From positions 1 through 64,000 of IMG/VR virus record IMGVR_UViG_3300009181_000033: 64,000 nucleotides of DNA. One strand, given 5' to 3'. This document shows positions 1-64,000 of this stretch, one piece after another. How positions within the stretch are numbered: position 1 is the stretch's first letter; each line of letters starts with the position of its first letter. A model generated the notes under the pieces. That model was not told where the DNA came from and did no database searches. It saw only the letters and a list, made by a program, of their open reading frames with translations. The translations under genes were made by a program, and so were the position numbers.

Positions 1-1
1 A

Positions 2-643
2 ATTGCTTGGCTTTTGGAACCTAATGACATATCAAATCATGCATACAACTATGTAGAAAATCACCAAAATGATTTTGTCGGAATAGTTTCTCATGACATA
101 AATTTTGTTCAAAAAATTGAAAATGGAATTTATTCACCATTCGGCGGAACATGGATATCACCAAATGATTGGACCATCAATACCAACAAAAAAATGGATG
201 TATCTATTATTGCTAGTAACAAAAATTTCACCGATGGCCACAAATTACGACACGAAGCTGCAAAATTATTAGACTTTCAGCATAGATTTGGGCGAGCTTA
301 TAAGTCAATAGACAACAAAATAGAGGCATTAAGAGATTATAGATTCTCAATAGTCATAGAGAATTCAAAATCCGAAGGTTATTTTTCAGAAAAATTGATA
401 GATTGTCTCATAACTTGCACAATTCCCATTTATTGGGGTAGTAAAAGTGCTACGCAAATTTTCAACAAAGATGGAATCATAGCGTTCGAAACTATTAGTG
501 AATTAAAAGAAATTTTGGAATCCATTAATTTTGAAGAACACTATGAAAAAGCTAAAGATGCAGTAATATCGAATGCTAAAAAATCTAGAAGGTTCGCCTC
601 AGTTGATGAAAATTTTATTTCAAGCGTCTTGGGATTAGGTTGA
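2..643 (+). CDS. GT10-like (alpha-1,3-fucosyltransferase family) glycosyltransferase, 5'-truncated by window edge
   Basis: Frame open from position 2; C-terminal motif K-x-ALRDYRFSIVIENS-x2-GYFSEKLIDC-x3-TIPIYWG is typical of GT10. Confidence 0.75.
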   Translation: MAWLLEPNDISNHAYNYVENHQNDFVGIVSHDINFVQKIENGIYSPFGGTWISPNDWTINTNKKMDVSIIASNKNFTDGHKLRHEAAKLLDFQHRFGRAYKSIDNKIEALRDYRFSIVIENSKSEGYFSEKLIDCLITCTIPIYWGSKSATQIFNKDGIIAFETISELKEILESINFEEHYEKAKDAVISNAKKSRRFASVDENFISSVLGLG

Positions 644-1572
644 CTATGAAAATCGACAAAGTTATTTTTTCAACTTCAGAAGAATATAGTGGATTTTGGA
701 ACATTCAATCAAAAATTTTTAAATCAACACTGGGAATCGATCCAGTGTGTCTTCTCTTTGGGAAGAAGAGCAATACTGACATGAATGAAGAATTTGGCAA
801 AGTGATAGAGATGGAATTCATAGAAGATCTTCCTAAGATCTTGCAAATCACTTGGTCAAAGTTTTATTATCCACAAACTGAGCCTGAAACAACGTGGTTG
901 ATGGGTGACATTGACATGATTCCGCTCACAAAGAGATATTTTCAAAATGATAATTTAAAAGGCATTGATGAAAATACGACATATGTTCACATGAACATAG
1001 GTGGCTGTGCACGCGGATTGGATCTATCGCCAGAAACTTGGTTAGAAAAAGGAAGCACTACGATGGGTGGTTGCGATTTACCAGCTCATTATCACGTTGC
1101 AAAAGGGCATATATTTGGAAGAGTGTATGGTAACGAAAGTTTTGAACAACAGGTTAGAAAAATATCGAATTCCCAAAAATACGGTGTAGGTGCCCGGTGT
1201 AATTGGGATTGGCAACAAGTGGAAGAAAAATATTTTTGGATAGCAGAAGAAAATTATTCATCAGAAAAATTATGGGAAAAATACAGTGATGGTGTAGTTG
1301 ACTTTGTTGGTTTTTATTACGATACCAGAAATAATGCGAACAGGGTAGACAGAGATTCATGGGATCATCAAACGAATGATTATGTTTATGATCTTCAAAA
1401 ACTTAGAAGCGGAGGCTTTGTTGATGTTCACTGCATGAGATCCCATGGAAAAGGATTTGAAACACAGTCATGGTGGGGAAAAAATAAAGGCTTTGATTTG
1501 ACTAGAAATTCCTTTAAAGATTTTGAAAAACAAAACATGAAACTGATTTTAGAATCAGGAATGTTGAAATGA
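640..1572 (+). CDS. Putative glycosyltransferase (GT-A-like)
   Basis: 310 aa ORF in the glycan operon; GDIDMIP DxD-like motif; overlapping stop/start with neighbours. Confidence 0.5.
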   Translation: MTMKIDKVIFSTSEEYSGFWNIQSKIFKSTLGIDPVCLLFGKKSNTDMNEEFGKVIEMEFIEDLPKILQITWSKFYYPQTEPETTWLMGDIDMIPLTKRYFQNDNLKGIDENTTYVHMNIGGCARGLDLSPETWLEKGSTTMGGCDLPAHYHVAKGHIFGRVYGNESFEQQVRKISNSQKYGVGARCNWDWQQVEEKYFWIAEENYSSEKLWEKYSDGVVDFVGFYYDTRNNANRVDRDSWDHQTNDYVYDLQKLRSGGFVDVHCMRSHGKGFETQSWWGKNKGFDLTRNSFKDFEKQNMKLILESGMLK

Positions 1573-2306
1573 CAAAGTCAGTTTCAGATGTATTGTTTGT
1601 CACCTATGGCGACAAAAATTTTCACAATAGCAAAATGCTATTGTGCAATGAGGCACACCATTTTGGGTTTAGAAAATTCTTGGTCGGTTCACCAGAAAAT
1701 CTACCAAAAGAATTTATTGAAAAACACAAAGCATTTTTTGATCGATCTAAAAGAGGAGCGGGTTACTGGTTATGGAAACCATTCATTGTCAATGAGGCAT
1801 TGAAATTAATAAATGAAAATGATCTATTAATTTATCTTGACGGTGGTTGCTCCATAAACCAATTCGGAAAAGAAAGATTCCATGAATGGATTGACATGAC
1901 AGAAGAAAATGAAATTTTGTCATTTCAGATGAGCCATCTTCCGGAAAAAGATTGGACCAAAATGAATTTGGTTCATAAGCTAGATTGTCAAAAAGAAGAA
2001 ATTTTAAATTCCGGACAAATAAATGCAACTGTTTTTCTCTTGAAGAAAACACCCAAGGTTTGCAAGCTCATAAGTGAATGGCTGGAAATTTGCTCACTGG
2101 AATGGACAATCGACGACTCCACCAGTGAAATACAAAATGACATTGGGTTTAAGGATCATCGTCATGATCAGAGCGTGTTCTCTCTCTTGAGAAAAAAATA
2201 CAATTGCTTCACAATTGAAGATGAAACTTATCCATCAAAAACCCATGATTGGTCAGATCCATCAGTGAAACATGTCCCAGTTTTAGCGACTAGAAGAAAA
2301 TTTTAA
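1569..2306 (+). CDS. Putative glycosyltransferase (nucleotide-diphospho-sugar transferase fold)
   Basis: RGAGYWLWKP, LIYLDGG and HRHDQSVFSLL motifs seen in phage/bacterial GT-like proteins. Confidence 0.6.
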   Translation: MTKSVSDVLFVTYGDKNFHNSKMLLCNEAHHFGFRKFLVGSPENLPKEFIEKHKAFFDRSKRGAGYWLWKPFIVNEALKLINENDLLIYLDGGCSINQFGKERFHEWIDMTEENEILSFQMSHLPEKDWTKMNLVHKLDCQKEEILNSGQINATVFLLKKTPKVCKLISEWLEICSLEWTIDDSTSEIQNDIGFKDHRHDQSVFSLLRKKYNCFTIEDETYPSKTHDWSDPSVKHVPVLATRRKF

Positions 2307-2308
2307 TC

Positions 2309-3697
2309 ATGCCTAAAATAATATCGATAACTGGCAGTTCAGGTGTGGGTAAAACTACAATATCGAACGTCATGTCTTTGGTGTTGGGTCAACACAACAG
2401 CTGTCAAATAAGCGGTGATGATTTACATCTTTGGGAAAGGGGTGACAAAAATTGGGAAAACGTGACCCACTTAAATCCCAAAGCAAACAATTTAGAATTG
2501 GGTAAATTGCACTTAAGCTTATTAAAGCAAGGGTTATCAATCAGTAGAAAAAAATATAATCATGATACTGGGTTATTCTCTGAGCCCATTGCGATAGACT
2601 CTCGAGATTGGATTATATACGAAGGATTGCATGCCTTATATGGAGACGCAAAAGATCTCGCGGACTTAAGAATTTATGTTGAAACTTCGGATGAGCTAAA
2701 AGCGGATTGGAAGATTAGACGAGACGTCAATAAAAGAGGTTACACCAAACAACAAGTCTTAAGAACTATCAGCGCAAGAAAACAAGACGAGACATCATAC
2801 ATTCAACCACAAAAAAAATATGCTAATGCCATTATCGTCTTTAACGAAAATAATGGAAAGATAGAGATGTCATACGTTTGCATCGATGAAGAATATGAAG
2901 TCATAATGAAAAAAGTCAAAGACTTTTATGACACCATGAATGGTTTTTTTGAACTATGTAAAAAACTCTCTTTAGAACCATCCTTGGTGCAAGGCAAAGG
3001 AGGAAACGTTTCGGCAAAATTTCAAGACTCGATAATCATTACCTCTTCTGGACAAAACATTGGTGATGTAAGTTGGGAAAGTGGATTTTGCGTGTGTAAA
3101 AAATCTAAACTCTCAGAAAAAGACGAAGATTCATTTTTACAAACATGCAGGGCCAGTAAGCTTTCCGGTTATAAACAGCCTTCTATGGAGCTAGGAATAC
3201 ACAAGAAAACATCGCACAAATATGTTGCTCATACACACCCTGTGCATTTAAACAGTATTCTTTGCAGCAGCGAATCCAAAGAAATATTGCAAACAATATT
3301 TCCAACATTAAAATATGACTATGTTAGATACTCTAACCCCGGACTCGATTTGTTCCTCAATTTCAATCCAGAGAACAACATAGTTTTCTTAGAGAATCAC
3401 GGATTAGTGGTTTCAGGAAATGATGAAAATGAAGTTTTTGAAATCACAGCAGATATCGATAGAAGGTGCAAAGAATGGATCTCAAAGAATTCGGAGCCGC
3501 ACACTGGATTAAAACAACGAACCCTTAATGACAATCATCTATTCCCAGATTCAGTTATTTTTCCTGAAGAAATGGCGTACATTGTCGAACAAATCTTTCA
3601 TAATATATATGCTGCCGGACTTTCACCCCGCTTTCTCAAGGAAGAGGATGTTCTTTATGTGAAAGAAATGAAGGCTGAAAAGGATAGAAAGAAATGA
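2309..3697 (+). CDS. Phosphoribulokinase/uridine-kinase-like P-loop kinase fused to a class II aldolase/epimerase domain
   Basis: N-terminal GSSGVGKTT Walker A, LNPKAN, YNHDTG, EGLH, WKIRRDVNKRG (PRK-like); C-terminal GKGGNVS, PSMELGIH, AHTHP, LENHGLVV (class II aldolase Zn-His motifs). Confidence 0.8.
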   Translation: MPKIISITGSSGVGKTTISNVMSLVLGQHNSCQISGDDLHLWERGDKNWENVTHLNPKANNLELGKLHLSLLKQGLSISRKKYNHDTGLFSEPIAIDSRDWIIYEGLHALYGDAKDLADLRIYVETSDELKADWKIRRDVNKRGYTKQQVLRTISARKQDETSYIQPQKKYANAIIVFNENNGKIEMSYVCIDEEYEVIMKKVKDFYDTMNGFFELCKKLSLEPSLVQGKGGNVSAKFQDSIIITSSGQNIGDVSWESGFCVCKKSKLSEKDEDSFLQTCRASKLSGYKQPSMELGIHKKTSHKYVAHTHPVHLNSILCSSESKEILQTIFPTLKYDYVRYSNPGLDLFLNFNPENNIVFLENHGLVVSGNDENEVFEITADIDRRCKEWISKNSEPHTGLKQRTLNDNHLFPDSVIFPEEMAYIVEQIFHNIYAAGLSPRFLKEEDVLYVKEMKAEKDRKK

Positions 3698-4527
3698 AAG
3701 TCATTGTGCCGATGGCAGGAACAGGTGATCGATTTATTGCAAAAGGATATATTGATCCTAAGCCACTTATAAAAGTAAATGGAAAAAGGATCATTGAGTA
3801 TATTGTAGAAATGTTTTCAAATGAAGATGAATTCATCTTCATTTGCAATGATGAACATTTAAAAAATACCGACATGAGAAATTTATTGCTCCAGTTGGTT
3901 CCAAATGCAAAGATAAGATCCATTCCTAAACACAAGCTTGGGCCTGTTCATACTGTGATGGCTGCAATTGACGAAATAAAAGAAGAAGAAGAAGTCTTAA
4001 TATCTTATTGTGACAATCCTTTTATTTGGAATGAGCAAGCATTTAGAAGTCATGTGTTAGAAAACAATTTGGATGGCTGTATATTGACCCATAGCGGATT
4101 TCATCCGCACACGCTAGCCAATACAAAAATGGCATTCGTTAAATCGACCACTGATGGATTGGTTGACGAGATAAAAGAAAAACAGTGCTATACATCAGAA
4201 CCAATGAAAGAACATGCTTCAACAGGAGCATATTACTTTAAAAATGGTTCATTAATAAAAAGATTTTTCAATGAACAATTGAAAAATGGGATTCACTATA
4301 ACGGAGAATACTATGTTACATTGACCTATAATCTTTTAATTAAAAATGGTTATAGGGTTGGATATTATGACACACCACTAGTAACCGTTTTTGGTACGCC
4401 AGAGGAAGTTCAAAATTTCGAAGCATGGTCTACCATATTAAAAGGCGATCAAGTAAAAAGTGAAGAACAATTGGTGCAGTGTTACAGGTATTGGAAAAAA
4501 TATCATGCAAAAAGTGATTTATATTGA
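3694..4527 (+). CDS. Sugar-phosphate nucleotidyltransferase
   Basis: PMAGTGDRF-x5-Y-x-DPKPLI N-terminal motif, YCD, NGEYYV, VFGTPEE. Confidence 0.85.
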   Translation: MKVIVPMAGTGDRFIAKGYIDPKPLIKVNGKRIIEYIVEMFSNEDEFIFICNDEHLKNTDMRNLLLQLVPNAKIRSIPKHKLGPVHTVMAAIDEIKEEEEVLISYCDNPFIWNEQAFRSHVLENNLDGCILTHSGFHPHTLANTKMAFVKSTTDGLVDEIKEKQCYTSEPMKEHASTGAYYFKNGSLIKRFFNEQLKNGIHYNGEYYVTLTYNLLIKNGYRVGYYDTPLVTVFGTPEEVQNFEAWSTILKGDQVKSEEQLVQCYRYWKKYHAKSDLY

Positions 4528-4807
4528 TATTGATGAGACCATCTGTGTTACACCTGATAATCCACGAATTTATCAAGAATCAAAGCCAATTCTTGAAAAT
4601 ATAAAAAAAGCAAATGACCTATTTGATGCAGGAAACAAAATAGTTTATTGGACAGCCCGAGGCAGCAGGAGCGGCATCAATTGGCATGAGCTCACAAAAC
4701 AACAATTGGATTCCTGGGGTGTGAAATACCATGAATTGCGGTGTGACAAGCCTTATTATGATGTTTTTATAGACGACAAATCTATTAATATTGAGGATAT
4801 CAAATGA
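4505..4807 (+). CDS. HAD-superfamily (capsule-biosynthesis type) phosphatase
   Basis: Start re-called at ATG 4505 (MQKVIYIDIDETI); DxD motif I, WTARG motif II, KP-x-YD-x-FIDDK motifs III/IV. Confidence 0.8.
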   Translation: MQKVIYIDIDETICVTPDNPRIYQESKPILENIKKANDLFDAGNKIVYWTARGSRSGINWHELTKQQLDSWGVKYHELRCDKPYYDVFIDDKSINIEDIK

Positions 4808-5286
4808 AATTAATTTCACATAGAGGCAATTTAAATGGCGTCAATCCCATTTTAGAAAACGAACCAACACAAATAGAAACGTGCATAAAGATAGGCTATG
4901 GTGTTGAAATAGATCTAAGAATCAAAAATGGAGTGCCTTGTCTTGGACATGATTATGCTCAATATCCGATTAGTAAGGAATGGATCACTTCAAAAAAAGA
5001 ACACCTGTGGATACATGTCAAAGAATACGATGCGCTAACTTGGCTCATGAATTCGGTGCCAGATTCAACATATTTTTGTCACCAGTCTGACGAATTTACA
5101 GTTGTCAACAATGGATATGTTTGGCTTCATGATTTAAAAAATACAACACATGAAAAGTGTGTTGTCCCGCTTATTGGAATCGAAGACATACAAAAATTTG
5201 ATTTTTCATTAAATCCAAAATTAGGTTTTGTTTGTACAGATTTTGTTTTAACACTAGAAAATCTAATGAAGATGTGGAGTAAATAA
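4804..5286 (+). CDS. Glycerophosphodiester phosphodiesterase-like protein
   Basis: ISHRG, EN, VEIDL, LGHD, WIHVK motifs of the GDPD-like TIM barrel. Confidence 0.7.
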   Translation: MKLISHRGNLNGVNPILENEPTQIETCIKIGYGVEIDLRIKNGVPCLGHDYAQYPISKEWITSKKEHLWIHVKEYDALTWLMNSVPDSTYFCHQSDEFTVVNNGYVWLHDLKNTTHEKCVVPLIGIEDIQKFDFSLNPKLGFVCTDFVLTLENLMKMWSK

Positions 5287-5287
5287 A

Positions 5288-6001
5288 ATGATTAGTTTGG
5301 TGACAGGAACTTTGAATAGAAAAAATCTATTATCACAATTAATAGAGAATACAGTCGAATCAAATAAAGATTTGGAATTAGTTTTGGTCGATGGCGGCTC
5401 AACAGATGGAACAATAGAGTTCATAGAAAAAACTAATCATCCACAAATCAAATTAATAAAAGTAGGAGAAAGATCATCATATCCTCACTTCATGAATCTT
5501 GGCATAGAGAATGCTTCCCATGATTTTATTTGTCAATGGAACGATGATGTCTTGCTGGTCAATGATTGGGATGAAGTTATCAAAGAGATAAGTGACGAAA
5601 AGGTTGATTCATGGCTTTTTTCTTGGCAATACATTCCAACACATCTAATAAAAAACAAAGAATATTGTGATTCACTGAAGTGGAACCTCTGCAATTTGAA
5701 AGATTCAAATCCAGATGGCGAAATAGTGATGAATTATGGAGTTTATAAAAAAGATCTTTTTAGAAAATACGGATTATATGATTCCAATTTTCATTTTTAT
5801 TATGCCGACGGAGAATTGTCACACAGATTTCATTCTCATGGAGCCAAGTTTAAAGATTGTGCACATATTAGGGTGGCATCAATAGAAGGTGTGCCAAAAG
5901 CTTCGGGGCCCGCACTGTATGAACATTCGAAATACTATAATCTTTGCAGGGAAAATCATTTGCAAGGAAGATTTCAATCCCATTTGGATTTTTTAAAATG
6001 A
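5288..6001 (+). CDS. Glycosyltransferase family 2
   Basis: VLVDGGSTDGT, NLGIENA, WNDD, YYADGEL. Confidence 0.85.
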   Translation: MISLVTGTLNRKNLLSQLIENTVESNKDLELVLVDGGSTDGTIEFIEKTNHPQIKLIKVGERSSYPHFMNLGIENASHDFICQWNDDVLLVNDWDEVIKEISDEKVDSWLFSWQYIPTHLIKNKEYCDSLKWNLCNLKDSNPDGEIVMNYGVYKKDLFRKYGLYDSNFHFYYADGELSHRFHSHGAKFKDCAHIRVASIEGVPKASGPALYEHSKYYNLCRENHLQGRFQSHLDFLK

Positions 6002-6669
6002 ATGTATTGAGTTATAGCCTCTTCGGTGAAGAACCGATGTATTGCACAGGTGCAATAAAAAATGCTCAACAAGCTCTCCAATTCTATCCTGGCTGGAAAT
6101 GTTTCTTTTGGCATGACGACTCAGTGCCAGAATCTACATTGTCAGAACTAAGTTCTATGCAAAATGTCGTGTTGATAAATGTTGGAAAGACGATTGTCCC
6201 CGGAAGATATTGGCGATTCAATCTGTTTAACGATCAAAATGTAGACGTTTTTTGTGTTAGGGACACAGATTCAAGACTTTCTGAGAGAGAAGTCTTAGCA
6301 GTAAATGATTGGCTACAAAGTGAAAAAATAATGCACGTGATGAGGGATCATCCGCACCACAATTACATCGTGATGGCAGGCATGTGGGGATTCAAAAACA
6401 AAAAATCGATAGGTTATTCCTATGAAAACAAATTAAATGTGTGGCTAGATTCAATAGAGACACCAAATAAAATTGATGACACCATGTTTTTGAACACTGT
6501 GTTTGGTGACATGTCGCCAAACATCCTGGTCCACGATGATTGGTTGAGATGCCAGTTTTCGAAAAAATTTCCAAAGAACAGACAAAATCAAAGGTTCATT
6601 GGAGAAATTTTTAACGAAAAAGACGAACCCATGTTTGAGCATTATCGTTTCATAGAATGCCATGTCTAA
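5998..6669 (+). CDS. Putative glycosyltransferase-like protein
   Basis: Start re-called at ATG 5998 (MNVLSYSLFG); WRF, RDTDSRLSERE, MRDHPHH, MAGMWG motifs common in viral glycan clusters. Confidence 0.6.
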   Translation: MNVLSYSLFGEEPMYCTGAIKNAQQALQFYPGWKCFFWHDDSVPESTLSELSSMQNVVLINVGKTIVPGRYWRFNLFNDQNVDVFCVRDTDSRLSEREVLAVNDWLQSEKIMHVMRDHPHHNYIVMAGMWGFKNKKSIGYSYENKLNVWLDSIETPNKIDDTMFLNTVFGDMSPNILVHDDWLRCQFSKKFPKNRQNQRFIGEIFNEKDEPMFEHYRFIECHV

Positions 6670-7450
6670 ATTAGCAAAAATAAACTATCTTGACCCAAGA
6701 TGGAATTATCCATATAAAGGATTTACATCTATAGTCAATCAAACTGTAGAGATTGCAAAAACATATCGCAATCATCACGTTGATGATGTGAGTTTTTGTA
6801 TTGATGATGAACAGATAAATTATTTTTTCGAATCAAAAGAAGAATCAAAAAAAACATCAATAGATGCATCTTCATGGTGGTTAGAGGAATTTCTGGCAGG
6901 CAGAATAAACAACTCCCCCAATTCGCACGATGTGGCATCTCATGCAGACATAGCGTTGAAAAAACATATTTTTGATTCAATGTTGGCATTGAAAAGAGAA
7001 TTTGAAATTTCTTTCAAAAAAGACCATGTTGATTTAAAAACAACAGAGTGCTTAGGAATTCAAATTAGAGGCACCGACAAATGCCAAGAGATACCAAGAA
7101 TAGACAAAGATGTTTTGATCAAAAAAATAAACTATTTTTTGGAAAACAGCAAAGAAAGCTATTCAAAAATCTTGTTGAGTACTGATGATCTTGAATATGC
7201 AGATGCCATATGGAAACACTTTGGTTCTAAAAATGTAGTGGAGCAAAAAAGTGTTCAAAGGAGCATCGGCGAAAAATCTGTGCATCATAATCAGTCATTT
7301 GACAAAAATGAAATAAATAAACAAGTTCTTTGGGACGTTTATGCATTGTCAAATTCCAAGTCCATGTTGTATACGTTTTCTAACGTAAGTCATTTAGCCC
7401 TCTGTTTGGGTTGCAACAACCACAAAGAAATATCTTGTCTTTCAATTTAA
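6662..7450 (+). CDS. GT23/NodZ-like (alpha-1,6-fucosyltransferase/O-FucT fold) glycosyltransferase
   Basis: GIQIRGTDK, ILLSTDD and DVYALS GDP-fucose-binding-type motifs. Confidence 0.65.
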   Translation: MSKLAKINYLDPRWNYPYKGFTSIVNQTVEIAKTYRNHHVDDVSFCIDDEQINYFFESKEESKKTSIDASSWWLEEFLAGRINNSPNSHDVASHADIALKKHIFDSMLALKREFEISFKKDHVDLKTTECLGIQIRGTDKCQEIPRIDKDVLIKKINYFLENSKESYSKILLSTDDLEYADAIWKHFGSKNVVEQKSVQRSIGEKSVHHNQSFDKNEINKQVLWDVYALSNSKSMLYTFSNVSHLALCLGCNNHKEISCLSI

Positions 7451-7484
7451 ACTAATAAACAAAAAACATTAATATCATATCGAT

Positions 7485-8450
7485 ATGAAAATTGCATTAA
7501 TAACGGGGACAACAGGGCAAGACGGTTCTTATCTTTCAGAACTATTGTTGTCTAAAAATTACAAGGTCATAGGCATCAAAAGACGCACGTCAGTTCTTAA
7601 CACTTCGAATGTTGATCATTTATATAGCAATCCAAATTTCAAATTGCTGTATGGCAACATGAATGACACCGGATCAATGTATAGATTGTTATCCGAACAC
7701 AAGCCGGATGAAATCTATAATTTAGCCGCGCAATCACACGTTAGGACTTCATTCGATGTTCCGGAGGAAACTGTTGACACTGTTGCAATGGGAACTATGC
7801 GTCTATTGGAAGCGGTAAAGAATGTTGTACCAAATGCCAAATTTTACCAAGCATCTTCTTCAGAGATGTATGGCGACAACATGGATCCAATGAAAAACGA
7901 ATTCACACCAATGACACCAGCCTCCCCTTACGCAGCAGCAAAATTATTTGGACACAACTTGGTGAGAAATTACAGGGAAGGCTATGGTCTTCACGCCTCT
8001 TCAGGAATCTTATTCAATCATGAATCACCCCGTCGTGGCGAAACATTCGTAACCAGAAAAATTACACGTGCTGTTGCTAGAATCAAATTAGGCAAACAGG
8101 ATAAAATTTTTCTTGGAAACCTAGATGCCAAGCGAGACTGGGGATTTGCCGGTGATTATGTTGAGGCAATGTGGCTCATGTTGCAACAGGACAAACCTGA
8201 TGATTACGTCATCGCCACAGGGGAATGTTATTCCGTTAGGGATCTTCTCGAGGTGGCCTTTGGATTGGCCGAACTTGACTATAAAAAATACGTTGAAATT
8301 GATCCAAGACTGTATCGACCACACGAGGTCCCATTTCTCCAAGGTGATTCTAGCAAGGCCCAGGGCACACTGGGTTGGAAACCAAAAACGTCATTCGATG
8401 AGCTAATAAAAATGATGTATCTTGCAGACATGCAAAAGGAACTAAAATGA
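7485..8450 (+). CDS. gmd: GDP-mannose 4,6-dehydratase
   Basis: [64 protein letters not shown]. Confidence 0.97.
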
Positions 8451-9382
8451 AAGCAACAATTTTTGGGGCATCTGGCCTGCTGGGAAGTGAGTTGTTGTTG
8501 ACTCGTGACCCATCAATTTCCGTTTATTGTCCTACCTCAGACGGTGTTGACCTAGAAAGTCTTATTCCAACTTCAATAAATAATGATGTTTGGTTTAACT
8601 GTGCGGCCAAGGTAGGCGGAGTACAGGCAAACATAGAGCAGGTTTCTGATTTTTATAACATAAATTCAAGAATCAACAACAATGTATTCGAAGGAGCGCA
8701 CCTTAAAAATGTAAAAAAACTCGTGTCAGTGATGAGCACATGTATTTATCCGGACTCACAATATGTCAAATATCCATTGACAGAAGATCAATTGCATAAT
8801 GGTCCACCTCATCTTTCCAATTTTGGTTATGCTTATGCAAAGAGAATGATAGACGTGCAATCAAGAGCATATAGACAACAGTACAGCTGTAATTACGTAA
8901 CGGTGATTCCAAATAACTTATATGGTCTCAAGGATAATTACGATGTAAACAACGGACATGTGATTCCATCGCTTATAAGAAAGTTTTATGAAGCCAAAAA
9001 GGATGGAACTGACGTAACAATATGGGGCACGGGAAACCCCATGAGGGAATTTACTTATGCTAAGGATGCTGCAAAAATTATGTGGTGGATTGCCTCGAAT
9101 TATGATGGCTTCACCCCAGTCAACATTGGGTGCACCGATGAAATTTCAATAGGCGATCTTGCAGGACTAATCGGCAAAATCATCGGTTTCAAAGGCAATA
9201 TAAAATTTGATAAAACCAAGCCAGATGGACAGCTTAGAAAACCAAGCAGCAATAAAAAATTGAGGGATCTTGGTTGTGATTTTTCATATACATCCCTTGA
9301 ACAAGGTTTGACAGAAACGATAGAATATTTGCATAAAAAATATCCAAATTTAAGAGGAATCAAACAGGAGGCAATAATTTAA
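8447..9382 (+). CDS. fcl: GDP-L-fucose synthase (GDP-4-keto-6-deoxymannose epimerase/reductase)
   Basis: [28 protein letters not shown]-x2-[31 protein letters not shown]. Confidence 0.93.
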
Positions 9383-9384
9383 AC

Positions 9385-9636
9385 ATGCAAACAAGAATAC
9401 AACCAATTATTTTTTTTAGGCAACAGGCAACTATCCTAAGGGTGGACAGCGTCCAAATTAGGTCTTTGGGTGAAGATGGAAATGCATTTATCTTTTGCTC
9501 ATTATTGAATGACGACGGCGAACCATTACATAACGTCCCTGTGGTGATATCTGGCAGCGATTATTCTGCATGGGGAAGTGACGACAATTATATTTTGCAA
9601 AAAGCGATAGAATCACTGGGTGTTGTTGTCGAGTAA
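9385..9636 (+). CDS. Small hypothetical protein
   Basis: 83 aa ORF closing the operon; no recognisable catalytic motif. Confidence 0.6.
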   Translation: MQTRIQPIIFFRQQATILRVDSVQIRSLGEDGNAFIFCSLLNDDGEPLHNVPVVISGSDYSAWGSDDNYILQKAIESLGVVVE

Positions 9637-9640
9637 TTAA

Positions 9641-9670
9641 TTGAACTTTCTATTTTTTTGATATTATGAT
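9641..9670 (+). promoter_or_regulatory. Sigma70-type promoter candidate upstream of the nuclease gene
   Basis: TTGAAC at 9641-9646; extended -10 TGaTATTAT at 9659-9667 (or TATGAT at 9665-9670). Confidence 0.45.
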
Positions 9671-9676
9671 TCCGGA

Positions 9677-10495
9677 ATGGAATCAATAGTTAGCAAATAT
9701 GAGACTCTCCCAACAGGAAAGTCTCATATTTCTTTTTCTGAAGTAAAAATGTGGAAAGATTGTTCATATAGACACAGTCTTTTTCATGTAAAAAAAATAG
9801 ATTTTTCAAAACCATCACCCATTTTAGAATATGGAACGGCGGTTCACGCTTCCTGCGAAGATTATCTCCTTACTAGATCGATGAAGCCAGAAATTTGTCA
9901 TGCAGCTTTAGATGCTGCATGGAAAAAACACGAAAAAACAGAAGAGTTCAGCGAACTAGCGTTACAAACGGCAAAGAACAATTCACTTATAGTGCTATCG
10001 GAAGTTCCTGGATTTCTGGATCGTGAATTCCCAGGCTGGGAAGTAGTTGATGCAGAGCATCAATTGTATGAACCCATTGGGAATCATCCGCATGCGTTTA
10101 AGGGATTTATTGATGGAGTGATAAAATGTAAAGGGAAAAAGGGTGAAGACATATATTGGATTTTGGATTGGAAAACCACACAGCGAGGGTGGTTTCGAGA
10201 AAAAAGATCAGACGAAATGACAAAAGCCCAGTTGGCCCTTTATAAAAACTATTGGTGTCAAAAAAATACACATGTGCTGCCCAAAAACGTGAAGTGTGGA
10301 TTTGTGCTTTTGAAGAAAACAGGAAAGGCTGGACAGCATTGTGAATTGTTCTCTGTTCCAATTGGTGATGTTCCAATAAAGAAATCCCTAAAGGTCATAG
10401 GCAATATGTTGACTTCTGTGAAAAAAGGAGTCTCGTTAAAAAACAGGGAATCTTGCACATATTGTGAATACAAAAATACCGAACACTGCACATAA
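9677..10495 (+). CDS. PD-(D/E)XK RecB/Cas4-like exonuclease with predicted Fe-S staple
   Basis: SFS-x5-DC, GTAVH, E..FKGFIDGV..LDWKT, QLALY; one N-terminal Cys plus C-terminal CTYC-x7-C. Confidence 0.85.
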   Translation: MESIVSKYETLPTGKSHISFSEVKMWKDCSYRHSLFHVKKIDFSKPSPILEYGTAVHASCEDYLLTRSMKPEICHAALDAAWKKHEKTEEFSELALQTAKNNSLIVLSEVPGFLDREFPGWEVVDAEHQLYEPIGNHPHAFKGFIDGVIKCKGKKGEDIYWILDWKTTQRGWFREKRSDEMTKAQLALYKNYWCQKNTHVLPKNVKCGFVLLKKTGKAGQHCELFSVPIGDVPIKKSLKVIGNMLTSVKKGVSLKNRESCTYCEYKNTEHCT

Positions 10496-10541
10496 ATTTT
10501 GTATTTTCTATACAACTTTTCATTTTGAGGTAATATAAGCG

Positions 10542-11795
10542 ATGATGAATAAAAAAACTATTCTTTTGTTGTCGGATCATCCACTTTCAACTTCAGGAGT
10601 AGGGACTCAAGCCAGATGGTTAATATCTGGTTTGGTTGATACTGGGAAATATAGTTTTAGGTGCTTTGGTGGTGCGATAAGGCATGACAATTATGACACC
10701 GTAGCTGTTAATCCTGATTTCATAATCAAGCCAACTAATGGCTTTGGTGATAAGACCCTACTAAGAAAAACACTCGCGCAATTGCGACCAGATGCACTGA
10801 TGTTATTTACCGATCCAAGATTTTTTATTTGGGCTTGGGAAATGGAAGAAGAGATACATCAAATTTGTCCAATAACCTATTGGCACCTTTGGGACAATGG
10901 ACCGTGGCCGGAGTTCAATAGGGCACTGTATGAATCAACCGATTTGTTGAATTGCATCAACTATCCAACATATCAAATGTTGAAAGAAAGATTCCCAGAA
11001 AAGACGAACTATATACCCCACGCTGTACCAGAAGAACTTTATCACCCATTGCCCAAAGAAGATTGCCAGAAATTCAAAGTGGCCCTCTTGGGCAATGAAA
11101 GGGCTGATCATTTCACAGCGCTTTTTGTCTCGAGAAATGCGAGAAGAAAAATGCCGAGTGACATACTGGTCTCATGGAAGATGTTTGTAGATGAGCTTAA
11201 GCAAAAATACGGACACTCCAAGGCGACACTCATATTACACGCCGATCCATTAGATCAAGAAGGTGCGAATCTTTATAGTGTAATAGACACACTGGGTATC
11301 AAGGAACATGTCGTCTTCTCGAAAGAGAGAGTGGGATTTGGGGAGATGAAATCCCTTTATAATCTTTGTGACACCATTGTCAACAGAAGCTGCAATGAAG
11401 GATTTGGTCTCCCAACACTTGAGGCAACTATGTGCGGAAAGCCAATCATTGTAATAAAGACAGGTGGCCTAACAAGACAAGTAGAAGATCCAGACACAGG
11501 AGAACAATACGGCATTGGAATGGATCCGGACGTAAGAACGCTTGTGGGCAATCAAATGGTTCCTTACATATACGAGGACTATGTCTCTCATGAGACATTA
11601 AAAAATTCATTTATGAAAATGTACGAAATGGGACCTGAAAAAAGGGAAGCCCTCGGCCTCAAGGCGATGAATAGGGCAAGAAAAGAGTATGGTTTGAAAA
11701 ATGTAATTTCTGAGTGGGATAGGACATTGACAAATACAATCGACAATTGGAAAGAGAATGGTCGCAACAAGAGATGGGGGGTTTCTGAGCTATGA
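10542..11795 (+). CDS. Glycosyltransferase family 4 (GT-B)
   Basis: SGVGTQAR, RNARRK, LYNLCD, NEGFGLPTLEA. Confidence 0.85.
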   Translation: MMNKKTILLLSDHPLSTSGVGTQARWLISGLVDTGKYSFRCFGGAIRHDNYDTVAVNPDFIIKPTNGFGDKTLLRKTLAQLRPDALMLFTDPRFFIWAWEMEEEIHQICPITYWHLWDNGPWPEFNRALYESTDLLNCINYPTYQMLKERFPEKTNYIPHAVPEELYHPLPKEDCQKFKVALLGNERADHFTALFVSRNARRKMPSDILVSWKMFVDELKQKYGHSKATLILHADPLDQEGANLYSVIDTLGIKEHVVFSKERVGFGEMKSLYNLCDTIVNRSCNEGFGLPTLEATMCGKPIIVIKTGGLTRQVEDPDTGEQYGIGMDPDVRTLVGNQMVPYIYEDYVSHETLKNSFMKMYEMGPEKREALGLKAMNRARKEYGLKNVISEWDRTLTNTIDNWKENGRNKRWGVSEL

Positions 11796-12997
11796 TTGAT
11801 CCTACAGATCTTTTTAATACATCAGTGAAAAAAAAGAAAGTTTTACTCAGAGCTCCGGTTTTGACGCAATCCGGTTATGGAGTGCATGCAAGACAGATTG
11901 CCAAGTGGCTATTGTCAAGAAATGATATAGATCTTTCAATTCAGGCATTGCCTTGGGGCGACACTCCTTGGTTAATAGACAGTGATATAGATGGTGGTTT
12001 GATCGGAAAAATAATGGAAAAGACGACCGATCCATCTAATCAAAAGTATGATGTTTCAGTGCAATTGCAGCTGCCTAATGAGTGGGATCACAAATTGGCG
12101 GTGCAAAATATTGGCGTAACTGCAGGTGTAGAAACAGACGTTTGCAATCCAGCATGGATACAGCACTGCAACAACATGTCTGCCGTGATTGTTCCATCAA
12201 CACATTCCGAAAAGTGTTTAAAAAATTCTGGGCATGTAAAGTCTGAAATGCATGTGATACCTGAGTCTTTTTCGGATGCAATCATCAAGGAAGAAAAGAC
12301 AAGCGTTGATTCAATGGAATTCTCCACAAATTTTAATTTTTTATTTGTGGGACAAATAACAGGAAATAACCCAGAGAATGATAGAAAAAATTTCTTCTAT
12401 ACCATCAAATGGTTTTGTGAAACATTTTCTGAGGACAAAGATGTAGGACTGGTCATAAAAACAAATGCCGGTAGAAACACAAAACTAGACCAAAAGGCAG
12501 TTCATCAAATGCTGAATGGTCTTTTGTCGGAAGTTAGAAAGAAAAACTTGCCTAAAATACACTTTATCCATGGTGACATGAGCGATAGTGAGATGGCTTC
12601 TTTATATAAACATCCACAAATAAAAGCACTTGTTAATTTAACAAGAGGAGAAGGGTATGGCCTTCCAATATTGGAGGCCGCGGCCTCAGGTCTTCCGATA
12701 TTGGCAACTGCTTGGTCAGGTCACATGGATTTTCTTTCTCACGGAAAATTTTTAGAGGTAGCTTACAAACTTGACAAAGTGCACCCTTCAAGAATTGACG
12801 AAAATATTTTTATGAAAAATGCCAAATGGGCATATGCCGATGAGGATGATTTCAAGAAAAAAGCCTTAAAATTCCGAAACAATTCCACAATTCCAACAGA
12901 GTGGGCAAAGGACCTTAAGGAAAAAATAAGAGAAAAGTACAATTTGAAAAATGTTATACAGGAATACAATGATAAATTAGGGAAATATTTTTCATGA
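11792..12997 (+). CDS. Glycosyltransferase family 4 (GT-B)
   Basis: SGYGVHAR, DRKN, TRGEGYGLPILEAAASGLP. Confidence 0.85.
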   Translation: MIDPTDLFNTSVKKKKVLLRAPVLTQSGYGVHARQIAKWLLSRNDIDLSIQALPWGDTPWLIDSDIDGGLIGKIMEKTTDPSNQKYDVSVQLQLPNEWDHKLAVQNIGVTAGVETDVCNPAWIQHCNNMSAVIVPSTHSEKCLKNSGHVKSEMHVIPESFSDAIIKEEKTSVDSMEFSTNFNFLFVGQITGNNPENDRKNFFYTIKWFCETFSEDKDVGLVIKTNAGRNTKLDQKAVHQMLNGLLSEVRKKNLPKIHFIHGDMSDSEMASLYKHPQIKALVNLTRGEGYGLPILEAAASGLPILATAWSGHMDFLSHGKFLEVAYKLDKVHPSRIDENIFMKNAKWAYADEDDFKKKALKFRNNSTIPTEWAKDLKEKIREKYNLKNVIQEYNDKLGKYFS

Positions 12998-13305
12998 TTT
13001 TTTTATGTCTAGCGATGTCTTCTTTGCTTTTAACGCTGCTCATAGTCAGCGTTAAAAAAAACTTCCAATTGATTAATCAATTGGAAGATGTTTCAAATCA
13101 AGTCGAAGAATCGCTAGACATTTTGGATTCTTACTACCAAAAAATAGACCTAAAGTCAAAAACTGAAATTTGGTCTGATGAACCAATTGTCAAGGACTTA
13201 ATTGAAGACATTAAGGGATGTAAAAATGCCGTCTTATTGGTTGCCAATAAGGTATATTCTCCCCTGGAACAGAATGATGAAAATGATGAAGGAAGCAAAA
13301 ATTGA
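12994..13305 (+). CDS. Membrane-anchored coiled-coil hypothetical protein
   Basis: N-terminal hydrophobic helix IFLCLAMSSLLLTLLIV followed by an acidic heptad-like segment. Confidence 0.6.
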   Translation: MIFLCLAMSSLLLTLLIVSVKKNFQLINQLEDVSNQVEESLDILDSYYQKIDLKSKTEIWSDEPIVKDLIEDIKGCKNAVLLVANKVYSPLEQNDENDEGSKN

Positions 13306-14117
13306 AACAGAGAAGAAGCACCAAAAAAGGAGCAAGCGACATTGCTGAAGTCGAATTAGAAATAGAGAATGCCAGCATTCTCGTTGACCTATCGATAATA
13401 GAAAAAATCAGTCCCTTAGGCGAAAAATCACCAAAGCCAAACCCCAAATTATATTTTAATTCGGACACACAAGACGCAATAGTCTCTTTTCAAACTGAAA
13501 AAAATAAAAAAATTAGAGACTCAATCTACGTCAATGACATACTCCCTGCATTCGAAAAATTGGTTGAAAATTTAATCAATATACACAAGTTCACTGGCAT
13601 TTTTGACTCTTATGAAGACTTAAAGAATGACTGCGTTAATTTTTTGTTTGAAACGATACACAAATTTGATGCCGCCCGAGGAACTAACGCATTTTCTTAC
13701 TTCAATGTCGTTGCCAAAAATTGGTTGATTATAAAAACCAAACAAAAGACCCAAAAGATAAAAAGAAACATTAGCGTCGATGATCCAAGCGGATTGACAG
13801 CTTATGAATCAATGGTTATTGATGAACACAATTCCGTCCCTTCACAGGACGTGGTTTTTGAACAGAGTTTTTTCACAGAAGAAACACTGAATTTGCTTCA
13901 TGAAATAAGGTCAAGAACACGCTCAGAGAACGAATTGATGTGCATAAATTCCATAATCACTATATTTGAAAATATAGAAGAAATCGATTTATTGAATAAA
14001 GGTGCCGTTTTGCTGTACATGAGGGAGTTATCAGGTTTGACGCCCAAGCAGTTAACAACAACGATGCAGTCAATAAAAAAACACTATAAAAAAATAAGGG
14101 TTGATTTAAAGAAGTGA
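13302..14117 (+). CDS. Phage sigma factor, T4 gp55-like (late transcription)
   Basis: Sigma region-2-like EDLKNDCVNFLFETIHKFDAARGTNAFSYFNVVAKN; lies directly upstream of the baseplate module. Confidence 0.7.
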   Translation: MKQRRSTKKGASDIAEVELEIENASILVDLSIIEKISPLGEKSPKPNPKLYFNSDTQDAIVSFQTEKNKKIRDSIYVNDILPAFEKLVENLINIHKFTGIFDSYEDLKNDCVNFLFETIHKFDAARGTNAFSYFNVVAKNWLIIKTKQKTQKIKRNISVDDPSGLTAYESMVIDEHNSVPSQDVVFEQSFFTEETLNLLHEIRSRTRSENELMCINSIITIFENIEEIDLLNKGAVLLYMRELSGLTPKQLTTTMQSIKKHYKKIRVDLKK

Positions 14118-14132
14118 ATCGATATTTTTAAC

Positions 14133-14498
14133 ATGACGACGCACAAAAAAACAGAAATCATTATTGAGCAAAAAATAAAAGATTTTTCAGACCTGCTGAG
14201 CCAAATAAGTGATGTTTCCGATAAAAAGAAAAAACTTTGGAAGGAAATATATGAAAATGCTGTAGCAGATAGGCAAAATGCTTATGTGCTCTTCACAACA
14301 CTTGTCGACATAGTGGAAGACAAAAGCACCGAGCATGCAATACACGGAAAGACCATCTCTACTTACATAGAGAGAATGAGTAAGGCGAATGATCAGCTAA
14401 TAAGACTAGCGGAGCTTATAGCAAAATCAGAAACCAAAGAAGAAAACATAGACGCAGAGGAAATGTTTAAGAAAATAGGCGAAAAGTGTAATGGCTGA
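14133..14498 (+). CDS. Helical hypothetical protein
   Basis: 121 aa, coiled-coil-like; coupled to the baseplate hub gene. Confidence 0.65.
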   Translation: MTTHKKTEIIIEQKIKDFSDLLSQISDVSDKKKKLWKEIYENAVADRQNAYVLFTTLVDIVEDKSTEHAIHGKTISTYIERMSKANDQLIRLAELIAKSETKEENIDAEEMFKKIGEKCNG

Positions 14499-15996
14499 TG
14501 TATTTGATCCAGTTTCTTTTGCGGAAGGCAACTCAGGCAAGAAAAATACTCTTGCAGCGACTATACCTACCACAAATAGCCAATTTTCTAAAATGATAGT
14601 TTTGGACGTGGTGTCTGATCCTGGAGTGGCAACCGATGAAAAGGTCGAATATTGGAAAAGTGTTCTAGGCGTCACCAACATTAAGTACGCAAAAGTTTTA
14701 CCAAGAAATACAATAATAGCCATATCGATAGGAAGAGGTCACGAACCAATGTTCGTTTTTCCATTTTTTCCATCACATCTCGCAATGCCCTCCAAGCCAG
14801 GCGAAACGGTTTGGGTTCTTTTAGAAGACCCTAATTCTCCCCTAACAGGAATGGTCTACTGGGTGTCAAAAGTTAATATGCCACACTATGTTGACGATGT
14901 CAATATTCAACACAACCCAAGAATTTCTGAAATTTCATTTTTTCCTGGATTGATAGAAACGGCAAAAGAAGAAATAAAGACATACTATGAACTAAGGAAT
15001 GGCCCAATAAGAACTGACGAGAATGACATAAGAGGAACTTCAGTCGACGACTGTTATCTTGTCTTGAAAAGCAGGCCCAAAGAAGACATATTCGAAGATT
15101 TATTAATGAAATCAGACTCTGGAAAAATGTCAAATTGGGAATCCGTTCCTAGGTTTAAAAAGAGACCTGGAGATGTTGCAATAGAAGGTTCGAATAATTC
15201 ATTAATAGTGCTCGGAACTGATAGAGCTGGACCCATTTCAGGGTACGAACAATTTACAGTCGGTGAAGGCAATGAAAAAAATGATTACGGGCCAGTGCCA
15301 ATACCTTCTGCTTCCGATTTAGCAGGGTTTGCTGGATCTATAGATTTAGTGGCGGGAAGAGGCCAAACACAAGCAACAGGTGGGAAAACGGTTGATACAA
15401 CGAGCATCATCGATGCCGGCCCAAATAAATCAGGCACTTCATTTAAAAAAGAAATTGGCAAATCAGAAAATGAACTCGAGTCTCAAGAGGGAGATCCGGA
15501 TTTAAAAAACGACAGCAGTAGAGTTAGAATCTCCCAGAGAACTATGACAGATACAAATTTTAACCTGTCATCATTCAATTCAAAAGAATTTACAATAAGT
15601 GACACATCGACAGGTGATGCCGCTGTTGTAATAAAAACAGACAAGATGAGAATTGTGGCAAGGTCAGATGTAGAAATTTTAGTTACCAATTTTTCACCAA
15701 TGAACGATGCACGAGATCCGACAAAGCCACCAACAAAAAATGAAAAAGATACGACGGATGATTGGGCAGCCATAGTAATAAGAGCCAATGGCGACATAAT
15801 TTTTAGGCCATCAAAATTAGGGTACATTAAATTAGGCAGCGACAAAGCAAATAAAGCCATCATGTGTGCCGACCTGCCAGCCGAGCAAAATCAAGGCACC
15901 ATTACTTCTTCCCCTATATTTTCAACAGGGAATGATTTGGTTTGCACTAGCCAAAGTGGCCAAGGGACATTTGCAAAAAAAGTTTTAGTTGATTAG
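14491..15996 (+). CDS. Baseplate hub/central spike-like protein (gp5/VgrG-like)
   Basis: N-terminal OB-fold-like PFFPSHLAMPSKPGETVWV..YWV; RPGDVAIEG-x3-SLIVLGTDR; beta-helix-like C-terminus; gene order. Confidence 0.6.
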   Translation: MADVFDPVSFAEGNSGKKNTLAATIPTTNSQFSKMIVLDVVSDPGVATDEKVEYWKSVLGVTNIKYAKVLPRNTIIAISIGRGHEPMFVFPFFPSHLAMPSKPGETVWVLLEDPNSPLTGMVYWVSKVNMPHYVDDVNIQHNPRISEISFFPGLIETAKEEIKTYYELRNGPIRTDENDIRGTSVDDCYLVLKSRPKEDIFEDLLMKSDSGKMSNWESVPRFKKRPGDVAIEGSNNSLIVLGTDRAGPISGYEQFTVGEGNEKNDYGPVPIPSASDLAGFAGSIDLVAGRGQTQATGGKTVDTTSIIDAGPNKSGTSFKKEIGKSENELESQEGDPDLKNDSSRVRISQRTMTDTNFNLSSFNSKEFTISDTSTGDAAVVIKTDKMRIVARSDVEILVTNFSPMNDARDPTKPPTKNEKDTTDDWAAIVIRANGDIIFRPSKLGYIKLGSDKANKAIMCADLPAEQNQGTITSSPIFSTGNDLVCTSQSGQGTFAKKVLVD

Positions 15997-16004
15997 GAGA
16001 AATT

Positions 16005-17834
16005 ATGCCTGGGGCTCAAGAGAATTTTGGCACACTAAAAAAAGACGAAAATGGAGAATTGCAAGTCACTGATGAGGCAAGGACAAAATATATAAAAATC
16101 TGGAAGGAATTGGCCGCACAAGGGAGCGAAACATCGCAACCCTTGAATTTCATTCCAGAATTAGAAAATAGGGAAAAATTCGGAGATTGGCATAAAAAAT
16201 GGATCGATGGTCCATACAAAGACATGCTCATTGCCTTAAATCTAGAACCTCAATTTTTGTTGCCTGTTTTTGATCCCACGGGCGTGGCAGCAAAATTAGG
16301 AATGGAAGTTCCTGATTTGGACATGTTAACCATCGTAGGCTCATTTGCAATGCCGCCAGTGGCCACCCCTGCAATGTTGAATATAGGTCCGACTGATATA
16401 CCTAGTTTTTTACCTAAACTGTTAGGACTAGTTGTTCCTTCACCGCTCCCAGTTCCAAATGTAAAATTTCCTGAAATTCCAAGTATTTACGTTGGTCCCC
16501 TTGAGCTCCCCGGCGCGCTTAACTTTCCTAGCAATTGGTCTTTTAGGTTTACGACGATGACTAATTTGCCGACTATGTTTTCTGGATTATTGGGAGACTT
16601 GGTCGATCTTGGGTTTTGGGCATCTTTTACTCCTTTTAAATTGGTGGATCTGACAACAAAGGCCGTATCTGCCGTTTTTCCAAAACCACAAACAAGCAAT
16701 CCATCAACATTTAATGTTAATGTGGCCACGTTGTCTAAAATGTCAGGAGAGGCCGTCGCGCCAGCAATTACAAGTGTTATGGTTGGAGGCGCAGGTCTAA
16801 ATCAACAAATGGGGAAGCAATTGGAATACATCAGCGGGTCACAAGCAACTACACCAACAGACACAAAGGCATTGTTAAATAACCTCACAAGGGTAAAAGA
16901 CCAACCGGGTCTGAAGGTGTATTTCAAGCACAGGGAAATTTCGTATGCAGATCAATACACGGTAGACTTGTTAGCGGCAGTCACAGCGCACATGCAATCA
17001 GACACCAGCTACAGAAAAAGTCCTAATGAGACGCCCATAACGTTGGAGGTTGGCAACATCACTGGATGGGATAGAACAAACAATTGGTCAGATACACACG
17101 GAGGTTCTTCATTTGACTTTGCCTATCCAATGAGGGACGAATCAGGAAACTGGATGTCAGGAATGAATTTAGATCATCCTGTCACAAAAGAACTTAGTCT
17201 CGGAGAAAAAGGAGAGACTCCATATAAATGTGTAAATGGCTCTGCCGAAGATCCCTGGAGATTGTCAAATGGTGCACTGGCACATGATTTTCCAGCTCTT
17301 TATGAAATAGCTAGATATATTTTTTGGGATTGGCAAACAAAACTAGTTGAAGAAGACAGGATCGCCTCTTGGCCACCCAAGGGAAGTCTCACTCCTCCAC
17401 TTAAAACAATTTTGATAGGTAGAAAAATTTATAAGAAATTTTTGGATTGGGTCGGCGTGAATAAAAAATCACTGAAGCAACCAGATTACAACAATTTCAA
17501 TCGGAAATATCGAAATTCGGCAACTTACATGTTCCAACCATATGGCCAAGGTTCCCCAAATGAATTCGAACCAGATCCAGCCGATCCAACAAAACGTAGA
17601 CGAGTTGGTTTCGGAGAATCAGGCCACGAGGACCACTTACACTTCACCATTGTTCGAACATCAACGATCTTATCTGGCGAATCAGGGTACGATGCGAACA
17701 AAATTATATACAAAGTTGCAGGAGGAACCACCGACCACATAAAAAAAACGACTGAGGCCAATTATTTCAGGTGGCAAGTTGTGGAAAAAGATGATCCATT
17801 AAACAAGGGTGCAAAAATAAAATGCAGGTACTGA
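16005..17834 (+). CDS. Virion protein with C-terminal MepA/M74-like murein endopeptidase domain
   Basis: Pro-rich N-half; C-half has YADQYTVDLL, LEVGNIT, THGGSSFDFAYP and HEDHLHF, resembling LAS metallopeptidase motifs. Confidence 0.5.
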   Translation: MPGAQENFGTLKKDENGELQVTDEARTKYIKIWKELAAQGSETSQPLNFIPELENREKFGDWHKKWIDGPYKDMLIALNLEPQFLLPVFDPTGVAAKLGMEVPDLDMLTIVGSFAMPPVATPAMLNIGPTDIPSFLPKLLGLVVPSPLPVPNVKFPEIPSIYVGPLELPGALNFPSNWSFRFTTMTNLPTMFSGLLGDLVDLGFWASFTPFKLVDLTTKAVSAVFPKPQTSNPSTFNVNVATLSKMSGEAVAPAITSVMVGGAGLNQQMGKQLEYISGSQATTPTDTKALLNNLTRVKDQPGLKVYFKHREISYADQYTVDLLAAVTAHMQSDTSYRKSPNETPITLEVGNITGWDRTNNWSDTHGGSSFDFAYPMRDESGNWMSGMNLDHPVTKELSLGEKGETPYKCVNGSAEDPWRLSNGALAHDFPALYEIARYIFWDWQTKLVEEDRIASWPPKGSLTPPLKTILIGRKIYKKFLDWVGVNKKSLKQPDYNNFNRKYRNSATYMFQPYGQGSPNEFEPDPADPTKRRRVGFGESGHEDHLHFTIVRTSTILSGESGYDANKIIYKVAGGTTDHIKKTTEANYFRWQVVEKDDPLNKGAKIKCRY

Positions 17835-17848
17835 CTCTATGATTGGCC

Positions 17849-17855
17849 ATAATTA
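17849..17855 (+). promoter_or_regulatory. Putative late promoter motif ATAATTA
   Basis: 4 nt upstream of ATG 17860; the same motif sits at a similar spacing before 7 other genes. Confidence 0.55.
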
Positions 17856-17859
17856 AAAC

Positions 17860-18327
17860 ATGGCTTCCTACAGTTTTAAGAGCGCAGGAAAAACTCAAGA
17901 ACAATCTGTGATTGAGCAAATAACGAAAACGCAATTTCCATTCGGGATAAAAACTCCGGTGACAATTGGCGACAATGGTTCCATCTTTGCCATGAACTAT
18001 AAGCTGGAAAATCAACTTGCCGATAATCTTAAAAATCTATTGTTGACAAACCATGGTGAAAGATTGGGCTTTTATTATTTTGGTGCGAACCTGAAGCCAA
18101 TAACCACTGAGCTGTCGTCCCAAGAAAACTTTGACAATGAAGCAATTGCAAGAATAAAGAAGGCAGTTGATGTTTGGATGCCATATATTGATTTGGAAGA
18201 TTTCTCTTCCTCAGTCGATAGGAATGAAAATAAAAATACGGCAATCATAAAGATAACGATTTCTTATAACATACCTTCTATTCAAGTGAAAAATAAAAGA
18301 CTACAGGTAGTCTTGTATGCAATTTAA
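17860..18327 (+). CDS. Baseplate wedge protein, gp25/GPW-like
   Basis: NLKNLLLTNHGERLG-x3-FGANL, I-x2-AV-x-WMPYIDL, IKITISYNI. Confidence 0.88.
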   Translation: MASYSFKSAGKTQEQSVIEQITKTQFPFGIKTPVTIGDNGSIFAMNYKLENQLADNLKNLLLTNHGERLGFYYFGANLKPITTELSSQENFDNEAIARIKKAVDVWMPYIDLEDFSSSVDRNENKNTAIIKITISYNIPSIQVKNKRLQVVLYAI

Positions 18328-18346
18328 CCTCAAAGGATAATGTGAA

Positions 18347-20212
18347 ATGGCTGACAAAGACAATGCGGCGGTACTAAAATCCATCAGAACAAGAAATTAC
18401 CTTGCAAGGGATTTCAATAGCTTTAGAGGGGCCTTGCTAGAATATGCCAGGGAATATTACCCCGATAAAATTCAGGATTTTTCAGAATCATCAATCGGTG
18501 GATTGTTTTTGGACATGGCTGCATACATTGGCGATAACATGTCTTTTTATTTGGATCACCTATACGGTGAAATGAATGCCGACACGGTGGTGGAAACAAA
18601 GAACGCAGAAGCCATCATTAAAAATGCTGGTGTGAAAATTAACGGTGCATCTTCTTCTATGGTTTACATCGATTTTTACATTGAAGTACCAGTTGATTTA
18701 ACTCTAAAATTGGATGTTACCCTCTTGCCAACGATAAAGAGAGGCTCAGTCTTCAGCTCGGATGGAGGAATTAATTTTGTCTTGACCGAGGATGTTGATT
18801 TTTGGGAACCAGAGGATGACATCACGACAGATGCAACAATAAAATTAGCGAGAGGAATAGAGCCTGTCAATGGGAGGAGAGTTGGAGGAAGGGTTGTTTC
18901 ACAAATTCTAAAGAAGAGCGGTCTTTGTGCATCTGGCAGCGAAACGACAGAGGTTTTTTCAATTGGTGATTTCGTTCCATTTAGAAAGATAACATTATCA
19001 CCCAAGGATGTTTCGAAAATAATATCCATCACAGACAGCTATGACAATGTCTACTATGAAGTAGAAAATTTAACACACGATGTTGTATATAAAAATGTTT
19101 TAAACACCGCTGAAAAAGACGAATACGTCAAAGATTCTTTGAAATTGGTGCCTGCACCATATCGATTCACAAAGAGCATGTCTTTAAGTGACAGAAGAAC
19201 GACACTGACGTTTGGCGGTGGAAGCGCCGACACCCTTGACGACGATATAATCCCAGACCCTTCAGAATTTGCCTTGCCTTTGCCTTACTCGCAGACATTT
19301 TCAAGATTAGCAATTAATCCTGAAAAAATGTTGCAAACATCCACGTTAGGCATAGTTTCCATAAACACATCTTTGACAATAACATATCGTCACGGCGGTG
19401 GACTCTCCCATAATGTGCCACCAAATTCAATAAGAAACATAAGAAATGTTTCGATGTCATTCCCCGAAAATCCACAGCTCGGCCTGCAAGTCAAAATAAA
19501 GAATTCTCTGGAGCTTTTAAATCCCAAAGAAGCAACAGGTGGAGAAGATGCCCCAACAGTTGCCGAGATGCTCGAGCTAATTCCAATAGTAAAAAATTCA
19601 CAAGAGAGAATAGTGACAAAAGAAGATCTTCTCGCTAGAATATATTCGATGCCAAGCAACCTAGGAAGAGTATTCAGAGCTGCGGTCTCAAAAAACCCAA
19701 GCAATCCGCTGGCTGCACAAGTACATATAATTTCAAGAAGCTCTGATCTTCAATTGATTCCATCGTCAGATGCGTTGAAGAACAACTTAAAAAGGTACCT
19801 AAATTCCTACAGAATGATATCTGATTCAATGGACGTCATGGACGCCGCAATTATAAATCTCGAGGTTTATTTCTCTGTCGTTGTCGATCCGTCAATCAAT
19901 AAGTCGCTCCTCCTCCAAAACATAATATCCGATCTTCAAGATAGATTGAATATAAAAAATTTCCATATTAACCAACCACTCATAATATCTGATTTGACGG
20001 CAGTCATTTTTTCCAAGAGAGGCGTTATTTCTGTTGATGAAATAAAAGTCAGGAACATGTATGGCACTATAAAAAATCTTGAATATTCACCTTTGCCATT
20101 TGATGTTCAACTAAATACAAAAAATCAAATTATATACCCTCCAACTGGCGCCATATTTGAAGTAAAATATCCCGATATAAATATCATTGGAAAAGCGGTG
20201 ACAAATGTATAA
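18347..20212 (+). CDS. Baseplate wedge protein, T4 gp6/baseplate-J-like
   Basis: YLARDFNSFR-x2-L-x-YA-x-YYP-x4-DFSESS-x-GGLFLDMAAYIGD-x-SFYLD; ATGGED, QERIVTKEDL. Confidence 0.9.
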   Translation: MADKDNAAVLKSIRTRNYLARDFNSFRGALLEYAREYYPDKIQDFSESSIGGLFLDMAAYIGDNMSFYLDHLYGEMNADTVVETKNAEAIIKNAGVKINGASSSMVYIDFYIEVPVDLTLKLDVTLLPTIKRGSVFSSDGGINFVLTEDVDFWEPEDDITTDATIKLARGIEPVNGRRVGGRVVSQILKKSGLCASGSETTEVFSIGDFVPFRKITLSPKDVSKIISITDSYDNVYYEVENLTHDVVYKNVLNTAEKDEYVKDSLKLVPAPYRFTKSMSLSDRRTTLTFGGGSADTLDDDIIPDPSEFALPLPYSQTFSRLAINPEKMLQTSTLGIVSINTSLTITYRHGGGLSHNVPPNSIRNIRNVSMSFPENPQLGLQVKIKNSLELLNPKEATGGEDAPTVAEMLELIPIVKNSQERIVTKEDLLARIYSMPSNLGRVFRAAVSKNPSNPLAAQVHIISRSSDLQLIPSSDALKNNLKRYLNSYRMISDSMDVMDAAIINLEVYFSVVVDPSINKSLLLQNIISDLQDRLNIKNFHINQPLIISDLTAVIFSKRGVISVDEIKVRNMYGTIKNLEYSPLPFDVQLNTKNQIIYPPTGAIFEVKYPDINIIGKAVTNV

Positions 20213-21704
20213 AAAAATATCGGCAGACAAAGACACCTACATAACCAATAAATTTGTCAATTCAAAGCAAGCGATATCTTCAAATTTAGGCGCGGCCGGA
20301 ACTTTAGATCTCTACAAAATACATGGTGCGAATATTGTCAATGGCATGCCTCAAAACGAGGTGTCAAGAATCTTGATGCACTTTGACCTAGAAGGGCTAA
20401 AAAAAGATGTAAAAGAAAATAATTTAGACATTAATGATAAAAGTTTCTTTTGCAAACTTTATCTCAGAGATGTTTATGGCGGACAACCAACGCCTTCTAA
20501 TTTTACTATTGATGTTTTCCCCCTGTCTGCTTCGTTTGATGAAGGATTCGGCAAAGACGTCGTAAAATATTCAGATAGAGGATTGTCAAATTGGTTGACT
20601 GCTTCTTACGAAAAGCCCTGGGCTCTAACAGGTTCATCAAAGGGCGGTGGATCAACTGAAATTTGCGATTTTATCACTGGTTCTACCGTCTTGGCTACCA
20701 CAACTTCTTCTTGCTATTTCAAGACTGGCACAGAGGATCTAATTGTTGACGTTACAAAAATAGTGTCATCGACCATCTCAGGTGAGTTGCCCGACAGTGG
20801 ATTTAGATTATCATTTACGTCTGCTGCTGAGGAGGATAAAAAAACTTACTTTGTGAAGAGATTCGCAAGTCGACACGCATACGATGAAACAAAGCACCCG
20901 AAGCTAGCATATGGATATGATGACTCTGTTTTTGATGATACACTAAATCTATCCCTTGATAAATCTTGTAGCATAAGTCTATATAACTTTTCTCAAGGTG
21001 AAATGGCAAACATTATTTCATCTAGCACACAAATAACAGGGGAAAATTGTGTCTTGTTGAAACTCTCGACCAACAATCCATCCGGATCCTCCGGGGATTA
21101 TGCCCTATACTTTACAGGTTCGCAGAGTTCCCGTGGAGATGCATACTTGTCCGGAAGCTATTATGCAGAATTCATTGTCAACAATGACGAAACCATCCGA
21201 AAAAAATTCATAGAGTCAAGCTCTGTAAAATTTGAGGCTTCCTGGTTGTCGCTTGATTCAAAGTTGACGTATTCAAGCGGAGACCTGATTTTCTTCAACT
21301 CAAATTCATCCCAAATGTCACACAATGACAAAAAATACATTGTCAGCGTCCTTGGCCTGCAGGATTCTTATTCTGACAAAGAAGTGGCCACCTTGAGGGT
21401 AAACATATTCGATTCAACAAATCCTCTCGTGAAAATTGCAAAAATGCCAATAGAGTCACCAAATGTTGTTTTGAGAAATTCACATTACAGCATTAGAGAT
21501 GCAATTACAAATGAAATTGTTGTCCCTAAGGATGAAATAAATAACTCAACAAAATTAAGTAGTGACAATAAAGGAATGTTTTTTAAACTTTATTTATCTG
21601 CCCTTCCCATAGGAAGAACATACGTTGTAGACGTGCACACAGAGGCTTATGGAGTAAAAAAAGTCCACCAAAATGCATCTCAAATATTTAAGGTTGTAAA
21701 ATAA
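20205..21704 (+). CDS. Baseplate/tail structural protein
   Basis: 499 aa, coupled to the gp6-like gene; beta-rich, TGS/SGS-rich. Confidence 0.65.
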   Translation: MYKKISADKDTYITNKFVNSKQAISSNLGAAGTLDLYKIHGANIVNGMPQNEVSRILMHFDLEGLKKDVKENNLDINDKSFFCKLYLRDVYGGQPTPSNFTIDVFPLSASFDEGFGKDVVKYSDRGLSNWLTASYEKPWALTGSSKGGGSTEICDFITGSTVLATTTSSCYFKTGTEDLIVDVTKIVSSTISGELPDSGFRLSFTSAAEEDKKTYFVKRFASRHAYDETKHPKLAYGYDDSVFDDTLNLSLDKSCSISLYNFSQGEMANIISSSTQITGENCVLLKLSTNNPSGSSGDYALYFTGSQSSRGDAYLSGSYYAEFIVNNDETIRKKFIESSSVKFEASWLSLDSKLTYSSGDLIFFNSNSSQMSHNDKKYIVSVLGLQDSYSDKEVATLRVNIFDSTNPLVKIAKMPIESPNVVLRNSHYSIRDAITNEIVVPKDEINNSTKLSSDNKGMFFKLYLSALPIGRTYVVDVHTEAYGVKKVHQNASQIFKVVK

Positions 21705-21722
21705 GAAACGATAGGGACAAAA

Positions 21723-24700
21723 ATGGCAAGCAATTTTGGACAGGGCTATTCATCGCTATACATCAAGGAGGAACTGGAACAAAGCCTGCCGGTTCAATTA
21801 AATTACAAGGAAACCATCGTCGAAGGCGAGACAAACATAGTCGATGAAAACTCATTCAGGTATGATCCGCTCAATTATCCACTAAAAAGCACACAACAGC
21901 TGAATGTCGACTGGTCCAAATTTGAAAACCACACTTTCTTTTCCTCTGCAGAAGTTAAGGTCAATGAAGCTTTTAACACGATAATAAATGGATTTCCTTT
22001 TGATGGAACAAAAAAGGAAATGGAGGCATTTTGCGATAAACTGACCGGATTTGAAAAATATGTGTACGACAATTTTCCAACTTGGTCGGGTGCATTGCAC
22101 TTCAAAAGTAGCCAAAAAAATTATATCTCGGTGGAAGACAAGTCTGGTTTTTTGTATCCTGAAATTTCTAGAAATTCCTCGGGCACAACGATCATAAATC
22201 CAAGCGATATTGAAAAATCATTCACAATAGAAGCACAAATCTTTCTTCCAACCGTGACAAATGGTCCGCAGGTGATCATGCAGAAGAATGCGTCTTCCAC
22301 CGAAGGCTTTACCTTGTTTTTAGAAAGTTCAATTTCCACAACAACAGTCAATGCTACGTTTTGTGTCTCTTCAGGATCAGTCAGAAACAAAGTAACAACA
22401 GCCTTAGACAAAGGAAAATTTAATCACATTTGTGTTACTCTAAATAAACAAGATCAAGCGGAAGACTTTTTGCAATTTTATGTCGACGAAGACTTGAAGG
22501 CAATGAGCGATTCCAATATTAGTTTTTATAAACTAAACATCGATAACCAACCGCTCCTGATCGGTTCAGGCTCTGCGTTTTATAGCGAAAATACACTCGT
22601 AACACCCACTGCGACACTAAGTGGAACAATTGACGAATTAAGAATTTTTCATTCCACAAGGACCCCACAACAACAAACACTGTACGCGACAAGGGGAATT
22701 TATCAATCTCCCGATCTTAAATTATACTATAGATTCAATGAGCCACCGCCACCACTGTCCTTGTATTCTGATAGTGATGCAATCAATTCAATGATTTTGG
22801 ACAGCTCAGGCAATTCCCTGCACGCATCCATTGTTAATTTCACCGGCAGCCTTAGAATCAATGCAGAGACAGACGAGCTGAACCCCATAAAAAATGAAAG
22901 GCTGGATTTTAAAAAGGTTCTTTTTCCTGCTTCACTTGATGTTAGAGAATACAATGAAAAGCTGCTCGAAGAAGCAAAACTGTATGATCTAAATAATCCA
23001 AATGGAATAATAAAACTAATTCCACCACACTATCTTCTCGAAGGTGCTGCCGAAGAGGGGTTTAGCGACATAGAAGGAAATGCAGGAAACGCATATGGTG
23101 GCTCTGGCATGCCTGGTCAAGGTGAAAAGGGATCAACGCAAGTCATACTTTCATTCCTCTACATATGGTCAAAATTCTTTGACGAGATTAAGCTGTTTTT
23201 GGACGCATTCGGAACGATAAAAAACATAAATTACGAAACCGACATGTATGATACCGTGCCGGATAATTTTTTGCAAGACATGATAAAAAACAGTGGATTT
23301 TATCTTCCTACGTTTTTTAACCATTCTTCGATAAAACAATACGTCGACGGGGAAGATATTGATGCAAATAACGCAATCTTGGATGTTTCCCTAAAAAAAC
23401 TGCAAGCGAATATCATGAGGAGAGTTCTGATGGCCCTGCCCGACATCTCCAGGTCAAAAGGTACACTACACAGCATAAAATCATTCCTCAGGTCCGTCGG
23501 CATAGATCCCGATAACAGTCTAAAAATAAGGGAGTATGGTGGATCAACCACAAAAACACTAACAAATTCAAGGGAATCTCGTAACGAATTTGGTGCGCTC
23601 ATAAACTTTACAACCTCGTCGTTGGTGACCACGCCCTTCCTGACAGGATCCAGAATAGAACCCGGTTATCCAGAGCCCGCGGGTGCGTTTGTATACTCAA
23701 ACGACCAGAGAGTCGGCACGACAAATTCAAGCGATGGACTTTTGACGTCAGGCTCTTGGACAACGTCAGCGGTGTTTAAAGTACCTAAAAATGCAAATGC
23801 TGGAAGCATATCATTGTTGAGGATGTTTTCGACAGGATCTAATTCCTATTCAAAACCAGGCCTTATTTTTAACCTCATAGCAACACAAAAAGAAGACAAG
23901 GTGCCTTCAAAGATAAAGCTCTATGGAAGACCATCCCACCAAAACACCGCTCCCACGCTGAGCATGTACCTAAACCTGCCGGATGATGGAATATTTGATG
24001 GAAATAAATGGAACATATCTTTTGGTAGAAAAAGATCTGACGAAATTACTGGAGCATTACACACTTCTTCTTCTTATTACCTGAGAGCATCCAAAACCGG
24101 AGAAGGTGAGGATTCAATTTATTATTTGACTTCTTCGTTTTTTGGATACAACCAGTACGACATACTTCAACTTAAGTCTAGCAATTACAATGCATCAGGC
24201 ACATTTTTTGCCATGGGGAATCAAAAAGATTCTTCATTGCCGACATTTTCATTGTTCGGTCACCTAAATGGCACAAGTATAGACCCAGAAGCAAGAACTT
24301 TAAATTTCAATGGTCTTATTTCTAATTTCCGATTTTGGTCAAAATCAATGGACGAAAATGAATGGAAGGAACAGGTAAAAAATTATAAGTCGCTAGGAAC
24401 TAATGATCCATATGCAAATTATAACTATACAAAAACCCCTTCAGGTTCATTCAACCAAATAAGAATCGACTCCTTAGCAAAACAACCAGAGGCATATTCC
24501 GCCACAGACGGAAAAATTACCTTCCTCGATTTCAGTCAGAGAAACATGCACCTGACGGGCTCAGGATTTGGTTCAAAATCCAAGGTTTTGGTGGGGGATA
24601 GCTTTAGTTATTCCACATTGTCGCCTTCTTTCGATGAAGCCTCAACAAACGAAAAAATAAGGATTAGGAGTTACAGTGATCCAAGGCTATTGGACGAGAA

Positions 24701-25184
24701 CCCATGGGCGGTCGCGACGCCGTCTTACCTCAAAAACGGACTGTTCGCCACTGAAGAGCCACAGGACGACACAAGACTGTCAATAGAGTTTTCCTTGGTC
24801 GATGCACTCGATAGAGACATTGTCAATATGTTTTCAACGCTTGAGATATTGGGAGATGCCATCGGAGCACCAGAGTTAGCATTTTCTGTTGACTATCCGG
24901 ATTTAGAAAAACTGAGGGATGTCTATTTCAATAGATTGTCTGAAAAAATGAACTTTAAAAAATTCTTGGAGTTTTATCGATGGTTTGACATGTCAATATC
25001 GACGTTCGTCCACCAGCTAATACCAAGCAGGACGAAGTTCTATGGCACAAATTATGTCATAGAATCACACATGCTGGAGAGACACAAGTACCAGTATAAG
25101 TACGAAGAAAATTATCTAGGTGACGCAAAAACTCAGTACGATAATCAGGTGACAAACTACATAAACAGCATGAGAAAGATTTGA
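21723..25184 (+). CDS. Large baseplate/tail protein with LamG (concanavalin-like) domains
   Basis: SFTIEAQI..FNHICVT..LLIGSG..LSGTIDELRIF..LKLYYRFNE LamG signature; second LamG-like segment (FNGLISNFRFW). Confidence 0.75.
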   Translation: MASNFGQGYSSLYIKEELEQSLPVQLNYKETIVEGETNIVDENSFRYDPLNYPLKSTQQLNVDWSKFENHTFFSSAEVKVNEAFNTIINGFPFDGTKKEMEAFCDKLTGFEKYVYDNFPTWSGALHFKSSQKNYISVEDKSGFLYPEISRNSSGTTIINPSDIEKSFTIEAQIFLPTVTNGPQVIMQKNASSTEGFTLFLESSISTTTVNATFCVSSGSVRNKVTTALDKGKFNHICVTLNKQDQAEDFLQFYVDEDLKAMSDSNISFYKLNIDNQPLLIGSGSAFYSENTLVTPTATLSGTIDELRIFHSTRTPQQQTLYATRGIYQSPDLKLYYRFNEPPPPLSLYSDSDAINSMILDSSGNSLHASIVNFTGSLRINAETDELNPIKNERLDFKKVLFPASLDVREYNEKLLEEAKLYDLNNPNGIIKLIPPHYLLEGAAEEGFSDIEGNAGNAYGGSGMPGQGEKGSTQVILSFLYIWSKFFDEIKLFLDAFGTIKNINYETDMYDTVPDNFLQDMIKNSGFYLPTFFNHSSIKQYVDGEDIDANNAILDVSLKKLQANIMRRVLMALPDISRSKGTLHSIKSFLRSVGIDPDNSLKIREYGGSTTKTLTNSRESRNEFGALINFTTSSLVTTPFLTGSRIEPGYPEPAGAFVYSNDQRVGTTNSSDGLLTSGSWTTSAVFKVPKNANAGSISLLRMFSTGSNSYSKPGLIFNLIATQKEDKVPSKIKLYGRPSHQNTAPTLSMYLNLPDDGIFDGNKWNISFGRKRSDEITGALHTSSSYYLRASKTGEGEDSIYYLTSSFFGYNQYDILQLKSSNYNASGTFFAMGNQKDSSLPTFSLFGHLNGTSIDPEARTLNFNGLISNFRFWSKSMDENEWKEQVKNYKSLGTNDPYANYNYTKTPSGSFNQIRIDSLAKQPEAYSATDGKITFLDFSQRNMHLTGSGFGSKSKVLVGDSFSYSTLSPSFDEASTNEKIRIRSYSDPRLLDENPWAVATPSYLKNGLFATEEPQDDTRLSIEFSLVDALDRDIVNMFSTLEILGDAIGAPELAFSVDYPDLEKLRDVYFNRLSEKMNFKKFLEFYRWFDMSISTFVHQLIPSRTKFYGTNYVIESHMLERHKYQYKYEENYLGDAKTQYDNQVTNYINSMRKI

Positions 25185-25188
25185 AGAA

Positions 25189-26313
25189 ATGGCAGACCTA
25201 GACAAAGACGATCCTAATCAGGTTTACAGCGCACTCAAGAGCGATGGTGTCGTCTCTGCACAGCTGACAGCAAAAAATGCAAATAGCGTTCCCTATCTGC
25301 AGATAAACATCGACGAAAATTATTTTTCTTTTGATAAGCAAATTTCTCTTAAAAACAGAAGGTATTTCGTCGACTCCTTTCCTGGAAGTCAACTGTCAGG
25401 CAGCAACGTTGCCAATGGGTTGTTGGCGACGGAGAGAACCACGAAAGCTCGCCCAGTCGCCAGGGACATAAATAGGGAATACCTTTCTGGTTCAAATTCA
25501 TCCGAGGCATACAAAGCCGGTGTCGAAATTTCCTCGATTAACGATTTCTTGTCCGGTCTTGTTAAAATTTCTGCAGGAACTGCTGGTCACGTCATTCAGC
25601 CCTTGTGTTTCGGAATAGCCGAAAACGCAGTGCAAACGACTCTTAGTGAAATAATGAATTCCGACAAGGAAGAAATGGACTTGGTAGCTCGCGGCGCTTT
25701 CCACGAAATTGATCTTTTCAACCCGCTGCACTTTATCGACCTCCAGGATGGCGATAAACCAATTGATCAATTGATCACCTTCCCGATTGTCACATCCGAC
25801 AACAACCAGATTGAAAATTACATATTAAATGGAATCATAGAGCCATTCCCCATAAGGCCTGTCATCTCAAGCTTTACAATTAATTTTCCTTTTGAACCAC
25901 AGGGCGTAAAGGGGTCCTACGGAAATGGCAATTCAAACATCTGGATGGCAAATGACGAGGTCTTGAGCGTTGATTATTACAATCCAACCAAGGAAAATGT
26001 CGGTTATTTTTTGGACGAAGGAGAGCCAATCACACTAACAGGGGACTCAGGGTCTGCGACAGTAGGCATGACAATTGGATATTTTAATTCAAACCTCAAC
26101 AAGGTGGAACCGTTCGTCGACATCGTGCTGCCCCGAGGTGAAGAAAAAAGCAGTACATATTCGAGCGATCTTTCCGAAGTTGTCGATAGGATGCTGAGAC
26201 AGACAGAAGTGTACGTGAATAACAAACAGAGATCATCCACCTCTGGAATTGTGTATGATAATGCTACAAAATTAGGCACAGATTCCATAGCTTTCGGAGG
26301 AATGACTTACTAA
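25189..26313 (+). CDS. Tail-associated structural protein
   Basis: 374 aa ORF within the co-oriented tail module. Confidence 0.6.
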   Translation: MADLDKDDPNQVYSALKSDGVVSAQLTAKNANSVPYLQINIDENYFSFDKQISLKNRRYFVDSFPGSQLSGSNVANGLLATERTTKARPVARDINREYLSGSNSSEAYKAGVEISSINDFLSGLVKISAGTAGHVIQPLCFGIAENAVQTTLSEIMNSDKEEMDLVARGAFHEIDLFNPLHFIDLQDGDKPIDQLITFPIVTSDNNQIENYILNGIIEPFPIRPVISSFTINFPFEPQGVKGSYGNGNSNIWMANDEVLSVDYYNPTKENVGYFLDEGEPITLTGDSGSATVGMTIGYFNSNLNKVEPFVDIVLPRGEEKSSTYSSDLSEVVDRMLRQTEVYVNNKQRSSTSGIVYDNATKLGTDSIAFGGMTY

Positions 26314-28301
26314 TGCCCAAGAGAAAAATTTTGCCAAGAAAAGACTCCTCAAAGTACGATTCTTTGAGCTTTGGCACCTTTCCCGACAACGAAAATCTAT
26401 TTAACGATCAAAGGACGATGATCTTCACTTCTAGCATCTTGGACATGCCAACAGGTTTGCCCAAAGATTATTCGACAACATTTAGGGGCTCAGAAACATA
26501 TGGAGACCTTGTTTCTTCCAGTAGCATCTACATAACAGGGAACATAAAGTCGCCTATTTTTGATCATTTCATGAGAATTGATCCAAACTACAGTTCATCT
26601 AGTGAGCCCTTCAAGGAGGTTTCACAGTTCGAACAAGGAAAGTTCAGTGATCCATTTTATGCGACAGGGTCGGCAGGTTTTGTGGGCGATGGTAGTTTTT
26701 CAACGCCCTTGAAAGACAAGGTAAAAATCAACCTTTCTTTTCCAATCAGTCAAAAAACAACAATGCTGGCAAAGACCTCAAGCATTTATTATCTAAATAC
26801 GAAACAAAGCAGGTGGGAAATTCCACAAAATGCCACGGCGGATCACGTTGGTCCATGGGAAAAAATTTGCTATGGTGCAAACGCATGGTATTACACCTCA
26901 CCCTCCGCTCCCCGCGGTTCATTTTTTCCTGAGGACCAAATTGGATTTAATCAATATGGCCACAGCATAACTTCAGGCAGCTTAAACAAATTTAGGGGTG
27001 CTGATACCCAATTTTCTGATTGGGTAACTAGATCGACGCAGTCAGATTATCTTTTAGGGGAAACTTTTTATTCGACCCCAACTGCGAATCAATTGTATGA
27101 ATTGATGACAAAAAATAATGAAAAAACGTTAACATTGAATCAAGACTATAATGCAAATGATGAGCAGCTTTTTGAATTACCAATAAATCAGCCCTTTTTA
27201 ATAGAAAAAATTGTTTATGAAATACCAATGATGTTGGGGCAGGATTGGTTTAATGACAGCACGGTCGTGGCCAACCCCATTACTTCATCTTATGTCAATG
27301 GATCATATACCATACAGGGAGGAATATGGCCGGGTGGTATGCCTGGTGGATTAAACTCTAATTTTTATGACATGGGTGGACCAGGCATCACGGTTGCTTT
27401 ATTTTCTCAAGTCAACCAAGGAATAAAAAAAATAAGGGATTTAATAGCAAATGACGTCATTACTCACAGCAACGACGTCGATTACAACATAAATACACGA
27501 ACCCCGGCCATCCTCGCGCGCAATTTTCTTGATGGAATGGGCGGAATAGAAAAGGTGGGTGGTGTTGTAGCTTATACAAATAATTCTTTTACCGGCAGTG
27601 TTTTTATAAACAGCAAAGCCAAAATTTCAAATGGAATTACTAATCGCGCTCTCTTTGTCGGAGCCAGTTTCGATTGGGTCAATCCTTTTTACATTCAACA
27701 AGTAAACAATAAAAACCCTGGATTGACACCTGGGAGCACAGGTGAAGATCACCTAAGGTTTTTTAGAGAGATAGAAAAACTTTTGATTAAAGAGTCTAAT
27801 GTGTGCAGAGCATTTTACGACCCTGTTGGAAGATCAGGATCCGGATTTTCACCATCAGGAGGCTCTATTTTTGGAGGAGAATATGCACTTCCGCAAAATA
27901 GTGTTTTTTCAAGCGGATATTTGACTAACCCCGTCAGTGAAATGGCAGACGAAGATTTTGAAAAATTGATTACAGGCTATAAAAGTCAAATATATTACTT
28001 TTTAGGACTACAAGACTTACAATTTTGGATGCCAACATTTGAAAGAACCGAAAGAATTTCCCCCTACCTCGTTCAGCCCGGCCAAAAACTCCTAATTTCA
28101 ATTTCAAAAACAAGACCGGCTTATAAGGGTGCAAATGTACAAACAACTCCAACGGATATATTGGTTGGTAGAGTTAAGCTTATGGCTGAAGAATACGAAT
28201 ATGTGTCAAGAGCTGGTCATGATGTTCAATTAAATACCGGTTCAATCAACATAACAATCTATGGTTCTTATGTCAAGAATGGGAGTTCTTATATACCATG
28301 A
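26313..28301 (+). CDS. Tail-associated structural protein
   Basis: 662 aa ORF, translationally coupled, G/S/T-rich. Confidence 0.6.
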   Translation: MPKRKILPRKDSSKYDSLSFGTFPDNENLFNDQRTMIFTSSILDMPTGLPKDYSTTFRGSETYGDLVSSSSIYITGNIKSPIFDHFMRIDPNYSSSSEPFKEVSQFEQGKFSDPFYATGSAGFVGDGSFSTPLKDKVKINLSFPISQKTTMLAKTSSIYYLNTKQSRWEIPQNATADHVGPWEKICYGANAWYYTSPSAPRGSFFPEDQIGFNQYGHSITSGSLNKFRGADTQFSDWVTRSTQSDYLLGETFYSTPTANQLYELMTKNNEKTLTLNQDYNANDEQLFELPINQPFLIEKIVYEIPMMLGQDWFNDSTVVANPITSSYVNGSYTIQGGIWPGGMPGGLNSNFYDMGGPGITVALFSQVNQGIKKIRDLIANDVITHSNDVDYNINTRTPAILARNFLDGMGGIEKVGGVVAYTNNSFTGSVFINSKAKISNGITNRALFVGASFDWVNPFYIQQVNNKNPGLTPGSTGEDHLRFFREIEKLLIKESNVCRAFYDPVGRSGSGFSPSGGSIFGGEYALPQNSVFSSGYLTNPVSEMADEDFEKLITGYKSQIYYFLGLQDLQFWMPTFERTERISPYLVQPGQKLLISISKTRPAYKGANVQTTPTDILVGRVKLMAEEYEYVSRAGHDVQLNTGSINITIYGSYVKNGSSYIP

Positions 28302-31012
28302 GCTACGAGAAGATATACACTGACGTTGTAAAAGATGTTATAGGAAACGAACCTGTCATAGATCAATTCGATCTTTTTTACATAGACTCTTTCTATGGAA
28401 CCATGCAGGACGATTACGTCACCGGCACCATGGTCAAGGAAATAAAGGATCAAAATCAAGTAAGCAAAGGTACACGTGCTTTTGTGACTGGCACAAGGGG
28501 GAAAGCATTTAGTTCATACTACGCTGAATTGGAACAGGACGATTCACAAATAAATTACGTTTCCACGGATGCCGAGAGGTCAGGCACGAGAGGCCTGAGC
28601 AGACTTTCCCAAAGGCTCCGGAGACCCGAAACGCAATCTTCTTTTTCTTATAGACTTTTACAGTCATATGACGAGTCAGAGAGGTTTTTTGATAGCTGCC
28701 TCCCCTCATTTGCAAATGCACTAAAGGTTAACAAAGCGGTTCTTTGGACCTACACCGGTTCGATCAAAGGCGCCGACAACATTGAAACCACAACACCCCA
28801 GCATGACGTTGGTTTAATTTTTAGCCCATTTGGCAGCGTTGAAACCGGGTCGATTGGATATGTCACGTTCAACGACGTCCCAATTTTCAAAGAAAACAAC
28901 GATGGATTTGAGGAAGACCCATCGTGCGACAACGTCTGGACGTGGTCATACCCATATGAAAATAAATATTTTCCCGAAAATAGGTTCAAGGACTCAAAGG
29001 AAGCTTTGGGGATCAATAAATTGGATTACGCAATTAATGCCAATAAATCGGCAATAACAAAATTGCCAAACTCTTTGGGGATCAATAAATTCTTCCCAAT
29101 CCTGCCTGGCAAACCATGCAAATACATGCCCGATAAAGATTTTGCATATCCTGCAGAAGGGCCAATTGGTTTCGCAGGAGGGACCATGGGCGGTAGCACT
29201 AATTTATTAACAATAAATATTAATTCTGAAACAAATGAACTAAGCGATAAATTGAAAATTTCAATTTTTAGTCCCCTGGGTCCGCCTGGATATTCCAATC
29301 TCATCCCAGCCGATGTTGACTTTGAAACTAAAAAAATTACACGTGACTATCTGAAAGAGCTTCCATTTTCCGGAACGCTCAGCGACATTGACATAGAAAG
29401 ACTCCCTATTTCTGCTTCTTTGACAGGAACAATGTCAAATGATGACACCATAAAGTTTCTTTATGGATTTGGGGATCTAAACACAGTTTCATATGCCCAT
29501 TTTTCTCCCAAAGAAGATCAAATTATTTTTGATGGGAAATTGAATAACCACAATCACTTTTTTATGCCGAAATATAATTCCGGCGGGACTTCAGATGCTG
29601 CCAGGTGGAGAAAAAGCTTGCCATTGTCGTTGCAATACCCGATTGATCCATATGCAATATATAAACCAAAAGTTGTGCTAAATGACACATCAGCTGAAAT
29701 TGTTGATGGTTATGATTTTGGAAATGCCACAGACGGAGGAATAAGTGGCAGCTTGTGGTGGGGGATAAATAGTTCAAGCTATGAAATAGAGTACGATGAA
29801 ACGACAATGGGCACAGTGGGATACTACTATGTCTCGGAATCGTTTAATGACGATGGAAGCAGGAAAAATTACGTCAGATGGGTGGTGTCTAGCTCCATTG
29901 ACAACAATTTCTATTCCAGCACAGAAAAAAACCAAATAACATGGGGCTCTTCAACAGGCAGGAGCATAGTCACAAAATACGGAACAATAAGCGAAAAAAA
30001 CAAGCAATTTTTGGACAATTTGCCCATAAACAAATCATCAAAAATGTTTGTCAACATTAAATCAAGTGTTCCATGGACGTTTTCATACGACAGGGCGATA
30101 CATGCAGATCCCACAGATAGATTCTATAGCTATTGGGGCAATTACCCTGGTCATTCAGGTGCAAGGGATGACGTGATAATTGAACAAATTTATGGATCTC
30201 ACGCTTCAGGAACACAAGGCGGAACAACCCTCAGCCCATTCACCGGTTCGCTAACAACGCTTTACCCACCGGGATTCTACAACTTAGCCTTTGTTTACGA
30301 AAAAAACTCCTACGTTTCCGGCACAATCGATAGGGCATTCGTAAATAATTTGAGATTTTATAGACTAAAAAAAGAGGAAGAAGTCATGGGGAGCTTAAAC
30401 CCATATAGTCTCGAAACATTAACTCCCCTGGGCAGAGTCGGTGGAAATAATTATCCTGAGTTTAATGCTTATAAAATTGACTCGAGGCCCAACTTAATGA
30501 CAGGGACCATTGTTTCGAAAAATTATGCCACTACTGCTTCTGTTGGAATAGGAATAAGTGTTGGAGAAAAAACCGGGGAATACTATGGATCACATGTCTA
30601 TGGAATAGGGCCAGTCATAAGGGGCTGGAAATATGGCCTCTACAGCGGACTTCCAATGCACTCGAAGGGCGTATTTAGGAGGGATAAGTATGGGAATTTT
30701 AGGGACATGTTGGAACAGAGGCCATACACGAAATATGTTTTCGACGTCTCAGAAAATGACCCGTTCATTAATCCAGGTCGACCCAATTCCGGAATTGGCA
30801 AGGGAGATTCCGGGGAAAATACTAGGTTTTTAGGATCTGGCCCTGGACCTGTCGAGATTAGTTTTGTGAAGGCGAGACTAGAAGTCGACCCTAGGGGTGT
30901 CGGAAAAATAAGGTACGATAAGGTTGATCCACAGGAAACTAGCTCACAGAACCTGAGCACGTATTCCACTTCATCCCAACCTTATTTTGATGGTGAAACT
31001 AGATTTAGATAA
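28298..31012 (+). CDS. Tail-associated structural protein
   Basis: 904 aa ORF, coupled, last gene of the + strand block. Confidence 0.6.
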   Translation: MSYEKIYTDVVKDVIGNEPVIDQFDLFYIDSFYGTMQDDYVTGTMVKEIKDQNQVSKGTRAFVTGTRGKAFSSYYAELEQDDSQINYVSTDAERSGTRGLSRLSQRLRRPETQSSFSYRLLQSYDESERFFDSCLPSFANALKVNKAVLWTYTGSIKGADNIETTTPQHDVGLIFSPFGSVETGSIGYVTFNDVPIFKENNDGFEEDPSCDNVWTWSYPYENKYFPENRFKDSKEALGINKLDYAINANKSAITKLPNSLGINKFFPILPGKPCKYMPDKDFAYPAEGPIGFAGGTMGGSTNLLTININSETNELSDKLKISIFSPLGPPGYSNLIPADVDFETKKITRDYLKELPFSGTLSDIDIERLPISASLTGTMSNDDTIKFLYGFGDLNTVSYAHFSPKEDQIIFDGKLNNHNHFFMPKYNSGGTSDAARWRKSLPLSLQYPIDPYAIYKPKVVLNDTSAEIVDGYDFGNATDGGISGSLWWGINSSSYEIEYDETTMGTVGYYYVSESFNDDGSRKNYVRWVVSSSIDNNFYSSTEKNQITWGSSTGRSIVTKYGTISEKNKQFLDNLPINKSSKMFVNIKSSVPWTFSYDRAIHADPTDRFYSYWGNYPGHSGARDDVIIEQIYGSHASGTQGGTTLSPFTGSLTTLYPPGFYNLAFVYEKNSYVSGTIDRAFVNNLRFYRLKKEEEVMGSLNPYSLETLTPLGRVGGNNYPEFNAYKIDSRPNLMTGTIVSKNYATTASVGIGISVGEKTGEYYGSHVYGIGPVIRGWKYGLYSGLPMHSKGVFRRDKYGNFRDMLEQRPYTKYVFDVSENDPFINPGRPNSGIGKGDSGENTRFLGSGPGPVEISFVKARLEVDPRGVGKIRYDKVDPQETSSQNLSTYSTSSQPYFDGETRFR

Positions 31013-31023
31013 AGTCGGGTCGC

Positions 31024-31599
31024 TCAATTGAGGAGATTTGGGGAGGGAGGGAAGTTGTTTTCAAAATCCTTTTCTTCCTCGCTCATTTTTCTTTTTTCGA
31101 ACATCTCCTTTAAATCGAATTTGGCATCATAGTCACTTGTGATGAGTTGGGTTTTTATTGGGACGCCTCTCTTTTGACCCACTGACCCAGACATCCAATT
31201 GAAAATTTCTCCATTGACCCACCCTGAATAAATTTCCACGTATCCGGTCTTTTGGACGGCAGTCTGTATGGGTAATACTTTTGCGAATCTTATTTTGTCC
31301 AATTTTTCGTGCTGTATGCTTGCAAATTTTGCTGGATCGACTTCGTGCTCATCCGAGTAAATGTACTCGGAACCCATCCATTCCACTTCCATCATCTCTT
31401 GTGGCATCAGGGTTATTTTTCGATAATATTCCGCTGAGTCGAACTCTAAGATATCATCTTTTAAATAAAAGGCTGATTCCGCCGAATCAAATAGGGTAAA
31501 CGACCATTCTTTCTTGTTCCTTTTGAGGCTAACTCTTATTTTTTTCACGTCGATCTCTGTTGGCGATAATACAATAAATCTACGCGACCGAATCCGCAT
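31024..31599 (-). CDS. Hypothetical protein
   Basis: 191 aa ORF downstream of tilS. Confidence 0.55.
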   Translation of the reverse strand: MRIRSRRFIVLSPTEIDVKKIRVSLKRNKKEWSFTLFDSAESAFYLKDDILEFDSAEYYRKITLMPQEMMEVEWMGSEYIYSDEHEVDPAKFASIQHEKLDKIRFAKVLPIQTAVQKTGYVEIYSGWVNGEIFNWMSGSVGQKRGVPIKTQLITSDYDAKFDLKEMFEKRKMSEEEKDFENNFPPSPNLLN

Positions 31600-32185
31600 T
31601 CAAGTACATTTTTTTAATTACTTTTCGCAATCCAGGGTTGACCTTTAGAGCTTCTGGAACAATTTTATGCCTAATCAAATTTCTCATGTGGGCAACGTCA
31701 AGATTCGACTCGTCCTCTGACCATTCCAATTTATTCCTCTCGGCCCAGGATAAAAATTCTGATTTTGGAGTGATCAAAAATGGTCGAATTACGTTCTTGT
31801 TCTTGTAAGGAATGACCCTGGGAATTCCGTGAATGGAATTAAACAACCAAGTTTCTACTGCGTCATCGAGGTGGTGGCCTGTGATCACAGGTTTGTTAAA
31901 AGAAAACAAGAAAGAATACCTTTCTTTTCTCCAATATTCTTCGGCGGATTCGCCCCTGCCTTTGTCTCGCAAGACTTTTCCCACCCTACAATCCAACCCT
32001 CTAGCCAATGCAAAATTGCGAACAAAAATTTCGGCATCGTGTGATGTCTTGGTTCCATGATTGAAAAAAGCCAACGTGACATTCTTTTTTCCCCTCAAGA
32101 GAAAATCAACAATGGCAACCGAATCTACGCCTCCTGAAAAAGCAACCACACAATTGTGAGGAAGTTCCCCAATAAATCTAATCAC
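31580..32185 (-). CDS. tilS: tRNA(Ile)-lysidine synthetase, minimal N-terminal catalytic domain
   Basis: PP-loop AFSGGVDS, NHG, RKERY, GHHLDDAVET, IRPFL, DESN, RNLIRH. Confidence 0.85.
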   Translation of the reverse strand: MIRFIGELPHNCVVAFSGGVDSVAIVDFLLRGKKNVTLAFFNHGTKTSHDAEIFVRNFALARGLDCRVGKVLRDKGRGESAEEYWRKERYSFLFSFNKPVITGHHLDDAVETWLFNSIHGIPRVIPYKNKNVIRPFLITPKSEFLSWAERNKLEWSEDESNLDVAHMRNLIRHKIVPEALKVNPGLRKVIKKMYLNADSVA

Positions 32186-32216
32186 TGGTTACCCCTGGAT
32201 GCAATTGGAGAATTTG

Positions 32217-32298
32217 TCCTATCCGTGGGAGTTGCACCCACACGCCTTTTGGGCACCGCATTTTGAGTGCGGCATGTCTGCTGTTCCATCAGGATAGG
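32217..32298 (-). tRNA. tRNA-Leu(CAA)
   Basis: Acceptor CCTATCC/GGATAGG; anticodon arm CCGCA-CTCAAAA-TGCGG; long variable arm; T-arm GTGGG-TGCAACT-CCCAC; no encoded CCA. Confidence 0.9.
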
Positions 32299-32316
32299 TT
32301 GCTTGACCATTTTTAC

Positions 32317-32346
32317 AATATAACCAATGATCGCTTATTTTTTCAC
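32317..32346 (-). promoter_or_regulatory. Early/middle promoter candidate GTGAAA-N18-TATATT
   Basis: Ends 19 nt upstream of tRNA-Leu; matches four other GTGHAM-N18-TA sites. Confidence 0.55.
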
Positions 32347-32348
32347 CT

Positions 32349-32741
32349 CTAAATCAATTTAAGATTACCTGTGATTTCATCAATTCTCTCTGGATCATCC
32401 GGACCTATTGCGGCACACAAAATTTCTTCATCAAAATCATTTTTGTTTTTTGGAGAATTTGTCATTGAATATGATGACAATCCGGCCATTTCTGCCTTGA
32501 ACAATATGTTTTTAAGAGCCTCTTCTGAAGAGACCCCGAGAATAATTCTCATTGATTTACCTTGCATCCAGTCTGATTCCTGGGGTGTCAGGTTGACCTT
32601 AAGAGTGTCACCTCTTTCAGAAACATTATTGTCAACTAAAAATTCGCAGGATATTTTTGCTGCCATTGCGACCATGGCAGCCCTTTTTAACTTTAGATCT
32701 CTTCTGATAAGTATGACCTGTTTTGGATCGTTCACGGACAT
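32349..32741 (-). CDS. Pth2-family peptidyl-tRNA hydrolase homologue (possibly inactive)
   Basis: KQVILIRRDLKL N-terminus, IILGVSSEEAL, C-terminal AAIGP-x4-RIDEITGNLKL; GK-x2-AQ-x2-HA and DAG-x-T motifs not seen. Confidence 0.75.
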   Translation of the reverse strand: MSVNDPKQVILIRRDLKLKRAAMVAMAAKISCEFLVDNNVSERGDTLKVNLTPQESDWMQGKSMRIILGVSSEEALKNILFKAEMAGLSSYSMTNSPKNKNDFDEEILCAAIGPDDPERIDEITGNLKLI

Positions 32742-32770
32742 TCTCCCGTATCAGGATTCTATAACACATT

Positions 32771-33226
32771 TTATATTTGTTCCAAATCCAATCTCAAATG
32801 TTCCCTAATTTCCATCAATAATTTACCCAACCAGTTTTGACCGGAACCACGACAGACTCCCCAAAATTTATCATTCCAAGTATTTTCATTTATTAATTTG
32901 GCGCTACCGGTTTTTATCAGTTGGTCGGCCAAAAATGGACTTTCAAACTTTTGTTTCAAAAAATCTTTCATTAGGGTTATTTTGATTTCTTCCCAATCCT
33001 CCCTGAGCTGTAAACATCGACCGAGTTTTTTAGCCTCCTTGGGTCCGGGAGCTTTCCTTATTAACTCCCTTGCATTTTCATCCATCGTTTTTGAGGCCTG
33101 GTATGCGTGCTCAACAGTCGGATATGGCCTCTTGTCTATGTAAATTGTGCTAGGGTGATAATTTGACAAAAAACCATGCCCTGCTCCCAAAGTAAAACTT
33201 TTTATTTCATTATTTGATTGAGTCAT
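32771..33226 (-). CDS. NADAR/YbiA-family hydrolase
   Basis: FLSNY, YPTVEHAYQASK, EAKKLGR, DWEEIK, ENTWNDKFWG, GQNWLGKLLMEIR. Confidence 0.92.
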   Translation of the reverse strand: MTQSNNEIKSFTLGAGHGFLSNYHPSTIYIDKRPYPTVEHAYQASKTMDENARELIRKAPGPKEAKKLGRCLQLREDWEEIKITLMKDFLKQKFESPFLADQLIKTGSAKLINENTWNDKFWGVCRGSGQNWLGKLLMEIREHLRLDLEQI

Positions 33227-33230
33227 TTAG

Positions 33231-33255
33231 GGCCCCAAGGGGAATCGAACCCCTG
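33231..33255 (-). pseudogene. 3' fragment of a tRNA-Glu-like gene (T-arm plus acceptor 3' strand)
   Basis: CAGGGG-TTCGATT-CCCCT-TGGGGCC; no intact 5' half upstream. Confidence 0.6.
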
Positions 33256-33332
33256 AAATAAATATCTAAACTTAGATCTCTTTCCAAAGATGGAGCAACG
33301 GGCAAACATTAAATGCTTGCCAATCGATTATT

Positions 33333-33620
33333 TCACTTCTTGATGGTGGGCGTAACAACAGCTGTTGTTGTGGGTATTGTAGAAGAATTTGTGGTGGTCG
33401 CTGGAACAACGGCGGTCGAAGTTGGACATGGCACGACTGGCGATGTGGTCGCAGAAGAAGCCGAAGTTGTTGGTGCAGCAGTTGGTGCCACACCGACGTC
33501 AGCTGCAACAGCGGCACTGGTTACACCACCAGCACCACCGGCTGATGAATCAGTCGACTTTGAAGAACAACCCACTAAACCAAAAAGACTAGTCACAATA
33601 ACGACAGATAGTGTTTTCAT
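33333..33620 (-). CDS. Low-complexity Thr/Ala/Pro-rich lipoprotein
   Basis: Signal MKTLSVVIVTSLFG with lipobox LVGC; SD GGAG upstream. Confidence 0.75.
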   Translation of the reverse strand: MKTLSVVIVTSLFGLVGCSSKSTDSSAGGAGGVTSAAVAADVGVAPTAAPTTSASSATTSPVVPCPTSTAVVPATTTNSSTIPTTTAVVTPTIKK

Positions 33621-33735
33621 TTTTACTCCTGGTTCCTATTTTTGAACCTGCACATTATTTATTGCATTTCAATAACCGTGTATAAAATTGTTTTAATACA
33701 CGAATTGTTTGTAGGCAGATAAAAAATCATTTCGC

Positions 33736-33742
33736 ATACTTA
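33736..33742 (+). promoter_or_regulatory. Putative late promoter motif ATACTTA
   Basis: 8 nt upstream of the fibre ATG at 33751. Confidence 0.45.
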
Positions 33743-33750
33743 GAGTTAAA

Positions 33751-36700
33751 ATGGCTAGTAGAAAAGACGTTCAAAGGAATAAAAAAGTCTATCCTTTCTC
33801 AAGGGTAGCACCGAGATATGCTGCAGCTAGCGACACTGAAGAAGTGAACAAGCTGGATTGGAAGCGATCCGTTAGGCTGGCTTCAGCTGTTTTGGAAAAC
33901 ATTAGCGATCTCACGTTGATTCCCATGACAATAGATGGGATCACCTTGAACGCCGGTGATAGAGTGTTGCTTAAGTCACAAACAACGGCTTCCGAAAACG
34001 GAATCTATGTATACGGGCCTACAGGACTCACGAGAACAATAGACGCAGACGTCAATACATTGTCTTCCGGGGCAGCTTGTTTCGTCGAAACGGGAACCAC
34101 GAATTCCGCAACAATGTGGTATTTGGCCACAAATGACCCGATAACCGTCGGAACCACGCCGCTCTCGTGGATGAGATTCTTTCCAGACAGCTCTGGCGGC
34201 GGCGGGTCTTTTTGGTCTTCCACATATTTAAACGGTATTTTTACCACCGGTTCGGTTGCCATCAGGGGGACAGAGTCAATAATCTCAAAAGCATCAGACA
34301 AAGGATCGGATGTTTTCTTTTATGTTAGCGGCTCTGTAAATTCGAAGGACGTCAGCATTGGTACTTCCCTCTTCGGTGGAGATGTTTTTATAAGTGGTTC
34401 GACGTACGTCGACGCTGGTTTGTTGGAGGTGACTGGAACAATTTCACTAAGTGGATCTCTGCAGCATGGAATAAATGTGAGTGCGAATGGCGCAAATTCT
34501 CATGCTGGCGGCATCTCAACCACTGCATCCGGAAATGGATCGCACGCAGAAGGATACCTGACAATAGCATTGGGTTCTGGTGCACATGCAGAAGGTGCAC
34601 TTTGTTTGGCATCTGCTGATTATTCCCATGCCGAAGGTTCGAGAACCACGGGTTCATTTAACTATGCACATGCTGAAGGTGAATTAACAACTGCTTCTGG
34701 ATATGCTTCCCACACTGAAGGATATGCAACTACGGCTATAGGTACGGCGTCTCATGCACAAGGACTTTACACAATAGCATCTGGCAGCTATCAAGCTGTG
34801 GCCGGAAGATACAATGTCAGAAACAACACGTCATCCCTTCTTGTTGTGGGAAATGGAACGGGGGATTCAAATGCCCTAAGAAGCGATGTATTGAGAATAG
34901 AACAGGGATCTGCAGGAAATGGGAGAGTGGAAGTCACTGGTTCAATTTATGCAACGACTGGTTTCTCTGGTTCCTTAACAAAATTGACAGACGGAAGTTC
35001 TTATCTCATAGCCGGTTCTAATATTACACTCTCCACGGGATCTAATGGTGCGGTAACGATTGCATCTGCAGGCGCCAGCACACCTGGTTCTAATAATCAG
35101 GTTTTAACTTCTGATGGCACAGGTAACGCAGTAGCTGAGACTAATTTAACGTTTGATGGCACTCGATTATACGTGACAGGTGCCTTTACTCAGGGTAGTA
35201 ATACCTACGCATCCGGTCCTAATGCACATGCGCAAGGTAGCAGTACATTTGCAACAAATACGAACTCTCATGCTGAAGGACTTGGCTCCGTTGCATCAGG
35301 TTTTCAATCTCATGCTGAAGGTTACTACACAGTGGCGAGTAATTATCAAGCTCATACTGAAGGCTATGGAACGTTGGCTTCTGGGAATGCGTCTCATGCC
35401 GAAGGGTATCAAACGGCTGCTTCAGGAGATAATTCTCACGCAGAAGGTTTTAAAACGTTGGCTTCTGGGTATGCGTCTCATGCCGAAGGCTATGGAGCGT
35501 TGGCTTCTGGATATGTTTCTCACACAGAAGGTTTGTATACGACAGGATCTAACTCTTATTCTCACGCTGAAGGCATGAGGACGACAGCGTCAGGACAAGG
35601 CTCTCATTCCGAAGGATATTTAACAATAGCATTGGGTTCTGGTGCTCATGCAGAAGGCACCCTGAGTTTTGCTTCAGGAAATTACTCCCACGCCGAAGGT
35701 GCTAGAACAACAGGGTCTTTTGATTATGCGCATGCTGAAGGTGAATTAACAACTGCTTCTGGATATGCTTCACACGCAGAAGGATACTTCACAAGCGCAT
35801 CAAATTATTATTCACACGCCGAAGGATTTGGAACTCTAGCCGGATATGCAGCCCACTCTGAAGGTTATTTTACAACAGGCAGTGGAGGATGGTCTCATGC
35901 TGAAGGCAATGCAACAATAGCCTCTGGAAACTGGTCTCATGCTGAAGGCGACAGTACACTTTCGACTGGCAATTATTCACATTCTGAAGGAGAAGGAGGG
36001 ACAACAGCTTCAGGCACTAGTTCTCACGCTGAAGGTTATAACACTACAGCTTCAGGTCGTCGCTCTCACGCTGAAGGCGATAGCACTACGGCTTCGAATC
36101 TAGGGGCACATGCTGAAGGACTAAGTACGACTGCATTGGGTCAATACTCCCACGCGGAAGGTGGAACTACGATTGCATCTGGCTCTCGCTCCCATGCAGA
36201 AGGTGTCAACACTCTTGCACTAGGTGTTGGATCACACACTGAAGGTCGTTTTACGACAGGCAGTGCTGCTTATTCCCACGCTCAAGGATTGAGGACAGAA
36301 GCTAGCGGAACTTACTCTTTTGCGGGTGGATTGTGGACGATAGCCTCAGGCTCTGGACAAACTGTCTTCGGTCAGTATAATCAAAGAGGAAATGACTTCT
36401 CACTCTTTGTGATAGGTAATGGAACTGATGATGCTACAAGAAGCGACATTTTGAGAGTCACTCCGTCTCGGGTAGAGATAACCGGATCTCTGAGCACCAA
36501 TTCGCTTTATGCGAATTATGTGGGATCATCACTCGCAGACACGGATGGTGCTTCTTATCTCATTGTATCCGCTGATTATTGCATTGGATTTAATAACGTA
36601 AATTCATCAACAAACACCAACATTAATTACATAACCCTTCCAGATGCTAGCGTTTCTGCGATGATTGGTAGAATTGTTGTTGTTAAAATCACGGCGGCTG

Positions 36701-36876
36701 CAGCTTCATGTGCACTTAAGAAGGTGAGGTGTACAGGCTCTGGAACCATTGATGGATCAGCAGTTGCAACACTTCAAAAAGATGTAATGACTAGTGTAAC
36801 GTTCATGTGCATAGCAATAGGCACTTGGGCAATCATATCAACATACGGCGGAACCGTCACTCTCGGCGCGACATGA
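33751..36876 (+). CDS. Fibre protein with YadA-head-like 14-aa repeats
   Basis: N-terminal DWKRSVR..IDG..GDRVLLKSQ..ENGIY module; about 34 SHAEG-type repeats in two blocks; LLVVGNG necks. Confidence 0.85.
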   Translation: MASRKDVQRNKKVYPFSRVAPRYAAASDTEEVNKLDWKRSVRLASAVLENISDLTLIPMTIDGITLNAGDRVLLKSQTTASENGIYVYGPTGLTRTIDADVNTLSSGAACFVETGTTNSATMWYLATNDPITVGTTPLSWMRFFPDSSGGGGSFWSSTYLNGIFTTGSVAIRGTESIISKASDKGSDVFFYVSGSVNSKDVSIGTSLFGGDVFISGSTYVDAGLLEVTGTISLSGSLQHGINVSANGANSHAGGISTTASGNGSHAEGYLTIALGSGAHAEGALCLASADYSHAEGSRTTGSFNYAHAEGELTTASGYASHTEGYATTAIGTASHAQGLYTIASGSYQAVAGRYNVRNNTSSLLVVGNGTGDSNALRSDVLRIEQGSAGNGRVEVTGSIYATTGFSGSLTKLTDGSSYLIAGSNITLSTGSNGAVTIASAGASTPGSNNQVLTSDGTGNAVAETNLTFDGTRLYVTGAFTQGSNTYASGPNAHAQGSSTFATNTNSHAEGLGSVASGFQSHAEGYYTVASNYQAHTEGYGTLASGNASHAEGYQTAASGDNSHAEGFKTLASGYASHAEGYGALASGYVSHTEGLYTTGSNSYSHAEGMRTTASGQGSHSEGYLTIALGSGAHAEGTLSFASGNYSHAEGARTTGSFDYAHAEGELTTASGYASHAEGYFTSASNYYSHAEGFGTLAGYAAHSEGYFTTGSGGWSHAEGNATIASGNWSHAEGDSTLSTGNYSHSEGEGGTTASGTSSHAEGYNTTASGRRSHAEGDSTTASNLGAHAEGLSTTALGQYSHAEGGTTIASGSRSHAEGVNTLALGVGSHTEGRFTTGSAAYSHAQGLRTEASGTYSFAGGLWTIASGSGQTVFGQYNQRGNDFSLFVIGNGTDDATRSDILRVTPSRVEITGSLSTNSLYANYVGSSLADTDGASYLIVSADYCIGFNNVNSSTNTNINYITLPDASVSAMIGRIVVVKITAAAASCALKKVRCTGSGTIDGSAVATLQKDVMTSVTFMCIAIGTWAIISTYGGTVTLGAT
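35180..36370 (+). repeat. Tandem 42-bp (14-aa) repeat block, about 27 units
   Basis: Recurring (A/S)SG-x2-SHAEG-x2-T pattern in the translation. Confidence 0.9.
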
Positions 36877-36894
36877 TAAAACCCCACGTGTATT

Positions 36895-37338
36895 TTAGCT
36901 AACAAATTGTTGGCTTGTGCGGGTCCACGTCATGTCATCCTCCAGCAAATAACTTCCGAGGTATTTGTGTGGTGGCTTGCCCCATTCCTCAGGAGATAAC
37001 ATGGACAAGTAATTATCAGTGTCTAGTGGTCCACGATGATAAAGATGATACACGTGACCAGTCCTTTTGATGAAAGAACATGAAGCCATGTGAATCGTCA
37101 TGTTGTCCTTCGTAGATTCGATGATTTCCCTTGCTTCATTCTGAAGGTGTTCAATTTGCCTTAAAATCAATTTTAGCTTTGCTCTTGCCACCATGCCAAG
37201 TGTTTCCGCCGCCACTGCAATTGCTGTCGATTGATCGACAGGCGTGATTTGCGCAGACAATCGACTCAGGGGATACTCAGAATCTTTATTTTGAATTTGA
37301 ATCGACATGTCAACCTCCATTATTATTCCATTTTTCAA
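36895..37338 (-). CDS. DUF2452-like protein
   Basis: GHVYHLY..YLSMLSPEEWG-x-PPH-x-YLGSY-x-L-x2-DMTW. Confidence 0.7.
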   Translation of the reverse strand: MKNGIIMEVDMSIQIQNKDSEYPLSRLSAQITPVDQSTAIAVAAETLGMVARAKLKLILRQIEHLQNEAREIIESTKDNMTIHMASCSFIKRTGHVYHLYHRGPLDTDNYLSMLSPEEWGKPPHKYLGSYLLEDDMTWTRTSQQFVS

Positions 37339-38650
37339 AGGCGCTCAGAACCTTCGTATCGACGTCGGAAGGATCACGGAACCTACAGAACACTGGGAAT
37401 CTTACCTTGCCATCCGCCGTAAGGCCGTCAGTGGTCAGTGGATCAGGCTGGCCTTCCACTTCAGCAATCTTGCCGATCCATGAATCAGGATCAACATTAA
37501 TCTCGGCCTTAAGCTTGTCCGTGAACCCGCCGCCGCACCGTGTCACCACACCATTCGGCATGAGAATCTCGAAACCTCCCCACATTCCTTCACGCTTGGA
37601 ACCACGGCGACCCTCGTAATGTCCGACAATGACGCCTTCATGAGTGGCAACCGGCTTGAGCTTAACCACTGAATCAGATCGCTTAAATACATAGGGAGAC
37701 TCAAGGCGCTTCACCATGATGCCTTCGTATCCGCCTTCCATCGACTTGGAATAGAAGTCCATCAGGTCCGCTTCTCCATCAACAGACTTGCCTGGAACCT
37801 GTACGACGTGTGTCGAACCGACTTCCTTGACAAGATCAGTAACGAGACCGATTCGATCTTCGAGAGTAGATTCATTTGTCTGGTCGCGCCAATCTTCAAA
37901 GTGCATGGCATCAAAGACGTGAAAAATCATGCCACTGTCATCTTTGCCTTTCTTGTGTGACATGACAACAGATGCTGACTCATTCCAATCCTGACCCATG
38001 CATTCCCCATCGAGAACAAAGTCATCCCAGGAAGCAGCCTCAAGGGCAGACTTAATTGTTGGCAGTGTCTCAAGCACACTTCCACTTCGCGTAAACATGG
38101 TCACTTCACCATTATGTTTCACAGCAATACATCGAAGACCATCGAGCTTAGGCTCGACACGAACTGGATAGTCGATGGGATCATCGATGACAATTCCCTT
38201 ATCAACCTCGAAGTGGGAGGTTAGCGATTCGGCCAGCTGCACCGAGAACTTGGCTACGGCTCCTGGCCAGGTTTTATCAACAATCGAAGAAGATGCACCA
38301 ACCCTGAGATTACGAAGCAAGATACGAAGGCACCATTTCTGCTGCGGACCAGTCATATCAATAAACAACCTCACGACTAGGTCTTTTGCCGCATTGCCGG
38401 TAACTTTTCTTGAGGACAATTTTTCGTAGATTTCCTCAAGAAAATGCTCAACAACGAGATCATCAGCACCAATTCCTTCTGCTTTGGGCATCTTGAATTT
38501 ATTCACGTAGAAATTGGTGTATGGATCACCGACTGCAACGAAGATGCGCTTGAGGAGATCGTTCTTGCTGCTACGCTCGAGAAGGTCTTCCTTGAAGAGG
38601 CGGGAGTTGTCAGACTCTAGGGCTTCGAGAATGTCGATGACGCTGTTCAT
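37310..38650 (-). CDS. lig: ATP-dependent DNA ligase
   Basis: Motif I VEPKLDGLR, LDGEC, FHVFD, EGIMVK, KRS-x3-KLK, C-terminal OB fold (GGGFTD, RFPVF). Confidence 0.95.
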   Translation of the reverse strand: MNSVIDILEALESDNSRLFKEDLLERSSKNDLLKRIFVAVGDPYTNFYVNKFKMPKAEGIGADDLVVEHFLEEIYEKLSSRKVTGNAAKDLVVRLFIDMTGPQQKWCLRILLRNLRVGASSSIVDKTWPGAVAKFSVQLAESLTSHFEVDKGIVIDDPIDYPVRVEPKLDGLRCIAVKHNGEVTMFTRSGSVLETLPTIKSALEAASWDDFVLDGECMGQDWNESASVVMSHKKGKDDSGMIFHVFDAMHFEDWRDQTNESTLEDRIGLVTDLVKEVGSTHVVQVPGKSVDGEADLMDFYSKSMEGGYEGIMVKRLESPYVFKRSDSVVKLKPVATHEGVIVGHYEGRRGSKREGMWGGFEILMPNGVVTRCGGGFTDKLKAEINVDPDSWIGKIAEVEGQPDPLTTDGLTADGKVRFPVFCRFRDPSDVDTKVLSAFEKWNNNGG

Positions 38651-38656
38651 ATTCCT

Positions 38657-38686
38657 ATATTACCTCGCAAAAAGTTGACTTTGCAC
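38657..38686 (-). promoter_or_regulatory. Early/middle promoter candidate GTGCAA-N18-TAATAT
   Basis: Ends 6 nt upstream of the ligase start codon. Confidence 0.6.
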
Positions 38687-38700
38687 CTCCGCATGGAATA

Positions 38701-39447
38701 TTACTCGATACGCTTCACAAGGGCTCCATAAGCTGAATTTTCTGGCATAAAAACACTGTATCGCTTGATCCTCGGCCGGCGCCTTGTCCCGTCGTTCACA
38801 AGGGCTTCATAAGTACCAGGTTCCACTTTGTCGGTAAGAGCAGCTCGAGGGATGAGGCGACCCCTGCCATGGACCCTAAGGTTTCTTCTAAATTCATAGG
38901 TGTTCTCCTTGAGAAGCTTCGACAGGAAATCAGAAATGGCCTGTTTCTTATTCCTCAGGTCTCTCTCGATCCTCTGTTCATTGTTTAGTGTCATGATCTT
39001 AATGGGCTTTGAAGAAATTTGCCTGATGTCATCCACTAGATCCCGCACCAAAGCGAGGCATTCCATCCGATTTTCGAAAGCTTCCCAAGCTGCAGAATAC
39101 ATGGAACCCAGTGTCATGGTAATGCCTAACTTGTTGGGAACCCACACATTTCCTTCATCGTCTTGGATTTCACACTCGCCAGTCCAGCTCATTGTGCAAT
39201 CAGCGACATGATTTTGCCATGCATTCGGCTTGTTGTCCTTGATCCTGAAGCGCAGCGAAATTTCCTTTTTCTCGGGAGCATCACTGAGAAAAACATCATT
39301 GAGATTATTAAGGCAAGAATTCTCCAGATACTGTACTGCGTCCGAAGACATGATCTTCTGGATGATGAGACGGCTGATGACGTTGGTTTCACTGGGAGTG
39401 TTCATGATCATTCTCCAATTTTTGATTTTTATCGGGAGTGTAGTCAA
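38701..39447 (-). CDS. Hypothetical protein
   Basis: 248 aa ORF, co-oriented with the early block. Confidence 0.6.
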   Translation of the reverse strand: MTTLPIKIKNWRMIMNTPSETNVISRLIIQKIMSSDAVQYLENSCLNNLNDVFLSDAPEKKEISLRFRIKDNKPNAWQNHVADCTMSWTGECEIQDDEGNVWVPNKLGITMTLGSMYSAAWEAFENRMECLALVRDLVDDIRQISSKPIKIMTLNNEQRIERDLRNKKQAISDFLSKLLKENTYEFRRNLRVHGRGRLIPRAALTDKVEPGTYEALVNDGTRRRPRIKRYSVFMPENSAYGALVKRIE

Positions 39448-39916
39448 AAGTAAAGCAAGGGTAATAGTCTGCGCCGTAATCAGTGCCGATTGTCAACCAG
39501 GTGTGGCCGGTATTAACATCTTTGAGAACCCATCCTGAAAATGCATCAATCCTTGCTCTGTCATCATCAATTTCATTACCTTCATCATCGTATCTCATGT
39601 GGACTCGGGTGGACTTTCCACCGTGCTGAAGGGCTACTTTTGCAATTGAATTTTTAAAAAATATCTTGCCCACTTCTAGCGTTTTAAAACACTCAAAATA
39701 TGATCGATATCCATCGCTAGGGTTTTCAACTGCTTCCAAGACCATTTTGGAGCCGTTTGCTCCAATACAAAAACAATTGTTGTCTACGCCGTAAAAATCA
39801 TATACCCCATTGATTAGGCTGTTAAATAATTTGTGATCAAATCTATTATCAATATCTTCTTCATCAAAATAACAACCGACCATGTGCCCTGTTCTTCCTC
39901 TAAGACAAGGTAACAA
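39389..39916 (-). CDS. Hypothetical protein
   Basis: 175 aa ORF; true start is probably the internal Met (MVGCYF). Confidence 0.6.
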   Translation of the reverse strand: MLPCLRGRTGHMVGCYFDEEDIDNRFDHKLFNSLINGVYDFYGVDNNCFCIGANGSKMVLEAVENPSDGYRSYFECFKTLEVGKIFFKNSIAKVALQHGGKSTRVHMRYDDEGNEIDDDRARIDAFSGWVLKDVNTGHTWLTIGTDYGADYYPCFTFDYTPDKNQKLENDHEHSQ

Positions 39917-39955
39917 AAAAATTCGGGACGTTGCACCAACGTCCCGAATAAAAAA
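39915..39955. terminator. Bidirectional intrinsic terminator
   Basis: 13-bp stem ATTCGGGACGTTG/CAACGTCCCGAAT with A-runs on both sides. Confidence 0.85.
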
Positions 39956-39977
39956 TCACACCAAATTCAAAAATGAA

Positions 39978-40538
39978 TTATGTCGTGCACTTTTTTCTTG
40001 GCCTGTCGACACAAGCCTGCTCTTCTGATTGAACCGATTTGACTTTTTTTGCACTAGACAGTGTCTTTTTGTACTGAAGGAAGGTTTTTAACTCCCTCTT
40101 GGCGGCGTCCGAATGGATTGCCGCATTGCCTGCCACGTAACATCGGAACGTAGCGTCAGCCCTTGGTGTCTGTGCCCAACAGCGATTGAGCACGCGCAAG
40201 GACAATGTAAGTTGTAGCTTCCGACTGGAGCAGATTTCGGAACGGGTGTGACCTTCCCAGTTCCTACCTCTCATCACCTGTCCGAGACCAACAGAACGAC
40301 CTCCATCGCCATTGGTGCTACACTTCTCTACAGACTCCTTTAGCCCGGATTCATTGACGATTGCCGCCGCCAAAAGGGCGACTGCGACCTCACTATCCAT
40401 TCGGAGCCCCTTTTCACTGTGTGACTCTGTTTCGACCACTGCAAAAATGTCCTCCGTGATCGCACCAATGCGATCAGCGTTAACGGAGGGCACGGTAGCA
40501 TGCAAGGCCAAAGCGAGTGCAGTTACTAACTGTGTCAT
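39978..40538 (-). CDS. Secreted/membrane lysozyme-like (SLT-type) protein
   Basis: Hydrophobic N-terminus; ALLAAAIVNESG catalytic-Glu-like motif followed by GDGGRSVGLGQV. Confidence 0.55.
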   Translation of the reverse strand: MTQLVTALALALHATVPSVNADRIGAITEDIFAVVETESHSEKGLRMDSEVAVALLAAAIVNESGLKESVEKCSTNGDGGRSVGLGQVMRGRNWEGHTRSEICSSRKLQLTLSLRVLNRCWAQTPRADATFRCYVAGNAAIHSDAAKRELKTFLQYKKTLSSAKKVKSVQSEEQACVDRPRKKCTT

Positions 40539-40596
40539 TTTAGTTTCTCCTTAATCACTCTCAGAATTCAACTGCGAATTCACAGAAAAAATTCAA

Positions 40597-40638
40597 AAAG
40601 TGTTCGGTAATTATACGGAACACTTTCAAAATGGACAA
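40597..40638 (-). promoter_or_regulatory. Sigma70-like promoter whose -10 box sits inside an inverted repeat
   Basis: Minus strand TTGTCC-N17-TATAAT; AAAGTGTTC/GAACACTTT arms (40597-40626) flank the -10. Confidence 0.55.
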
Positions 40639-40659
40639 TATTTGTCTTATAATAAATCA

Positions 40660-40708
40660 AAAATAAATCATCACATAAAATATCGATGATTATGTGATGA
40701 TTTATTTT
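40660..40708. repeat. Perfect 19-bp inverted repeat with 11-nt spacer
   Basis: AAAATAAATCATCACATAA (40660-40678) / TTATGTGATGATTTATTTT (40690-40708). Confidence 0.9.
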
Positions 40709-40744
40709 ATGCCAATTGTGGCGCACCTAAGCACGCAATTTGAG

Positions 40745-41107
40745 CTACTTATGTTTCTTCTTTTTTTTGTCTTGTTGGGTAATAATTTCTACTTCAATTG
40801 AAGGTGGGTCGAAGTCTTCGATATCTTCTTGCCTGCCTGTTGTTTCTTCAATGATGGGTGGTGGCTCGAGCAAAACAATGCCCTCAGTGGGTGATGAAAC
40901 AGAAAATTCAATTTCTGATTTTTTGCCAATTGTAAGATTAAACATTTCTAGGTCAGGAGTAGTAACTCCCATGGAAGAACATCTCTCCGACAAAGTTTCA
41001 TAGGCAGTTATTCCTGAATCTGTTAAAAAATCCTTTAAGGTTTTCTTTTTTCTTCTTAAGATGTCCATCAAGCCTAATTTGGACAAACTTCGTTGTTGTA
41101 ACCTCAT
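40745..41107 (-). CDS. Hypothetical protein
   Basis: 120 aa; last gene of the sigma operon; basic C-terminus. Confidence 0.65.
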   Translation of the reverse strand: MRLQQRSLSKLGLMDILRRKKKTLKDFLTDSGITAYETLSERCSSMGVTTPDLEMFNLTIGKKSEIEFSVSSPTEGIVLLEPPPIIEETTGRQEDIEDFDPPSIEVEIITQQDKKKKKHK

Positions 41108-41118
41108 TTCTAATCCTT

Positions 41119-41406
41119 TCAGTGGTTCGATTTTACATCGATTGTCTGCAAAATTTCACAGATGCCTTGTTGAAATTGCGGGGAACGAATAATTTGATCC
41201 AATCTCTGCTCTGAGACATTAACATCCCACTCCTTCAAAATAGGAACGGCAAATTTTCGCATTACACGTAAAACATAATTGCGTGCTGAAGAGTGATTCA
41301 TTTTAAAACCAATTGACGACATTGTATCTGCAATGTCTCTATAATTGATGCCGTCATTCTCCACCACAGTAGCATACGAAGGCTTCTTCGAACTATTCTT
41401 CATCAT
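41119..41406 (-). CDS. Stand-alone sigma region-4-like HTH protein
   Basis: DGINYRDIADTM....NHSSARNYVLRVMRKF aligns by eye with the sigma4.2 pattern EGLSYEEIAE....TVKSRLHRARKKL. Confidence 0.6.
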   Translation of the reverse strand: MMKNSSKKPSYATVVENDGINYRDIADTMSSIGFKMNHSSARNYVLRVMRKFAVPILKEWDVNVSEQRLDQIIRSPQFQQGICEILQTIDVKSNH

Positions 41407-41671
41407 TTACCTTTCGCAATTTTCCCATTGCCATGGGAGAAAATCTAGATTGCTGCAAAACAGCCAGCCTTTTAGCTAAATCAAAATCAGTATCATATTC
41501 ATTTTTAAGGACAATATCCTTATTTTGTTTTTCGTTCCTCTTCGACAAGAGGAATTTGCATTCCTTTATGTCATTAGACAAACTTCGGACTAAAAATAAT
41601 GTGCTGAGTGAAATAATAGCTGAGGAAAAGAACAGCATTAATTCAAGTACAAAATTTATTCCAATGCGCAT
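41393..41671 (-). CDS. Small membrane protein
   Basis: Hydrophobic N-terminal helix [22 protein letters not shown]. Confidence 0.6.
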
Positions 41672-42468
41672 CCTGCCTCTAATGCAACTAATTCTTCTGG
41701 TGAAATAAAATAATCTGAACGATTATCTGGTTCGTCAAACAAACCGAACCGCAATCTTAAAATTGCCGCCTCCTTTTCCGAGAGTGTCATCAATACACTT
41801 TTGACAATTCCCATCAATTCCTTTGAAGAAACGTTAAAGAACGGATCGTTACTTTCCTCTGTGTCCTCAAGTCTTTCCTCAAGAGTTGCAGCATCAGGAT
41901 CATTGGACACAGATTGATTCAAAGAGACAATATTCTTCCCAGAAGAAAGAGTTGCCTTCACAACAGTTTCAGACGCATCTACGATATCTGCCAAATCCCC
42001 ATCAGAAGGATCACACCCCATTTGCTCACGAAATTCTTCGGTTGCTTGCAGCAATTTCTTTTGAAGCGTTGCAGCATGGGCAGGCAATCTAATCATGCGT
42101 TTTCGCTTCAGCACATGTTGACTAATGGCTTGTTTGATCCACCAAGTTGCATAAGTTGAAAAACGAAAACCTTTTTTGTGATCGAATCTTTCGATTGCCT
42201 TTAGTAGGCCTAAATTACCTTCCTGAATGAGGTCCTCAAGAGGAATATTATGGCCTTTGTGCTTTTTTGCAATGGAGATTACAAGGCGAAGATTACTTTC
42301 GATAAGCTTTTTTCTAGCCTTTTCACCTACAGTACCACCTGTTGCATATTGCTGAAAAAGATCGATGACCTCCGGGTGTTTAAGCTGTGTAAATGATTTC
42401 ATGTCATTCAAATAGGAATGAATGATATCACTGTTTGAAAACGAGCCAATCTTAAAAGTTTCTGCCAT
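41656..42468 (-). CDS. RpoD/SigA-like group 1/2 sigma factor lacking region 4.2
   Basis: Region 1.2 IHSYLNDM; region 2 [28 protein letters not shown]-x2[17 protein letters not shown]; region 3 IRLP; region 4.1 [15 protein letters not shown], then ends with no TRERIRQIE helix. Confidence 0.92.
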
Positions 42469-42501
42469 TTTTATTTATCTCAAATAATCCGAGTCTTGGA
42501 C

Positions 42502-42843
42502 TCAATTAATTCCAGCTTGGATGTGATCAATGCCAGTGCCTTGATCATATGAGTCAATGAAGTCTTCTGGGTTTAATTTGATGTACTTTTCATGGGCCAA
42601 CTTCCTTGAATCCCTAATTCCATTTTCTCTCTGGATATAAGCCAATTCAATTTCCCAGGGGTAAGGGTCCATTCCTGCCTTGATTGCCTGGTCCCTTGTT
42701 AAATTCAAATAACCATACCTCTCCCATAGATCATCATCTGAAGCATATGCCAAGGAATCCATGTCTACGACATATGGCATATCGATATGGGGTCGAGAAA
42801 TGCTCTGCTGGTTGTTCTGCTTCTTGTTCTTCTTCATGTTCAA
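42502..42843 (-). CDS. Hypothetical protein
   Basis: 113 aa; strong SD AAGGAGG upstream. Confidence 0.65.
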   Translation of the reverse strand: MNMKKNKKQNNQQSISRPHIDMPYVVDMDSLAYASDDDLWERYGYLNLTRDQAIKAGMDPYPWEIELAYIQRENGIRDSRKLAHEKYIKLNPEDFIDSYDQGTGIDHIQAGIN

Positions 42844-42935
42844 TTCTCCTCCTTGTTAATTGACTTCTTAGCGTAAAAAATAACTGCGCAAGCTGTTGCA
42901 ACAATAGTTGCCGTAATTAAAAGTTTTTTTAGCAC
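42840..42935 (-). CDS. 31-aa single-helix membrane peptide (not in ORF track)
   Basis: GTG start; MLKKLLITATIVATACAVIFYAKKSINKEEN*; just downstream of a GTGTAC-N18 promoter. Confidence 0.55.
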   Translation of the reverse strand: MLKKLLITATIVATACAVIFYAKKSINKEEN

Positions 42936-42941
42936 ATGCAC

Positions 42942-42971
42942 ACCATAATCATCACACTTTCAAAAGTACAC
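42942..42971 (-). promoter_or_regulatory. Early/middle promoter candidate GTGTAC-N18-TATGGT
   Basis: Ends 6 nt upstream of GTG 42935. Confidence 0.55.
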
Positions 42972-42983
42972 GCCAGTCCAATA

Positions 42984-43208
42984 TCATTTTTCATATAGAA
43001 TATCTAGTGCTTCTTCAATTTTTGAAGACAACTGTGATAACATGCTGACCGAATCGACAAAGTCGAGAAAAATTGGTCTGGAGTTAGGTCCATGGTGGAA
43101 TTTAAATCTTCCGTGATTTGATACCATCACGTGTAGACTATTGTCAGGAGACACGTATCCTTGGATCCAAGTCTCGGTTTTTTCGCGGAGAGAAATGACT
43201 TTGCCCAT
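42984..43208 (-). CDS. Hypothetical protein
   Basis: 74 aa; SD GGAG upstream. Confidence 0.6.
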   Translation of the reverse strand: MGKVISLREKTETWIQGYVSPDNSLHVMVSNHGRFKFHHGPNSRPIFLDFVDSVSMLSQLSSKIEEALDILYEK

Positions 43209-43209
43209 G

Positions 43210-43575
43210 TTAGCTCCTTAAATCTAAGATCCCCCATTCATTGGGGTCAATCGTGTAAACGACTTTCGTGACACCCACACCCCTCAGTCTACGCTCACAG
43301 CCAGGACATGGCTTGGCTAGTGCCCAGTCACCTGTTCCTTTTGCGACCCTTGCCACCCAAACCACAGAACCATGTGTAAGCTTTCTTACTAGTCTTGTTT
43401 CTGCATGATGTCTTGGTGCACAGTCAGGCGCTGCAATATTCCTGGATGAAACAAGAACTCCATCATTCCGAAGACCCATCGCACCCAACCAAAAAGTGCG
43501 ATTGTCATCAGATCGATTTCTACCTTGCAAGGCAGCATCAGCTGCCAATTGCAGCATTTTCTTATCTGAAGCCAT
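43210..43575 (-). CDS. Single-domain cytidine/deoxycytidylate deaminase-family protein
   Basis: HAE-x(25-30)-PCPGC zinc-binding signature. Confidence 0.85.
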   Translation of the reverse strand: MASDKKMLQLAADAALQGRNRSDDNRTFWLGAMGLRNDGVLVSSRNIAAPDCAPRHHAETRLVRKLTHGSVVWVARVAKGTGDWALAKPCPGCERRLRGVGVTKVVYTIDPNEWGILDLRS

Positions 43576-43586
43576 GTGCTATTCTT

Positions 43587-43616
43587 GTTATATCACCGTC
43601 TTGCAAAATCTTGCAC
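43587..43616 (-). promoter_or_regulatory. Early/middle promoter candidate GTGCAA-N18-TATAAC
   Basis: Ends 11 nt upstream of the deaminase ATG; TG extended -10 present. Confidence 0.6.
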
Positions 43617-43649
43617 CGAAATAAAATTTTATTTTCTAAGACGAATTTG

Positions 43650-43710
43650 ATGGAGCCACCCGGGTCGAACTGAGATCGAGTGATTCAAAATCACGAACCT
43701 TAATGTCCCA
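43650..43710 (-). pseudogene. Degenerate tRNA-Gln(TTG) pseudogene
   Basis: Anticodon arm GTGA-TTTTGAA-TCAC; T-loop TTCGACC with mismatched stem; 3' GGCTCCA; D-arm largely deleted. Confidence 0.55.
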
Positions 43711-43769
43711 ATGATATCACTGCACATTGCGATGACAGCGCCTTAGTTTGCATAAATTAAATTTATGAA

Positions 43770-43776
43770 ATATTTA
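43770..43776 (+). promoter_or_regulatory. Putative late promoter motif ATATTTA
   Basis: 5 nt upstream of the endolysin ATG at 43782. Confidence 0.55.
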
Positions 43777-43781
43777 GCTTT

Positions 43782-44564
43782 ATGAATGAATCACTTATTA
43801 CTTCAATTGAAGGACTGAAATTTGTTTCAAAGTGGGAAGGTAAAATTTCACGTCCTTATTTGGATGTTGCAAAAAAATGGACAATTGGCGTGGGCCATTT
43901 GATCAAACCAACCGATTCTTTTAGTCTCATATCAAATGATCAAGTGAAAAGTCTTCTGATCAGCAAAGACAAAAATCATCCAGTTGCAAAAATAGCCTTG
44001 CCAGATGAAGAAATATTAAATATACTGTCTAAAGACGTATCTGAATGTGAAGTATCTATAAAGAAAAATATCAAAGTAGCACTAAATCAAAATCAATTTG
44101 ATGCCCTTGTTAGCTTTGGCTTCAATTGCGGCGTGGGAGTATACAGCAAATCAGGTGTCGCCACTGCATTAAATGCAGGGAAATATGAAGAGGTGTCAAC
44201 AAGACTTCTGGATTGGGACAAAGCAAGGGTTGACGGCGTGTTGCAGCCTGTTTTAAGAACTAGAAGAGAAAGCGAAGGCCAATTATTTTCAAAACCTGTC
44301 ATTGAATCACAAAATCAAATAGAACAATCAGCGACTGTCACGCAACCCAATGATCCAATAGTACCTTGGACAAAGAACGAATTAAAAATAGCACAACAAC
44401 AGCTAAAAAAAATAGGCCTATACTCCTTGGGAATTGATGGTATATGGGGAAATGGCACCAAGGCTGGCATAACAGCTTTTGCAAACAGTGTTGGGACAAA
44501 GCTATCCGTTGACTCTTCGACAGGAGTACCGCTCTCTCTCCTCAATGAATTAAAGAAAAGATAA
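43782..44564 (+). CDS. Endolysin: GH24 lysozyme with C-terminal peptidoglycan-binding domain
   Basis: WEG-x5-PYLD-x4-WTIGVGH catalytic E/D/T; LNQNQFDALVSF-x-FN-x-G; RRESE; C-terminal QQQLKKIG-x5-IDGIWG-x-GT. Confidence 0.9.
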   Translation: MNESLITSIEGLKFVSKWEGKISRPYLDVAKKWTIGVGHLIKPTDSFSLISNDQVKSLLISKDKNHPVAKIALPDEEILNILSKDVSECEVSIKKNIKVALNQNQFDALVSFGFNCGVGVYSKSGVATALNAGKYEEVSTRLLDWDKARVDGVLQPVLRTRRESEGQLFSKPVIESQNQIEQSATVTQPNDPIVPWTKNELKIAQQQLKKIGLYSLGIDGIWGNGTKAGITAFANSVGTKLSVDSSTGVPLSLLNELKKR

Positions 44565-44578
44565 TTCAATTGTGAATA

Positions 44579-44585
44579 ATAATTA
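44579..44585 (+). promoter_or_regulatory. Putative late promoter motif ATAATTA
   Basis: 5 nt upstream of GTG 44591. Confidence 0.5.
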
Positions 44586-44590
44586 AAATT

Positions 44591-45385
44591 GTGAAAAAAT
44601 TATTTTCTAAACTAGCCTCAATAATCAAACCACAGTCTCCATTGGTCCCCAAGGCAATTGATGCCACTGTGCCTACAATTAACATCATAGATGAATCAAC
44701 CCTTTTGGAAGAAAAGGATTTCTTATCCATGGTCGAAGCATGTAAAATCCAATTGGATCAACATGCAGCCCCCATGTGGCTTAGGGGGACGTGGAATATC
44801 GTGGTAAACCAACCAGGAGATGTTGGTTATCCCATTGTGATTGTTGACGATCCAGATCAAGCAGGAATTTTAGGATATCACACAAAATCACCCTGTGGCA
44901 AGGTATGGGGCAGGGTGTTTGTTAAGCCTGTTATTGACAGAAAAGGATCGATGTTAAAGGGACCACTAAGCGTCTCTGCAGTGCTTTCACATGAAATACT
45001 TGAAGCTTATTGCGATCCTGATGTCAACATGTGGGCTGACAGAGGAGACGGACTCTTAGTGGCTTATGAAATATGTGACCCTGTTGAAAATGATGTTTAT
45101 GAAATTACAACTAACTCAGGCATAGACGTTTCAGTTTCCAACTTTGTTTTGCCAACATGGTTCGATGCCAATGCACCTCAGGGTGCCAAATTGGATTTTT
45201 TGGCAAAAACTGCAAAACCATTCCAAATGTCACCCGGTGGATATACCGTAACAATGCAATCGAAAACTGGCGAAATAAAGAATGTATATGGTTCTTTAGA
45301 CTCAGAATATTTACACGGAATTAGGCAATTGCCTCATCCTGCGTCTAGATCGACCAGAAAAATATCTACAATCAAATCAACCTGA
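44591..45385 (+). CDS. Zincin-like protein (HExxE variant)
   Basis: ILGYHT, LSHEILEAYCDP, AYEICDPVE, VSNFVLP-x-WF. Confidence 0.55.
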   Translation: MKKLFSKLASIIKPQSPLVPKAIDATVPTINIIDESTLLEEKDFLSMVEACKIQLDQHAAPMWLRGTWNIVVNQPGDVGYPIVIVDDPDQAGILGYHTKSPCGKVWGRVFVKPVIDRKGSMLKGPLSVSAVLSHEILEAYCDPDVNMWADRGDGLLVAYEICDPVENDVYEITTNSGIDVSVSNFVLPTWFDANAPQGAKLDFLAKTAKPFQMSPGGYTVTMQSKTGEIKNVYGSLDSEYLHGIRQLPHPASRSTRKISTIKST

Positions 45386-45577
45386 TGATTTATTAGGGCT
45401 ATTGTAGTTGTCTGCAGCCCATCCATTTCCCCTTAAGACAAAGCTAGTTTTAGAAATCAATCTTTTATGTGTTGAAACTTTGCAGCGTGGACATGTTGCA
45501 ACAGGATTCTCATTAATTGATTGCTCAATTTCAAATTCATTACTGCAAACTAAACAAGCATAATCATAAGTAGGCAT
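45377..45577 (-). CDS. FmdB-family zinc-ribbon protein
   Basis: MPTYDYACLVC..F..QSI..CPRC..RLIS-x2-SF-x-LRG-x-GW. Confidence 0.85.
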   Translation of the reverse strand: MPTYDYACLVCSNEFEIEQSINENPVATCPRCKVSTHKRLISKTSFVLRGNGWAADNYNSPNKSSG

Positions 45578-45588
45578 TTTCTTCTCTC

Positions 45589-46341
45589 TCACAATGTGAT
45601 ATAAAGTGGTAACAAAACTATGTTTTGATTTTCTTTGACGGTGCCTGGTTGTCTATCAATTGTTAGCGGCCCTTGATGTGAAACCAAGTGAGCTAAATTA
45701 GCATCCTTGATTAAATCTGAAAATCTCATTTCTACATCGTCAACCCAACAAGCCTGAGAAACCAGCTGGCAAATCTGTGAATAATCAACATGATGTGCGT
45801 CATGAGCTGTGGCATTTGGCTGAATTACTCTCGTATTAGCACCTGCTTCCACAGTTGCCGGCGGAAAACCTTTTATGCCACGAAAAAAAGAGCCACCAAA
45901 ATGCCAGCCGTAATTACAAGCAGCATGCTTCTTTGCCTCCAATTGCTTGTCTAAAACCCAATGTTTTCCACATGTAGCCACCAATCCTTGATTAGAAAAG
46001 AGTTGTTTGTCAACTGCAGAGCTGTGTTTGATCATGGAAGCTGTCGATGAAGATATTTGTATTGGGCAAGGCACAGCTTTTCTTGTCGATGCAGAATACA
46101 TCATATCAACGACCATAGGTGTTGGTAATGAGGCATCTAGAAGATCTGCCAATTTTTGAGCTAAATTGGCAGATGTATTTACTCTTATGCCATCAACCAT
46201 CAGGCCGTCTTCCATGACACGCAATGTCAGCTTTTTTCCTTTGATGTTTCTGGTTATGTCAATCCATTTTGCGTCAAAAAAACCATTTTGAACTTGTTGA
46301 TAGATATAATCTTCTCTATCTTGTATTTTTTCAGGTATCAT
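45589..46341 (-). CDS. Hypothetical protein, possible cell-wall enzyme
   Basis: LPTP-x2-VD, GKHWV, NYGWH, VIQP-x4-HD-x2-HVDYSQ motifs suggest a catalytic His/Asp set; family not firmly recognised. Confidence 0.5.
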   Translation of the reverse strand: MIPEKIQDREDYIYQQVQNGFFDAKWIDITRNIKGKKLTLRVMEDGLMVDGIRVNTSANLAQKLADLLDASLPTPMVVDMMYSASTRKAVPCPIQISSSTASMIKHSSAVDKQLFSNQGLVATCGKHWVLDKQLEAKKHAACNYGWHFGGSFFRGIKGFPPATVEAGANTRVIQPNATAHDAHHVDYSQICQLVSQACWVDDVEMRFSDLIKDANLAHLVSHQGPLTIDRQPGTVKENQNIVLLPLYITL

Positions 46342-46398
46342 TATAACATCAATATTTTATTGAAAAGCATCACCTATCCGATTCAGTGATGACAAATA

Positions 46399-46641
46399 TC
46401 ACTTTCGAAAATCTAATTGTTGATTAGCTTCGGCGACCAACAGTGCTTCTATGTATTCAAGATGTGAATCAGCACCAGGAATTTCTGCCCTTCGTCGAGT
46501 CAAATTCTCTCTCGTTTTTAAAATTTCTTCCCGGGTATTATCACAATAAGCCCTCTGACCAGGTTGAAGTAATGCAATGGATTCCATGAGAGACTTAAGC
46601 GGAGTTTCCGCTTTCATATCTAAATTGTTTACTCTTGACAT
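46399..46641 (-). CDS. Hypothetical protein
   Basis: 80 aa helical ORF. Confidence 0.55.
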   Translation of the reverse strand: MSRVNNLDMKAETPLKSLMESIALLQPGQRAYCDNTREEILKTRENLTRRRAEIPGADSHLEYIEALLVAEANQQLDFRK

Positions 46642-46814
46642 ATGTTTATTTTGGTATAATAAATCAACACTCGCAAATGGAAAATATTTCCTACCATTTT
46701 ATTGCTAGGGAAACATCATAAACTCCATCATGTTCTACATTGCATGTTTCGCAATCCACACAGATGAATATTAATTCAGATTCGAACTAGCGACTAGGTG
46801 TTTCAATTAATTTG

Positions 46815-46886
46815 CTGGTAGGCGTGGAGTCGAACCACGATCGTACAGATTAACAGTCTGTTGACTTGCCATTAGTCGACCTACCA
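46815..46886 (-). tRNA. tRNA-Asn(GTT)
   Basis: Acceptor TGGTAGG/CCTACCA; D-arm GACT/AGTC; anticodon ACAGA-CTGTTAA-TCTGT; T-arm CGTGG-TTCGACT-CCACG. Confidence 0.93.
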
Positions 46887-46900
46887 ATTTTAGCTCTTTC

Positions 46901-46926
46901 TGCTCTGCCAGCTGAACTAACCCAGA
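46901..46926 (-). pseudogene. 5' fragment (nt 1-26) of a deleted tRNA gene
   Basis: TCTGGGT-TA-GTTC-AGCTGGCA-GAGC-A: intact acceptor 5' strand and D-arm, then the sequence breaks off 14 nt before tRNA-Asn. Confidence 0.7.
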
Positions 46927-46985
46927 ATGATACCTTAAATATATTTTGTTTCTTGCATTAATACACACTAATTTTAAAAACTAAA

Positions 46986-47168
46986 TTAATCTCTTGGTGA
47001 AAAGCCGATTTGTTTCTTTCCGCTTTTTGATGATTCTGAAAATTCATCTATTGCATGAACCACAGCAACTATTGCTGCACCGAGTTTTAGAGCTGCAATT
47101 GTCTTTGGCGACCTAAGGATATTCCACGCCTTGTTTCTGTTGATATTAAAAAGGTCAGTTAAAAACAT
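46986..47168 (-). CDS. Small hypothetical protein
   Basis: 60 aa with hydrophobic core AALKLGAAIVAVV. Confidence 0.5.
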   Translation of the reverse strand: MFLTDLFNINRNKAWNILRSPKTIAALKLGAAIVAVVHAIDEFSESSKSGKKQIGFSPRD

Positions 47169-47186
47169 ATCGATAAACTTATTGTG

Positions 47187-47483
47187 TCACTTTCCAAAAG
47201 TATAAATCTTATTTTCAGTCTTGGGTGTGGCCTCCTCTGCTGCATCTGCAGGTGTCGCACCCTTTGTTTTGAAACCAATATACTCCTCGGCGTCATCTGG
47301 GCGCCCTGGATCATTGCTGCCTTTATCTCCGGGAGACTTATACCAATATCCGTGAATGTCAGCACCTCTCTCTAGATCATAGGGATAAAACCCTTTGACT
47401 TCGGTGGGGTCTGCCGTAACGGCCGGACTCTCTGAGATGACTTTTTGGATTATCTTACGTAGTTGCCCAATGCTCATTTTCAT
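47187..47483 (-). CDS. Putative internal head protein (QLRxII leader family)
   Basis: N-terminus MKMSIGQLRKIIQKVISE. Confidence 0.6.
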   Translation of the reverse strand: MKMSIGQLRKIIQKVISESPAVTADPTEVKGFYPYDLERGADIHGYWYKSPGDKGSNDPGRPDDAEEYIGFKTKGATPADAAEEATPKTENKIYTFGK

Positions 47484-47491
47484 TGAAGCAC

Positions 47492-47800
47492 CTAAATGTC
47501 AAGAGTCTTTGGATAACCTTCTTCACCGGGTTTTGCAGGAGGTTTACCACGATCCCTCTTGGCCTTTATGTTTGCCCAGAGACCCTTTGAACCGCTTCTC
47601 TTCTTTTTTGCTTCACCCAAAGCAAAACCATTTTCTTCTTCCTCGACATCCTTGAGTCCCATTCCTCCACGGCCGACCGTGTCCATCTCTTCATCAGACA
47701 CAGATTCTCCTGTTCCTGGATACCAACGACCCGGAGGCCATGCTTCTTCTTCCAGGGCTTCTCTGATGATTCTTCTTAATTGTGACAAGGTAATCTTCAT
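47492..47800 (-). CDS. Putative internal head protein (QLRxII leader family)
   Basis: N-terminus MKITLSQLRRIIREALEE; basic C-terminal GLWANIKAKRDRG segment. Confidence 0.65.
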   Translation of the reverse strand: MKITLSQLRRIIREALEEEAWPPGRWYPGTGESVSDEEMDTVGRGGMGLKDVEEEENGFALGEAKKKRSGSKGLWANIKAKRDRGKPPAKPGEEGYPKTLDI

Positions 47801-47807
47801 ATAGATT

Positions 47808-47830
47808 ATATATGCCCAAGGGGCATATAT
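47808..47830. terminator. Hairpin between the zinc-ribbon gene and the leader-family gene
   Basis: ATATATGCCC-AAG-GGGCATATAT, 10-bp stem; no clear U-tract. Confidence 0.45.
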
Positions 47831-47857
47831 GGCTGCAGTGACGGTGATAAAAATTGT

Positions 47858-48208
47858 CTATAGTTTGCCTTTGTGGTTAGTAGCAGATGACTGAGTCACA
47901 GTCTTATAAGAAACACCAGGTGTTGTAGACAAATGAGTGCCGAGCTGACAAGACTTGCCTTTATTCATACCACTGTTGTTGCGCCAAAAATCTGCGTAAC
48001 GATTGCGATCAGCTGTCGAGTTAAATGACAGAACGGTAATTCCAGCCTGCTTTCCATCGCCGGCTTGAAGGCCGAGATATTTAACGGTCGGCTCATTTGA
48101 GCAATCAGGGCAATGATTGATCTTGCCACCAGCTACAAACTTGGCAGGAGAACGGGAATCGAACACATAACCACAAGCAATACATTCTCGATTCATAAGA
48201 ACCATCAT
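47858..48208 (-). CDS. Zinc-ribbon protein
   Basis: CIAC and CPDC pairs. Confidence 0.65.
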   Translation of the reverse strand: MMVLMNRECIACGYVFDSRSPAKFVAGGKINHCPDCSNEPTVKYLGLQAGDGKQAGITVLSFNSTADRNRYADFWRNNSGMNKGKSCQLGTHLSTTPGVSYKTVTQSSATNHKGKL

Positions 48209-48267
48209 ACAGGGGCGAACGACAAATTTGCTCCCCCAATTATTTTTAATTCAAACTAGAATGATTT

Positions 48268-48507
48268 TTAGATTTTAAAAGCATGCCAATCCATGCAAGG
48301 AAGATCAAACGATTTTAAATAATTTTGAACATCTTCCATTAGTTCTTTTTGGGTATTGCCCATGGGGAAAACAGGATCCTCAGAACACATAGCTGGATTT
48401 CCATGTGTGTCATAGTAAACTTCATAAATGGCATATTCTTCTTCTTGTTGGCCATCTACATCTGGATCACAAAGCTTCCTAAGAACCCTGTAGTTCCACG
48501 TATTCAT
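48268..48507 (-). CDS. Hypothetical phage protein
   Basis: TWNYRV..YAIYEVYYD..G-x-P pattern; coupled start. Confidence 0.65.
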   Translation of the reverse strand: MNTWNYRVLRKLCDPDVDGQQEEEYAIYEVYYDTHGNPAMCSEDPVFPMGNTQKELMEDVQNYLKSFDLPCMDWHAFKI

Positions 48508-48956
48508 TTTATTCCTTCCATTTTGGAAATAACGATGGACAGACCGTCCATCCAGGATTTATCATTTGGATGTAAACCATGTTTTGATTTGTTGTGTTTG
48601 CAAAATTTTAAAGAACGAAGAATGTGCTCAAATTCATCTTGCGAAAGAGCTAAATTGTATTTGGGTAATTCGCCCGGGTCTAGGATTGTTGAGTCTTTTT
48701 TATCATCTTCATGCTGCAAAAAGAAATTTGAAGTGCACGTGCAGGGTCTTATTGGAGAACAAAGAATTTCACATTTTTTACACCACCAAATACTGCCACC
48801 GCCTTCATTTATTGATTCAATTAAGGAATATTCATCTACATCAGAAGATGAAACTACCATCCCCGGATTTTTAATTAGTCTTATCAGGAGATTGTGTCCT
48901 TCTGTCGTGGCCCTCATCTCAGCCATTTTTAATTGTGTTAATATTGTTTGACTCAT
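48504..48956 (-). CDS. Hypothetical Cys-rich protein
   Basis: 150 aa; CKKC-x3-C-x5-C-x-C cluster. Confidence 0.6.
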   Translation of the reverse strand: MSQTILTQLKMAEMRATTEGHNLLIRLIKNPGMVVSSSDVDEYSLIESINEGGGSIWWCKKCEILCSPIRPCTCTSNFFLQHEDDKKDSTILDPGELPKYNLALSQDEFEHILRSLKFCKHNKSKHGLHPNDKSWMDGLSIVISKMEGIK

Positions 48957-49192
48957 TCATCATACTCTATTTTAGAAAAATGCAAATCATTGTACCAGCC
49001 AACCTTGCCTCGAGGAGTTAGAATCTTTGTGTAGGCACTACGTTCTAAAATTAGAACCGTTTCATTTTCAAAAATGACATCTACTACAAAATCTTTTTCT
49101 ATATCGTCAAATGAAATATGCCAGACATTTAAAAATGAAGACCCTATTGGTCTTACAATCAATAGTTCACCTAAGACACACTGCTCTTTCAC
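48953..49192 (-). CDS. KOW/SH3-like small protein (start re-called at GTG 49192)
   Basis: MKEQCVLGELLIV..KILTPRGKVGW; the upstream 11 codons in the ORF track derive from the IS607 right end and its flank. Confidence 0.6.
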   Translation of the reverse strand: MKEQCVLGELLIVRPIGSSFLNVWHISFDDIEKDFVVDVIFENETVLILERSAYTKILTPRGKVGWYNDLHFSKIEYDE

Positions 49193-49197
49193 AACAT

Positions 49198-49340
49198 GAT
49201 TTGAAAATGTTGGACATTTTCTCATACGTATTTTAGCTCCGAAGAGTTATTGACGTACATCTTCTGAAATCCTTGTAGAAAGTCCACGAAGTTTTCAGTT
49301 TGGGCAAACCATCTGCCCATGTGTCGTTTGGCTATGTTAG
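49198..49340 (-). ncRNA. Predicted TnpB omegaRNA (reRNA) scaffold overlapping the tnpB 3' end
   Basis: Hairpins TGGGCA/TGCCCA (49301-49319), CTGAAA/TTTCAG, CTC-TTCG-GAG (49237-49246), and terminal GAAAATGT/ACATTTTC (49203-49221) immediately before the right end. Confidence 0.55.
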
Positions 49341-50442
49341 TAGCCGAATTTAGGTCTCTATCAACTATCAAACCTGGTTCTAGTTCAACCTCTCTTATTG
49401 ATAGTTCTGAACTTAGTGTCTTGATCCCGGTCAAACAGTTGATTTGAGATGTGTAACTTTCATCGACTAGATGAAAATCTATTCCCGCATTCCTCGCTTT
49501 GTAATCAAGGAATGTTTTGAACCTAGACAACGTGCCTTGGTTCTGTGTGGACTTGTTAAGTCTTTTAGTTGAACGCTTGCCTTTTGGAAGCTTTTTAGTC
49601 TGAATATCACCAACAATCATTGTTCCAACTTTTTCTTTCAAACACGTGTCAACAATCACCTTGCTGACTTTATGCTGAAAATCTTTGTTCTTGTTGGAAT
49701 TTTTCCTAGCTAGTTTTTTATGAACTGAAGTTAACTTCTTCCAACGATTTGAACCTTTCTTCTTTTTGTCGCGAAGACTTTGAACATGTTCTTTTTGTCT
49801 TTCAGCCTTCTTGAACCTGTTGTTCTGAACTGCAAAAGGCTTCGTGGAATTTGAGAAACAGGTGGCAATTGAACTTACTCCTAAATCTATCGATAGAAAT
49901 TTTTCCCTGTCAAGATCATCATTCGTTGGCTTTTCAGAATAAGTGAAGATCAAAAAGCACTTCCCTTCTTCCTCTTTAACAACCATTGTTTTGATTGTGA
50001 CGTTTGTCACACCACACTTACGAACATAGTCTGGTAGATCTATGTTTAATTTGTGCCCATCGATCAATGAGATCTGAACGCCTTGTTCAAGGAGTTTAAA
50101 CCCGCCACTTCCGTTGTTCCAATGAAATTGGAACGTACAAAAATTCTTGTAGGACTTAAACTTATAGGGAAATTGTGCAGTTGAATCTTTCTTCTTCAAG
50201 GCATAGAATGATTTGATTGAATCAAATAGTGTTCTACTTGTGGTTTGCGCTGGGTGTGACAAGATCGTTAGTTGATTATCATTCCTGAAATTCTTATATC
50301 GCTGATTGAGTTGCTTAAAATCTTCACCTTTCTTAGCAAATTCAAGCAAATGATTGTAGAGCAACCTGTGCTCGTTTGAAAGAGTTCGAATGACAATAAC
50401 TTGTTGTCGTGAAGGAAAGATTCTAACCTTTAGAGATTTCAT
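49222..50442 (-). CDS. tnpB: TnpB RNA-guided nuclease (IS607-associated)
   Basis: KVRIFP N-terminus; RuvC-I SIDLG, RuvC-II IVGDI, RuvC-III DRDLNSATNI; YKA-x2-AG, ESYTSQ. Confidence 0.9.
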   Translation of the reverse strand: MKSLKVRIFPSRQQVIVIRTLSNEHRLLYNHLLEFAKKGEDFKQLNQRYKNFRNDNQLTILSHPAQTTSRTLFDSIKSFYALKKKDSTAQFPYKFKSYKNFCTFQFHWNNGSGGFKLLEQGVQISLIDGHKLNIDLPDYVRKCGVTNVTIKTMVVKEEEGKCFLIFTYSEKPTNDDLDREKFLSIDLGVSSIATCFSNSTKPFAVQNNRFKKAERQKEHVQSLRDKKKKGSNRWKKLTSVHKKLARKNSNKNKDFQHKVSKVIVDTCLKEKVGTMIVGDIQTKKLPKGKRSTKRLNKSTQNQGTLSRFKTFLDYKARNAGIDFHLVDESYTSQINCLTGIKTLSSELSIREVELEPGLIVDRDLNSATNIAKRHMGRWFAQTENFVDFLQGFQKMYVNNSSELKYV

Positions 50443-51052
50443 CTTTAATCTCCTCTAGGTTTTTCACAGATGCGCTGATCTTCTTCTTGTAATTTCTTGA
50501 ACCATACAATTTCATGCTGAAGTGATGAACAATTGAGATGAGATCTTCTGCAAACTCTTGTTCTTTTGTCTTGTCGGATTCAGAATCATCAACAACAACA
50601 ATCTTAAAGTTATTCATGACAGACAACTCTTCAAAAAGTTCAAACCCAAACCTAAGAAGACGATCCCTGTAATGAACCACCAGAGTTTCTATTTCGTCAT
50701 TCTTAATCAATGACAAAAGTTCTATTAGACCTTTGCGTTTATAATTTAATGCAGAGCCAAATTCAGAAATGACCTTATCAATCTTCATTCCATTAGCAAT
50801 GCAGAAATCCTTAATTCTTCTTTCTTGTTCCTTTAGAGAATTTGCCTGTTGTTGTGTTGATTCTCTACAATAAATCACGTTCAGTCGAGTCTTTGATGTT
50901 ACTCCAATAACTTGACGATAATGTTCATCTGTGTAACGTCTATGACCAGACTTTAATACGACAGGTTTCAAAGCACCCTCCTTTTCCCATCGGTAAAGAG
51001 TCTTACTCGTCAACCCGCACATCTTTGCAAATTTCGTAACTGAGTACATCAT
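50423..51052 (-). CDS. tnpA: IS607 TnpA (MerR-HTH + serine recombinase)
   Basis: KTLYRWEKEG-x-L-x5-SGHRRY HTH; IYCRES nucleophile; EFGSALNYKRKGL, RDRLLRFGFE, EDLISIVHHFS-x-KLYG-x-R. Confidence 0.93.
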   Translation of the reverse strand: MMYSVTKFAKMCGLTSKTLYRWEKEGALKPVVLKSGHRRYTDEHYRQVIGVTSKTRLNVIYCRESTQQQANSLKEQERRIKDFCIANGMKIDKVISEFGSALNYKRKGLIELLSLIKNDEIETLVVHYRDRLLRFGFELFEELSVMNNFKIVVVDDSESDKTKEQEFAEDLISIVHHFSMKLYGSRNYKKKISASVKNLEEIKDEISKG

Positions 51053-51065
51053 CTAACAATAGATA

Positions 51066-51113
51066 TTAGACAGGGTCAAAAATGTCTAAACTTTTTTCAA
51101 AATGTCTAAACTT
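51066..51113. repeat. IS607 left-end repeats
   Basis: AAAATGTCTAAACTT at 51079-51093 and 51099-51113 (20-bp period), plus an inverted TTAGACA near 51066. Confidence 0.8.
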
Positions 51114-51293
51114 GTTTAAATGGATTGGAGTATAATCATACCACCATTGCGTCGTACCATCAGTGAACAAAACATAACAACTGCTCTCACCCGATTCTGT
51201 GTTTCTCGATATATCAAGTATGATTCCTAAAGAACATTCTTTTTCAGAGAACACCCAATCATCGTAGAGACAAATCAAGTCACCTACTTTCAT
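51066..51293 (-). CDS. KOW/SH3-like small protein whose C-terminus is supplied by the IS607 left end
   Basis: MKVGDLICL..LGIILD..YVLFTDGTTQWW; residues after YTPI come from IS sequence. Confidence 0.6.
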   Translation of the reverse strand: MKVGDLICLYDDWVFSEKECSLGIILDISRNTESGESSCYVLFTDGTTQWWYDYTPIHLNKFRHFEKSLDIFDPV

Positions 51294-51490
51294 AGAATCT
51301 CTACTTCTCCTAGATAGCACCAACCAATTCCTTGTCGAATTAGGACTTTAATTAGGCGTTGGGTTTCAACAAATTCTTCAGGAAGATCAACAGCTCTACA
51401 CAAATAAGTGGTGCCGGTCCTAGTATAGGTGAGCAGACAATTTTTATTAATGGGCCTTCTTGTTGAATCACAAAATTTTTGTTTTTCCAT
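51290..51490 (-). CDS. Small hypothetical protein
   Basis: 66 aa; coupled to the next gene. Confidence 0.55.
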   Translation of the reverse strand: MEKQKFCDSTRRPINKNCLLTYTRTGTTYLCRAVDLPEEFVETQRLIKVLIRQGIGWCYLGEVEIL

Positions 51491-51790
51491 GTTCTATAAG
51501 GTAAACAATATTACATCTATGTTTAAATAGATCAATATTTTGATCACCGTTTGAAAATTATGCCTAGGACTTGATTTCAAAGATGTTTTATGATTTCATC
51601 TATTTTTCTCGAACGCTCCAAATTTCTTTTTGAAGTTTATCAAGTTCGCCTCGTCAAACCCAGAAATCCCTAACCGTGTGGCTCAAATCTAAGATCATCA
51701 CTTAGGTTTTCACGTCTTCATCATTGAATCGTTCGTAGACCAGGTCGCATAGAAAAACAATATTGCTATAAGACAAATTTGGACAACTTA

Positions 51791-52081
51791 TTAGGCGCTT
51801 GATTTTTTCTTTTTTCTTTTTTCTTTTTTGTCGCCTGCTAGCAAAATTTCTTCGGTTGTCAATTGAACCGAATCCCCATTGTTTTCAGGCGACATCCAAG
51901 GAAAAATTTCGTGTTCATTTGTCTTCAATTGTTCAATTGAACTCAACAAACATATTTCTTGAACCTCGGATATTCTCTTTTTTACTTCATTTGTCAAATT
52001 GTTGTATGCGATCCTTTCGGCCTCAAAAGGGTTGTCAGCATCAACCAGCATTTCTGTTAAAAATGAAATTCGATACAACAT
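51791..52081 (-). CDS. Hypothetical protein (start re-called at ATG 52081)
   Basis: ATAATTA 5 nt upstream (52087-52093); basic C-terminus. Confidence 0.55.
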   Translation of the reverse strand: MLYRISFLTEMLVDADNPFEAERIAYNNLTNEVKKRISEVQEICLLSSIEQLKTNEHEIFPWMSPENNGDSVQLTTEEILLAGDKKEKRKKKKSSA

Positions 52082-52284
52082 GTTTTTAATTATTAATGTT
52101 GCCACGTTTTTATTTTTCTATATCGAATTAAATTAAAAAACGGTGTTATATCTAAATGCTAACTCTTGGAAGAAAAATAGGTTCAAATTTTTGCATGTTG
52201 TTAATTAACATTGTGGGCCCATTGCTCCCGGGAAACATAACATCAACATCATTCAGGTCATAAAAGTAGACTAGAAGTGGCAAC

Positions 52285-52980
52285 ATGGCACGAGACAATC
52301 AAAGATATAGAAAAACTTATTCTTTCTATCGACCAACGCCACAAATGTCGGCGACTGTAAATGACAATTATGTTAATGAAAAAATTAATTCTCTAGACTG
52401 GAAACACTCTGTCAGAGTGGCGACAAAAGAAAACATCGACACAGGTGCTTCTTTTTTAAGCATAGACGGAATAAATTTGGTCGTTGGGGATAAAGTCCTC
52501 GTAAAAGATCAGAACACGCCGGCAGAAAACGGAATTTATGTTTATTCCGCAGGCGGTCTCCTCGTAAGGTCAGCTGATGCAAATGAACTTACACTTTCTC
52601 CCGGTGCCACCGTTTATGTAGAAGAAGGGACAAATCAAAAATCATATTGGTCTTTAACAAGCCTTGAGCCAATAACAATTGATTCAACTGCACAAACGTG
52701 GGAAAACATCATCAGCATACCCATTTTCAAAAAAGGGAAACTCAGTGGTGAACTAGTCACATCTGAGTACGGAGGCACTCTTGACTTTTCATCTATCGGC
52801 TCCCTTAGATCTACGGCAGGAGCATATGAATCAATGGATGTCTTTTCAAACGGAATCTTGTTGGATCAGGATGATGACTATACCGTTCCCACAGTGTCAT
52901 CAATAACTTTCGGTCCAACTTTTCGTGTAATAAACACCGACAAAATTACGATAACGATTAGAAACGCAGCCTCCCCCTAA
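52285..52980 (+). CDS. Fibre adaptor-like protein (two modules shared with neighbouring fibres)
   Basis: N-half matches the 33751 N-terminus; C-half matches the 53163 C-terminus. Confidence 0.75.
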   Translation: MARDNQRYRKTYSFYRPTPQMSATVNDNYVNEKINSLDWKHSVRVATKENIDTGASFLSIDGINLVVGDKVLVKDQNTPAENGIYVYSAGGLLVRSADANELTLSPGATVYVEEGTNQKSYWSLTSLEPITIDSTAQTWENIISIPIFKKGKLSGELVTSEYGGTLDFSSIGSLRSTAGAYESMDVFSNGILLDQDDDYTVPTVSSITFGPTFRVINTDKITITIRNAASP

Positions 52981-53162
52981 ACCACTCACCATCATCTTCT
53001 CTTTGAACACACTTTTTGTGTATTTCTAGAAATGCTAGAAAAATATTTTTATTCATGGTTGAATATATTCAATAATGAATATTTATTGACGTTGAGACGT
53101 GTCGTGCACTAACGCACTTCATGCTTGACAACCTCAAAGTAATTACAAAGGAAGGTTTTTAT

Positions 53163-55457
53163 ATGGCTCAAACACATATACAACAGCATCAGATTAGCGG
53201 CTCGCTTTCAATGGACATCTCAGATAATGTCGAGCGCAATAATTTGGTTAAAGCAGGTCGCACAATTATTGACGACCTCAATTCACTTCGCTCACAGGTG
53301 AAAGGAATTCTCGGTTCAGCCGCATGGACCGACGAACAATCCATCTCCCTGCAGAACCTTAAGGCTCAGTTGACGGGAACCTTGGTTGCCAACTCAGCTT
53401 CTTTTGCCAGTGCCGTTTATGTGAGCGGTGCAGGTTCATTGGTGGTTGATGGCGCAGCTACATTTAACGAGGCAGCTGACTTCAACAATGGCATTACCGC
53501 TGATGTACTAAAGATCGATGGAGACGTCTCACAAAGACTCTACATCGTTGGTACCTCTGGTGAACTCAAAGACGAGTCAAAGCTCGTCTTCAATGGCTCA
53601 GCACTCACCGTGGACGGAGACCTCAACATCTCCGGAAGCTCAGTGTTTGCCAACCCAGCCGACTTTAACAATGGAATCACCACTGATGAACTAAAGGTTG
53701 ACGGCGACGTCTCACAACGTCTCTACATCGTTGGTGCCTCTGGTGAGCTCAAGGACGAAGAGAAGCTCGTCTTCAACGGTTCAGAACTCACAGTTGACGG
53801 CGGACTTAATGTCTCCGGAAGCATTGTGATGGGTGGGACTATCACGCTCAACGAAGCAGCCGACTTCAACAAAGGAATCACCGCTGATGAACTAAAAATC
53901 GACGGTGACACAGCCCAACGTCTCTACATCGTTGGTGCTTCTGGTGAGCTCAGGGACGAAGAGAAACTAACGTTTGATGGTTCAGAGTTAAATGTAACAG
54001 GGGATCTAGAGATCAGCGGAGCTGCTGACCTCAATGGTGCCTTGGATGTTGCTGGTCAAGTTGACCTCGCTGCCTCAGAGGTTGCCACCAACGTTCGTGG
54101 TACACTTTCAGTGGCGGAAGCCGCTGACCTCAATGGCACCCTAGACGTCGCTGGTCAAGTTGACCTCGCTGCCTCAGAGGTTGCCACCACAATCCGTGGC
54201 ACACTAAATGTTGCTGAGGAAACAACCCTCGCTTCTGCCAAGGTTTCTGACCTCACTCAGACTTATATTGTCTTCGCTGGTCTCGATGGCGCTCTTGAAG
54301 ACAGTGAGGCTCTCTCCTTCGCCTCAAACCAACTAACAGTTGGTGCTTCTGGCGCAGCTGGTTCTGTCACCATCAAGAATGCCTCTGGTGATCCAATCTT
54401 GCAAGCTGGCTCCGGTGAGCTAGTGATGCGTGACAACAATGGCGATGCAGTCTTGTACGTCAACTCGGTATCCAAGACCTTTGATCTGAAGAATGTTGAT
54501 GGAGACTCTACATTCCATGTTGCAGCAGCGTCAGGTAATACAGAGGTTGCCGGTACATTAGATTCAGCTGGTGACTTTGCGGTCGCCTCTGACAAATTCA
54601 CTGTCGCAGCAGCATCAGGTAACACCGCAGTTGCTGGTACATTAGATGTCACCGGGAACGCAATCTTTGCAGGAAACGTTCAGGTCGACGGAGATCTTCG
54701 CGTCAAGGGTTCGATGACCTACATCGACACCGTCAACATTCGCGTCGAGGATGCATTCATCTATCTCGCCACCGGCTCACTTGGATCCACCGATTCAGGT
54801 GTTGTCCTTCACGGTGGTGCTGGTGCTGATATGGACCTTGCCATCGCCCAAAAGGGCGGCTCTGGTGAGTTCATATTCGGCAAGGGCAATCGTGCCCCTG
54901 ACGGAGAAGGTGCTCTTGACGGAATGGTTCTCGTTCCTGCCAAGCTCAGTGAGGTAAAGTTCGGCTCAGCCGAAAATGCCCTCAGCGGCTCAATGTCAAT
55001 CGCCGGAAACGATATCAAGCTCGCCGCCTCGGCCGCTGCAATCGTATTCGACGATGCTTACCGTGCTTCTTCAACATACGCTGCTCCCATTAAGCTCGCC
55101 GCCTCGGCGTCCGAGTGGTCAGCGTTCCAGACACAGTATCCCGGCAAATCACTTCTCGGTGCCCTTGGTGCCGGCGGTGGTGTCGGTGTCAACTTCCGCA
55201 AGAAGATAATCATGGGGAACAATGCTAACTTCAGCGGCAATACACTTGACATCGCTGCAGCCGGCGTCGGTTCTCTTCGCAGCACCGCTCAGGCAGACTC
55301 CGACTATGGTCTCGATGTCTACCTCAACGGTGTCCTCTTGGCTCTCGGCGCTAGCGCCGACTACACAGTGCCAAGCGTATCACAAATCAGCTTCAACTAT
55401 GCTTTGAACAGCGATGACGTTCTCACAATCGTCGCCAAGAACATCGCATCTGCCTGA
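53163..55457 (+). CDS. Long beta-repeat fibre protein
   Basis: Start re-called at MAQTHI with SD AAGGAAGG; internal 61/67/55-aa and 33-aa repeats; VEDAFIYL..G trimer-fibre motif; C-terminal DVYLNGVLL..DYTV module. Confidence 0.8.
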   Translation: MAQTHIQQHQISGSLSMDISDNVERNNLVKAGRTIIDDLNSLRSQVKGILGSAAWTDEQSISLQNLKAQLTGTLVANSASFASAVYVSGAGSLVVDGAATFNEAADFNNGITADVLKIDGDVSQRLYIVGTSGELKDESKLVFNGSALTVDGDLNISGSSVFANPADFNNGITTDELKVDGDVSQRLYIVGASGELKDEEKLVFNGSELTVDGGLNVSGSIVMGGTITLNEAADFNKGITADELKIDGDTAQRLYIVGASGELRDEEKLTFDGSELNVTGDLEISGAADLNGALDVAGQVDLAASEVATNVRGTLSVAEAADLNGTLDVAGQVDLAASEVATTIRGTLNVAEETTLASAKVSDLTQTYIVFAGLDGALEDSEALSFASNQLTVGASGAAGSVTIKNASGDPILQAGSGELVMRDNNGDAVLYVNSVSKTFDLKNVDGDSTFHVAAASGNTEVAGTLDSAGDFAVASDKFTVAAASGNTAVAGTLDVTGNAIFAGNVQVDGDLRVKGSMTYIDTVNIRVEDAFIYLATGSLGSTDSGVVLHGGAGADMDLAIAQKGGSGEFIFGKGNRAPDGEGALDGMVLVPAKLSEVKFGSAENALSGSMSIAGNDIKLAASAAAIVFDDAYRASSTYAAPIKLAASASEWSAFQTQYPGKSLLGALGAGGGVGVNFRKKIIMGNNANFSGNTLDIAAAGVGSLRSTAQADSDYGLDVYLNGVLLALGASADYTVPSVSQISFNYALNSDDVLTIVAKNIASA
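53475..54218 (+). repeat. Internal tandem repeats of the fibre gene
   Basis: Three ADFN-x-GIT..QRLYIVG-x-SGEL units starting at 53475, 53658 and 53859; two near-identical 99-bp units starting at 54021 and 54120. Confidence 0.9.
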
Positions 55458-55477
55458 GGTTAATCTGTTAACAAAAT

Positions 55478-55509
55478 GAATGCGGGCGGGAAATTTCCCG
55501 CCCGCATTC
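55478..55509. terminator. Perfect 32-bp GC-rich palindrome, probable terminator of the fibre gene
   Basis: GAATGCGGGCGGGAAA/TTTCCCGCCCGCATTC, 21 nt after the stop. Confidence 0.75.
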
Positions 55510-55533
55510 TCTATTTGGAATATAATTAATAAC

Positions 55534-56127
55534 ATGAGCAGCCAAGTAAATCAAACAATAGAAGCATTATTAAATCACTCCAACAACAAGTTGGAAACTT
55601 CAAAAACATCAAATGTCTTTTCACAAGGTGCCGTTCAGGCTTCAAAGGAAATAGTCGCTTCCTTTGCTGAACACATTATCAAGCGTCGTGACGAATACGC
55701 CAATTTAGTCAAGCAAGAAAAAATGACGGCCGAGGCGGCCAACTTTGCGTTAACTCAGCTTAGGAGCGTCTCACTCTTTCTAGAGGAAAAGTTCAGAGAT
55801 TGCGAGAAGATAAGCTACGTAAAACAAGGCGAGCTCATAAGCATTAACTCCCAGGTCAACGAACTCCAAACTCTCCTCAGGGAAACAAACCAACAACATG
55901 TGCAAGTCACACCAGAGCCAATTCCTGTGGAAGCGGCACCTGTTTCTATTGAGCAGAAGGAAGAAAATTCTGTCGTAGAGCCCGTGATTGTTAAAAAAAG
56001 ACCAGATGAAATGGACACAAGAATTGGTAAAGCTGCCAAAGATATTAAAAACAGAAGAAAAGAAGCACAGGCCTTATCTTCACAAGTTCAAACAGAAATA
56101 AAGCGTCCAGGGCGACCCAAAAAATAA
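55534..56127 (+). CDS. Helical hypothetical protein with C-terminal AT-hook-like motif
   Basis: Start re-called at MSSQV (ATAATTA 5 nt upstream, 55522-55528); ends KRPGRPKK. Confidence 0.65.
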   Translation: MSSQVNQTIEALLNHSNNKLETSKTSNVFSQGAVQASKEIVASFAEHIIKRRDEYANLVKQEKMTAEAANFALTQLRSVSLFLEEKFRDCEKISYVKQGELISINSQVNELQTLLRETNQQHVQVTPEPIPVEAAPVSIEQKEENSVVEPVIVKKRPDEMDTRIGKAAKDIKNRRKEAQALSSQVQTEIKRPGRPKK

Positions 56128-56136
56128 TCAAATGGT

Positions 56137-56320
56137 CTAAGCCTTGTCTTCTCCATTTTCTCTCAAATAAATTTCATAACGTTTTTCATCGGAACACAAA
56201 ACATCGCCTACTATTAACCCAGGAAATTCCTCTGTCAAGTATTTGCAAAAGAATTCCTACTCTTAAATCATTTGGGGAAGAACTGGCATTCCATTCAACC
56301 AAGTTACCTTGTTTAGAATT
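56137..56320 (-). pseudogene. Frameshifted KOW-like gene remnant
   Basis: KQGNLVEW..RVGILLQIL in one frame continues as LIVGDVLCSDEKRYEIYLRE in another; no intact start. Confidence 0.45.
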
Positions 56321-56321
56321 C

Positions 56322-56540
56322 TCACGCGAGTGGCCTTAACCCTTCCAGGCGCACCCAACCCACCATTCCATCCACTAGCACCCTGTAATATGGAACATCC
56401 GTATTGGAAAAACCGAAATCTAAACAAACTGCAATCGATTTCTCGCTAAATGTTCCCACAAAAATTCGATGATGCCCAATGATATTCTTATAGATCTGTC
56501 TATCACCAAATGCAGACATCAACAAATCGCCAGGCTTCAT
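56322..56540 (-). CDS. KOW/SH3-like small protein
   Basis: MKPGDLL..RVLVDGMVGWV. Confidence 0.65.
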   Translation of the reverse strand: MKPGDLLMSAFGDRQIYKNIIGHHRIFVGTFSEKSIAVCLDFGFSNTDVPYYRVLVDGMVGWVRLEGLRPLA

Positions 56541-56546
56541 GAGTCC

Positions 56547-56576
56547 ACATTACCACAGCCGAAACAACATTTACAC
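56547..56576 (-). promoter_or_regulatory. Early/middle promoter candidate GTGTAA-N18-TAATGT
   Basis: Ends 6 nt upstream of ATG 56540. Confidence 0.55.
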
Positions 56577-56843
56577 CTCACGTAATAATGCATAACTAAC
56601 GTAACCAATTCCCTGTGGAAACATCACTTTTGCCCACTTGAAATCGGCTCGCGTCTGAACTGAAATGACCTCGAGAAGCACGCCAGGAGTTCGTAACGGA
56701 ACTAATATCTTCTCTCGAGGTATATCCACACCACGTGAAACAGAAGGTGAAGAGATATCGGTATACACGTTAGAGTACTTCACACCAGCATCATCTGTGG
56801 CGTTATAAGAACTATGAACGTGTACGAGATCACCGATGTTCAT
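56571..56843 (-). CDS. KOW/SH3-like small protein
   Basis: MNIGDLVHV..GVLLEV..KVMFPQGIGYV. Confidence 0.65.
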   Translation of the reverse strand: MNIGDLVHVHSSYNATDDAGVKYSNVYTDISSPSVSRGVDIPREKILVPLRTPGVLLEVISVQTRADFKWAKVMFPQGIGYVSYALLREV

Positions 56844-57391
56844 CTACGATTATAACTAGAACGGTATGGGGTATCACCGATAAGTTCAGTAACAACGGTA
56901 TTCTCTACCCTCAAACCGGTTCCGTTGAAATCAATTCGGTTCACATGAACCCCAAGTTCATCCGCCAATTTTTGAATTGGAACCTCTCCGTGAGAATCCC
57001 TCAGTTTCAAGAATGCATCATGAACATCCTGAGGATCTGGTGAATCCCATGAGGTTGGCATATCTCTATCAACATCACGGATGTAATCATCGAAACCCTT
57101 GGATTCTCTATTGAGTTGGTAAGGGGCCTTCCACTGTTTCTTTGGTTTCCCCGCGGATAAACCCTTCAGTTCACCACGAAGTTCCTCAAACTTATCGTTT
57201 GGAAGGGTGGTGTAACCCATCTCATCAACCTCAACGTGATCGAGGTATTGAGGAGGAACACTATCCATATCCAGAATCTCACCGGAATCACGGTTAACAA
57301 CACCGCCATCCTTCAATGGAGCTCCGGTTACTCTCTTCACCTCTTCACGGATAATCCTACGTAACTGTGATACTGTTATTTTCATGATCAA
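56840..57391 (-). CDS. Putative internal head protein (QLRxII leader family)
   Basis: MKITVSQLRRIIREEVKR. Confidence 0.65.
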   Translation of the reverse strand: MIMKITVSQLRRIIREEVKRVTGAPLKDGGVVNRDSGEILDMDSVPPQYLDHVEVDEMGYTTLPNDKFEELRGELKGLSAGKPKKQWKAPYQLNRESKGFDDYIRDVDRDMPTSWDSPDPQDVHDAFLKLRDSHGEVPIQKLADELGVHVNRIDFNGTGLRVENTVVTELIGDTPYRSSYNRR

Positions 57392-57687
57392 CCCTTATAG
57401 AACTGCCCGAGGTGAAGATCTTCCTCAACCTGCATGATGAGTTCCTCAATTTTTTCACCGAGAACTTCGCAAGCCGAATCGCACTGTGCTTCCCAAACAG
57501 GTTTACCACCGCTGGCATCCATGCTTGGATCCATGGGATCAAACTGGGATTTCCAACCATCACAAACCGCATCTAACATGGTTTGTAACTCGGCTGAACC
57601 GGTACCATACCCCAGTTCCTCCTTGAGGGTTGCTCTCTTAACTTCTTCTGCAATAATCCTACGTAGTTGTGTTGCGGTTAGTTTCAT
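57388..57687 (-). CDS. Putative internal head protein (QLRxII leader family)
   Basis: MKLTATQLRRIIAEEVKRATLKEE; ATAATTA 6 nt upstream (57694-57700). Confidence 0.65.
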   Translation of the reverse strand: MKLTATQLRRIIAEEVKRATLKEELGYGTGSAELQTMLDAVCDGWKSQFDPMDPSMDASGGKPVWEAQCDSACEVLGEKIEELIMQVEEDLHLGQFYKG

Positions 57688-57741
57688 AAACTTTAATTAT
57701 TCCTCACTTCTCATTTTTCAAGTTTATCACGGAGTTTCGTG

Positions 57742-58188
57742 TCAATTTTCCTCGCCCGGCCACTTCAGCGCGGCCTTGCACAGATCATAAACACTACAAT
57801 CATCATCACCCTGTTCAAAGGCATGGGATTTCAAACAATCCGCTTCAAGAATCACTTGGATAACACTCCTCATCTCCCTCAGTTTTTCTCGAAGCACGGA
57901 ACAATGGTAGTATCCAGCTTCCCCACAATGGCAAGGTTTCTCAGCCAACTCATCATCGGCTAGAATCCCATCCTTATTCCTCTCCCACCATTCCTTGGCC
58001 TGAAGAATCATGTTTTCGTTGATCTTATCTGTTCCATGAACTTCATTGAGAAATCCTACCTCCTCAAACTCCATCACCGGATCCTCAAATCCAAACAACT
58101 CACCTAGCTTGAAACTAACCTCTTCCTCACCAATCCTACAACAGATGAGATCGTTATTGTTGAACAGGAACCCGTATGAATCACTCAT
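57742..58188 (-). CDS. Hypothetical protein
   Basis: 148 aa; CHC-x6-HC cluster; coupled start. Confidence 0.6.
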   Translation of the reverse strand: MSDSYGFLFNNNDLICCRIGEEEVSFKLGELFGFEDPVMEFEEVGFLNEVHGTDKINENMILQAKEWWERNKDGILADDELAEKPCHCGEAGYYHCSVLREKLREMRSVIQVILEADCLKSHAFEQGDDDCSVYDLCKAALKWPGEEN

Positions 58189-58367
58189 GATACTTTCCTA
58201 AGAATTGAAGATGAATATCTAAAAATCTTTCCCCTGCTCTCATCGTTCATCATCAACACATTGTATAAATGCGTTCCACTATTAAGTTCTATGATCACGG
58301 CAAGTGGAGGTACGGAAAAACCAGGATGAAGAACCTGAACAAGATCACCTGGGGTTAAATCACTCAT
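58185..58367 (-). CDS. KOW-like small protein
   Basis: TPGDLVQV..AVIIE..YNVLM. Confidence 0.6.
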   Translation of the reverse strand: MSDLTPGDLVQVLHPGFSVPPLAVIIELNSGTHLYNVLMMNDESRGKIFRYSSSILRKVS

Positions 58368-58663
58368 ATTTCCTTCCTACCCATCAAGGAACTCCAAGGA
58401 TCCAATGTAACCCTACCTGGTTTCTTATTCTCATCCATGATGTGTTGTGATAGTGATGCTCCAATTCTCACATTCAACTCATGGCATTCCTCCCTACATT
58501 CCTGTAGGTTTCCTTCGAACTGTTCCAATGTTTGAAACCCCGGAACCTGAAGAACAACATAATAGAAATCCTCCATTTCACCACTGGAATTCTTAAACTG
58601 CCCGGCCGGAATCACGGTGAAAGGTTTCCAATCACTCAACATTCTTCTCCATCTCCTTTTCAA
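58364..58663 (-). CDS. Hypothetical protein
   Basis: 99 aa ORF in the coupled early array. Confidence 0.5.
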   Translation of the reverse strand: MKRRWRRMLSDWKPFTVIPAGQFKNSSGEMEDFYYVVLQVPGFQTLEQFEGNLQECREECHELNVRIGASLSQHIMDENKKPGRVTLDPWSSLMGRKEI

Positions 58664-58889
58664 TATTTACCCATTGAAGCACTAAACTTTTCAATCCCTC
58701 CCAGGGGTAAAGAATGTGATGGTTGCTGTTCTCGGTGGAGAACTTCACAAAGTAATTCACCTTGGAGTTTCCATCATCACCGATCTCAACCGATCCAACT
58801 ATCATCTCCATGGTAACATTGGTGCTCGTGGCGGTTGGGCCTGATACAGGAATCACCTTGTTGTTCTCTAGATCGATTTTATCACTCAT
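58632..58889 (-). CDS. Hypothetical protein
   Basis: 85 aa ORF in the coupled early array. Confidence 0.55.
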   Translation of the reverse strand: MSDKIDLENNKVIPVSGPTATSTNVTMEMIVGSVEIGDDGNSKVNYFVKFSTENSNHHILYPWEGLKSLVLQWVNIEKEMEKNVE

Positions 58890-59094
58890 TATTCATTTCC
58901 TCCGTTTTATTCAAACACTCCACCGAACAATAACTCCTACCACCAACACTATACCCCAATGCAAGGTTGAACCTCACCTCACAATCCGGATTGAAACAAG
59001 GAAAATCCTTTGCGTTTGGAATCTCCGATGTTTTCATTCCCTTGAACTCATCGGTTAACCACCATGATACCTTACCACAGTATTCCTCACACAT
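58882..59094 (-). CDS. Small zinc-finger protein
   Basis: CFNPDC..YCSVEC. Confidence 0.6.
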   Translation of the reverse strand: MCEEYCGKVSWWLTDEFKGMKTSEIPNAKDFPCFNPDCEVRFNLALGYSVGGRSYCSVECLNKTEEMNNE

Positions 59095-59558
59095 CAGCGA
59101 ACATCTTTCCTATGTGAAAACCAATCTGCTTGGCGGGTTGAATTGTTACAATAACCGCCAGTACCATTTTCCCTGCGAGTTTTACAAACCGAATCTTTAC
59201 AATTCAAACACATCTCTCCCGTTCCAGTATCAACAGTAGGATGACAGGAACATCGAGCATAATACTCACTCATCAGTGAACCTCCTCGGTTCTCCTTTAT
59301 CTTCCACGTTGTTTTTGAGGATAAGAGAGATTTGATCTCATCCAACACCAGATCGCCGTATTCCGATTGTTTGATTTCAAATACCATTGTGTTTCCGATG
59401 TGGGTTGGTTGGTAAACATCCAGGGATTTGAGGTGATTCTTTTTGAGGAACAACCCAACCTTCCTGTGAACCTCCCACAGTTCTGCATAACTTCCTTTTT
59501 GATCTGGAGATTCAATGGTTATCTTCAAAGTTCCTCCCCATACTCTCCCACCTATCAA
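59094..59558 (-). CDS. Hypothetical protein, possibly two fused genes
   Basis: Internal SD GGAGG before MSEYYARCSCHP..CLNC..C. Confidence 0.45.
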   Translation of the reverse strand: MIGGRVWGGTLKITIESPDQKGSYAELWEVHRKVGLFLKKNHLKSLDVYQPTHIGNTMVFEIKQSEYGDLVLDEIKSLLSSKTTWKIKENRGGSLMSEYYARCSCHPTVDTGTGEMCLNCKDSVCKTRRENGTGGYCNNSTRQADWFSHRKDVR

Positions 59559-59715
59559 TCATAACAATCCGATCCTTTACCAGATCATAGAAGAATTGGT
59601 ACTGGAATTCCGAGGTGAAATCTACCTCAAAATCCAGGTAATCCTCCGGGTTTGGATTCTCCACCCCGTTATGGGTTCTTGGTGGATCCAGAACAACTCT
59701 AATGGTTCTCAGCAT
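59512..59715 (-). CDS. Small hypothetical protein
   Basis: 67 aa, coupled array. Confidence 0.55.
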   Translation of the reverse strand: MLRTIRVVLDPPRTHNGVENPNPEDYLDFEVDFTSEFQYQFFYDLVKDRIVMIDRWESMGRNFEDNH

Positions 59716-59897
59716 GGTTCTTCACCCCAGTTAAAGTTCACTTCATCGAGCACAGAATCATATTTCGATTGCAATTCCCCAAGTTTCTCTCTCAAGAACT
59801 TGATGCAAACCCTTGGATTTGTGTGGGAATCCATGTTATCAAGTGGATCAAGTTCACCTTCACACTCCAAACAATATCTCACCACCTTCTTCTTCAT
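59709..59897 (-). CDS. Small zinc-binding/coiled protein
   Basis: CLEC..H-x4-C. Confidence 0.55.
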   Translation of the reverse strand: MKKKVVRYCLECEGELDPLDNMDSHTNPRVCIKFLREKLGELQSKYDSVLDEVNFNWGEEPC

Positions 59898-59908
59898 GGT
59901 TCCATCCT

Positions 59909-60121
59909 TCAGTATTCCTTAATGATTTTCTTGGTGGTTTTGAAACCATCCCAATCCACAACAACCTTCTCAATGATGACTGGATCATCTGGATCATAAT
60001 AGGGAGATTCCCGAATCCATGTTTCGGAAAACTTCTCCACATCACCCTTCTCTCCACTTTGTGCAAGGATCTTTCCTGATTTGGTGGAGGAAATGAAGTA
60101 GTGATGCCCTCTGTTCTTCAT
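59909..60121 (-). CDS. Small hypothetical protein
   Basis: 70 aa, coupled array. Confidence 0.55.
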   Translation of the reverse strand: MKNRGHHYFISSTKSGKILAQSGEKGDVEKFSETWIRESPYYDPDDPVIIEKVVVDWDGFKTTKKIIKEY

Positions 60122-60136
60122 GGTTCTACCTTACCA

Positions 60137-60418
60137 TCATCCTGCGGAACTTTGCACAACTTCCAGATATTCGGCTGGAATCCAGCCGGTATTTCCGTTG
60201 TTCACCATGATCTTATGGGAACGAGGAATTCCATTCATATCGAAGTGATCCTCAAGAACCACACCGGTGTTTTCACGGGTGAATCCTGAGTTATTTGCCC
60301 GAAACTCGCACTTGGGGTCCACGTACAGGTACGAGTGTTTCACGTACTTATCCTTGAAGAGAACTACGGAATCACCAATCTTCTTGATTGAAGTTGAGAG
60401 GGTGAACTTATTCCTCAT
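60137..60418 (-). CDS. SH3-like small protein
   Basis: KIGDSVV..TGVVLE..KIMVNNGNTGWIPAEYLEVV. Confidence 0.7.
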   Translation of the reverse strand: MRNKFTLSTSIKKIGDSVVLFKDKYVKHSYLYVDPKCEFRANNSGFTRENTGVVLEDHFDMNGIPRSHKIMVNNGNTGWIPAEYLEVVQSSAG

Positions 60419-60450
60419 GATTCAATTCTATCACCTCTCGGTTTCACTTT

Positions 60451-60693
60451 TCACCATCCCCAACCGGTATAAATCCCATCAGAAACAAATGGATAATTTG
60501 GATTTCTTCCCCTAGGAACTTCGTGTTCAAAGATTCCGTAGGAGGAATGAACCACGAGAATCCTTGAGATTCCATCCGAAGGAATTCCTGGAAGTTCACC
60601 TAGGATTGTGTAGATGCAGTTTCGCATTCTTGAAAGAATCACATCACCAGCCTGCAATTCCCATTCCAGGGCAATTCCACCAATTGATCTCAT
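60451..60693 (-). CDS. Small protein, paralog of 62432..62701
   Basis: ALEWELQAGDVIL..IYTILGELPGIP vs ALESELQVGDVIL..IYTIVGELPGIP. Confidence 0.7.
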   Translation of the reverse strand: MRSIGGIALEWELQAGDVILSRMRNCIYTILGELPGIPSDGISRILVVHSSYGIFEHEVPRGRNPNYPFVSDGIYTGWGW

Positions 60694-60830
60694 TACCCCA
60701 CCAGGTGTTTATCTGATTTCCACTCCGAAATGAGGAGCCAAAGGAAATTCCAAAATGATTCTCTGATGTACAGATAACCACCATGGTAACAACACCAACA
60801 CCTACCTTCACTAATTTCACCGGGTTTCAT
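60693..60830 (-). CDS. 45-aa protein, paralog of 62704..62886 (not in ORF track)
   Basis: MKPGEISEGRCWCCYHGGYLYIRESFWNFLWLLISEWKSDKHLVG*. Confidence 0.7.
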   Translation of the reverse strand: MKPGEISEGRCWCCYHGGYLYIRESFWNFLWLLISEWKSDKHLVG

Positions 60831-61083
60831 TGATCACCTTCACCCAACCTTCAAAGATCCATCCAGGCCCCTGAGGGAAAAGTGCATACAAGAATGTTCG
60901 ATCATCAAGCAGGTTTCCTGGTTTAACCGTTTGCTTCTTTAGGATGATTCCGGTTGTACCTTTCGGGATTTGAAATGATGGCCCTAACATTCCTACGTTG
61001 GCTCGCCAAGGAATTTTGGCACTTGAGTAAATGGTACCAACCTCATTGGCATGGAACACGATCATATCACCGGGTTGTTTCAT
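60817..61083 (-). CDS. KOW/SH3-like small protein
   Basis: MKQPGDMIV..TGIILK..YALFPQGPGWI. Confidence 0.65.
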   Translation of the reverse strand: MKQPGDMIVFHANEVGTIYSSAKIPWRANVGMLGPSFQIPKGTTGIILKKQTVKPGNLLDDRTFLYALFPQGPGWIFEGWVKVINETR

Positions 61084-61113
61084 GGTTCCAACGTACCTCT
61101 GTTCAGCGAAACA

Positions 61114-61611
61114 TCATGCTTCAATCTTTCTCATTCCCCAAATCTTCTGAGGATCGTACTCCAGAGAATATCGAATGGTTCCTCCTTCGGATTTCTCTGG
61201 AGTTTGCGATTCGATATCCCGGATTAGTTGTGCGTGATACTCAGGATCCAACTCGATTTCCCATAAGATATCTTCAGCATCCTCCACCACCACAGGAATG
61301 CCTCTTCTTGGTTCCACGTTTGGCTCAGAATAATCTTCTTCAGCCTCATCGGTTTCTACCCCAACGAATTGAATGAATTTCTGGAACCATTCCAGGATCT
61401 CGGAATCACCGCCAACAGATAGAAACGAAGAATCCCATTCGTTCGAGCGGTGGTGCCAGAAATCGATTGCCTCAGATTCACTAATGGTAACCCCTAGTTC
61501 CCTTTTGAGCACATCCTGGATCCGGTGAACATCCTCTAGATCATGGTACATCCCAGAGGTACCATTTCGGCACTGAAAGGTTTTTGTTACAATATCTTGA
61601 TTGATTTTCAC
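61114..61611 (-). CDS. Hypothetical protein
   Basis: 165 aa, acidic. Confidence 0.6.
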   Translation of the reverse strand: MKINQDIVTKTFQCRNGTSGMYHDLEDVHRIQDVLKRELGVTISESEAIDFWHHRSNEWDSSFLSVGGDSEILEWFQKFIQFVGVETDEAEEDYSEPNVEPRRGIPVVVEDAEDILWEIELDPEYHAQLIRDIESQTPEKSEGGTIRYSLEYDPQKIWGMRKIEA

Positions 61612-61913
61612 CGTTTCTCCTCCAACTTCTCATAATCCTTGATGATTTCCTCCCAATGATCCACCAAAAGTTCACCCAATTTTTCACCAACCAAACCAAG
61701 GTTAACCTTCTTTAGTTCCTCCAGGTTTGGTGAATATGAACCACCTAGAGGGAAATCCTTGAAGTGATGATGTTCATCTGAATCAATTCCTCGCCTGATT
61801 AATTCAGATAGCAGGTTGGCAAACCACACCTCGGTGTTAAAATTCCTTCCCTCTACATCAACATATAGATTGGAATCACCACCAAATTCTTTACAGGGAT
61901 TATCTATGCTCAT
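61608..61913 (-). CDS. Hypothetical protein
   Basis: 101 aa, ATGA-coupled. Confidence 0.6.
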   Translation of the reverse strand: MSIDNPCKEFGGDSNLYVDVEGRNFNTEVWFANLLSELIRRGIDSDEHHHFKDFPLGGSYSPNLEELKKVNLGLVGEKLGELLVDHWEEIIKDYEKLEEKR

Positions 61914-62237
61914 CCTTCTTCTCCTTCAACTTTCACCATTTCATTGATGTAATATGGAATTGCACCTTGTGGAAGAGGTTCAACGGGGAATAAACTCTTT
62001 GCAACCTGATTGTAGTTAATCCTACCTCCGGGCCTCCCCAATGTATCGAGGAAGGGATTGTAAAAATCACCCCATAAAACCCTCCACCTGATTATTGGAG
62101 TTTTTTCTCACAATGGTTCCGGTGGAACTGGAGTAAAGGAAACGAACCATATCTCCAATTTTCCAATCAACCTCATCGAGTAGTTTTCCATCGAGGGTGA
62201 GGAGGGAGGAGATGAATACCGTGTTTATTTCACTCAT
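61910..62237 (-). pseudogene. KOW-domain gene with a single-base insertion (about 62080-62082); C-terminus resembles a capsid-protein peptide
   Basis: ATGA overlaps at both ends; 328 nt = 109 codons + 1; removing one G gives KIGDMVRF..QVEVLWGD..INYNQVAKSLFPVEPLPQGAIPYY. Confidence 0.7.
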
Positions 62238-62419
62238 GATTCTTTCTCCAGTTCCCCTGGGGCGATGATTTGTTCCGGACGGAAATAAATCTGTTTCCCA
62301 TCGGGTAGCAGGGTGAGGTAGGATTGAATCCCATAGGAATTCCACCTTATATCCAGGATTATCCCGGTTCTTGTTGGCTCACCAAAAAAGTTTGTAAAAC
62401 ACAGATCACCAACATCCAT
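62234..62419 (-). CDS. KOW-like small protein
   Basis: MDVGDLCF..TGIILD..YLTLLPDG. Confidence 0.65.
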   Translation of the reverse strand: MDVGDLCFTNFFGEPTRTGIILDIRWNSYGIQSYLTLLPDGKQIYFRPEQIIAPGELEKES

Positions 62420-62431
62420 AACCCTATCCTA

Positions 62432-62701
62432 TCATGGTTCCTCAGGGTTTTGCACCGTTCCTAGAACAATATAGGTTCCATCGGTTACGTAAGAATAGTT
62501 CTCACACCTTCTCATGGGAACTTCGTGTTTAAAAACCGTTCCAGGCCGGGAAGAATGAATCAATAGGATCTTTGAAACACCATCACCAGGAATTCCAGGA
62601 AGTTCACCAACGATTGTATAAATTGTGTTTCTGGATTGGGATAGGATAACATCACCAACCTGTAATTCACTCTCCAGGGCAACGGAACCGATCTCCCTCA
62701 C
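62432..62701 (-). CDS. Small protein, paralog of 60451..60693
   Basis: Shares LQ-x-GDVIL, IYTI-x-GELPGIP and HEVP motifs. Confidence 0.7.
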   Translation of the reverse strand: MREIGSVALESELQVGDVILSQSRNTIYTIVGELPGIPGDGVSKILLIHSSRPGTVFKHEVPMRRCENYSYVTDGTYIVLGTVQNPEEP

Positions 62702-62703
62702 CG

Positions 62704-62886
62704 TTACCCCACAAGGTGTTTATCGTGGCGGAATTCTGTTAGGATCTCCCACAGGAGGGCCGGAAGTGAATCATGGATGTGAAGGTAACCTGGTATACCA
62801 TCATACATGCAACACCAGGCCGGGCCAGGTGAAATAACTCCGGGCTTTTCTCTCCAAATCCTGAATGATTTCATTAGGTTAAACAT
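62704..62886 (-). CDS. Small protein, paralog of 60693..60830
   Basis: KPG-x-IS-x-G-x2-WCC..GYL-x-I..LW..DKHLVG*. Confidence 0.7.
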   Translation of the reverse strand: MFNLMKSFRIWREKPGVISPGPAWCCMYDGIPGYLHIHDSLPALLWEILTEFRHDKHLVG

Positions 62887-63099
62887 TCAACTACGAATTT
62901 CTAGTTCAGCTTCGAGTTCGGTGATTTGCCTTTTTAATTCAGCAATTTGTAATCTAATCTGAGCGGTGGAAAGATTACTAAAATCTTTTGGTTTAGGTAA
63001 ACCAATCATTCTACTTTTTTCTTTCTTATCTTCGGTTAGTTGGGCTCGCTTAATTTCTTCTGTAATAATCTGCTTAAGTTGTGCTGCGGTGATTTTCAT
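62887..63099 (-). CDS. Putative internal head protein (QLRxII leader family)
   Basis: MKITAAQLKQIITEEIKRAQLTE; ATATTTA 5 nt upstream (63105-63111). Confidence 0.65.
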   Translation of the reverse strand: MKITAAQLKQIITEEIKRAQLTEDKKEKSRMIGLPKPKDFSNLSTAQIRLQIAELKRQITELEAELEIRS

Positions 63100-63244
63100 G
63101 GTGATAAATATATCTCCTAATTAAAAATGTCAGTGAAGTTGAAAATATCATATACTGATGATTAGCAACGCGAGGTGTATCATAGGGATATTTATTTATT
63201 GTGAGTTAGAGAAAAGATACGGCCTTGTGCCGTATCATGAATCG

Positions 63245-63649
63245 TCATATTCTATCATGCTGAGTTTCAATGTATTTTTTCACACTTTCTTCGTTGGTTT
63301 CTCCAACAGATCCGTAGAAGGTTCCTCTACTCCACAAACCTGATCCCCAAAATTTTCTACCTTTTAGTTTTGGAAACTTAGTGAAGATATACACAGCTGA
63401 TATTGATTTCAACGTTTTTGCTATTTCTATCGGAGCTGTTTGATGATCCGCCTGAACAAAAATGTGAACATGATCTGGCATCACTTCAATGGTATGTAAT
63501 AGCCAACCATATTCTCCACAAGTTTCTGCAATGATATGTTTTGTCTCGACAGCAATATCATCTTTTAACACTGCATGTCGATATTTTGGGCACCAAACGA
63601 TGTGATAACCGAGTGAATGAACGCAATTATTTTCTGATATTTTTTGCAT
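63245..63649 (-). CDS. tnpA: IS200-type Y1 HUH transposase TnpA
   Basis: YHIVWCPKYR, EVMPDHVHIFV (HUH), LKSISA, LWSRG-x-F, VKKYIETQ (catalytic Tyr); start re-called at MQKISEN. Confidence 0.93.
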   Translation of the reverse strand: MQKISENNCVHSLGYHIVWCPKYRHAVLKDDIAVETKHIIAETCGEYGWLLHTIEVMPDHVHIFVQADHQTAPIEIAKTLKSISAVYIFTKFPKLKGRKFWGSGLWSRGTFYGSVGETNEESVKKYIETQHDRI

Positions 63650-63668
63650 ATTGGTTATACTTATAAAC

Positions 63669-64000
63669 GTGAACAGGACGATCAAGGTAAAATTACAACT
63701 TTCTGATGCAGATGTTCTCTCGCTTAGAGAAACTCAGAAGATTGTTTCGTCCTGCTTCAACGATCACGTAGCTTGGTCATTTAAGAAGAAGTCTTGGTCG
63801 AAGTTAACTGCCCATAAAGATCTCTATTTCTCACAGAGAGAAAAATTCCCTCAACTTCCGTCTGCAATGTTGCAATCCACAAGAGATACAGCTCTTGAAT
63901 CTGTAAAAGCGTTAAAATTCAAGTTTCAGCCTAAGAAATCTGAAAACAGCGGGATTAGGTACGATAAGAGATTGTTCTCACTAAGAGGAGAACAACTTAC
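63669..64000 (+). CDS. tnpB: TnpB (IS605 OrfB) N-terminus, partial; not in ORF track
   Basis: GTG start; MNRTIKVKLQ..CFNDHVAW..LHKDLY-like..FPQLPSAMLQS..ALESVK..IRYDKRLFSL; open to the window end. Confidence 0.8.
   Translation, partial: MNRTIKVKLQLSDADVLSLRETQKIVSSCFNDHVAWSFKKKSWSKLTAHKDLYFSQREKFPQLPSAMLQSTRDTALESVKALKFKFQPKKSENSGIRYDKRLFSLRGEQL

What the first reader, a model, noticed from the sequence alone, without database searches (positions are those of the whole stretch)
13302..63111. ATA(A/T/C)TTA motif 4-8 nt before start codons: candidate late promoter driving leaderless mRNAs
Seen: the 7-mer precedes eight starts at nearly fixed spacing: 17849 (gp25-like, 4 nt), 33736 (fibre, 8), 43770 (endolysin, 5), 44579 (5), 52087-52093 minus (5), 55522 (5), 57694-57700 minus (6) and 63105-63111 minus (5). 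There is no SD in between, and most identifiable targets are structural, lysis or putative head genes. Known: T4 gp55 recognises a -10-only TATAAATA. Inference: the gp55-like sigma at 13302 reads this element and transcription starts at or next to the start codon, giving a leaderless late programme.
Basis: partly seen in the sequence, partly recalled or inferred. Interest (0 to 1): 0.65.

Follow-up and report, generated by a model that had tools for sequence, protein, structure and literature searches.

The report
Late promoter abutting start codons
An uncultured 298-kb freshwater phage places a short promoter box, ATAnTTA, about five bases before many start codons, so many late messages probably start at the start codon itself; a second, ordinary promoter class does the same for its early genes.

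Summary
All eight sites exist. The raw count is not enriched, but the position is: genome-wide, 26 of 129 copies end 4-8 nt before a gene's ATG (mode 5 nt; about 5 expected, p=2e-11). The true motif is ATAnTTA, with position 4 free and no -35 element. It is enriched in intergenic DNA (63 vs 24), depleted in coding DNA, and 29 times denser in divergent than in convergent gaps. Its core, TAnTTA, is conserved before the orthologous gp25-like gene in related phages while the flanks and the spacing (4-17 nt) vary. About half the sites lie 10-80 nt upstream and then have an SD. It heads sheath, fibre, baseplate and lysis genes, plus homing endonucleases and a few metabolic genes. I read it as a T4-late-type, -10-only promoter. 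Aligned to T4's -12..-6, the 5-nt spacing puts +1 on the A of the ATG. The 13302 protein is a sigma-fold protein whose only PDB sequence hit is T4 gp55. Two corrections: a second class (TTGACA-like -35 plus TGnTAnAAT, then 6 nt, then ATG) makes early genes leaderless too, and the phage also encodes an RpoD-like sigma lacking region 4.2, a rival reader. No 5'-end data exist, so the start sites and the sigma assignment are inferred.

The parts
13302..14117 (+). gp55-like sigma, the candidate reader of ATAnTTA. Residues about 50-155 form a sigma region-2 fold. Residues about 166-271 form an extra helical domain of unclear kinship.
17849..17855 (+). Class A box ATAATTA, 4 nt before the ATG of the gp25-like baseplate gene (17860-18327).
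   Evidence: The orthologous upstream regions in relatives keep the TAnTTA core in 33 of 37 cases.
21684..21690 (+). Class A box ATATTTA, 32 nt before the ATG of a 1153-aa gene (21723-25184). This is a leadered site.
33259..33265 (-). Class A box ATATTTA, 32 nt before the ATG at 33226 (151-aa gene). It is the minus side of a divergent gap.
33736..33742 (+). Class A box ATACTTA, 8 nt before the ATG of the YadA-type fibre gene (33751-36876).
40608..40614 (-). Class A box ATAATTA, 69 nt before the ATG at 40538. The leader contains an AAGGAG SD.
43770..43776 (+). Class A box ATATTTA, 5 nt before the ATG of the endolysin gene (43782-44564).
   Evidence: The box and the 5-nt spacing are conserved in L150.
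44579..44585 (+). Class A box ATAATTA, 5 nt before the GTG of a 264-aa gene (44591-45385).
   Evidence: The L150 orthologue has ATATTTA, 5 nt, then ATG, with a different spacer.
52087..52093 (-). Class A box ATAATTA, 5 nt before the ATG at 52081 (96-aa gene).
53079..53085 (+). Class A box ATATTTA, 35 nt before the ATG of a 778-aa structural protein gene (53121-55457). This is a leadered site.
   Evidence: RNA contigs from a lake metatranscriptome lie inside this gene.
55482..55505 (+). GC-rich terminator-like hairpin between the stop of the 53121-55457 gene and the next class A box.
   Evidence: Read directly.
55522..55528 (+). Class A box ATAATTA, 5 nt before the ATG at 55534 (197-aa gene).
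57694..57700 (-). Class A box ATAATTA, 6 nt before the ATG at 57687 (99-aa gene).
63105..63111 (-). Class A box ATATTTA, 5 nt before the ATG at 63099 (70-aa gene).
63657..63663 (+). Class A box ATACTTA, 5 nt before a GTG at 63669 (387-aa ORF).
41656..42468 (-). Second phage sigma, RpoD/SigA-like, with regions 2 and 3 but no detectable region 4.2. It is the rival reader of -10-only boxes.
   Evidence: Sigma70_r2 E=1e-24. r2 plus r3 only. It aligns to RpoD_Cterm positions 1-194 of 238.
38651..38686 (-). Class G promoter: GTGCAA, spacer, TAATAT, 6 nt, then the ATG of the DNA ligase gene (37310-38650).
   Evidence: It is conserved in 40 distinct orthologous upstream regions with the ATG at a fixed offset.
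43576..43616 (-). Class G-like promoter (PWM score 19.7) at the head of the minus-strand run that includes the RpoD-like sigma gene.
60122..60157 (-). Class G promoter, 36 nt from GTGCAA to the ATG of a 70-aa gene. Further class G hits lie at 60454 and 62455.

Best explanation
ATAnTTA is the -10-type core of a phage-specific promoter class that has no -35 element. It has the same architecture as the T4 late promoter TATAAATA, which spans -13 to -6. Aligned to T4 positions -12 to -6, it matches at five of its six specified bases; it differs at -8 (T instead of A), and -9 is free.

I propose that host core RNA polymerase carrying the phage's gp55-like sigma (13302-14117) opens DNA at this box and starts about 6 nt after it. 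About half of the sites have the start codon 3-8 nt after the box (mode 5). At these sites the transcript begins at or within a few bases of the AUG and is translated as a leaderless mRNA. At the other half the box lies 10-80 nt upstream and the leader carries a normal Shine-Dalgarno sequence.

The class mainly drives virion and lysis genes, plus homing endonucleases and a few others, so it is a late programme. A separate class with a TTGACA-like -35, an extended -10 TGnTAnAAT, and an ATG exactly 6 nt downstream drives the early and DNA-metabolism genes. That class is most simply read by the host's primary sigma.

Shown: the motif, its positional, orientation and intergenic statistics, its conservation in relatives, the functional split, and the sigma fold. 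Inferred: the start sites, the timing, and which sigma reads which box.
For: Position: 26 of 129 copies end 4-8 nt before an ATG, against about 5 expected (p=2e-11).

Specificity: every single substitution outside position 4 abolishes the enrichment, except ATAnATA, the pattern that includes the T4 core. An unbiased k-mer search of upstream regions ranks the four ATAnTTA words among the top five 7-mers.

Promoter-like distribution: intergenic DNA has 63 copies against 24.4 +/- 5.0 from shuffles, and coding DNA has 85 against 120 +/- 14. Divergent gaps hold 19 copies in 3.0 kb and convergent gaps hold 1 in 4.5 kb (p=3e-7). Back-to-back boxes face divergent genes. One box follows a terminator hairpin.

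Architecture: no other column is conserved from -45 to +25.

Two classes: 33 sites lie at 9 nt or less and have no usable SD (2 of 33 have a misplaced one), while most of the 36 leadered sites have a well-placed SD.

Conservation: the TAnTTA core is present before 33 of 37 distinct gp25-like orthologue upstream regions, against 2.7% per window by chance. The flanks do not align and the spacing runs from 4 to 17 nt. L150 keeps both 5-nt sites, and the sheath orthologues keep nTAnTTA.

Geometry: the T4 box spans -13 to -6 and has no -35 (PMC2988020).

Independent support for leaderless expression: in class G the ATG lies exactly 6 nt after the hexamer in 30 of 43 hits, and it stays at that fixed offset across 40 diverged orthologous upstream regions.

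Function: class A heads two sheath genes, a fibre, a wedge-like protein, the gp25-like protein, the YadA fibre, structural proteins and the endolysin. Class G heads a ligase, an exonuclease, a DnaB-like ATPase and the resolvase-DnaE run (Fisher p=0.019).

Sigma. In the alignment, the gp55 residues for the A(-12) pocket and for the clamp-helix contacts are kept (Y97=Y133, F86=F122, L54=L91, N13=N53, E70=D106, D74=D110). The residues for the -9 and -8 pockets differ (H95 to F131, T99 to N135), and those are the two positions where the promoters differ (PMC7892883).
Against: No transcript 5' ends are available. The only RNA run holds contigs inside one gene.

The kinship to gp55 is weak at the sequence level. 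A profile of 18 homologues does not recover gp55 from the PDB, and by structure gp55 is tied with other sigma-2 domains. The protein has an extra C-terminal domain of about 100 residues that gp55 lacks.

No gp33-like or gp45-like partner was found, and the replicase is DnaE-type rather than T4-like.

A second phage sigma without region 4.2 is an alternative reader.

Several class A targets are not late-type genes, and two class A sites sit inside the early-like small-gene cluster.

The spacing before the gp25-like orthologue varies, so the leaderless state is not conserved gene by gene.

A distant contig with ATATTTA before its sheath gene has no detectable gp55-like gene, though it is only 84% complete.

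The gene calls are my own simple ORF model.
Confidence: 0.6

Rival explanations
1. ATAnTTA is a promoter, but it is read by the phage's RpoD-like sigma (41656-42468), which lacks region 4.2 and so cannot use a -35 element. The gp55-like protein would then do something else or read a class not yet recognised.
For: The RpoD-like protein aligns only to positions 1-194 of 238 of the RpoD C-terminal model and has no Pfam region 4. A sigma without region 4.2 fits a promoter without a -35 element. Its gene sits behind a class G-like promoter, so it could be made early and switch on a later class.
Against: Its region 2 is typical of primary sigmas (Sigma70_r2 E=1e-24). That predicts a TAnnnT -10 like class G's, not ATAnTTA, which requires A at its first and last positions. 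It was found in only one of five large related contigs, whereas the gp55-like gene was found in three; all are incomplete. The differences from T4's box fall at the positions whose gp55 pocket residues differ in the 13302 protein.
Confidence: 0.15
2. ATAnTTA is read by a host sigma, either the primary one at a weak -10-only site or an alternative one, without any phage sigma.
For: Four of the 33 close sites also read as TATAAT or TATATT when the preceding T is included. In Deinococcus-Thermus, a -10 motif alone next to an ORF suffices as a promoter for leaderless genes (PMC12340547).
Against: The base before the box shows no preference for T. The box requires A where a sigma-70-type -10 requires its most conserved T at -7. 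Classes A and G are distinct in sequence, location and gene function. The box-to-ATG spacing mode differs by one base from class G's hexamer-to-ATG spacing.
Confidence: 0.08
3. The motif acts on RNA, as a translation enhancer or operator at the initiation region, or as an endonuclease processing site that trims leaders. On this reading it is not a promoter.
For: It lies immediately 5' of many start codons, is AU-rich, and there is no SD at those sites.
Against: Half of the sites lie 10-80 nt upstream of the start, beyond a normal SD. Divergent gaps, where no upstream transcript exists to be processed, are 29 times richer in the motif than convergent gaps. One site directly follows a terminator. 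In orthologues the motif is kept while its distance to the ATG varies from 4 to 17 nt. The motif is depleted inside genes on both strands.
Confidence: 0.04

Closest known systems
T4 late promoters (TATAAATA) read by gp55 with gp33 and gp45
   Same: Both are a single AT-rich box at the -10 position with no -35 element (PMC2988020). Five of the six specified bases match when the box is aligned at -12..-6. Both precede virion, lysis and homing-endonuclease genes on either strand. The phage encodes a sigma-region-2 protein whose best sequence matches are gp55.
   Different: The consensus is ATAnTTA: -9 is free, -8 is T, and nothing is required at -13. About half the boxes abut the start codon, whereas T4 late mRNAs have leaders (my knowledge of T4). 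The sigma carries an extra C-terminal domain. No gp33 or gp45 was found, and the replicase is DnaE-type.
Leaderless genes with a -10 box next to the ORF (Deinococcus-Thermus, Actinomycetota; Thermus phages phiYS40 and P23-45)
   Same: A -10-type element lies a few bases before the start codon, without an SD, as reported across Deinococcus-Thermus (PMC12340547). From my own knowledge, phiYS40 middle and late transcripts are largely leaderless (Sevostyanova et al. 2007, listed in the references of PMC12340547; I could not read it). P23-45 middle and late promoters are of the extended -10 class (PMC7403470).
   Different: In those systems the host primary sigma reads an ordinary -10. Here one of the two leaderless classes has a non-sigma-70 box and a candidate phage sigma. 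The host is unknown and the phage is a 298-kb freshwater genome.
Transcription programmes of other jumbo phages (phiKZ, AR9)
   Same: These are large phage genomes with temporally separated promoter classes.
   Different: Those phages use their own multisubunit RNA polymerases and show no leaderless transcripts. phiKZ had none detected (PMC8244752). AR9 UTRs are 26-491 nt (PMC5312081). This phage has no detectable T7-like RNAP gene (a search whose control also found nothing) and instead encodes two sigmas. Multisubunit phage RNAP genes were not searched for.

Membership tests
T4-type late promoter | A single 7-8 bp AT-rich box at the -10 position with no conserved -35 element | tested here: met
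   Across 69 aligned sites, no column other than the six box positions exceeds 0.5 bit from -45 to +25. The T4 architecture is taken from PMC2988020.
T4-type late promoter | Consensus TATAAATA | tested here: not met
   The consensus is ATAnTTA. The T4-like variant ATAnATA keeps only weak enrichment (9 of 126), and exact TATAAATA shows none in relatives.
T4-type late promoter | Precedes late (virion, lysis) genes | tested here: met
   10 of 17 annotated class A-headed genes are structural or lytic, against 0 of 7 for class G. The exceptions are HNH endonucleases, a transposase, PNK, NMNAT and an RNR fragment.
T4-type late promoter | Box about one helical turn upstream of a mapped primary 5' end; dependence on gp55 | not testable with these tools
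   Only RNA contigs inside one gene were available.
gp55 (T4 late sigma) | Sigma region-2 homology domain | tested here: met
gp55 (T4 late sigma) | Sequence membership in the gp55 family | tested here: inconclusive
   phrog_234 hits at E=2e-6 and 7e-8, and T4 gp55 is the sole PDB sequence hit at E=0.046. There is no Pfam or NCBIfam hit, and an 18-sequence profile does not recover gp55.
gp55 (T4 late sigma) | No sigma-4 domain; a helix-loop-helix after region 2; a C-terminal sliding-clamp-binding motif | tested here: inconclusive
   The protein has an extra helical domain of about 100 residues (166-271). Within the whole-protein alignments it lines up with sigma-4 of ECF sigmas, but on its own it matches nothing significantly.
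gp55 (T4 late sigma) | Partners gp33 (co-activator) and gp45 (sliding clamp) | tested here: not met
   The neighbouring small proteins have no PHROG hit. There is no gp45 N-domain and no DnaN hit in the genome (the PF02916 control found nothing anywhere, so that search is weak). Diverged partners cannot be excluded.
Leaderless genes with a promoter abutting the ORF | A -10 element ends 5-8 nt before the start codon, there is no SD, and the start is mostly AUG | tested here: met
   Class A: mode 5 nt, 27 of 33 starts are ATG, 2 of 33 have a misplaced SD-like word. Class G: 30 of 43 have the ATG exactly 6 nt after the hexamer, at a fixed offset in 40 orthologous upstream regions.
Leaderless genes with a promoter abutting the ORF | Primary 5' end mapped on the start codon | not testable with these tools
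   No read-level RNA data were available.
Housekeeping sigma-70 / sigma-A promoter (class G) | A TTGACA-like -35, a 17-18 nt spacer, and a TAnAAT -10 with TGn extension | tested here: met
   The PWM gives 43 hits against 3 in a shuffled genome. Orthologues vary among GTGCAA, TTGCAA, ATGACA and GTGACA, with TGnTAnAnT.

The most novel reading that the evidence does not exclude
A widespread clade of uncultured aquatic large phages runs an almost wholly leaderless gene-expression programme from two promoter classes. Its late class would be read by a diverged, two-domain gp55-like sigma that works without gp33 or a gp45-type clamp. Changes in that sigma's base-flipping pockets (H95 to F, T99 to N in T4 numbering) would have re-tuned promoter positions -9 and -8, giving a natural specificity switch in the gp55 family.
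Probability: 0.3. Interest if true: 0.75.

Novelty: new variant of a known kind. Interest (0 to 1): 0.6.

Why it matters
If correct, this gives a simple, testable promoter code for a large and common group of uncultured freshwater and marine phages. It would allow their genes to be sorted into early and late sets, and their start codons to be called, from sequence alone. It would also extend gp55-type late transcription beyond T4-like phages, to a lineage with a different replicase and no recognisable gp33 or gp45. That raises the question of how late transcription is coupled to replication there. It offers a natural pair (T4 gp55 with TATAAATA, this sigma with ATAnTTA) for studying how a minimal sigma reads DNA. 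Finally, it implies that the unknown host translates leaderless mRNAs efficiently, which narrows the host search.

Tried and rejected
1. Direct RNA evidence. One lake metatranscriptome holds the phage, but only as three contigs inside the 53121-55457 gene, so it carries no 5'-end information.
2. Near-identical phages in the reference phage collection: none found.
3. A profile of the sigma against PDB sequences gave only a spurious dipeptidase hit.
4. The fold of the sigma's C-terminal domain alone gave no significant match. Sigma-4 appears only at rank 31 with E about 5.
5. Searches for gp45 (PF02916), DnaN (PF00712), T7-like RNAP (PF00940) and WhiB (PF02467) in the genome all came back empty. 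For PF02916 and PF00940 the controls were also empty, so those two blanks are weak.
6. Host identification through the RpoD-like sigma. The best cellular relatives (34-45% identity) are spread over Lentisphaerae, Acidimicrobiales, Saccharibacteria, Chloroflexota, Clostridia and others, so no call can be made.
7. Co-occurrence of box and sigma in distant contigs. G001 has ATATTTA before its sheath gene but no detectable gp55-like gene at 84% completeness, so the test is inconclusive.
8. Cultured relative Flavobacterium phage immuto. It shares the sigma-baseplate synteny and has ATATTTAtaataa before structural genes. However, ATATTTA is also part of its Bacteroidetes-type early -7 box, so it does not discriminate.
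9. A third, -10-only sigma-70-type class for the truncated RpoD-like sigma. TAnnnT-N6-ATG shows some excess beyond the class G hits, but there is no TGn enrichment and no clean motif, so this is unresolved.
10. Chance or AT-richness as the explanation: rejected by the permutation, substitution, shuffle and orientation controls.

Full report
WHAT THE WINDOW IS

The window is the first 64 kb of a single 297,894-bp contig with 42.9% G+C. IMG/VR classes it as a complete virus record with direct terminal repeats; the ends overlap by 123 nt. It has no near relative among reference phages. It recurs in freshwater metagenomes from 17 studies. I called about 350 genes with a simple codon-model ORF picker, and all gene-based counts below depend on those calls.

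CHECK OF THE OBSERVATION

All eight sites are present with the stated spacings. The overall number of ATAHTTA words in the window is ordinary: 31 against 32.5 in shuffles. Their position is not ordinary. Genome-wide, 26 of 129 copies end 4-8 nt before the ATG of a called gene, 11 of them at exactly 5 nt, against a background of about one per offset (p=2e-11).

Scanning every single substitution shows that the real motif is A-T-A-n-T-T-A. Position 4 takes any base. Every other change abolishes the enrichment, except ATAnATA (9 of 126), the pattern that includes the core of T4's TATAAATA. An unbiased k-mer search of upstream regions places ATACTTA, ATATTTA, ATAATTA and ATAGTTA among the top five 7-mers.

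WHY IT IS A PROMOTER

- The motif is enriched in intergenic DNA (63 copies against 24.4 +/- 5.0 in dinucleotide shuffles) and depleted in coding DNA (85 against 120 +/- 14).
- Nearly all intergenic copies point towards the next gene.
- Gaps between divergent genes, which must hold promoters, carry 19 copies in 3.0 kb. Gaps between convergent genes carry 1 copy in 4.5 kb, a 29-fold difference (p=3e-7).
- Several divergent gaps hold two back-to-back copies, one for each gene.
- The 55522 copy lies just after a terminator hairpin.
- No other column is conserved from 45 nt upstream to 25 nt downstream, so there is no -35 element.
- The sites fall into two groups. 33 have the start codon at most 9 nt after the box (mode 5 nt, 15 sites); 27 of these starts are ATG and none has a usable SD. 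36 have the box 10-80 nt upstream, and most carry a well-placed AAGGA, GGAGG or GGAG in the leader. A signal that acted on the ribosome would not sit beyond the SD.

COMPARATIVE EVIDENCE

55 IMG/VR loci encode a homologue of the 13302 protein at 46-73% identity. Before their gp25-like gene, whose N-terminus is conserved from the first residues, 21 of 37 distinct upstream regions carry an exact ATAnTTA and 33 of 37 carry the core TAnTTA. The chance rate is 2.7% per window, and the rate at other ORF starts in the same loci is 10%. The flanks do not align, position 4 varies among all four bases, and the distance to the ATG runs from 4 to 17 nt, with an SD-like GAGGG appearing at the longer distances. 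The box is therefore conserved in its own right and not as part of the initiation region.

A 72%-identical relative (L150) keeps both 5-nt sites, at the endolysin gene and its neighbour, with a different fourth base, a different spacer and ATG in place of GTG. Sheath orthologues keep nTAnTTA ahead of an SD-containing leader.

A SECOND PROMOTER CLASS, AND WHY IT MATTERS

The same k-mer search turned up GGTGCAAAGTC. This word belongs to a two-part element: GTGCAA, about 18 nt, TAnAAT, 6 nt, ATG. GTGCAA lies exactly 36 nt from the ATG at 19 genes. A weight matrix finds 43 sites against 3 in a shuffled genome, and in 30 of them the ATG begins exactly 6 nt after the hexamer. That places its A at +1 by standard sigma-70 geometry.

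Before the DNA ligase gene, 40 distinct orthologous upstream regions keep an nTGCAA or nTGACA box, a non-conserved spacer, TGnTAnAnT, and the ATG at the same offset. This is an ordinary housekeeping-type promoter fixed to the start codon. It is strong indirect evidence that this phage clade, and so its hosts, use leaderless mRNAs.

The two classes are segregated. Class G fills the small-gene region at 57-110 kb, and class A is spread over the large-gene regions.

GENE FUNCTIONS

Class A heads two tail-sheath paralogues, a collagen-like tail fibre, a baseplate-wedge-like protein, the gp25-like protein, the YadA-type fibre, two structural proteins and the endolysin. It also heads two HNH endonucleases, a transposase, a polynucleotide kinase, an NMN adenylyltransferase and a ribonucleotide reductase fragment. 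Class G heads a DNA ligase, an exonuclease, a DnaB/RecA-like ATPase, an AAA ATPase, an HNH endonuclease, and a resolvase-like gene followed by the DnaE-type polymerase. Structural or lytic genes make up 10 of 17 annotated class A heads and 0 of 7 class G heads (p=0.019). 'Late' is therefore a fair label for class A, with exceptions.

WHO READS THE BOX

It differs from gp55 in having a further helical domain of about 100 residues. That domain lines up with sigma-4 of ECF sigmas in whole-protein alignments, but on its own it matches nothing significantly.

The T4 late box spans -13 to -6 and has no -35 (PMC2988020). Placing ATAnTTA at -12..-6 matches T4 at -12, -11, -10, -7 and -6. It also puts +1 on the A of the ATG at the modal 5-nt spacing.

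In the gp55 open complex, A(-12) stacks on Y97, A(-9) contacts N13 and H95, and A(-8) bonds T99 (PMC7892883). In the alignment, Y97, F86, L54 and N13 and the clamp-helix contacts E70 and D74 are matched by Y133, F122, L91, N53, D106 and D110. Apart from N53, these residues are invariant across the clade. H95 and T99 are replaced by the invariant F131 and N135. The pockets that differ are the ones for -9 and -8, which are exactly the positions where the two promoters differ. This rests on a weak alignment and is an inference.

A COMPLICATION

The phage encodes a second sigma at 41656-42468 on the minus strand. It is RpoD/SigA-like, with regions 2 and 3, but it aligns only to positions 1-194 of 238 of the RpoD C-terminal model, so it appears to lack region 4.2. 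A sigma without region 4.2 could also serve a promoter without a -35 element. I rank this rival lower for three reasons. A primary-type region 2 predicts TAnnnT rather than ATAnTTA. Class G already supplies such -10 boxes. And the pocket differences fit the gp55-like protein. I found no clean third promoter class for this sigma.

No gp33-like or gp45-like partner, DnaN, T7-like RNAP or WhiB was detected, and the replicase is DnaE-type. If late transcription is coupled to replication here, it is not by the T4 route.

LIMITS

No transcript 5' ends could be examined. The one metatranscriptome holding the phage gives only contigs inside the 53121-55457 gene. The host is unknown. The RpoD-like sigma's cellular relatives are spread over many phyla. 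The frequent strong SDs argue against a Bacteroidota host, and the leaderless genes suggest a lineage that translates such mRNAs well, but that is conjecture. A distant contig shows ATATTTA before its sheath gene without a detectable gp55-like gene at 84% completeness. Flavobacterium phage immuto, a cultured phage with a homologous sigma and the same sigma-baseplate synteny, has ATATTTAtaataa before structural genes, but it also has ATATTTA inside its early -7 box.

COMPARISON WITH WHAT IS KNOWN, AND VERDICT

The architecture and gene set are those of T4 late promoters, but the consensus test for TATAAATA fails and the partner proteins are missing. A -10 box abutting the ORF to produce leaderless mRNA is known in Deinococcus-Thermus (PMC12340547). 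From my own knowledge it also occurs in Thermus phages and actinobacteria. The well-studied jumbo phages phiKZ and AR9 show no leaderless transcripts. My searches of the paper library found no report of a gp55-type class in leaderless configuration.

I rate this a new variant of a known kind. My confidence is about 0.85 that ATAnTTA is a promoter core, 0.75 that the close-spaced sites give leaderless or near-leaderless mRNAs, 0.7 that the class is late, and 0.6 that the 13302 protein reads it.

Noticed in passing
window 38651-38686, 43576-43616, 60122-60157, 60454, 62455; genome 57-110 kb: A second promoter class: GTGCAA(AGTC), about 18 nt, TGnTAnAAT, 6 nt, then ATG. There are 43 PWM hits, mostly before small early-region genes and DNA-metabolism genes, in leaderless geometry. 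Even the 6 nt between the hexamer and the ATG tend to read aGAAyC.
   Followed up: yes
window 41656-42468 (-): An RpoD/SigA-like sigma with regions 2 and 3 but apparently no region 4.2. Its function and target promoters are unknown. A 59%-identical copy is present in one related contig (G005).
   Followed up: partly
G000 67.4-74.5 kb (L003): A family of small paralogous early genes whose products begin MKPGDMV... (for example at about 67.6, 68.5, 69.2, 70.3 and 74.4 kb). Each has its own class G promoter.
   Followed up: no
G000 84.3 kb (-) and 113.5 kb (+) (L004/L005): Two genes of about 1050 aa, one of them baseplate-wedge-like, face outwards on either side of the early region. They share a 155-nt, 93%-identical promoter-plus-5' segment in inverted orientation, including the same class A box and SD.
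   Followed up: partly
G000 257774-260902 (L012:13774-16902, -): The portal protein ORF (1042 aa) contains an HNH endonuclease domain at residues about 176-290 ahead of the portal domain. This may be an intein or a homing-endonuclease fusion.
   Followed up: no
G000 204192-206030 (L010:192-2030, -): A ribonucleotide reductase large-subunit fragment (288 aa) lies next to an HNH endonuclease gene, and each has its own class A box. The RNR gene looks split by a homing element.
   Followed up: no
G000 292120-292351 (L014): The divergent gap before a 662-aa plus-strand gene is filled with tandem imperfect repeats of AATTAGATACAATTAGAAG-type units. These could be iterons, an origin, or a regulator array. 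This gap may head the long plus-strand run that wraps around the contig end into the window and includes the gp55-like gene.
   Followed up: no
G000 234939-241078 (L011): Two adjacent tail-sheath paralogues of about 1000 aa each, both with their own leadered class A promoter. A related contig (L151) also has both.
   Followed up: partly
window 33226-33265: The leader between the class A box at 33265 and the ATG at 33226 contains a GGGGTTCGATTCCCC T-arm-like hairpin, although ARAGORN calls no tRNA there. tRNA-Leu (32216-32298) and tRNA-Asn (46814-46886) are nearby, and tRNA-like 3' ends are also visible near 91 kb and 97 kb.
   Followed up: no
window 10542-12997: Two adjacent glycosyltransferase genes lie just upstream of the gp55-like gene. 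The first is preceded by GGTAATAT, then 5 nt, then ATG, which is a -10-like box with no recognisable -35.
   Followed up: no
L222 (Flavobacterium phage immuto, 60-78 kb): About 20 small genes are each preceded by a nearly identical TTG...TATATTTAGGTATCAATAATTAAAAC element 8-10 nt before the ATG. This is a very regular Bacteroidetes-type early promoter with a short A-rich leader.
   Followed up: partly

What the first reader, a model, noticed from the sequence alone, without database searches (positions are those of the whole stretch)
32317..56576. Five promoters with non-canonical -35 GTG(A/C/T)A(A/C) and an exact 18-bp spacer
Seen, all on the minus strand and just upstream of gene starts: GTGAAA-18-TATATT (32346), GTGCAA-18-TAATAT (38686), GTGTAC-18-TATGGT (42971), GTGCAA-18-TATAAC (43616) and GTGTAA-18-TAATGT (56576). 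A 17-bp variant GTGTAT precedes the tRNA cluster (46966). Inference: a phage-specific early/middle promoter class distinct from TTGACA-N17, and the natural target of the phage RpoD-like sigma or its detached HTH.
Basis: partly seen in the sequence, partly recalled or inferred. Interest (0 to 1): 0.6.

Follow-up and report, generated by a model that had tools for sequence, protein, structure and literature searches.

The report
Phage promoter class making leaderless mRNAs
A widespread group of uncultured freshwater giant phages carries its own conserved promoter signal (GTGCAAA, exactly 18 bases, then TAnnnT), placed so that the transcript should begin right at the start codon.

Summary
The window is the first 64 kb of a complete 298-kb metagenomic jumbo phage.

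**Motif.** Genome-wide the consensus is G-T-G-C-A-A-A (-36 to -30), T-15 G-14, TAnnnT (-12 to -7), C-1, then ATG. There are about 45-49 sites. In 28 of them the start codon lies exactly 6 nt after the -10 box, which implies leaderless mRNAs.

**Conservation.** The signal is conserved in more than 80 related phage contigs, including two relatives with 47-59% G+C. It holds its position at orthologous genes, namely the DNA ligase gene and the sigma operon.

Three are good members (38686, 43616, 56576). One is borderline (32346), one fails (42971), and the "17-bp variant" (46966) is a different motif. Three window sites were missed (60157, 60454, 62455).

**Sigma factor.** The phage RpoD-like sigma stops before the region 4.2 recognition helix. 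Two small conserved HTH proteins could replace that helix. However, the sigma operon itself sits behind this same promoter type, so the host holoenzyme must fire it at least weakly.

**Who reads the -35 box.** This is unresolved: about 0.45 for a phage-encoded sigma-4-like module, about 0.35 for the host sigma alone. A second motif without a -35 box, ATA(C/T)TTA, marks structural genes.

The parts
38657..38686 (-). Class A promoter of the DNA ligase gene (GTGCAAA-N17-TAATAT). The ATG at 38650 lies 6 nt after the -10 box, so the transcript is predicted to be leaderless.
   Evidence: Scores 13.7 bits with the relatives-only matrix. In 41 distinct relatives the footprint is conserved at -35, -34, -32, -31, -15, -14, the -10 box and -1.
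43587..43616 (-). Class A promoter of the sigma operon (GTGCAAG-N17-TATAAC), with an 11-nt leader before the ATG at 43575.
   Evidence: Scores 10.6 bits. A class A site lies upstream of the orthologous gene in 33 of 42 distinct relatives.
56547..56576 (-). Class A promoter (GTGTAAA-N17-TAATGT). The ATG at 56540 lies 6 nt after the -10 box; it opens a 72-aa ORF.
   Evidence: Scores 14.3 bits. GTGTAA is the second commonest -35 variant in relatives.
60128..60157 (-). The ATG at 60121 is predicted to start a leaderless transcript.
   Evidence: Scores 17.9 bits. Also seen.
60425..60454 (-). The ATG at 60418 is predicted to start a leaderless transcript.
   Evidence: Scores 12.0 bits. Also seen.
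62426..62455 (-). The ATG at 62419 is predicted to start a leaderless transcript.
   Evidence: Scores 15.3 bits. Also seen.
32317..32346 (-). Borderline class A-like site (GTGAAAA-N17-TATATT), 18 nt upstream of tRNA-Leu(CAA), which lies at 32298-32216.
   Evidence: Scores 5.6 bits, just under the 6-bit cut. The tRNA was found and the sequence read. Conservation in relatives was not tested.
42942..42971 (-).
   Evidence: Scores -0.9 bits. None of 52 distinct relatives has a class A site upstream of the orthologous gene.
41130..41159 (-). Sequence match (GTGAAAT-N17-TAAAAT) inside the 3' end of the 95-aa ORF, 22 nt before the next gene. Status is uncertain.
   Evidence: Scores 11.6 bits, but it is not conserved: 0 of 56 distinct relatives.
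46936..46942 (-). ATATTTA, a class B motif, upstream of the tRNA region.
   Evidence: Sequence read; class B statistics are.
41656..42468 (-). Phage RpoD-like sigma factor (270 aa). It has regions 1.2, 2, 3 and 4.1 but no region 4.2 recognition helix.
   Evidence: Pfam matches Sigma70_r2 and r3 only. The region 4 profile matches positions 2-18 only. Every solved sigma aligns only up to residue 245-248. The length and the C-terminal tail are conserved in relatives.
41119..41406 (-). Conserved 95-aa HTH-like protein, two genes after the sigma gene.
   Evidence: Present after the sigma gene in all 80 relatives. The motif NYREIA...MNHSSARN is invariant. Leads towards sigma-4 are only weak.

Best explanation
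Class A is a clade-specific two-part promoter used by the host core RNA polymerase. No phage polymerase was detected.

How the parts are read:
- A sigma-70-type region 2/3 reads TAnnnT at -12 to -7 and the TG at -15/-14.
- Transcription is inferred to start at the A of the ATG that lies 6 nt after the -10 box, preceded by C at -1. About 28 genes in this genome would therefore be made as leaderless mRNAs. Some 15 more have short leaders.
- The asymmetric 7-bp box GTGCAAA, at a rigid 18-bp distance, is read by a monomeric sigma-4-type helix-turn-helix held on the polymerase.

My favoured version is a two-step one.
1. The host holoenzyme fires these promoters weakly through the extended -10 element.
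2. This makes the truncated phage sigma and its small HTH partner(s): the 95-aa protein next to the sigma gene and/or the zinc-ribbon region 4.2 protein at 286.8-287.1 kb.
3. These then read the GTGCAAA box and boost the whole class, including their own operon (positive feedback).

What is shown: the motif, its rigid geometry, its conservation, the truncated sigma and the partner genes. What is inferred: the start site, the leaderless translation and the identity of the -35 reader.
For: Motif and geometry:
- 44 sites score at least 14 bits against 0-2 in Markov shuffles.
- The relatives-only matrix finds 49 sites. In register, 50 score at least 8 bits against 5-12 when the -35 part is displaced.

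Leaderless layout:
- 28 of 49 sites have the start codon at gap 6.
- The base at -1 is C in 22 and T in 5 of those 28.
- The unbiased gap test gives 56 against 11-26. The relative G001 shows the same, 53 against at most 15.

Not copies of one another: the 46 downstream proteins fall into 44 families.

Conservation. Position is kept at the ligase gene and at the sigma operon.

Not a general bacterial signal:
- The exact 13-base pattern occurs 18 times in this 0.3-Mb phage.
- It occurs at most once per genome in 401 Actinomycetota and 151 Pseudomonadota genomes.
- Canonical TTGACA promoters show no enrichment at any spacer.

A separate class: a TTGAAC-type leaderless promoter keeps that type at one orthologous gene in three genomes.

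Sigma and partners:
- The sigma keeps the -10-reading residues ([12 protein letters not shown]) but lacks region 4.2.
- The zinc-ribbon protein matches region 4.2 of SigA/HrdB (Pfam 34.6 bits; PDB E = 3e-6). Two residues of its recognition helix are changed.
- The 95-aa protein is syntenic with the sigma gene in 80 of 80 relatives.

Predicted contact between the sigma tail and the 95-aa protein is weakly supported:
- Score 0.43, best control 0.00.
- The mark was reached by 58 of 80 solved complexes and 2 of 110 mismatched pairs.
- At 0.60 or under it was reached by only 7 of the 80 solved complexes and by both mismatches.
- The runs agree in at least 67% of contacts; partner pLDDT is at least 64.

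Precedent: a split sigma that drives its own promoter, Tn916 Sig7-8.
Against: - No transcript data exist; no RNA run holds this phage.
- The sigma operon is itself under class A, so a reader made by the phage cannot be the first one.
- No other early promoter class was found, so class A looks like the early class, which normally belongs to the host sigma.
- The residue aligned with the Glu that reads the extended -10 TG in known sigmas is variable in the phage sigma family. The TG is nevertheless conserved in the promoters.
- At the ligase promoter the -35 box drifts among GTGCAA, ATGCAA, TTGCAA, GTGACA and ATGACA. A canonical region 4.2 might tolerate that spread.
- The 95-aa protein's link to sigma-4 is weak: E = 0.28, Z 3.3-3.8, language-model score at most 0.86. 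It shows no profile relation to the region 4.2 protein.
- The host is unknown.
Confidence: 0.45

Rival explanations
1. Class A sites are plain early promoters read entirely by the host primary sigma. GTGCAAA at 18 bp is an off-consensus -35 box that region 4.2 of the host sigma accepts. The truncated phage sigma, with the 95-aa protein acting as a T4 gp33-like partner, instead serves the class B motif ATA(C/T)TTA, which has no -35 box and sits before structural genes.
For: - The sigma operon lies behind class A in most relatives.
- Class A precedes arrays of small genes and DNA-metabolism genes. Class B precedes the fibre, sheath-like and head genes, and holds its position in G001 and G003.
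- No canonical early class exists and no phage polymerase was detected.
- T-35 and G-34 coincide with the TG of TTGACA at an 18-bp spacing.
- The promoters conserve an extended -10 TG, while the phage sigma does not conserve the matching Glu.
- A sigma without a region 4.2 helix fits promoters without a -35 box, as T4 gp55/gp33 does (for that parallel).
Against: - C-33 and A-32 (0.59 and 0.93) replace the A and C of TTGACA.
- The pattern is not enriched in any of 552 bacterial genomes sampled.
- A TTGAAC-type promoter stays distinct at an orthologous gene.
- The phage sigma keeps residues that match the T-7 pocket and A-11 reading of canonical sigmas (the roles of these residues are from memory). 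That suits TAnnnT better than TA(C/T)TTA.
Confidence: 0.35
2. GTGCAAA is the site of a separate phage activator or repressor that overlaps the -35 position, as the T4 MotA box or the lambda cII site does. It would not be read by a sigma-4 module.
For: - The box is centred near -33 and replaces a canonical -35 box.
- The phage encodes small conserved HTH proteins whose membership in sigma-4 is unproven.
- The extended -10 element would allow initiation independent of a -35 box.
Against: - The spacing is strictly 18 bp: 113 hits against 13 and 11 at 17 and 19 bp.
- The element is a single asymmetric 7-bp box with no repeat. That is what a reader fixed on the polymerase gives.
- No MotA or AsiA relative was looked for or seen.
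Confidence: 0.12
3. These are not promoters. They would be a ribosome-binding or RNA-level signal inside polycistronic mRNAs, or remnants of duplicated gene cassettes.
For: - Some -10 hexamers (TAAGGT, TAGGAT) resemble part of a Shine-Dalgarno sequence.
- A few downstream genes are paralogues.
Against: - Only 10 of 49 hexamers contain GG or GAG.
- The conserved positions are T-12, A-11 and T-7, plus TG at -15/-14 and a pyrimidine at -1.
- The 46 downstream proteins fall into 44 families.
- The spacers are unconserved while the boxes are conserved across relatives.
Confidence: 0.03

Closest known systems
Sigma-70-type -35/-10 promoters with an extended -10 element (TTGACA-N17-TGnTATAAT)
   Same: It has two boxes plus a TG at -15/-14. 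The -10 box is TAnnnT. The spacer lies within the 16-18 bp range. A pyrimidine at -1 and a purine at +1 are expected at the start.
   Different: The -35 box is GTGCAAA, with C-A where the canonical box has A-C. The spacer is strictly 18 bp rather than 17 +/- 1. The start codon is fused to the predicted start site.
Leaderless-mRNA promoters of Actinobacteria and Deinococcus-Thermus, phage lambda cI from PRM, and Thermus phage phiYS40 middle/late genes (the phage examples are from memory)
   Same: The -10 box lies 6-7 nt upstream of an ATG, there is no Shine-Dalgarno sequence, and many genes per genome are affected (PMC3898074 and PMC3160421, listed).
   Different: Here the leaderless layout is coupled to a strongly conserved non-canonical -35 box. 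It is a property of a phage clade whose G+C content ranges from 43 to 59%.
Split or two-subunit sigma factors: T4 gp55/gp33, SPO1 gp33/gp34, B. subtilis SigO-RsoA, Tn916 Sig7-Sig8
   Same: The sigma functions are spread over separate polypeptides of a mobile element. In Tn916 the pair drives its own promoter in a positive feedback loop.
   Different: Here the large part is a near-complete group-1-like sigma (regions 1.2 to 4.1). It is cut just before the region 4.2 recognition helix. There are two candidate small HTH partners. Neither binding nor function has been tested.
T4 middle promoters (MotA box at -30 plus AsiA, 'sigma appropriation'; from memory)
   Same: A canonical -10 box is kept while the -35 box is replaced by a phage-specific box. 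The class drives delayed-early and DNA-metabolism genes.
   Different: No MotA or AsiA homologue was identified. The box sequence and its position differ. In T4 the activator genes sit behind ordinary early promoters, whereas here the sigma operon sits behind the same class.
'Minimal' single-HTH sigma factors and RpoD-like sigmas of jumbo phages (Iyer et al. 2021, PMC7824862)
   Same: Jumbo phages without their own polymerase encode both RpoD-like sigmas and single-HTH sigma-4-like proteins.
   Different: That survey gives no promoter targets and does not describe a truncated RpoD-like sigma.

Membership tests
Sigma-70-family two-box promoter | -10 hexamer TAnnnT about 7 nt upstream of the start | tested here: met
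   T-12, A-11 and T-7 are conserved. The position relative to the start is inferred from the ATG.
Sigma-70-family two-box promoter | -35 hexamer close to TTGACA | tested here: not met
   The consensus is G.75 T.98 G.95 C.59 A.93 A.80 A.52. That is 3 of 6 matches in either register.
Sigma-70-family two-box promoter | Spacer of 16-18 bp | tested here: met
   The spacer is strictly 18 bp.
Sigma-70-family two-box promoter | Transcribed by a sigma-70-family holoenzyme from a mapped start site | not testable with these tools
   There are no RNA runs, the phage is uncultured, and the host is unknown.
Leaderless mRNA genes | Start codon at the 5' end of the transcript, with no room for a Shine-Dalgarno sequence | tested here: inconclusive
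   The geometry fits: the start codon is at gap 6 in 28 of 49 sites, with a pyrimidine at -1 in 27 of those 28. The 5' ends have not been measured.
Split sigma factor | The large subunit lacks a sigma domain that a separate protein supplies | tested here: met
   The sigma lacks the region 4.2 helix. A separate protein at 286831-287106 passes the Pfam Sigma70_r4 cut-off and matches region 4.2 of SigA. It is conserved in 3 of 5 relatives searched; the two without it are 31-44% complete.
Split sigma factor | The 95-aa neighbour (41119-41406) is a sigma-4 domain | tested here: inconclusive
   Profile against SigR sigma-4: E = 0.28. LuxR/GerE-type HTH folds: Z 3.3-3.8, within noise. Language-model neighbours are all viral Sigma70_r4 clusters, but at 0.80-0.86. 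No Pfam hit.
Split sigma factor | The subunits bind each other and the polymerase, and both are needed at the target promoter | not testable with these tools
   There is only a weak predicted contact between the sigma tail and the 95-aa protein: 0.43 against 0.00 for controls.
T4-type middle promoter (MotA/AsiA) | MotA-box consensus at -30, with MotA and AsiA genes present | not tested
   The box sequence differs on inspection. No search for MotA or AsiA was run.

The most novel reading that the evidence does not exclude
This phage clade uses a naturally split primary-like sigma factor. The body (regions 1.2-4.1) docks interchangeable small sigma-4-type heads. One head reads GTGCAAA at a fixed 18 bp, and this drives a self-amplifying programme of leaderless early/middle mRNAs. 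Without a DNA-reading head, or with the other head, the same body serves the ATA(C/T)TTA class that has no -35 box. That would be a modular sigma with swappable -35 readers, which has not been described for a group-1-like sigma.
Probability: 0.3. Interest if true: 0.8.

Novelty: new variant of a known kind. Interest (0 to 1): 0.62.

Why it matters
**Transcription map.** The result gives a sequence-level transcription map for a large clade of uncultured freshwater jumbo phages. At least 130 IMG/VR contigs encode the same sigma.

**Leaderless expression.** It shows leaderless expression used wholesale by a phage, about 28 genes in this genome. That constrains the unknown host to one able to translate leaderless mRNAs.

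**A testable question.** It sets up a clean experiment on how a sigma factor cut before its -35-reading helix works, and on which of two small HTH proteins, or the host sigma, reads a rigidly spaced non-canonical -35 box.

**Annotation.** The promoter matrix is also a practical tool. It fixes start codons for dozens of small genes.

Tried and rejected
- **Close cultured relatives.** None was found. Megablast and blastn against phage records gave nothing. The best protein matches are 27-37% identical.
- **RNA evidence.** No RNA run holds the phage; all 19 runs listed are DNA kept as contigs, from freshwater and other aquatic or wastewater metagenomes. I therefore did not use read laying, because contigs cannot show 5' ends.
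- **Host identity.** It stayed open.
  - No WhiB gene.
  - GroEL is 46-49% identical to a broad spread of mostly proteobacterial GroELs.
  - The polymerase is DnaE-like, as in many actinophages and Bacillus phages.
  - The region 4.2 protein scores best against actinobacterial SigA/HrdB.
  - The sigma body is equidistant from all solved sigmas.
  - Relatives cannot be drawn for a virus record.
- **Fold of the 95-aa protein.** The model is confident (pLDDT 84). No structural match rises above noise in the PDB or the Atlas.
- **Link between the two HTH proteins.** A profile-profile comparison showed no relation.
- **Intron between sigma and the 95-aa ORF.** Rejected. Both ORF ends are conserved as protein and Rfam finds nothing there.
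- **Hit at 39936.** Rejected as a promoter. The box lies in the loop of a hairpin followed by a T-run, which is terminator-like.
- **Site at 41159.** It scores well but is not conserved.
- **First matrix.** It was seeded on GTGCAA and so undervalued GTGTAA and ATGCAA sites. I replaced it with a matrix trained on relatives only.
Full report
**Context.** The window is the first 64 kb of a single 297,894-bp contig (G+C 0.43). It is an IMG/VR virus record with direct terminal repeats, rated complete. It is a jumbo tailed phage:
- tail sheath and baseplate genes;
- a DnaE-like polymerase, DnaB helicase, ribonucleotide reductase, GroEL and an ATP-dependent DNA ligase.

No cultured relative exists in the phage collection. 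DNA of the phage is found in freshwater metagenomes, and no RNA run holds it. No phage RNA polymerase was detected with Pfam models, so transcription should depend on the host core enzyme.

**Checking the observation.**
- Over the whole genome the pattern peaks sharply at an 18-bp spacer: 22 hits against 4-11 at spacers 13-23.
The box is really GTGCAAA. The -10 hexamer is preceded by G-rich positions. In most cases an ATG follows exactly 6 nt after the -10 hexamer.
- A matrix seeded on GTGCAA-N18-TA finds 44 sites at 14 bits or more, against 0-2 in Markov shuffles. Of these, 30 have a start codon (29 ATG, 1 GTG) at gap 6 opening an ORF of 45 aa or more.

**An unbiased test.** Among 1,030 first ATGs of ORFs of 45 codons or more, TAnnnT sits at gap 6 in 56 cases, against 11-26 at every other gap from 0 to 15. 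Upstream of those 56, GTGCAAA emerges on its own at -36 to -30.

**Conservation.**
- The sigma protein recovers 130 related IMG/VR stretches. The best 80 loci (54-82% identity) were kept.
- In their 920 kb, GTGCAA-N-TAnnn[T/C] occurs 113 times at spacer 18 against 4-15 at spacers 14-22. Start codons again lie at gap 6-7.
- Two larger relatives show the same spacer peak, although their composition is very different: G003 (160 kb, G+C 0.47-0.59) and G001 (309 kb, G+C 0.556). G001 also shows the gap-6 ATG peak.

**A matrix independent of this genome.** I trained a two-component model only on relatives. It places 142 of 377 distinct leaderless-type sites in the class.
- Frequencies: G-36 0.75, T-35 0.98, G-34 0.95, C-33 0.59, A-32 0.93, A-31 0.80, A-30 0.52, T-15 0.54, G-14 0.74.
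- Applied to this genome it gives 49 sites of 6 bits or more. In register, 50 sites reach 8 bits against 5-12 when the -35 part is displaced by 1-3 bp.
- Of the 49, 28 have the start codon at gap 6. The base before the ATG is C in 22 and T in 5 of those 28. A pyrimidine at -1 and a purine at +1 are the usual preference at start sites (established knowledge).
- The 46 downstream proteins fall into 44 families. The shared upstream signal is therefore not a by-product of recent duplication.

- 38686 (ligase), 56576 and 43616 are members.
- 32346, before tRNA-Leu, is borderline at 5.6 bits.
- 42971 fails, and none of 52 distinct relatives has a site at that position.
- The 17-bp GTGTAT "variant" at 46966 fails. 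That stretch carries ATATTTA at 46942-46936, the second motif described below.
- A hit at 39936 lies in the loop of a terminator-like hairpin. A hit at 41159 is not conserved.

**Phylogenetic footprints.**
- In 41 distinct ATG-anchored ligase upstream regions, conservation is confined to -35, -34, -32, -31, the TG at -15/-14, the -10 box and C-1. The spacer is free.
- At this one promoter the box drifts among GTGCAA, ATGCAA, GTGAAA, TTGCAA, GTGACA and ATGACA.
- A class A site lies upstream of the first gene of the sigma operon in 33 of 42 distinct relatives, and before the second gene in 12 of 28. It is found directly before the sigma gene in none of 58, before the 95-aa ORF in 1 of 54, and before its downstream neighbour in none of 56.

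**Phage-specific or general?**
- The exact 13-base pattern occurs 18 times in this 0.3-Mb genome, 9 times in G001 and 4 times in G003.
- It occurs at most once per genome in 401 Actinomycetota and 151 Pseudomonadota genomes of 1.2-9.9 Mb. These are samples, so the statement is "not found in those searched".
- Canonical TTGACA-like boxes show no spacer preference and are rarely intergenic.
- A few leaderless promoters have TTGAAC or TTGTAC boxes at a similar distance, before GroEL and replication genes. One of them keeps that type at the orthologous gene in three genomes.

**The sigma factor and its possible partners.**
- The 270-aa protein at 41656-42468 has Pfam regions 2 and 3. It keeps the -10-reading segment [12 protein letters not shown].
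- It aligns to every solved sigma only up to residue 245-248, just after LRLRFGL. The region 4 profile matches positions 2-18 only.
- The remaining 25 or so residues are conserved as protein in relatives but are not a recognition helix.
- In all 80 relatives the gene order is the same: two or three small genes, sigma, a variable stretch of 150-720 nt, the 95-aa ORF, then a 120-aa ORF.

The 95-aa protein has an invariant NYREIA...MNHSSARN segment and a confident helical model. Its link to sigma region 4 rests on three weak leads only:
- a SigR sigma-4 match at E = 0.28;
- LuxR/GerE-type folds at Z 3.3-3.8, within noise;
- language-model neighbours that are all viral Sigma70_r4 clusters, at 0.80-0.86.

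A predicted contact between the sigma tail (residues 205-270) and the 95-aa protein has weak support:
- score 0.43, best control 0.00;
- the mark was reached by 58 of 80 solved complexes and 2 of 110 mismatched pairs;
- at 0.60 or under it was reached by only 7 of the 80 solved complexes and by both mismatches;
- the runs agree in at least 67% of contacts, and partner pLDDT is at least 64.

A second candidate lies at 286831-287106 on the plus strand.
- It is a small protein with four conserved cysteines followed by a clear region 4.2: Pfam 34.6 bits against a cut-off of 24.1, and E = 3e-6 to SigA/HrdB region 4.2 in the PDB.
- It begins at the point where the phage sigma's homology stops.
- Its recognition helix reads TRMRICQIE where primary sigmas have TRERIRQIE. 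In E. coli numbering these are E585 and R588, both contacts to the -35 box (numbering and roles from memory).
- It is conserved in 3 of 5 relatives searched. The two without it are 31-44% complete.

**A second promoter-like class.**
- Unbiased k-mer enrichment upstream of genes ranks ATACTTA first: 17 of its 26 genome copies lie within 60 nt upstream of a gene, in sense orientation. ATATTTA comes next, ahead of GTGCAAA.
- The same holds in G001 (12 of 25).
- This class has no -35 box. It often sits 5 nt before an ATG, or 15-20 nt before it with a Shine-Dalgarno sequence.
- It precedes the YadA-like fibre gene (33736), large structural genes (21684, 53079, 241123) and a head-related gene (244291).
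- It holds its position at two orthologous genes in G001 and G003.

**How it most likely works.** The geometry is that of a sigma-70-family promoter: a -10 box, an extended -10 TG, one asymmetric 7-bp box at a rigid distance, and a pyrimidine/purine start. A single asymmetric box at a fixed spacing points to a monomeric reader held on the polymerase, that is, a sigma-4-type module.

Two readings remain.
- **(a) A phage-encoded reader.** The phage's split sigma reads the box. This explains why the box is phage-specific, why C-33 and A-32 replace the canonical A-C, why the spacer is rigid, and why a truncated sigma always travels with small HTH proteins.
- **(b) The host sigma alone.** The host primary sigma reads class A as the early class, and the truncated sigma serves class B, in parallel with T4 gp55/gp33.

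The strongest point for (b) is that the sigma operon is itself behind class A and that no other early class is visible. The host holoenzyme must therefore fire class A at least weakly, and the conserved extended -10 TG would allow that. A split sigma that drives its own promoter in a feedback loop is known from Tn916.

I therefore favour a two-step version of (a) at about 0.45, with (b) at about 0.35. That these are promoters giving leaderless mRNAs I hold at about 0.9.

**Comparison with what is known.**
- The class works like a sigma-70 promoter but fails the TTGACA criterion.
- It resembles T4 middle promoters in keeping the -10 box and replacing the -35 box. No MotA or AsiA relative was sought.
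- The leaderless layout is as in Actinobacteria and Deinococcus-Thermus (papers listed).
- RpoD-like and single-HTH "minimal" sigmas in jumbo phages have been catalogued without promoter targets.
- What is new here: the consensus, its strict spacing, its coupling to leaderless starts across a phage clade, and a group-1-like sigma cut just before its -35-reading helix.

Noticed in passing
window 21684(+), 33265(-), 33736(+), 43770(+), 46942-46936(-), 53079(+), 63111(-); genome-wide in G000, G001 and G003: A second promoter-like motif, ATA(C/T)TTA, with no -35 box. Of the 26 ATACTTA copies in the genome, 17 lie within 60 nt upstream of a gene in sense orientation. Many sit before structural genes, often 5 nt before the ATG. 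The motif holds its position in relatives. It is a candidate late promoter and a possible target of the truncated sigma.
   Followed up: partly
G000 286831-287106 (+) = L012:6831-7106: A small conserved protein with four cysteines (zinc-ribbon-like) followed by a clear sigma region 4.2. Its helix reads TRMRICQIE in place of TRERIRQIE. It lies 245 kb from the truncated sigma gene. Its best PDB matches are actinobacterial SigA/HrdB.
   Followed up: partly
window 41407-41655 (-), between the sigma gene and the 95-aa ORF: A variable stretch of 150-720 nt in relatives. Here it holds a non-conserved 92-aa ORF with a hydrophobic N-terminus, and a hairpin (TTCCTCTT ... AAGAGGAA). Its function is unknown. 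An intron was considered and rejected.
   Followed up: partly
window 49222-50442 (-): A TnpB-like gene (OrfB_IS605 plus the Cas12f1-like TNB domain) inside the phage genome.
   Followed up: no
window 46926-46887 (-): Just upstream of tRNA-Asn(GTT) lies a stretch that looks like the 5' half of another tRNA (acceptor and D-arm). Neither ARAGORN nor Rfam calls it. It may be a tRNA remnant.
   Followed up: no
window 39914-39946 (-): A terminator-like hairpin (CGGGACG ... CGTCCCG followed by a T-run). Its loop contains GTGCAAC, which produces a false promoter hit.
   Followed up: partly
G000 9677(+), 147357(-), 167444(-), 200443(-), 208485(-): Leaderless-type promoters with TTGAAC, TTGTAC or TTGTCT boxes at the same 18-bp distance, before GroEL, a gene next to the helicase gene, and others. 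One of them keeps that type at the orthologous gene in G001 and G003. This may be a host-type class.
   Followed up: partly
G000 292121-292350 (L012:12121-12350): A 230-bp divergent intergenic region filled with tandem AATTAGAT-like repeats, lying between oppositely oriented genes. It may be a regulatory or origin-like array.
   Followed up: no
window 56540, and G000 68508, 69232, 70251, 74431 (-): Several class A genes begin MKPGD/N. Two others begin M.LYR.TFQTEIL. These are small paralogous families in the early-like region whose similarity is mostly N-terminal.
   Followed up: no
window 33751-36876 (+) and 53121-55457 (+): A 1,041-aa protein with YadA-head repeats and a 778-aa protein with bactofilin-like repeats. 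They are probably fibre or structural proteins, and both lie behind class B motifs.
   Followed up: no

Follow-up and report, generated by a model that had tools for sequence, protein, structure and literature searches.

Five small proteins encoded on the minus strand of the window (the whole stretch of DNA that was analysed, 64,000 nucleotides) begin with one shared N-terminal leader, MK(I/L/M)(T/S)xxQL(R/K)xII, in front of dissimilar bodies. The best explanation of this leader, favoured with some reserve, is that it is a capsid-targeting propeptide removed by a protease, like the capsid-targeting sequence (CTS) of the internal proteins of phage T4. The source genome is that of a complete 298-kb T4-like jumbo phage, uncultured and recorded solely in lake metagenomes. 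The five N-termini are at 47483, 47800, 57385, 57687 and 63099, and in a six-frame translation of the window QL[RK]xII was limited to these five leader sites. The features of interest are:

47187–47483, minus strand: 98-aa leader protein gene, second gene of a tandem pair; I16-S-E18
47492–47800, minus strand: 102-aa leader protein gene, first gene of the same tandem pair; I12-R-E14 and L16-E-E18
47806–47813, minus strand: promoter-like motif ATATATAA, 12 nt upstream of the 47800 gene
56840–57385, minus strand: 181-aa leader protein gene; two-module body
57388–57687, minus strand: 99-aa leader protein gene; leader at residues 1–23, body a small helical domain
57619–57687, minus strand: leader-coding segment of the 99-aa gene (23 codons), an example of the shared tag
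57332–57385, 47747–47800, 47430–47483 and 63031–63099, minus strand: matching leader-coding segments of the other four genes
62887–63099, minus strand: 70-aa leader protein gene; I12-T-E14 and L21-T-E23, coiled-coil-looking body

A sequence-only reading of this DNA had described a leader shared by five otherwise dissimilar proteins, with an [I/L]-x-E in each. Translations, an HMM and BLASTP bear out the five leaders and the dissimilar bodies, and [I/L]-x-E can be read from the translations of all five: I12-x-E14 in four, and I16-S-E18 in the 47483 protein. In the 99-aa protein (57687) the sites are I12-A-E14 and L21-K-E23. The 181-aa gene adjoins the upstream 99-aa gene to make a second tandem pair, and its start is the ATG at 57385 rather than the TTG at 57391 (the mechanical ORF start); its orthologues begin MKITVSQL. 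Its 135 homologues show modules shuffled behind a constant leader, and its C-terminal module is also found without the leader. The 98-aa protein has the most divergent leader, with K14 replacing E14 (HMM E-value 7e-8); it had no match in Pfam or PHROG searches. The C-terminal 35 residues of the 102-aa protein resemble a short motif in several PHROG families annotated without a function, and a Pfam search with the 70-aa protein gave just a sub-threshold match to DUF1192.

The comparison with T4 rests on the spacing of four residues. The T4 internal proteins IPII and IPIII start MKTYQEFIAE in the T4 record, and mutagenesis of the T4 CTS assigned targeting to residues 4 and 7 and processing to residues 8 and 10 (PMC9026906). 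L8, I11, I12 and E14 of the leader are spaced as T4 Y4, F7, I8 and E10, which at the sequence level would give hydrophobic P7, P4 and P3 and a Glu at P1 of a candidate [I]-x-E site. The T4 CTS is likewise a short N-terminal propeptide that starts with MK and is common to otherwise unrelated small proteins (PMC9026906, PMC3012670), and the leader genes resemble the T4 internal-protein genes in being hypervariable and clustered, here in arrays of up to 17 genes. There are also differences – the leader has no detectable sequence homology to MKTYQEFIAE, with just MK and I-x-E in common; it is longer (~16–23 residues), has an N-cap T-x-x-Q and in many cases contains two L/I-x-E sites; and T4 has three such genes where carrier genomes have 11–24. 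A Glu-rich amphipathic helix could also produce [LI]-x-E incidentally.

An AlphaFold2 model of the 99-aa protein has a helix at residues 5–24, a disordered stretch at 24–31 and a confident body at 32–92, for which a PDB fold search found no match. The model of the 181-aa protein was of low confidence, with the leader again a helix (residues 5–20). In these models the leader appears as a separate helix that a disordered linker joins to the body. In a set of 160 leaders, 60% had a second [LI]-x-E ending at residues 17–27 (12% expected), and a Gly/Pro/Asp-rich linker comes after it. Under the proposed mechanism, the amphipathic N-terminal helix (from about residue 4 to 16–23) would dock the tagged protein on the scaffolding core during prohead assembly through a hydrophobic face made up of L8, I11 and I12 together with residues 16 and 19/20. 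A gp21-type serine protease would cut after the Glu of I12-x-E14 and also, where present, after the second L-x-E at residues 20–22; both putative cut sites directly precede the flexible linker. The folded body would be set free in the head, where it would be packed alongside the DNA until its probable delivery during infection.

The head machinery of this phage is of the T4 type, with gp21-, gp22-like, gp23- and gp20-type components. The prohead protease is a Peptidase_S77 (gp21-family) protein (Pfam PF03420, 88 bits; PHROG 207, E-value 2e-50) which, aligned with T4 gp21, keeps the catalytic His (in GELDHP) and Ser (in GISSRG). Also encoded are a gp23-type capsid protein (PF07068, 259 bits), a gp20-type portal (PF07230, 251 bits) and, between the protease and capsid genes, an acidic scaffold-like protein of 689 aa. 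VLKE|S in the capsid protein aligns with FLTE|A, the known cleavage motif of T4 gp23 (PMC9026906), and relatives have LL[KR]E|. The capsid protein is predicted to be cut at L-K-E|S, and the L/I-x-E specificity of the protease is probably conserved in this phage because the capsid maturation sites align with those of T4. Leader variants are present on proteins of 81 and 138 aa encoded between the protease and the scaffold, and more variants adjoin the capsid gene or stand a short way upstream of the portal. Of 18 related head modules, 10 have a canonical leader gene in the span from ~5 kb upstream to 7 kb downstream of the protease gene. The capsid-targeting proposal of the sequence-only reading gains from these T4-type head genes, the aligned capsid site, the head-module variants, the residue spacing and the S77 co-occurrence given below; encapsidation and cleavage we infer. 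As an analogy, the likeness to the T4 CTS is much stronger than that reading could have known.

These neighbours of the protease raise an alternative that is judged unlikely, in which the leader docks to the prohead core but the proteins carrying it are auxiliary scaffold or core proteins (like gp67, gp68 and gp22) that are degraded and expelled before DNA packaging. The small coiled-coil-like proteins with leader variants lie between protease and scaffold, the neighbourhood of gp67, gp68 and gp22 in T4, where small proteins encoded beside the protease are cleaved by gp21; leader-like proteins of ~80 and 130–148 aa are found there both in this phage and in relatives. T4 gp67 contains LIKEE, and the C-terminal RWxxLAG[IL] motif of the scaffold is carried by some leader proteins. 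The internal proteins of T4 are basic according to the literature, whereas the leader-protein bodies are mostly acidic (calculated pI 4–6 in 10 of 15), and acidic bodies would be poor neighbours for packed DNA. However, Pfam and PHROG searches of the head-module proteins detected no homology to T4 gp67 or gp68, and most leader genes are outside the head module, unlike gp67, gp68 and gp22. The body of the 99-aa protein is modelled as compact and confidently folded, unlike a degradable scaffold. The cargo of some carriers includes P-loop kinase-like (AAA_33), EF-hand and DUF domains, among them DUF6321, and the hypervariable arrays and module shuffling resemble accessory genes rather than assembly parts.

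Other systems offer partial parallels to a capsid-targeting leader. Many head-internal proteins of the jumbo phages phiKZ and SPN3US have N-terminal propeptides that are cut off after the Glu of a three-residue motif, and redundant sites are frequent (PMC9026906, PMC7411985). In those phages a diverged gp21 homologue cleaves the propeptides of inner-body and ejection proteins, and the leader here likewise has a Glu site; their motif, however, is S/A-x-E, and their propeptides are long and mutually dissimilar, unlike the one common tag found here. A phiKZ-type inner-body propeptide was considered and rejected, as this leader has I/L-x-E, and by score both the capsid protein and the protease fall in T4 families. 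The cargo-loading peptides of encapsulins and the C-terminal coat-binding helices of scaffolds are also short, portable terminal peptides that bring diverse cargo into a shell of the HK97 fold. They sit at the C-terminus and stay on the protein, while the leader is N-terminal with a protease-type site. The C-terminal RWxxLAG[IL] motif may, by analogy, work like these coat-binding tags.

The leader was found on 10,524 protein clusters and in more than 120 viral contig stretches; a single genome has up to 24 leader genes, and the carriers are uncultured aquatic phages. It was absent from isolate cellular genomes and from cultured cyanophages. A set of 185,579 prokaryote genomes held 14 leader stretches, all on MAG contigs, and S77 was present in three of the five MAGs tested. 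From this distribution the leader looks virus-specific; no published description of it was found. Of 27 carrier records, 18 encode S77; among the 12 records with a completeness of 57% or more, 11 do so, and the nine without it are 13–58% complete.

This co-occurrence shows only that the carriers are T4-like, without pointing to the head in particular as the partner of the leader. To that extent it favours the view that the leader serves as a docking or oligomerisation helix of general use for another machine conserved in T4-like phages or their hosts (for example the replisome or clamp, RNA polymerase or a site on the membrane), with no relation to the capsid. The Q-L-x-x-I-I core of the leader loosely resembles clamp-binding motifs, and in jumbo genomes the strict leader genes show no clear enrichment near head modules, with most in distant arrays. 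Such a role is nevertheless improbable – it leaves unexplained the invariant Glu-Glu after the hydrophobic pair, the over-represented second L-x-E before the linker, the match to T4 P7/P4/P3/P1 and the leader variants on head-module proteins, and nearly all leader copies share a strand with the head genes.

Conservation is concentrated in the leader peptide. The 99-aa protein has 66 metagenomic orthologues, and the 20 that were aligned all have M1, Q7, L8, I11, I12, E14 and E15. When 53 carriers taken from other viral contigs were compared, the leader columns alone were invariant, with a mean column identity of 10%. Leu8 is encoded by six codons, with 0.3–0.8 bits of information at third positions versus 2.0 at first and second positions, and the copies within the 298-kb genome use differing codons for identical residues. 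Judged from these codons, selection is at the peptide level, since synonymous sites vary freely. In the 30 nt upstream of leader genes there is a weak Shine-Dalgarno signal and nothing more.

A nucleic-acid-level element with an incidental peptide, either an RNA element for regulation or translation initiation or shared homology through which small gene cassettes recombine, would suit the tandem arrays and the shuffling of modules behind a constant 5' end. It would also suit ORFs with several leaders, which resemble fused array neighbours. One of these, an ORF of 308 aa, starts at genome position 193265; two or three leaders per ORF are also seen in 85 of the 150 top database matches, an arrangement unlike that of T4. 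Such ORFs suit a cleavable module better than a signal that requires a free N-terminus. With invariant amino acids over freely varying synonymous positions, different codons for the same residues among the copies of this genome, and a weak Shine-Dalgarno signal alone upstream, a nucleic-acid-level element is very unlikely.

A genome-wide motif search, which the sequence-only reading had proposed as a check, found 11 strong leader copies in the 298-kb genome, one of them internal. When the leader HMM was run on every stop-to-stop segment of the genome (5,223 in all), it recovered the five window leaders with E-values of 1e-7 to 1e-10. A relaxed DNA pattern for the leader had 112 matches in 19 related records, while the reversed control pattern had none. 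The bodies are small (about 45–300 aa) and vary in length, composition and predicted fold. Body-to-body BLASTP comparisons gave a best E-value of 0.12, with none below 0.1, which indicates that the bodies are unrelated, and recognisable domains were nearly absent from them in Pfam, PHROG and PDB fold searches. That the bodies act as injected anti-defence effectors, a possibility raised by the sequence-only reading, is speculative on this evidence. The genes are small and often adjacent, as expected of recent duplicates, but chance, or a single fast-diverging paralogous family recognisable at the N-terminus only, is hardly credible given the low HMM E-values and empty reversed control, the differences among bodies (in length, 63–327 aa), the membership of a few bodies in independent Pfam families (AAA_33, EF-hand, DUF6321), and orthologues that retain both leader and body, so that the bodies are not simply decaying.

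A broader reading, put forward tentatively, is that the MKITKxQL(K/R)xIIKEE leader marks a very large class of proteins, unrecognised so far, that uncultured aquatic T4-like phages load into the head and probably inject into the host. If so, the capsid would be a programmable container for effector delivery whose cargo could be listed from sequence, and the scaffold may have lent a second tag, RWxxLAG[IL], at the C-terminus. Should the leader prove to be a capsid-targeting tag, the proteins packaged by thousands of uncultured phages of lakes and oceans could be found by a simple sequence rule; this class is otherwise invisible without virion proteomics. The three internal proteins of T4 would then be the small end of a strategy that has grown to two dozen genes in some jumbo phages, with a large pool of candidate host-takeover or counter-defence proteins. 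The leader would also add to the T4 tag another one, of different sequence, with which foreign proteins could be loaded into T4-type heads, and the common P7/P4/P3/P1 pattern gives a testable model of recognition by the prohead core and the protease.

The sequences upstream of these genes do not bear out the earlier description, in which the late motif was said to stand before two of the leaders. None of the five window genes has the canonical T4 late promoter TATAAATA upstream, and this promoter is under-represented in the genome (6 sites versus ~25 expected). The motif that precedes the 47800 gene is a different one, ATATATAA. It has eight sites genome-wide, three of them directly upstream of leader genes; outside the window, it precedes leader genes at genome positions 86912 and 261266.

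All five minus-strand ORFs that the sequence-only reading had singled out for a shared N-terminal leader, MK(I/L/M)(T/S)xxQL(R/K)xII with [I/L]-x-E, were found by translation of the window:

47187–47483, minus strand, leader ORF of 98 aa
47492–47800, minus strand, leader ORF of 102 aa
56840–57385, minus strand, leader ORF of 181 aa, starting at the ATG at 57385 and not at the TTG of the mechanical ORF
57388–57687, minus strand, leader ORF of 99 aa
62887–63099, minus strand, leader ORF of 70 aa

The first four genes are arranged as two close tandem pairs (47187–47800 and 56840–57687). When the window was translated in six frames, QL[RK]xII, the core of the leader, was found exclusively at these five N-termini. 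The remainders of the proteins (the bodies) had been described as unrelated, and BLASTP agreed, with no detectable similarity between them (best E-value 0.12). None of the five has a significant Pfam domain, and for the leader proteins and most proteins of the head module, Pfam and PHROG searches gave nothing informative. The C-terminal 35 residues of the 102-aa protein (window 47492–47600) contain a short basic motif, GLWANIKAKRDRG..., with matches inside or at the ends of five PHROG families that otherwise differ and are of unknown function; it may be another portable short module.

The source record is 297,894 bp long with direct terminal repeats, an estimated completeness of 100% and 42.9% GC; the window is its initial 64 kb. 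A genome-wide profile search, as suggested with the original observation, found 11 strong leader copies, six of them beyond the five in the window. Copies outside the window, in genome positions, are:

86912, 87446, 214416, 247619 and 193265 (starts), minus strand, strong leader copies
192339–193265, minus strand, 308-aa ORF (in working segment L006) with an N-terminal leader and a second, internal one near residue 80, separated by a Cys-rich segment
195213 (start), minus strand, weaker leader copy
between the protease and scaffold-like protein genes, minus strand, leader variants in an 81-aa protein (MKLTNTMLRKIILQEV) and a 138-aa protein (MKLSKFELKNIVKE)
just past the capsid gene, minus strand, leader variants in 114-aa and 327-aa proteins
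immediately upstream of the portal gene, minus strand, leader variant in a 106-aa protein

Every leader copy shares the minus strand with the head genes.

The leader is conserved as a peptide. Seven residues (M1, Q7, L8, I11, I12, E14 and E15) are invariant in 20 aligned orthologues of the 99-aa protein that are 52–83% identical. Among 53 unrelated carriers, conservation is confined to the leader columns; the search pattern fixed residues 1–15, and conservation statistics are independent only past residue 15 or in orthologue alignments. Synonymous sites vary freely, with six codons used for Leu8 and an information content of 0.3–0.8 bits at third codon positions vs 2.0 bits at first and second positions, and the DNA upstream of leaders has a weak ribosome-binding signal; the constraint is therefore on the peptide. 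Past the pattern-fixed residue 15, hydrophobic residues are found at 16 and 19/20, and position 22 is often Glu. A second [LI]-x-E ends at residues 17–27 in 60% of leaders (12% expected), followed by a Gly/Pro/Asp-rich stretch. The AlphaFold2 model of the 99-aa protein has a helix at residues 5–24, disorder at 24–31 and then a confident helical body, while the lower-confidence model of the 181-aa protein has a helix at residues 5–20 and then a linker. A PDB fold search with the 99-aa model gave no match below an E-value of 3.

The leader is also portable. Homologues of the 181-aa protein have a constant leader with shuffled modules behind it, and its C-terminal module is also found without any leader. 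In the 53 longer carriers, Pfam domains (AAA_33, EF-hand, DUF6321 and DUF6745) were found in single members, and the others had no match.

A degenerate DNA pattern for the leader matched at least 120 stretches of IMG/VR viral contigs; the matches listed contained 183 ORFs, of median length 110 aa, whose consensus was MKITK-x-QL(K/R)-x-IIKEE. With a relaxed pattern, 19 T4-like records had 112 matches between them, and a reversed control had none; nearly all of the copies are on the strand of the protease gene. A single genome of 289 kb holds 24 copies, with 17 packed into 7.5 kb. When a 30-residue profile was compared with 1.84 billion cluster representatives, 10,524 proteins matched at E ≤ 0.001. 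More than one leader per ORF was common – 85 of the 150 top profile matches had two or three, spaced 60–250 residues apart – and these ORFs may represent true polyproteins or fused array neighbours. The pattern is rare in prokaryotes, with only 14 stretches in 185,579 genomes, all in MAG contigs; these are most likely misbinned phage contigs because three of the five leader-bearing MAGs tested also encode a Peptidase_S77 (S77) protease. The pattern was absent from the cultured phages Flavobacterium phage immuto, Microcystis phage Mel-JY01, P-SSM7, RM378 and S-BM3. A leader HMM scan of these phages, RM378 aside, found only shortened variants in immuto, beginning MKKSQLRQIIKE, and no leader in the cyanomyoviruses P-SSM7 and S-BM3. 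The leader is therefore not a general feature of the T4 superfamily. In a full-text literature search, with coverage outside subscription journals, neither the leader strings nor such a capsid-targeting tag in marine or T4-like phages was described.

The source is, judging from its sequence, a distant, uncultured T4-like jumbo phage. Near-identical sequence occurs in freshwater and lake metagenomes, and no close relatives among deposited phages were found by megablast or tblastn using the region and one leader protein; a 22-aa leader query also had no match, and was probably too short or masked. The genome encodes, at genome positions 256305–256916 on the minus strand, a gp21-type prohead protease (Peptidase_S77, 88 bits; PHROG 'head maturation protease', E 2e-50). 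Its His (in GELDHP) and Ser (in GISSRG) are retained and align with T4 gp21. It also encodes a gp23-type major capsid protein (259 bits), for which the nearest cultured relatives are in Flavobacterium phage immuto (43%), Microcystis phage Mel-JY01 and Rhodothermus phage RM378, with cyanomyoviruses at ca. 29% at most. The portal gene is:

257774–260902 of the genome (13774–16902 of working segment L004), minus strand, gp20-type portal gene, split by an intein with an HNH endonuclease

Directly after the capsid gene are a NUMOD3-containing homing-endonuclease-like gene and, by eye, an HNH-like gene. The N-terminus of the capsid protein (LDQLAQGIRE) bears a slight, tentative resemblance to a leader and does not score against the leader HMM. 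In a related jumbo phage, the gp23-type capsid gene is present as a tandem pair (working segment L173, from IMG/VR record G002, 11111–14966) encoding proteins of 636 and 627 aa that are almost identical at their N-termini.

Several observations link the leader to head assembly. In 10 of 18 related head modules, there is a canonical leader gene no more than ca. 5 kb upstream or 7 kb downstream of the protease gene, and a conserved 128–148-aa protein near the protease starts with the leader-like MKKSELKNIIKE. S77 was found in 18 of 27 leader-bearing viral records, including 11 of the 12 that are at least 57% complete, the nine without it being 13–58% complete fragments; the sample was of larger contigs, and the co-occurrence shows only that the carriers are T4-like. 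The experimentally known cleavage site of T4 gp23, FLTE/A (slash, cut), aligns with VLKE/S here and LL[KR]E/ in relatives, which argues that the L/I-x-E specificity of gp21 (PMC9026906) is conserved in the clade. In T4, the internal proteins IPII and IPIII both start MKTYQEFIAE, and mutagenesis of this capsid-targeting sequence (CTS) assigned residues 4 and 7 to targeting and residues 8 and 10 to processing (PMC9026906). Counted from the cleaved Glu, these residues are P7, P4, P3 and P1, positions that L8, I11, I12 and E14 would occupy in the leader, although its sequence has no homology to that of T4.

The tag, its peptide-level conservation, its helix-and-linker architecture, the T4-type head genes and the co-occurrence of leader and protease are shown. 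By analogy with T4, the leader is probably a capsid-targeting propeptide that the prohead protease removes: it would dock the tagged protein to the core and be cleaved, and the protein would be kept in the head and then injected. The anti-defence role that the original observation proposed for the cargo is a hypothetical one. Counted against capsid targeting were the acidity of 10 of 15 bodies, the distance of most copies from head genes in jumbo genomes, and the fact that an amphipathic Glu-rich helix alone could yield [LI]-x-E, as well as the non-homology to the CTS and an S77 co-occurrence that marks only T4-likeness. It is unlikely that the leader proteins are instead auxiliary core proteins, degraded and expelled, and there is a similarly small chance that the leader is a docking helix for a different conserved machine. 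An RNA- or DNA-level element is very improbable and chance or paralogy hardly credible, both being largely excluded by the codon variation, the leader HMM matches, the dissimilar bodies and the Pfam results for the carriers.

A late motif had been reported before two of the leaders; this was not confirmed: the canonical T4 late promoter TATAAATA is under-represented in the genome and absent upstream of all five genes. A different motif, ATATATAA, occurs only 8 times in the 298 kb, including:

47806–47813 of the window, minus strand
86945–86953, 261285–261292 and 161910–161917 of the genome

Leader or leader-like genes follow three of the eight at a distance of 12–41 nt, and one site precedes a 138-aa protein beginning MKIVKEIFKAIVQE. 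The motif may be the phage's promoter for these genes.

The 689-aa scaffold-like protein encoded between the protease and capsid genes ends in ERWARLAGIVK. The motif RWxxLAG[IL] also ends the 327-aa leader protein and a 304-aa protein; in a 313-aa ORF it is ca. 55 residues from the C-terminus. Its sites are:

253353–254422 region of the genome (L004 8353–10422)
L004 2636–3619
plus-strand ORF ending at ca. 166320 of the genome
minus-strand ORF from 197198 of the genome

Scaffold-like proteins of related phages share this ending, some also with an N-terminal leader. It may be a second shared tag, C-terminal, acting as a coat- or portal-binding tail.

Mobile elements lie among the leader genes of the window, which also has a duplicated cassette and two fibre-like genes:

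49222–51052, minus strand, TnpB-like gene (OrfB_IS605 and Cas12f-like TNB domain) and, overlapping it, a serine recombinase gene with a MerR-type HTH, together an IS607-like pair
63245–63685, minus strand, separate IS200-type Y1 transposase
60451–60830 and 62432–62886, minus strand, duplicated small two-gene cassette
52285–52980 and 53121–55457, plus strand, two fibre-like genes

The 80-aa and 89-aa products of the duplicated cassette are 62% identical, and the adjoining short ORFs are alike by eye. Several small ORFs at 56–62 kb have a similar M-x-x-GD-hydrophobic start and may be another small paralogous family. The fibre-like genes have in common a C-terminal domain of ca. 75 residues (44% identity), and bactofilin-like repeats are present in the longer one, which also matches a PHROG family of structural proteins.
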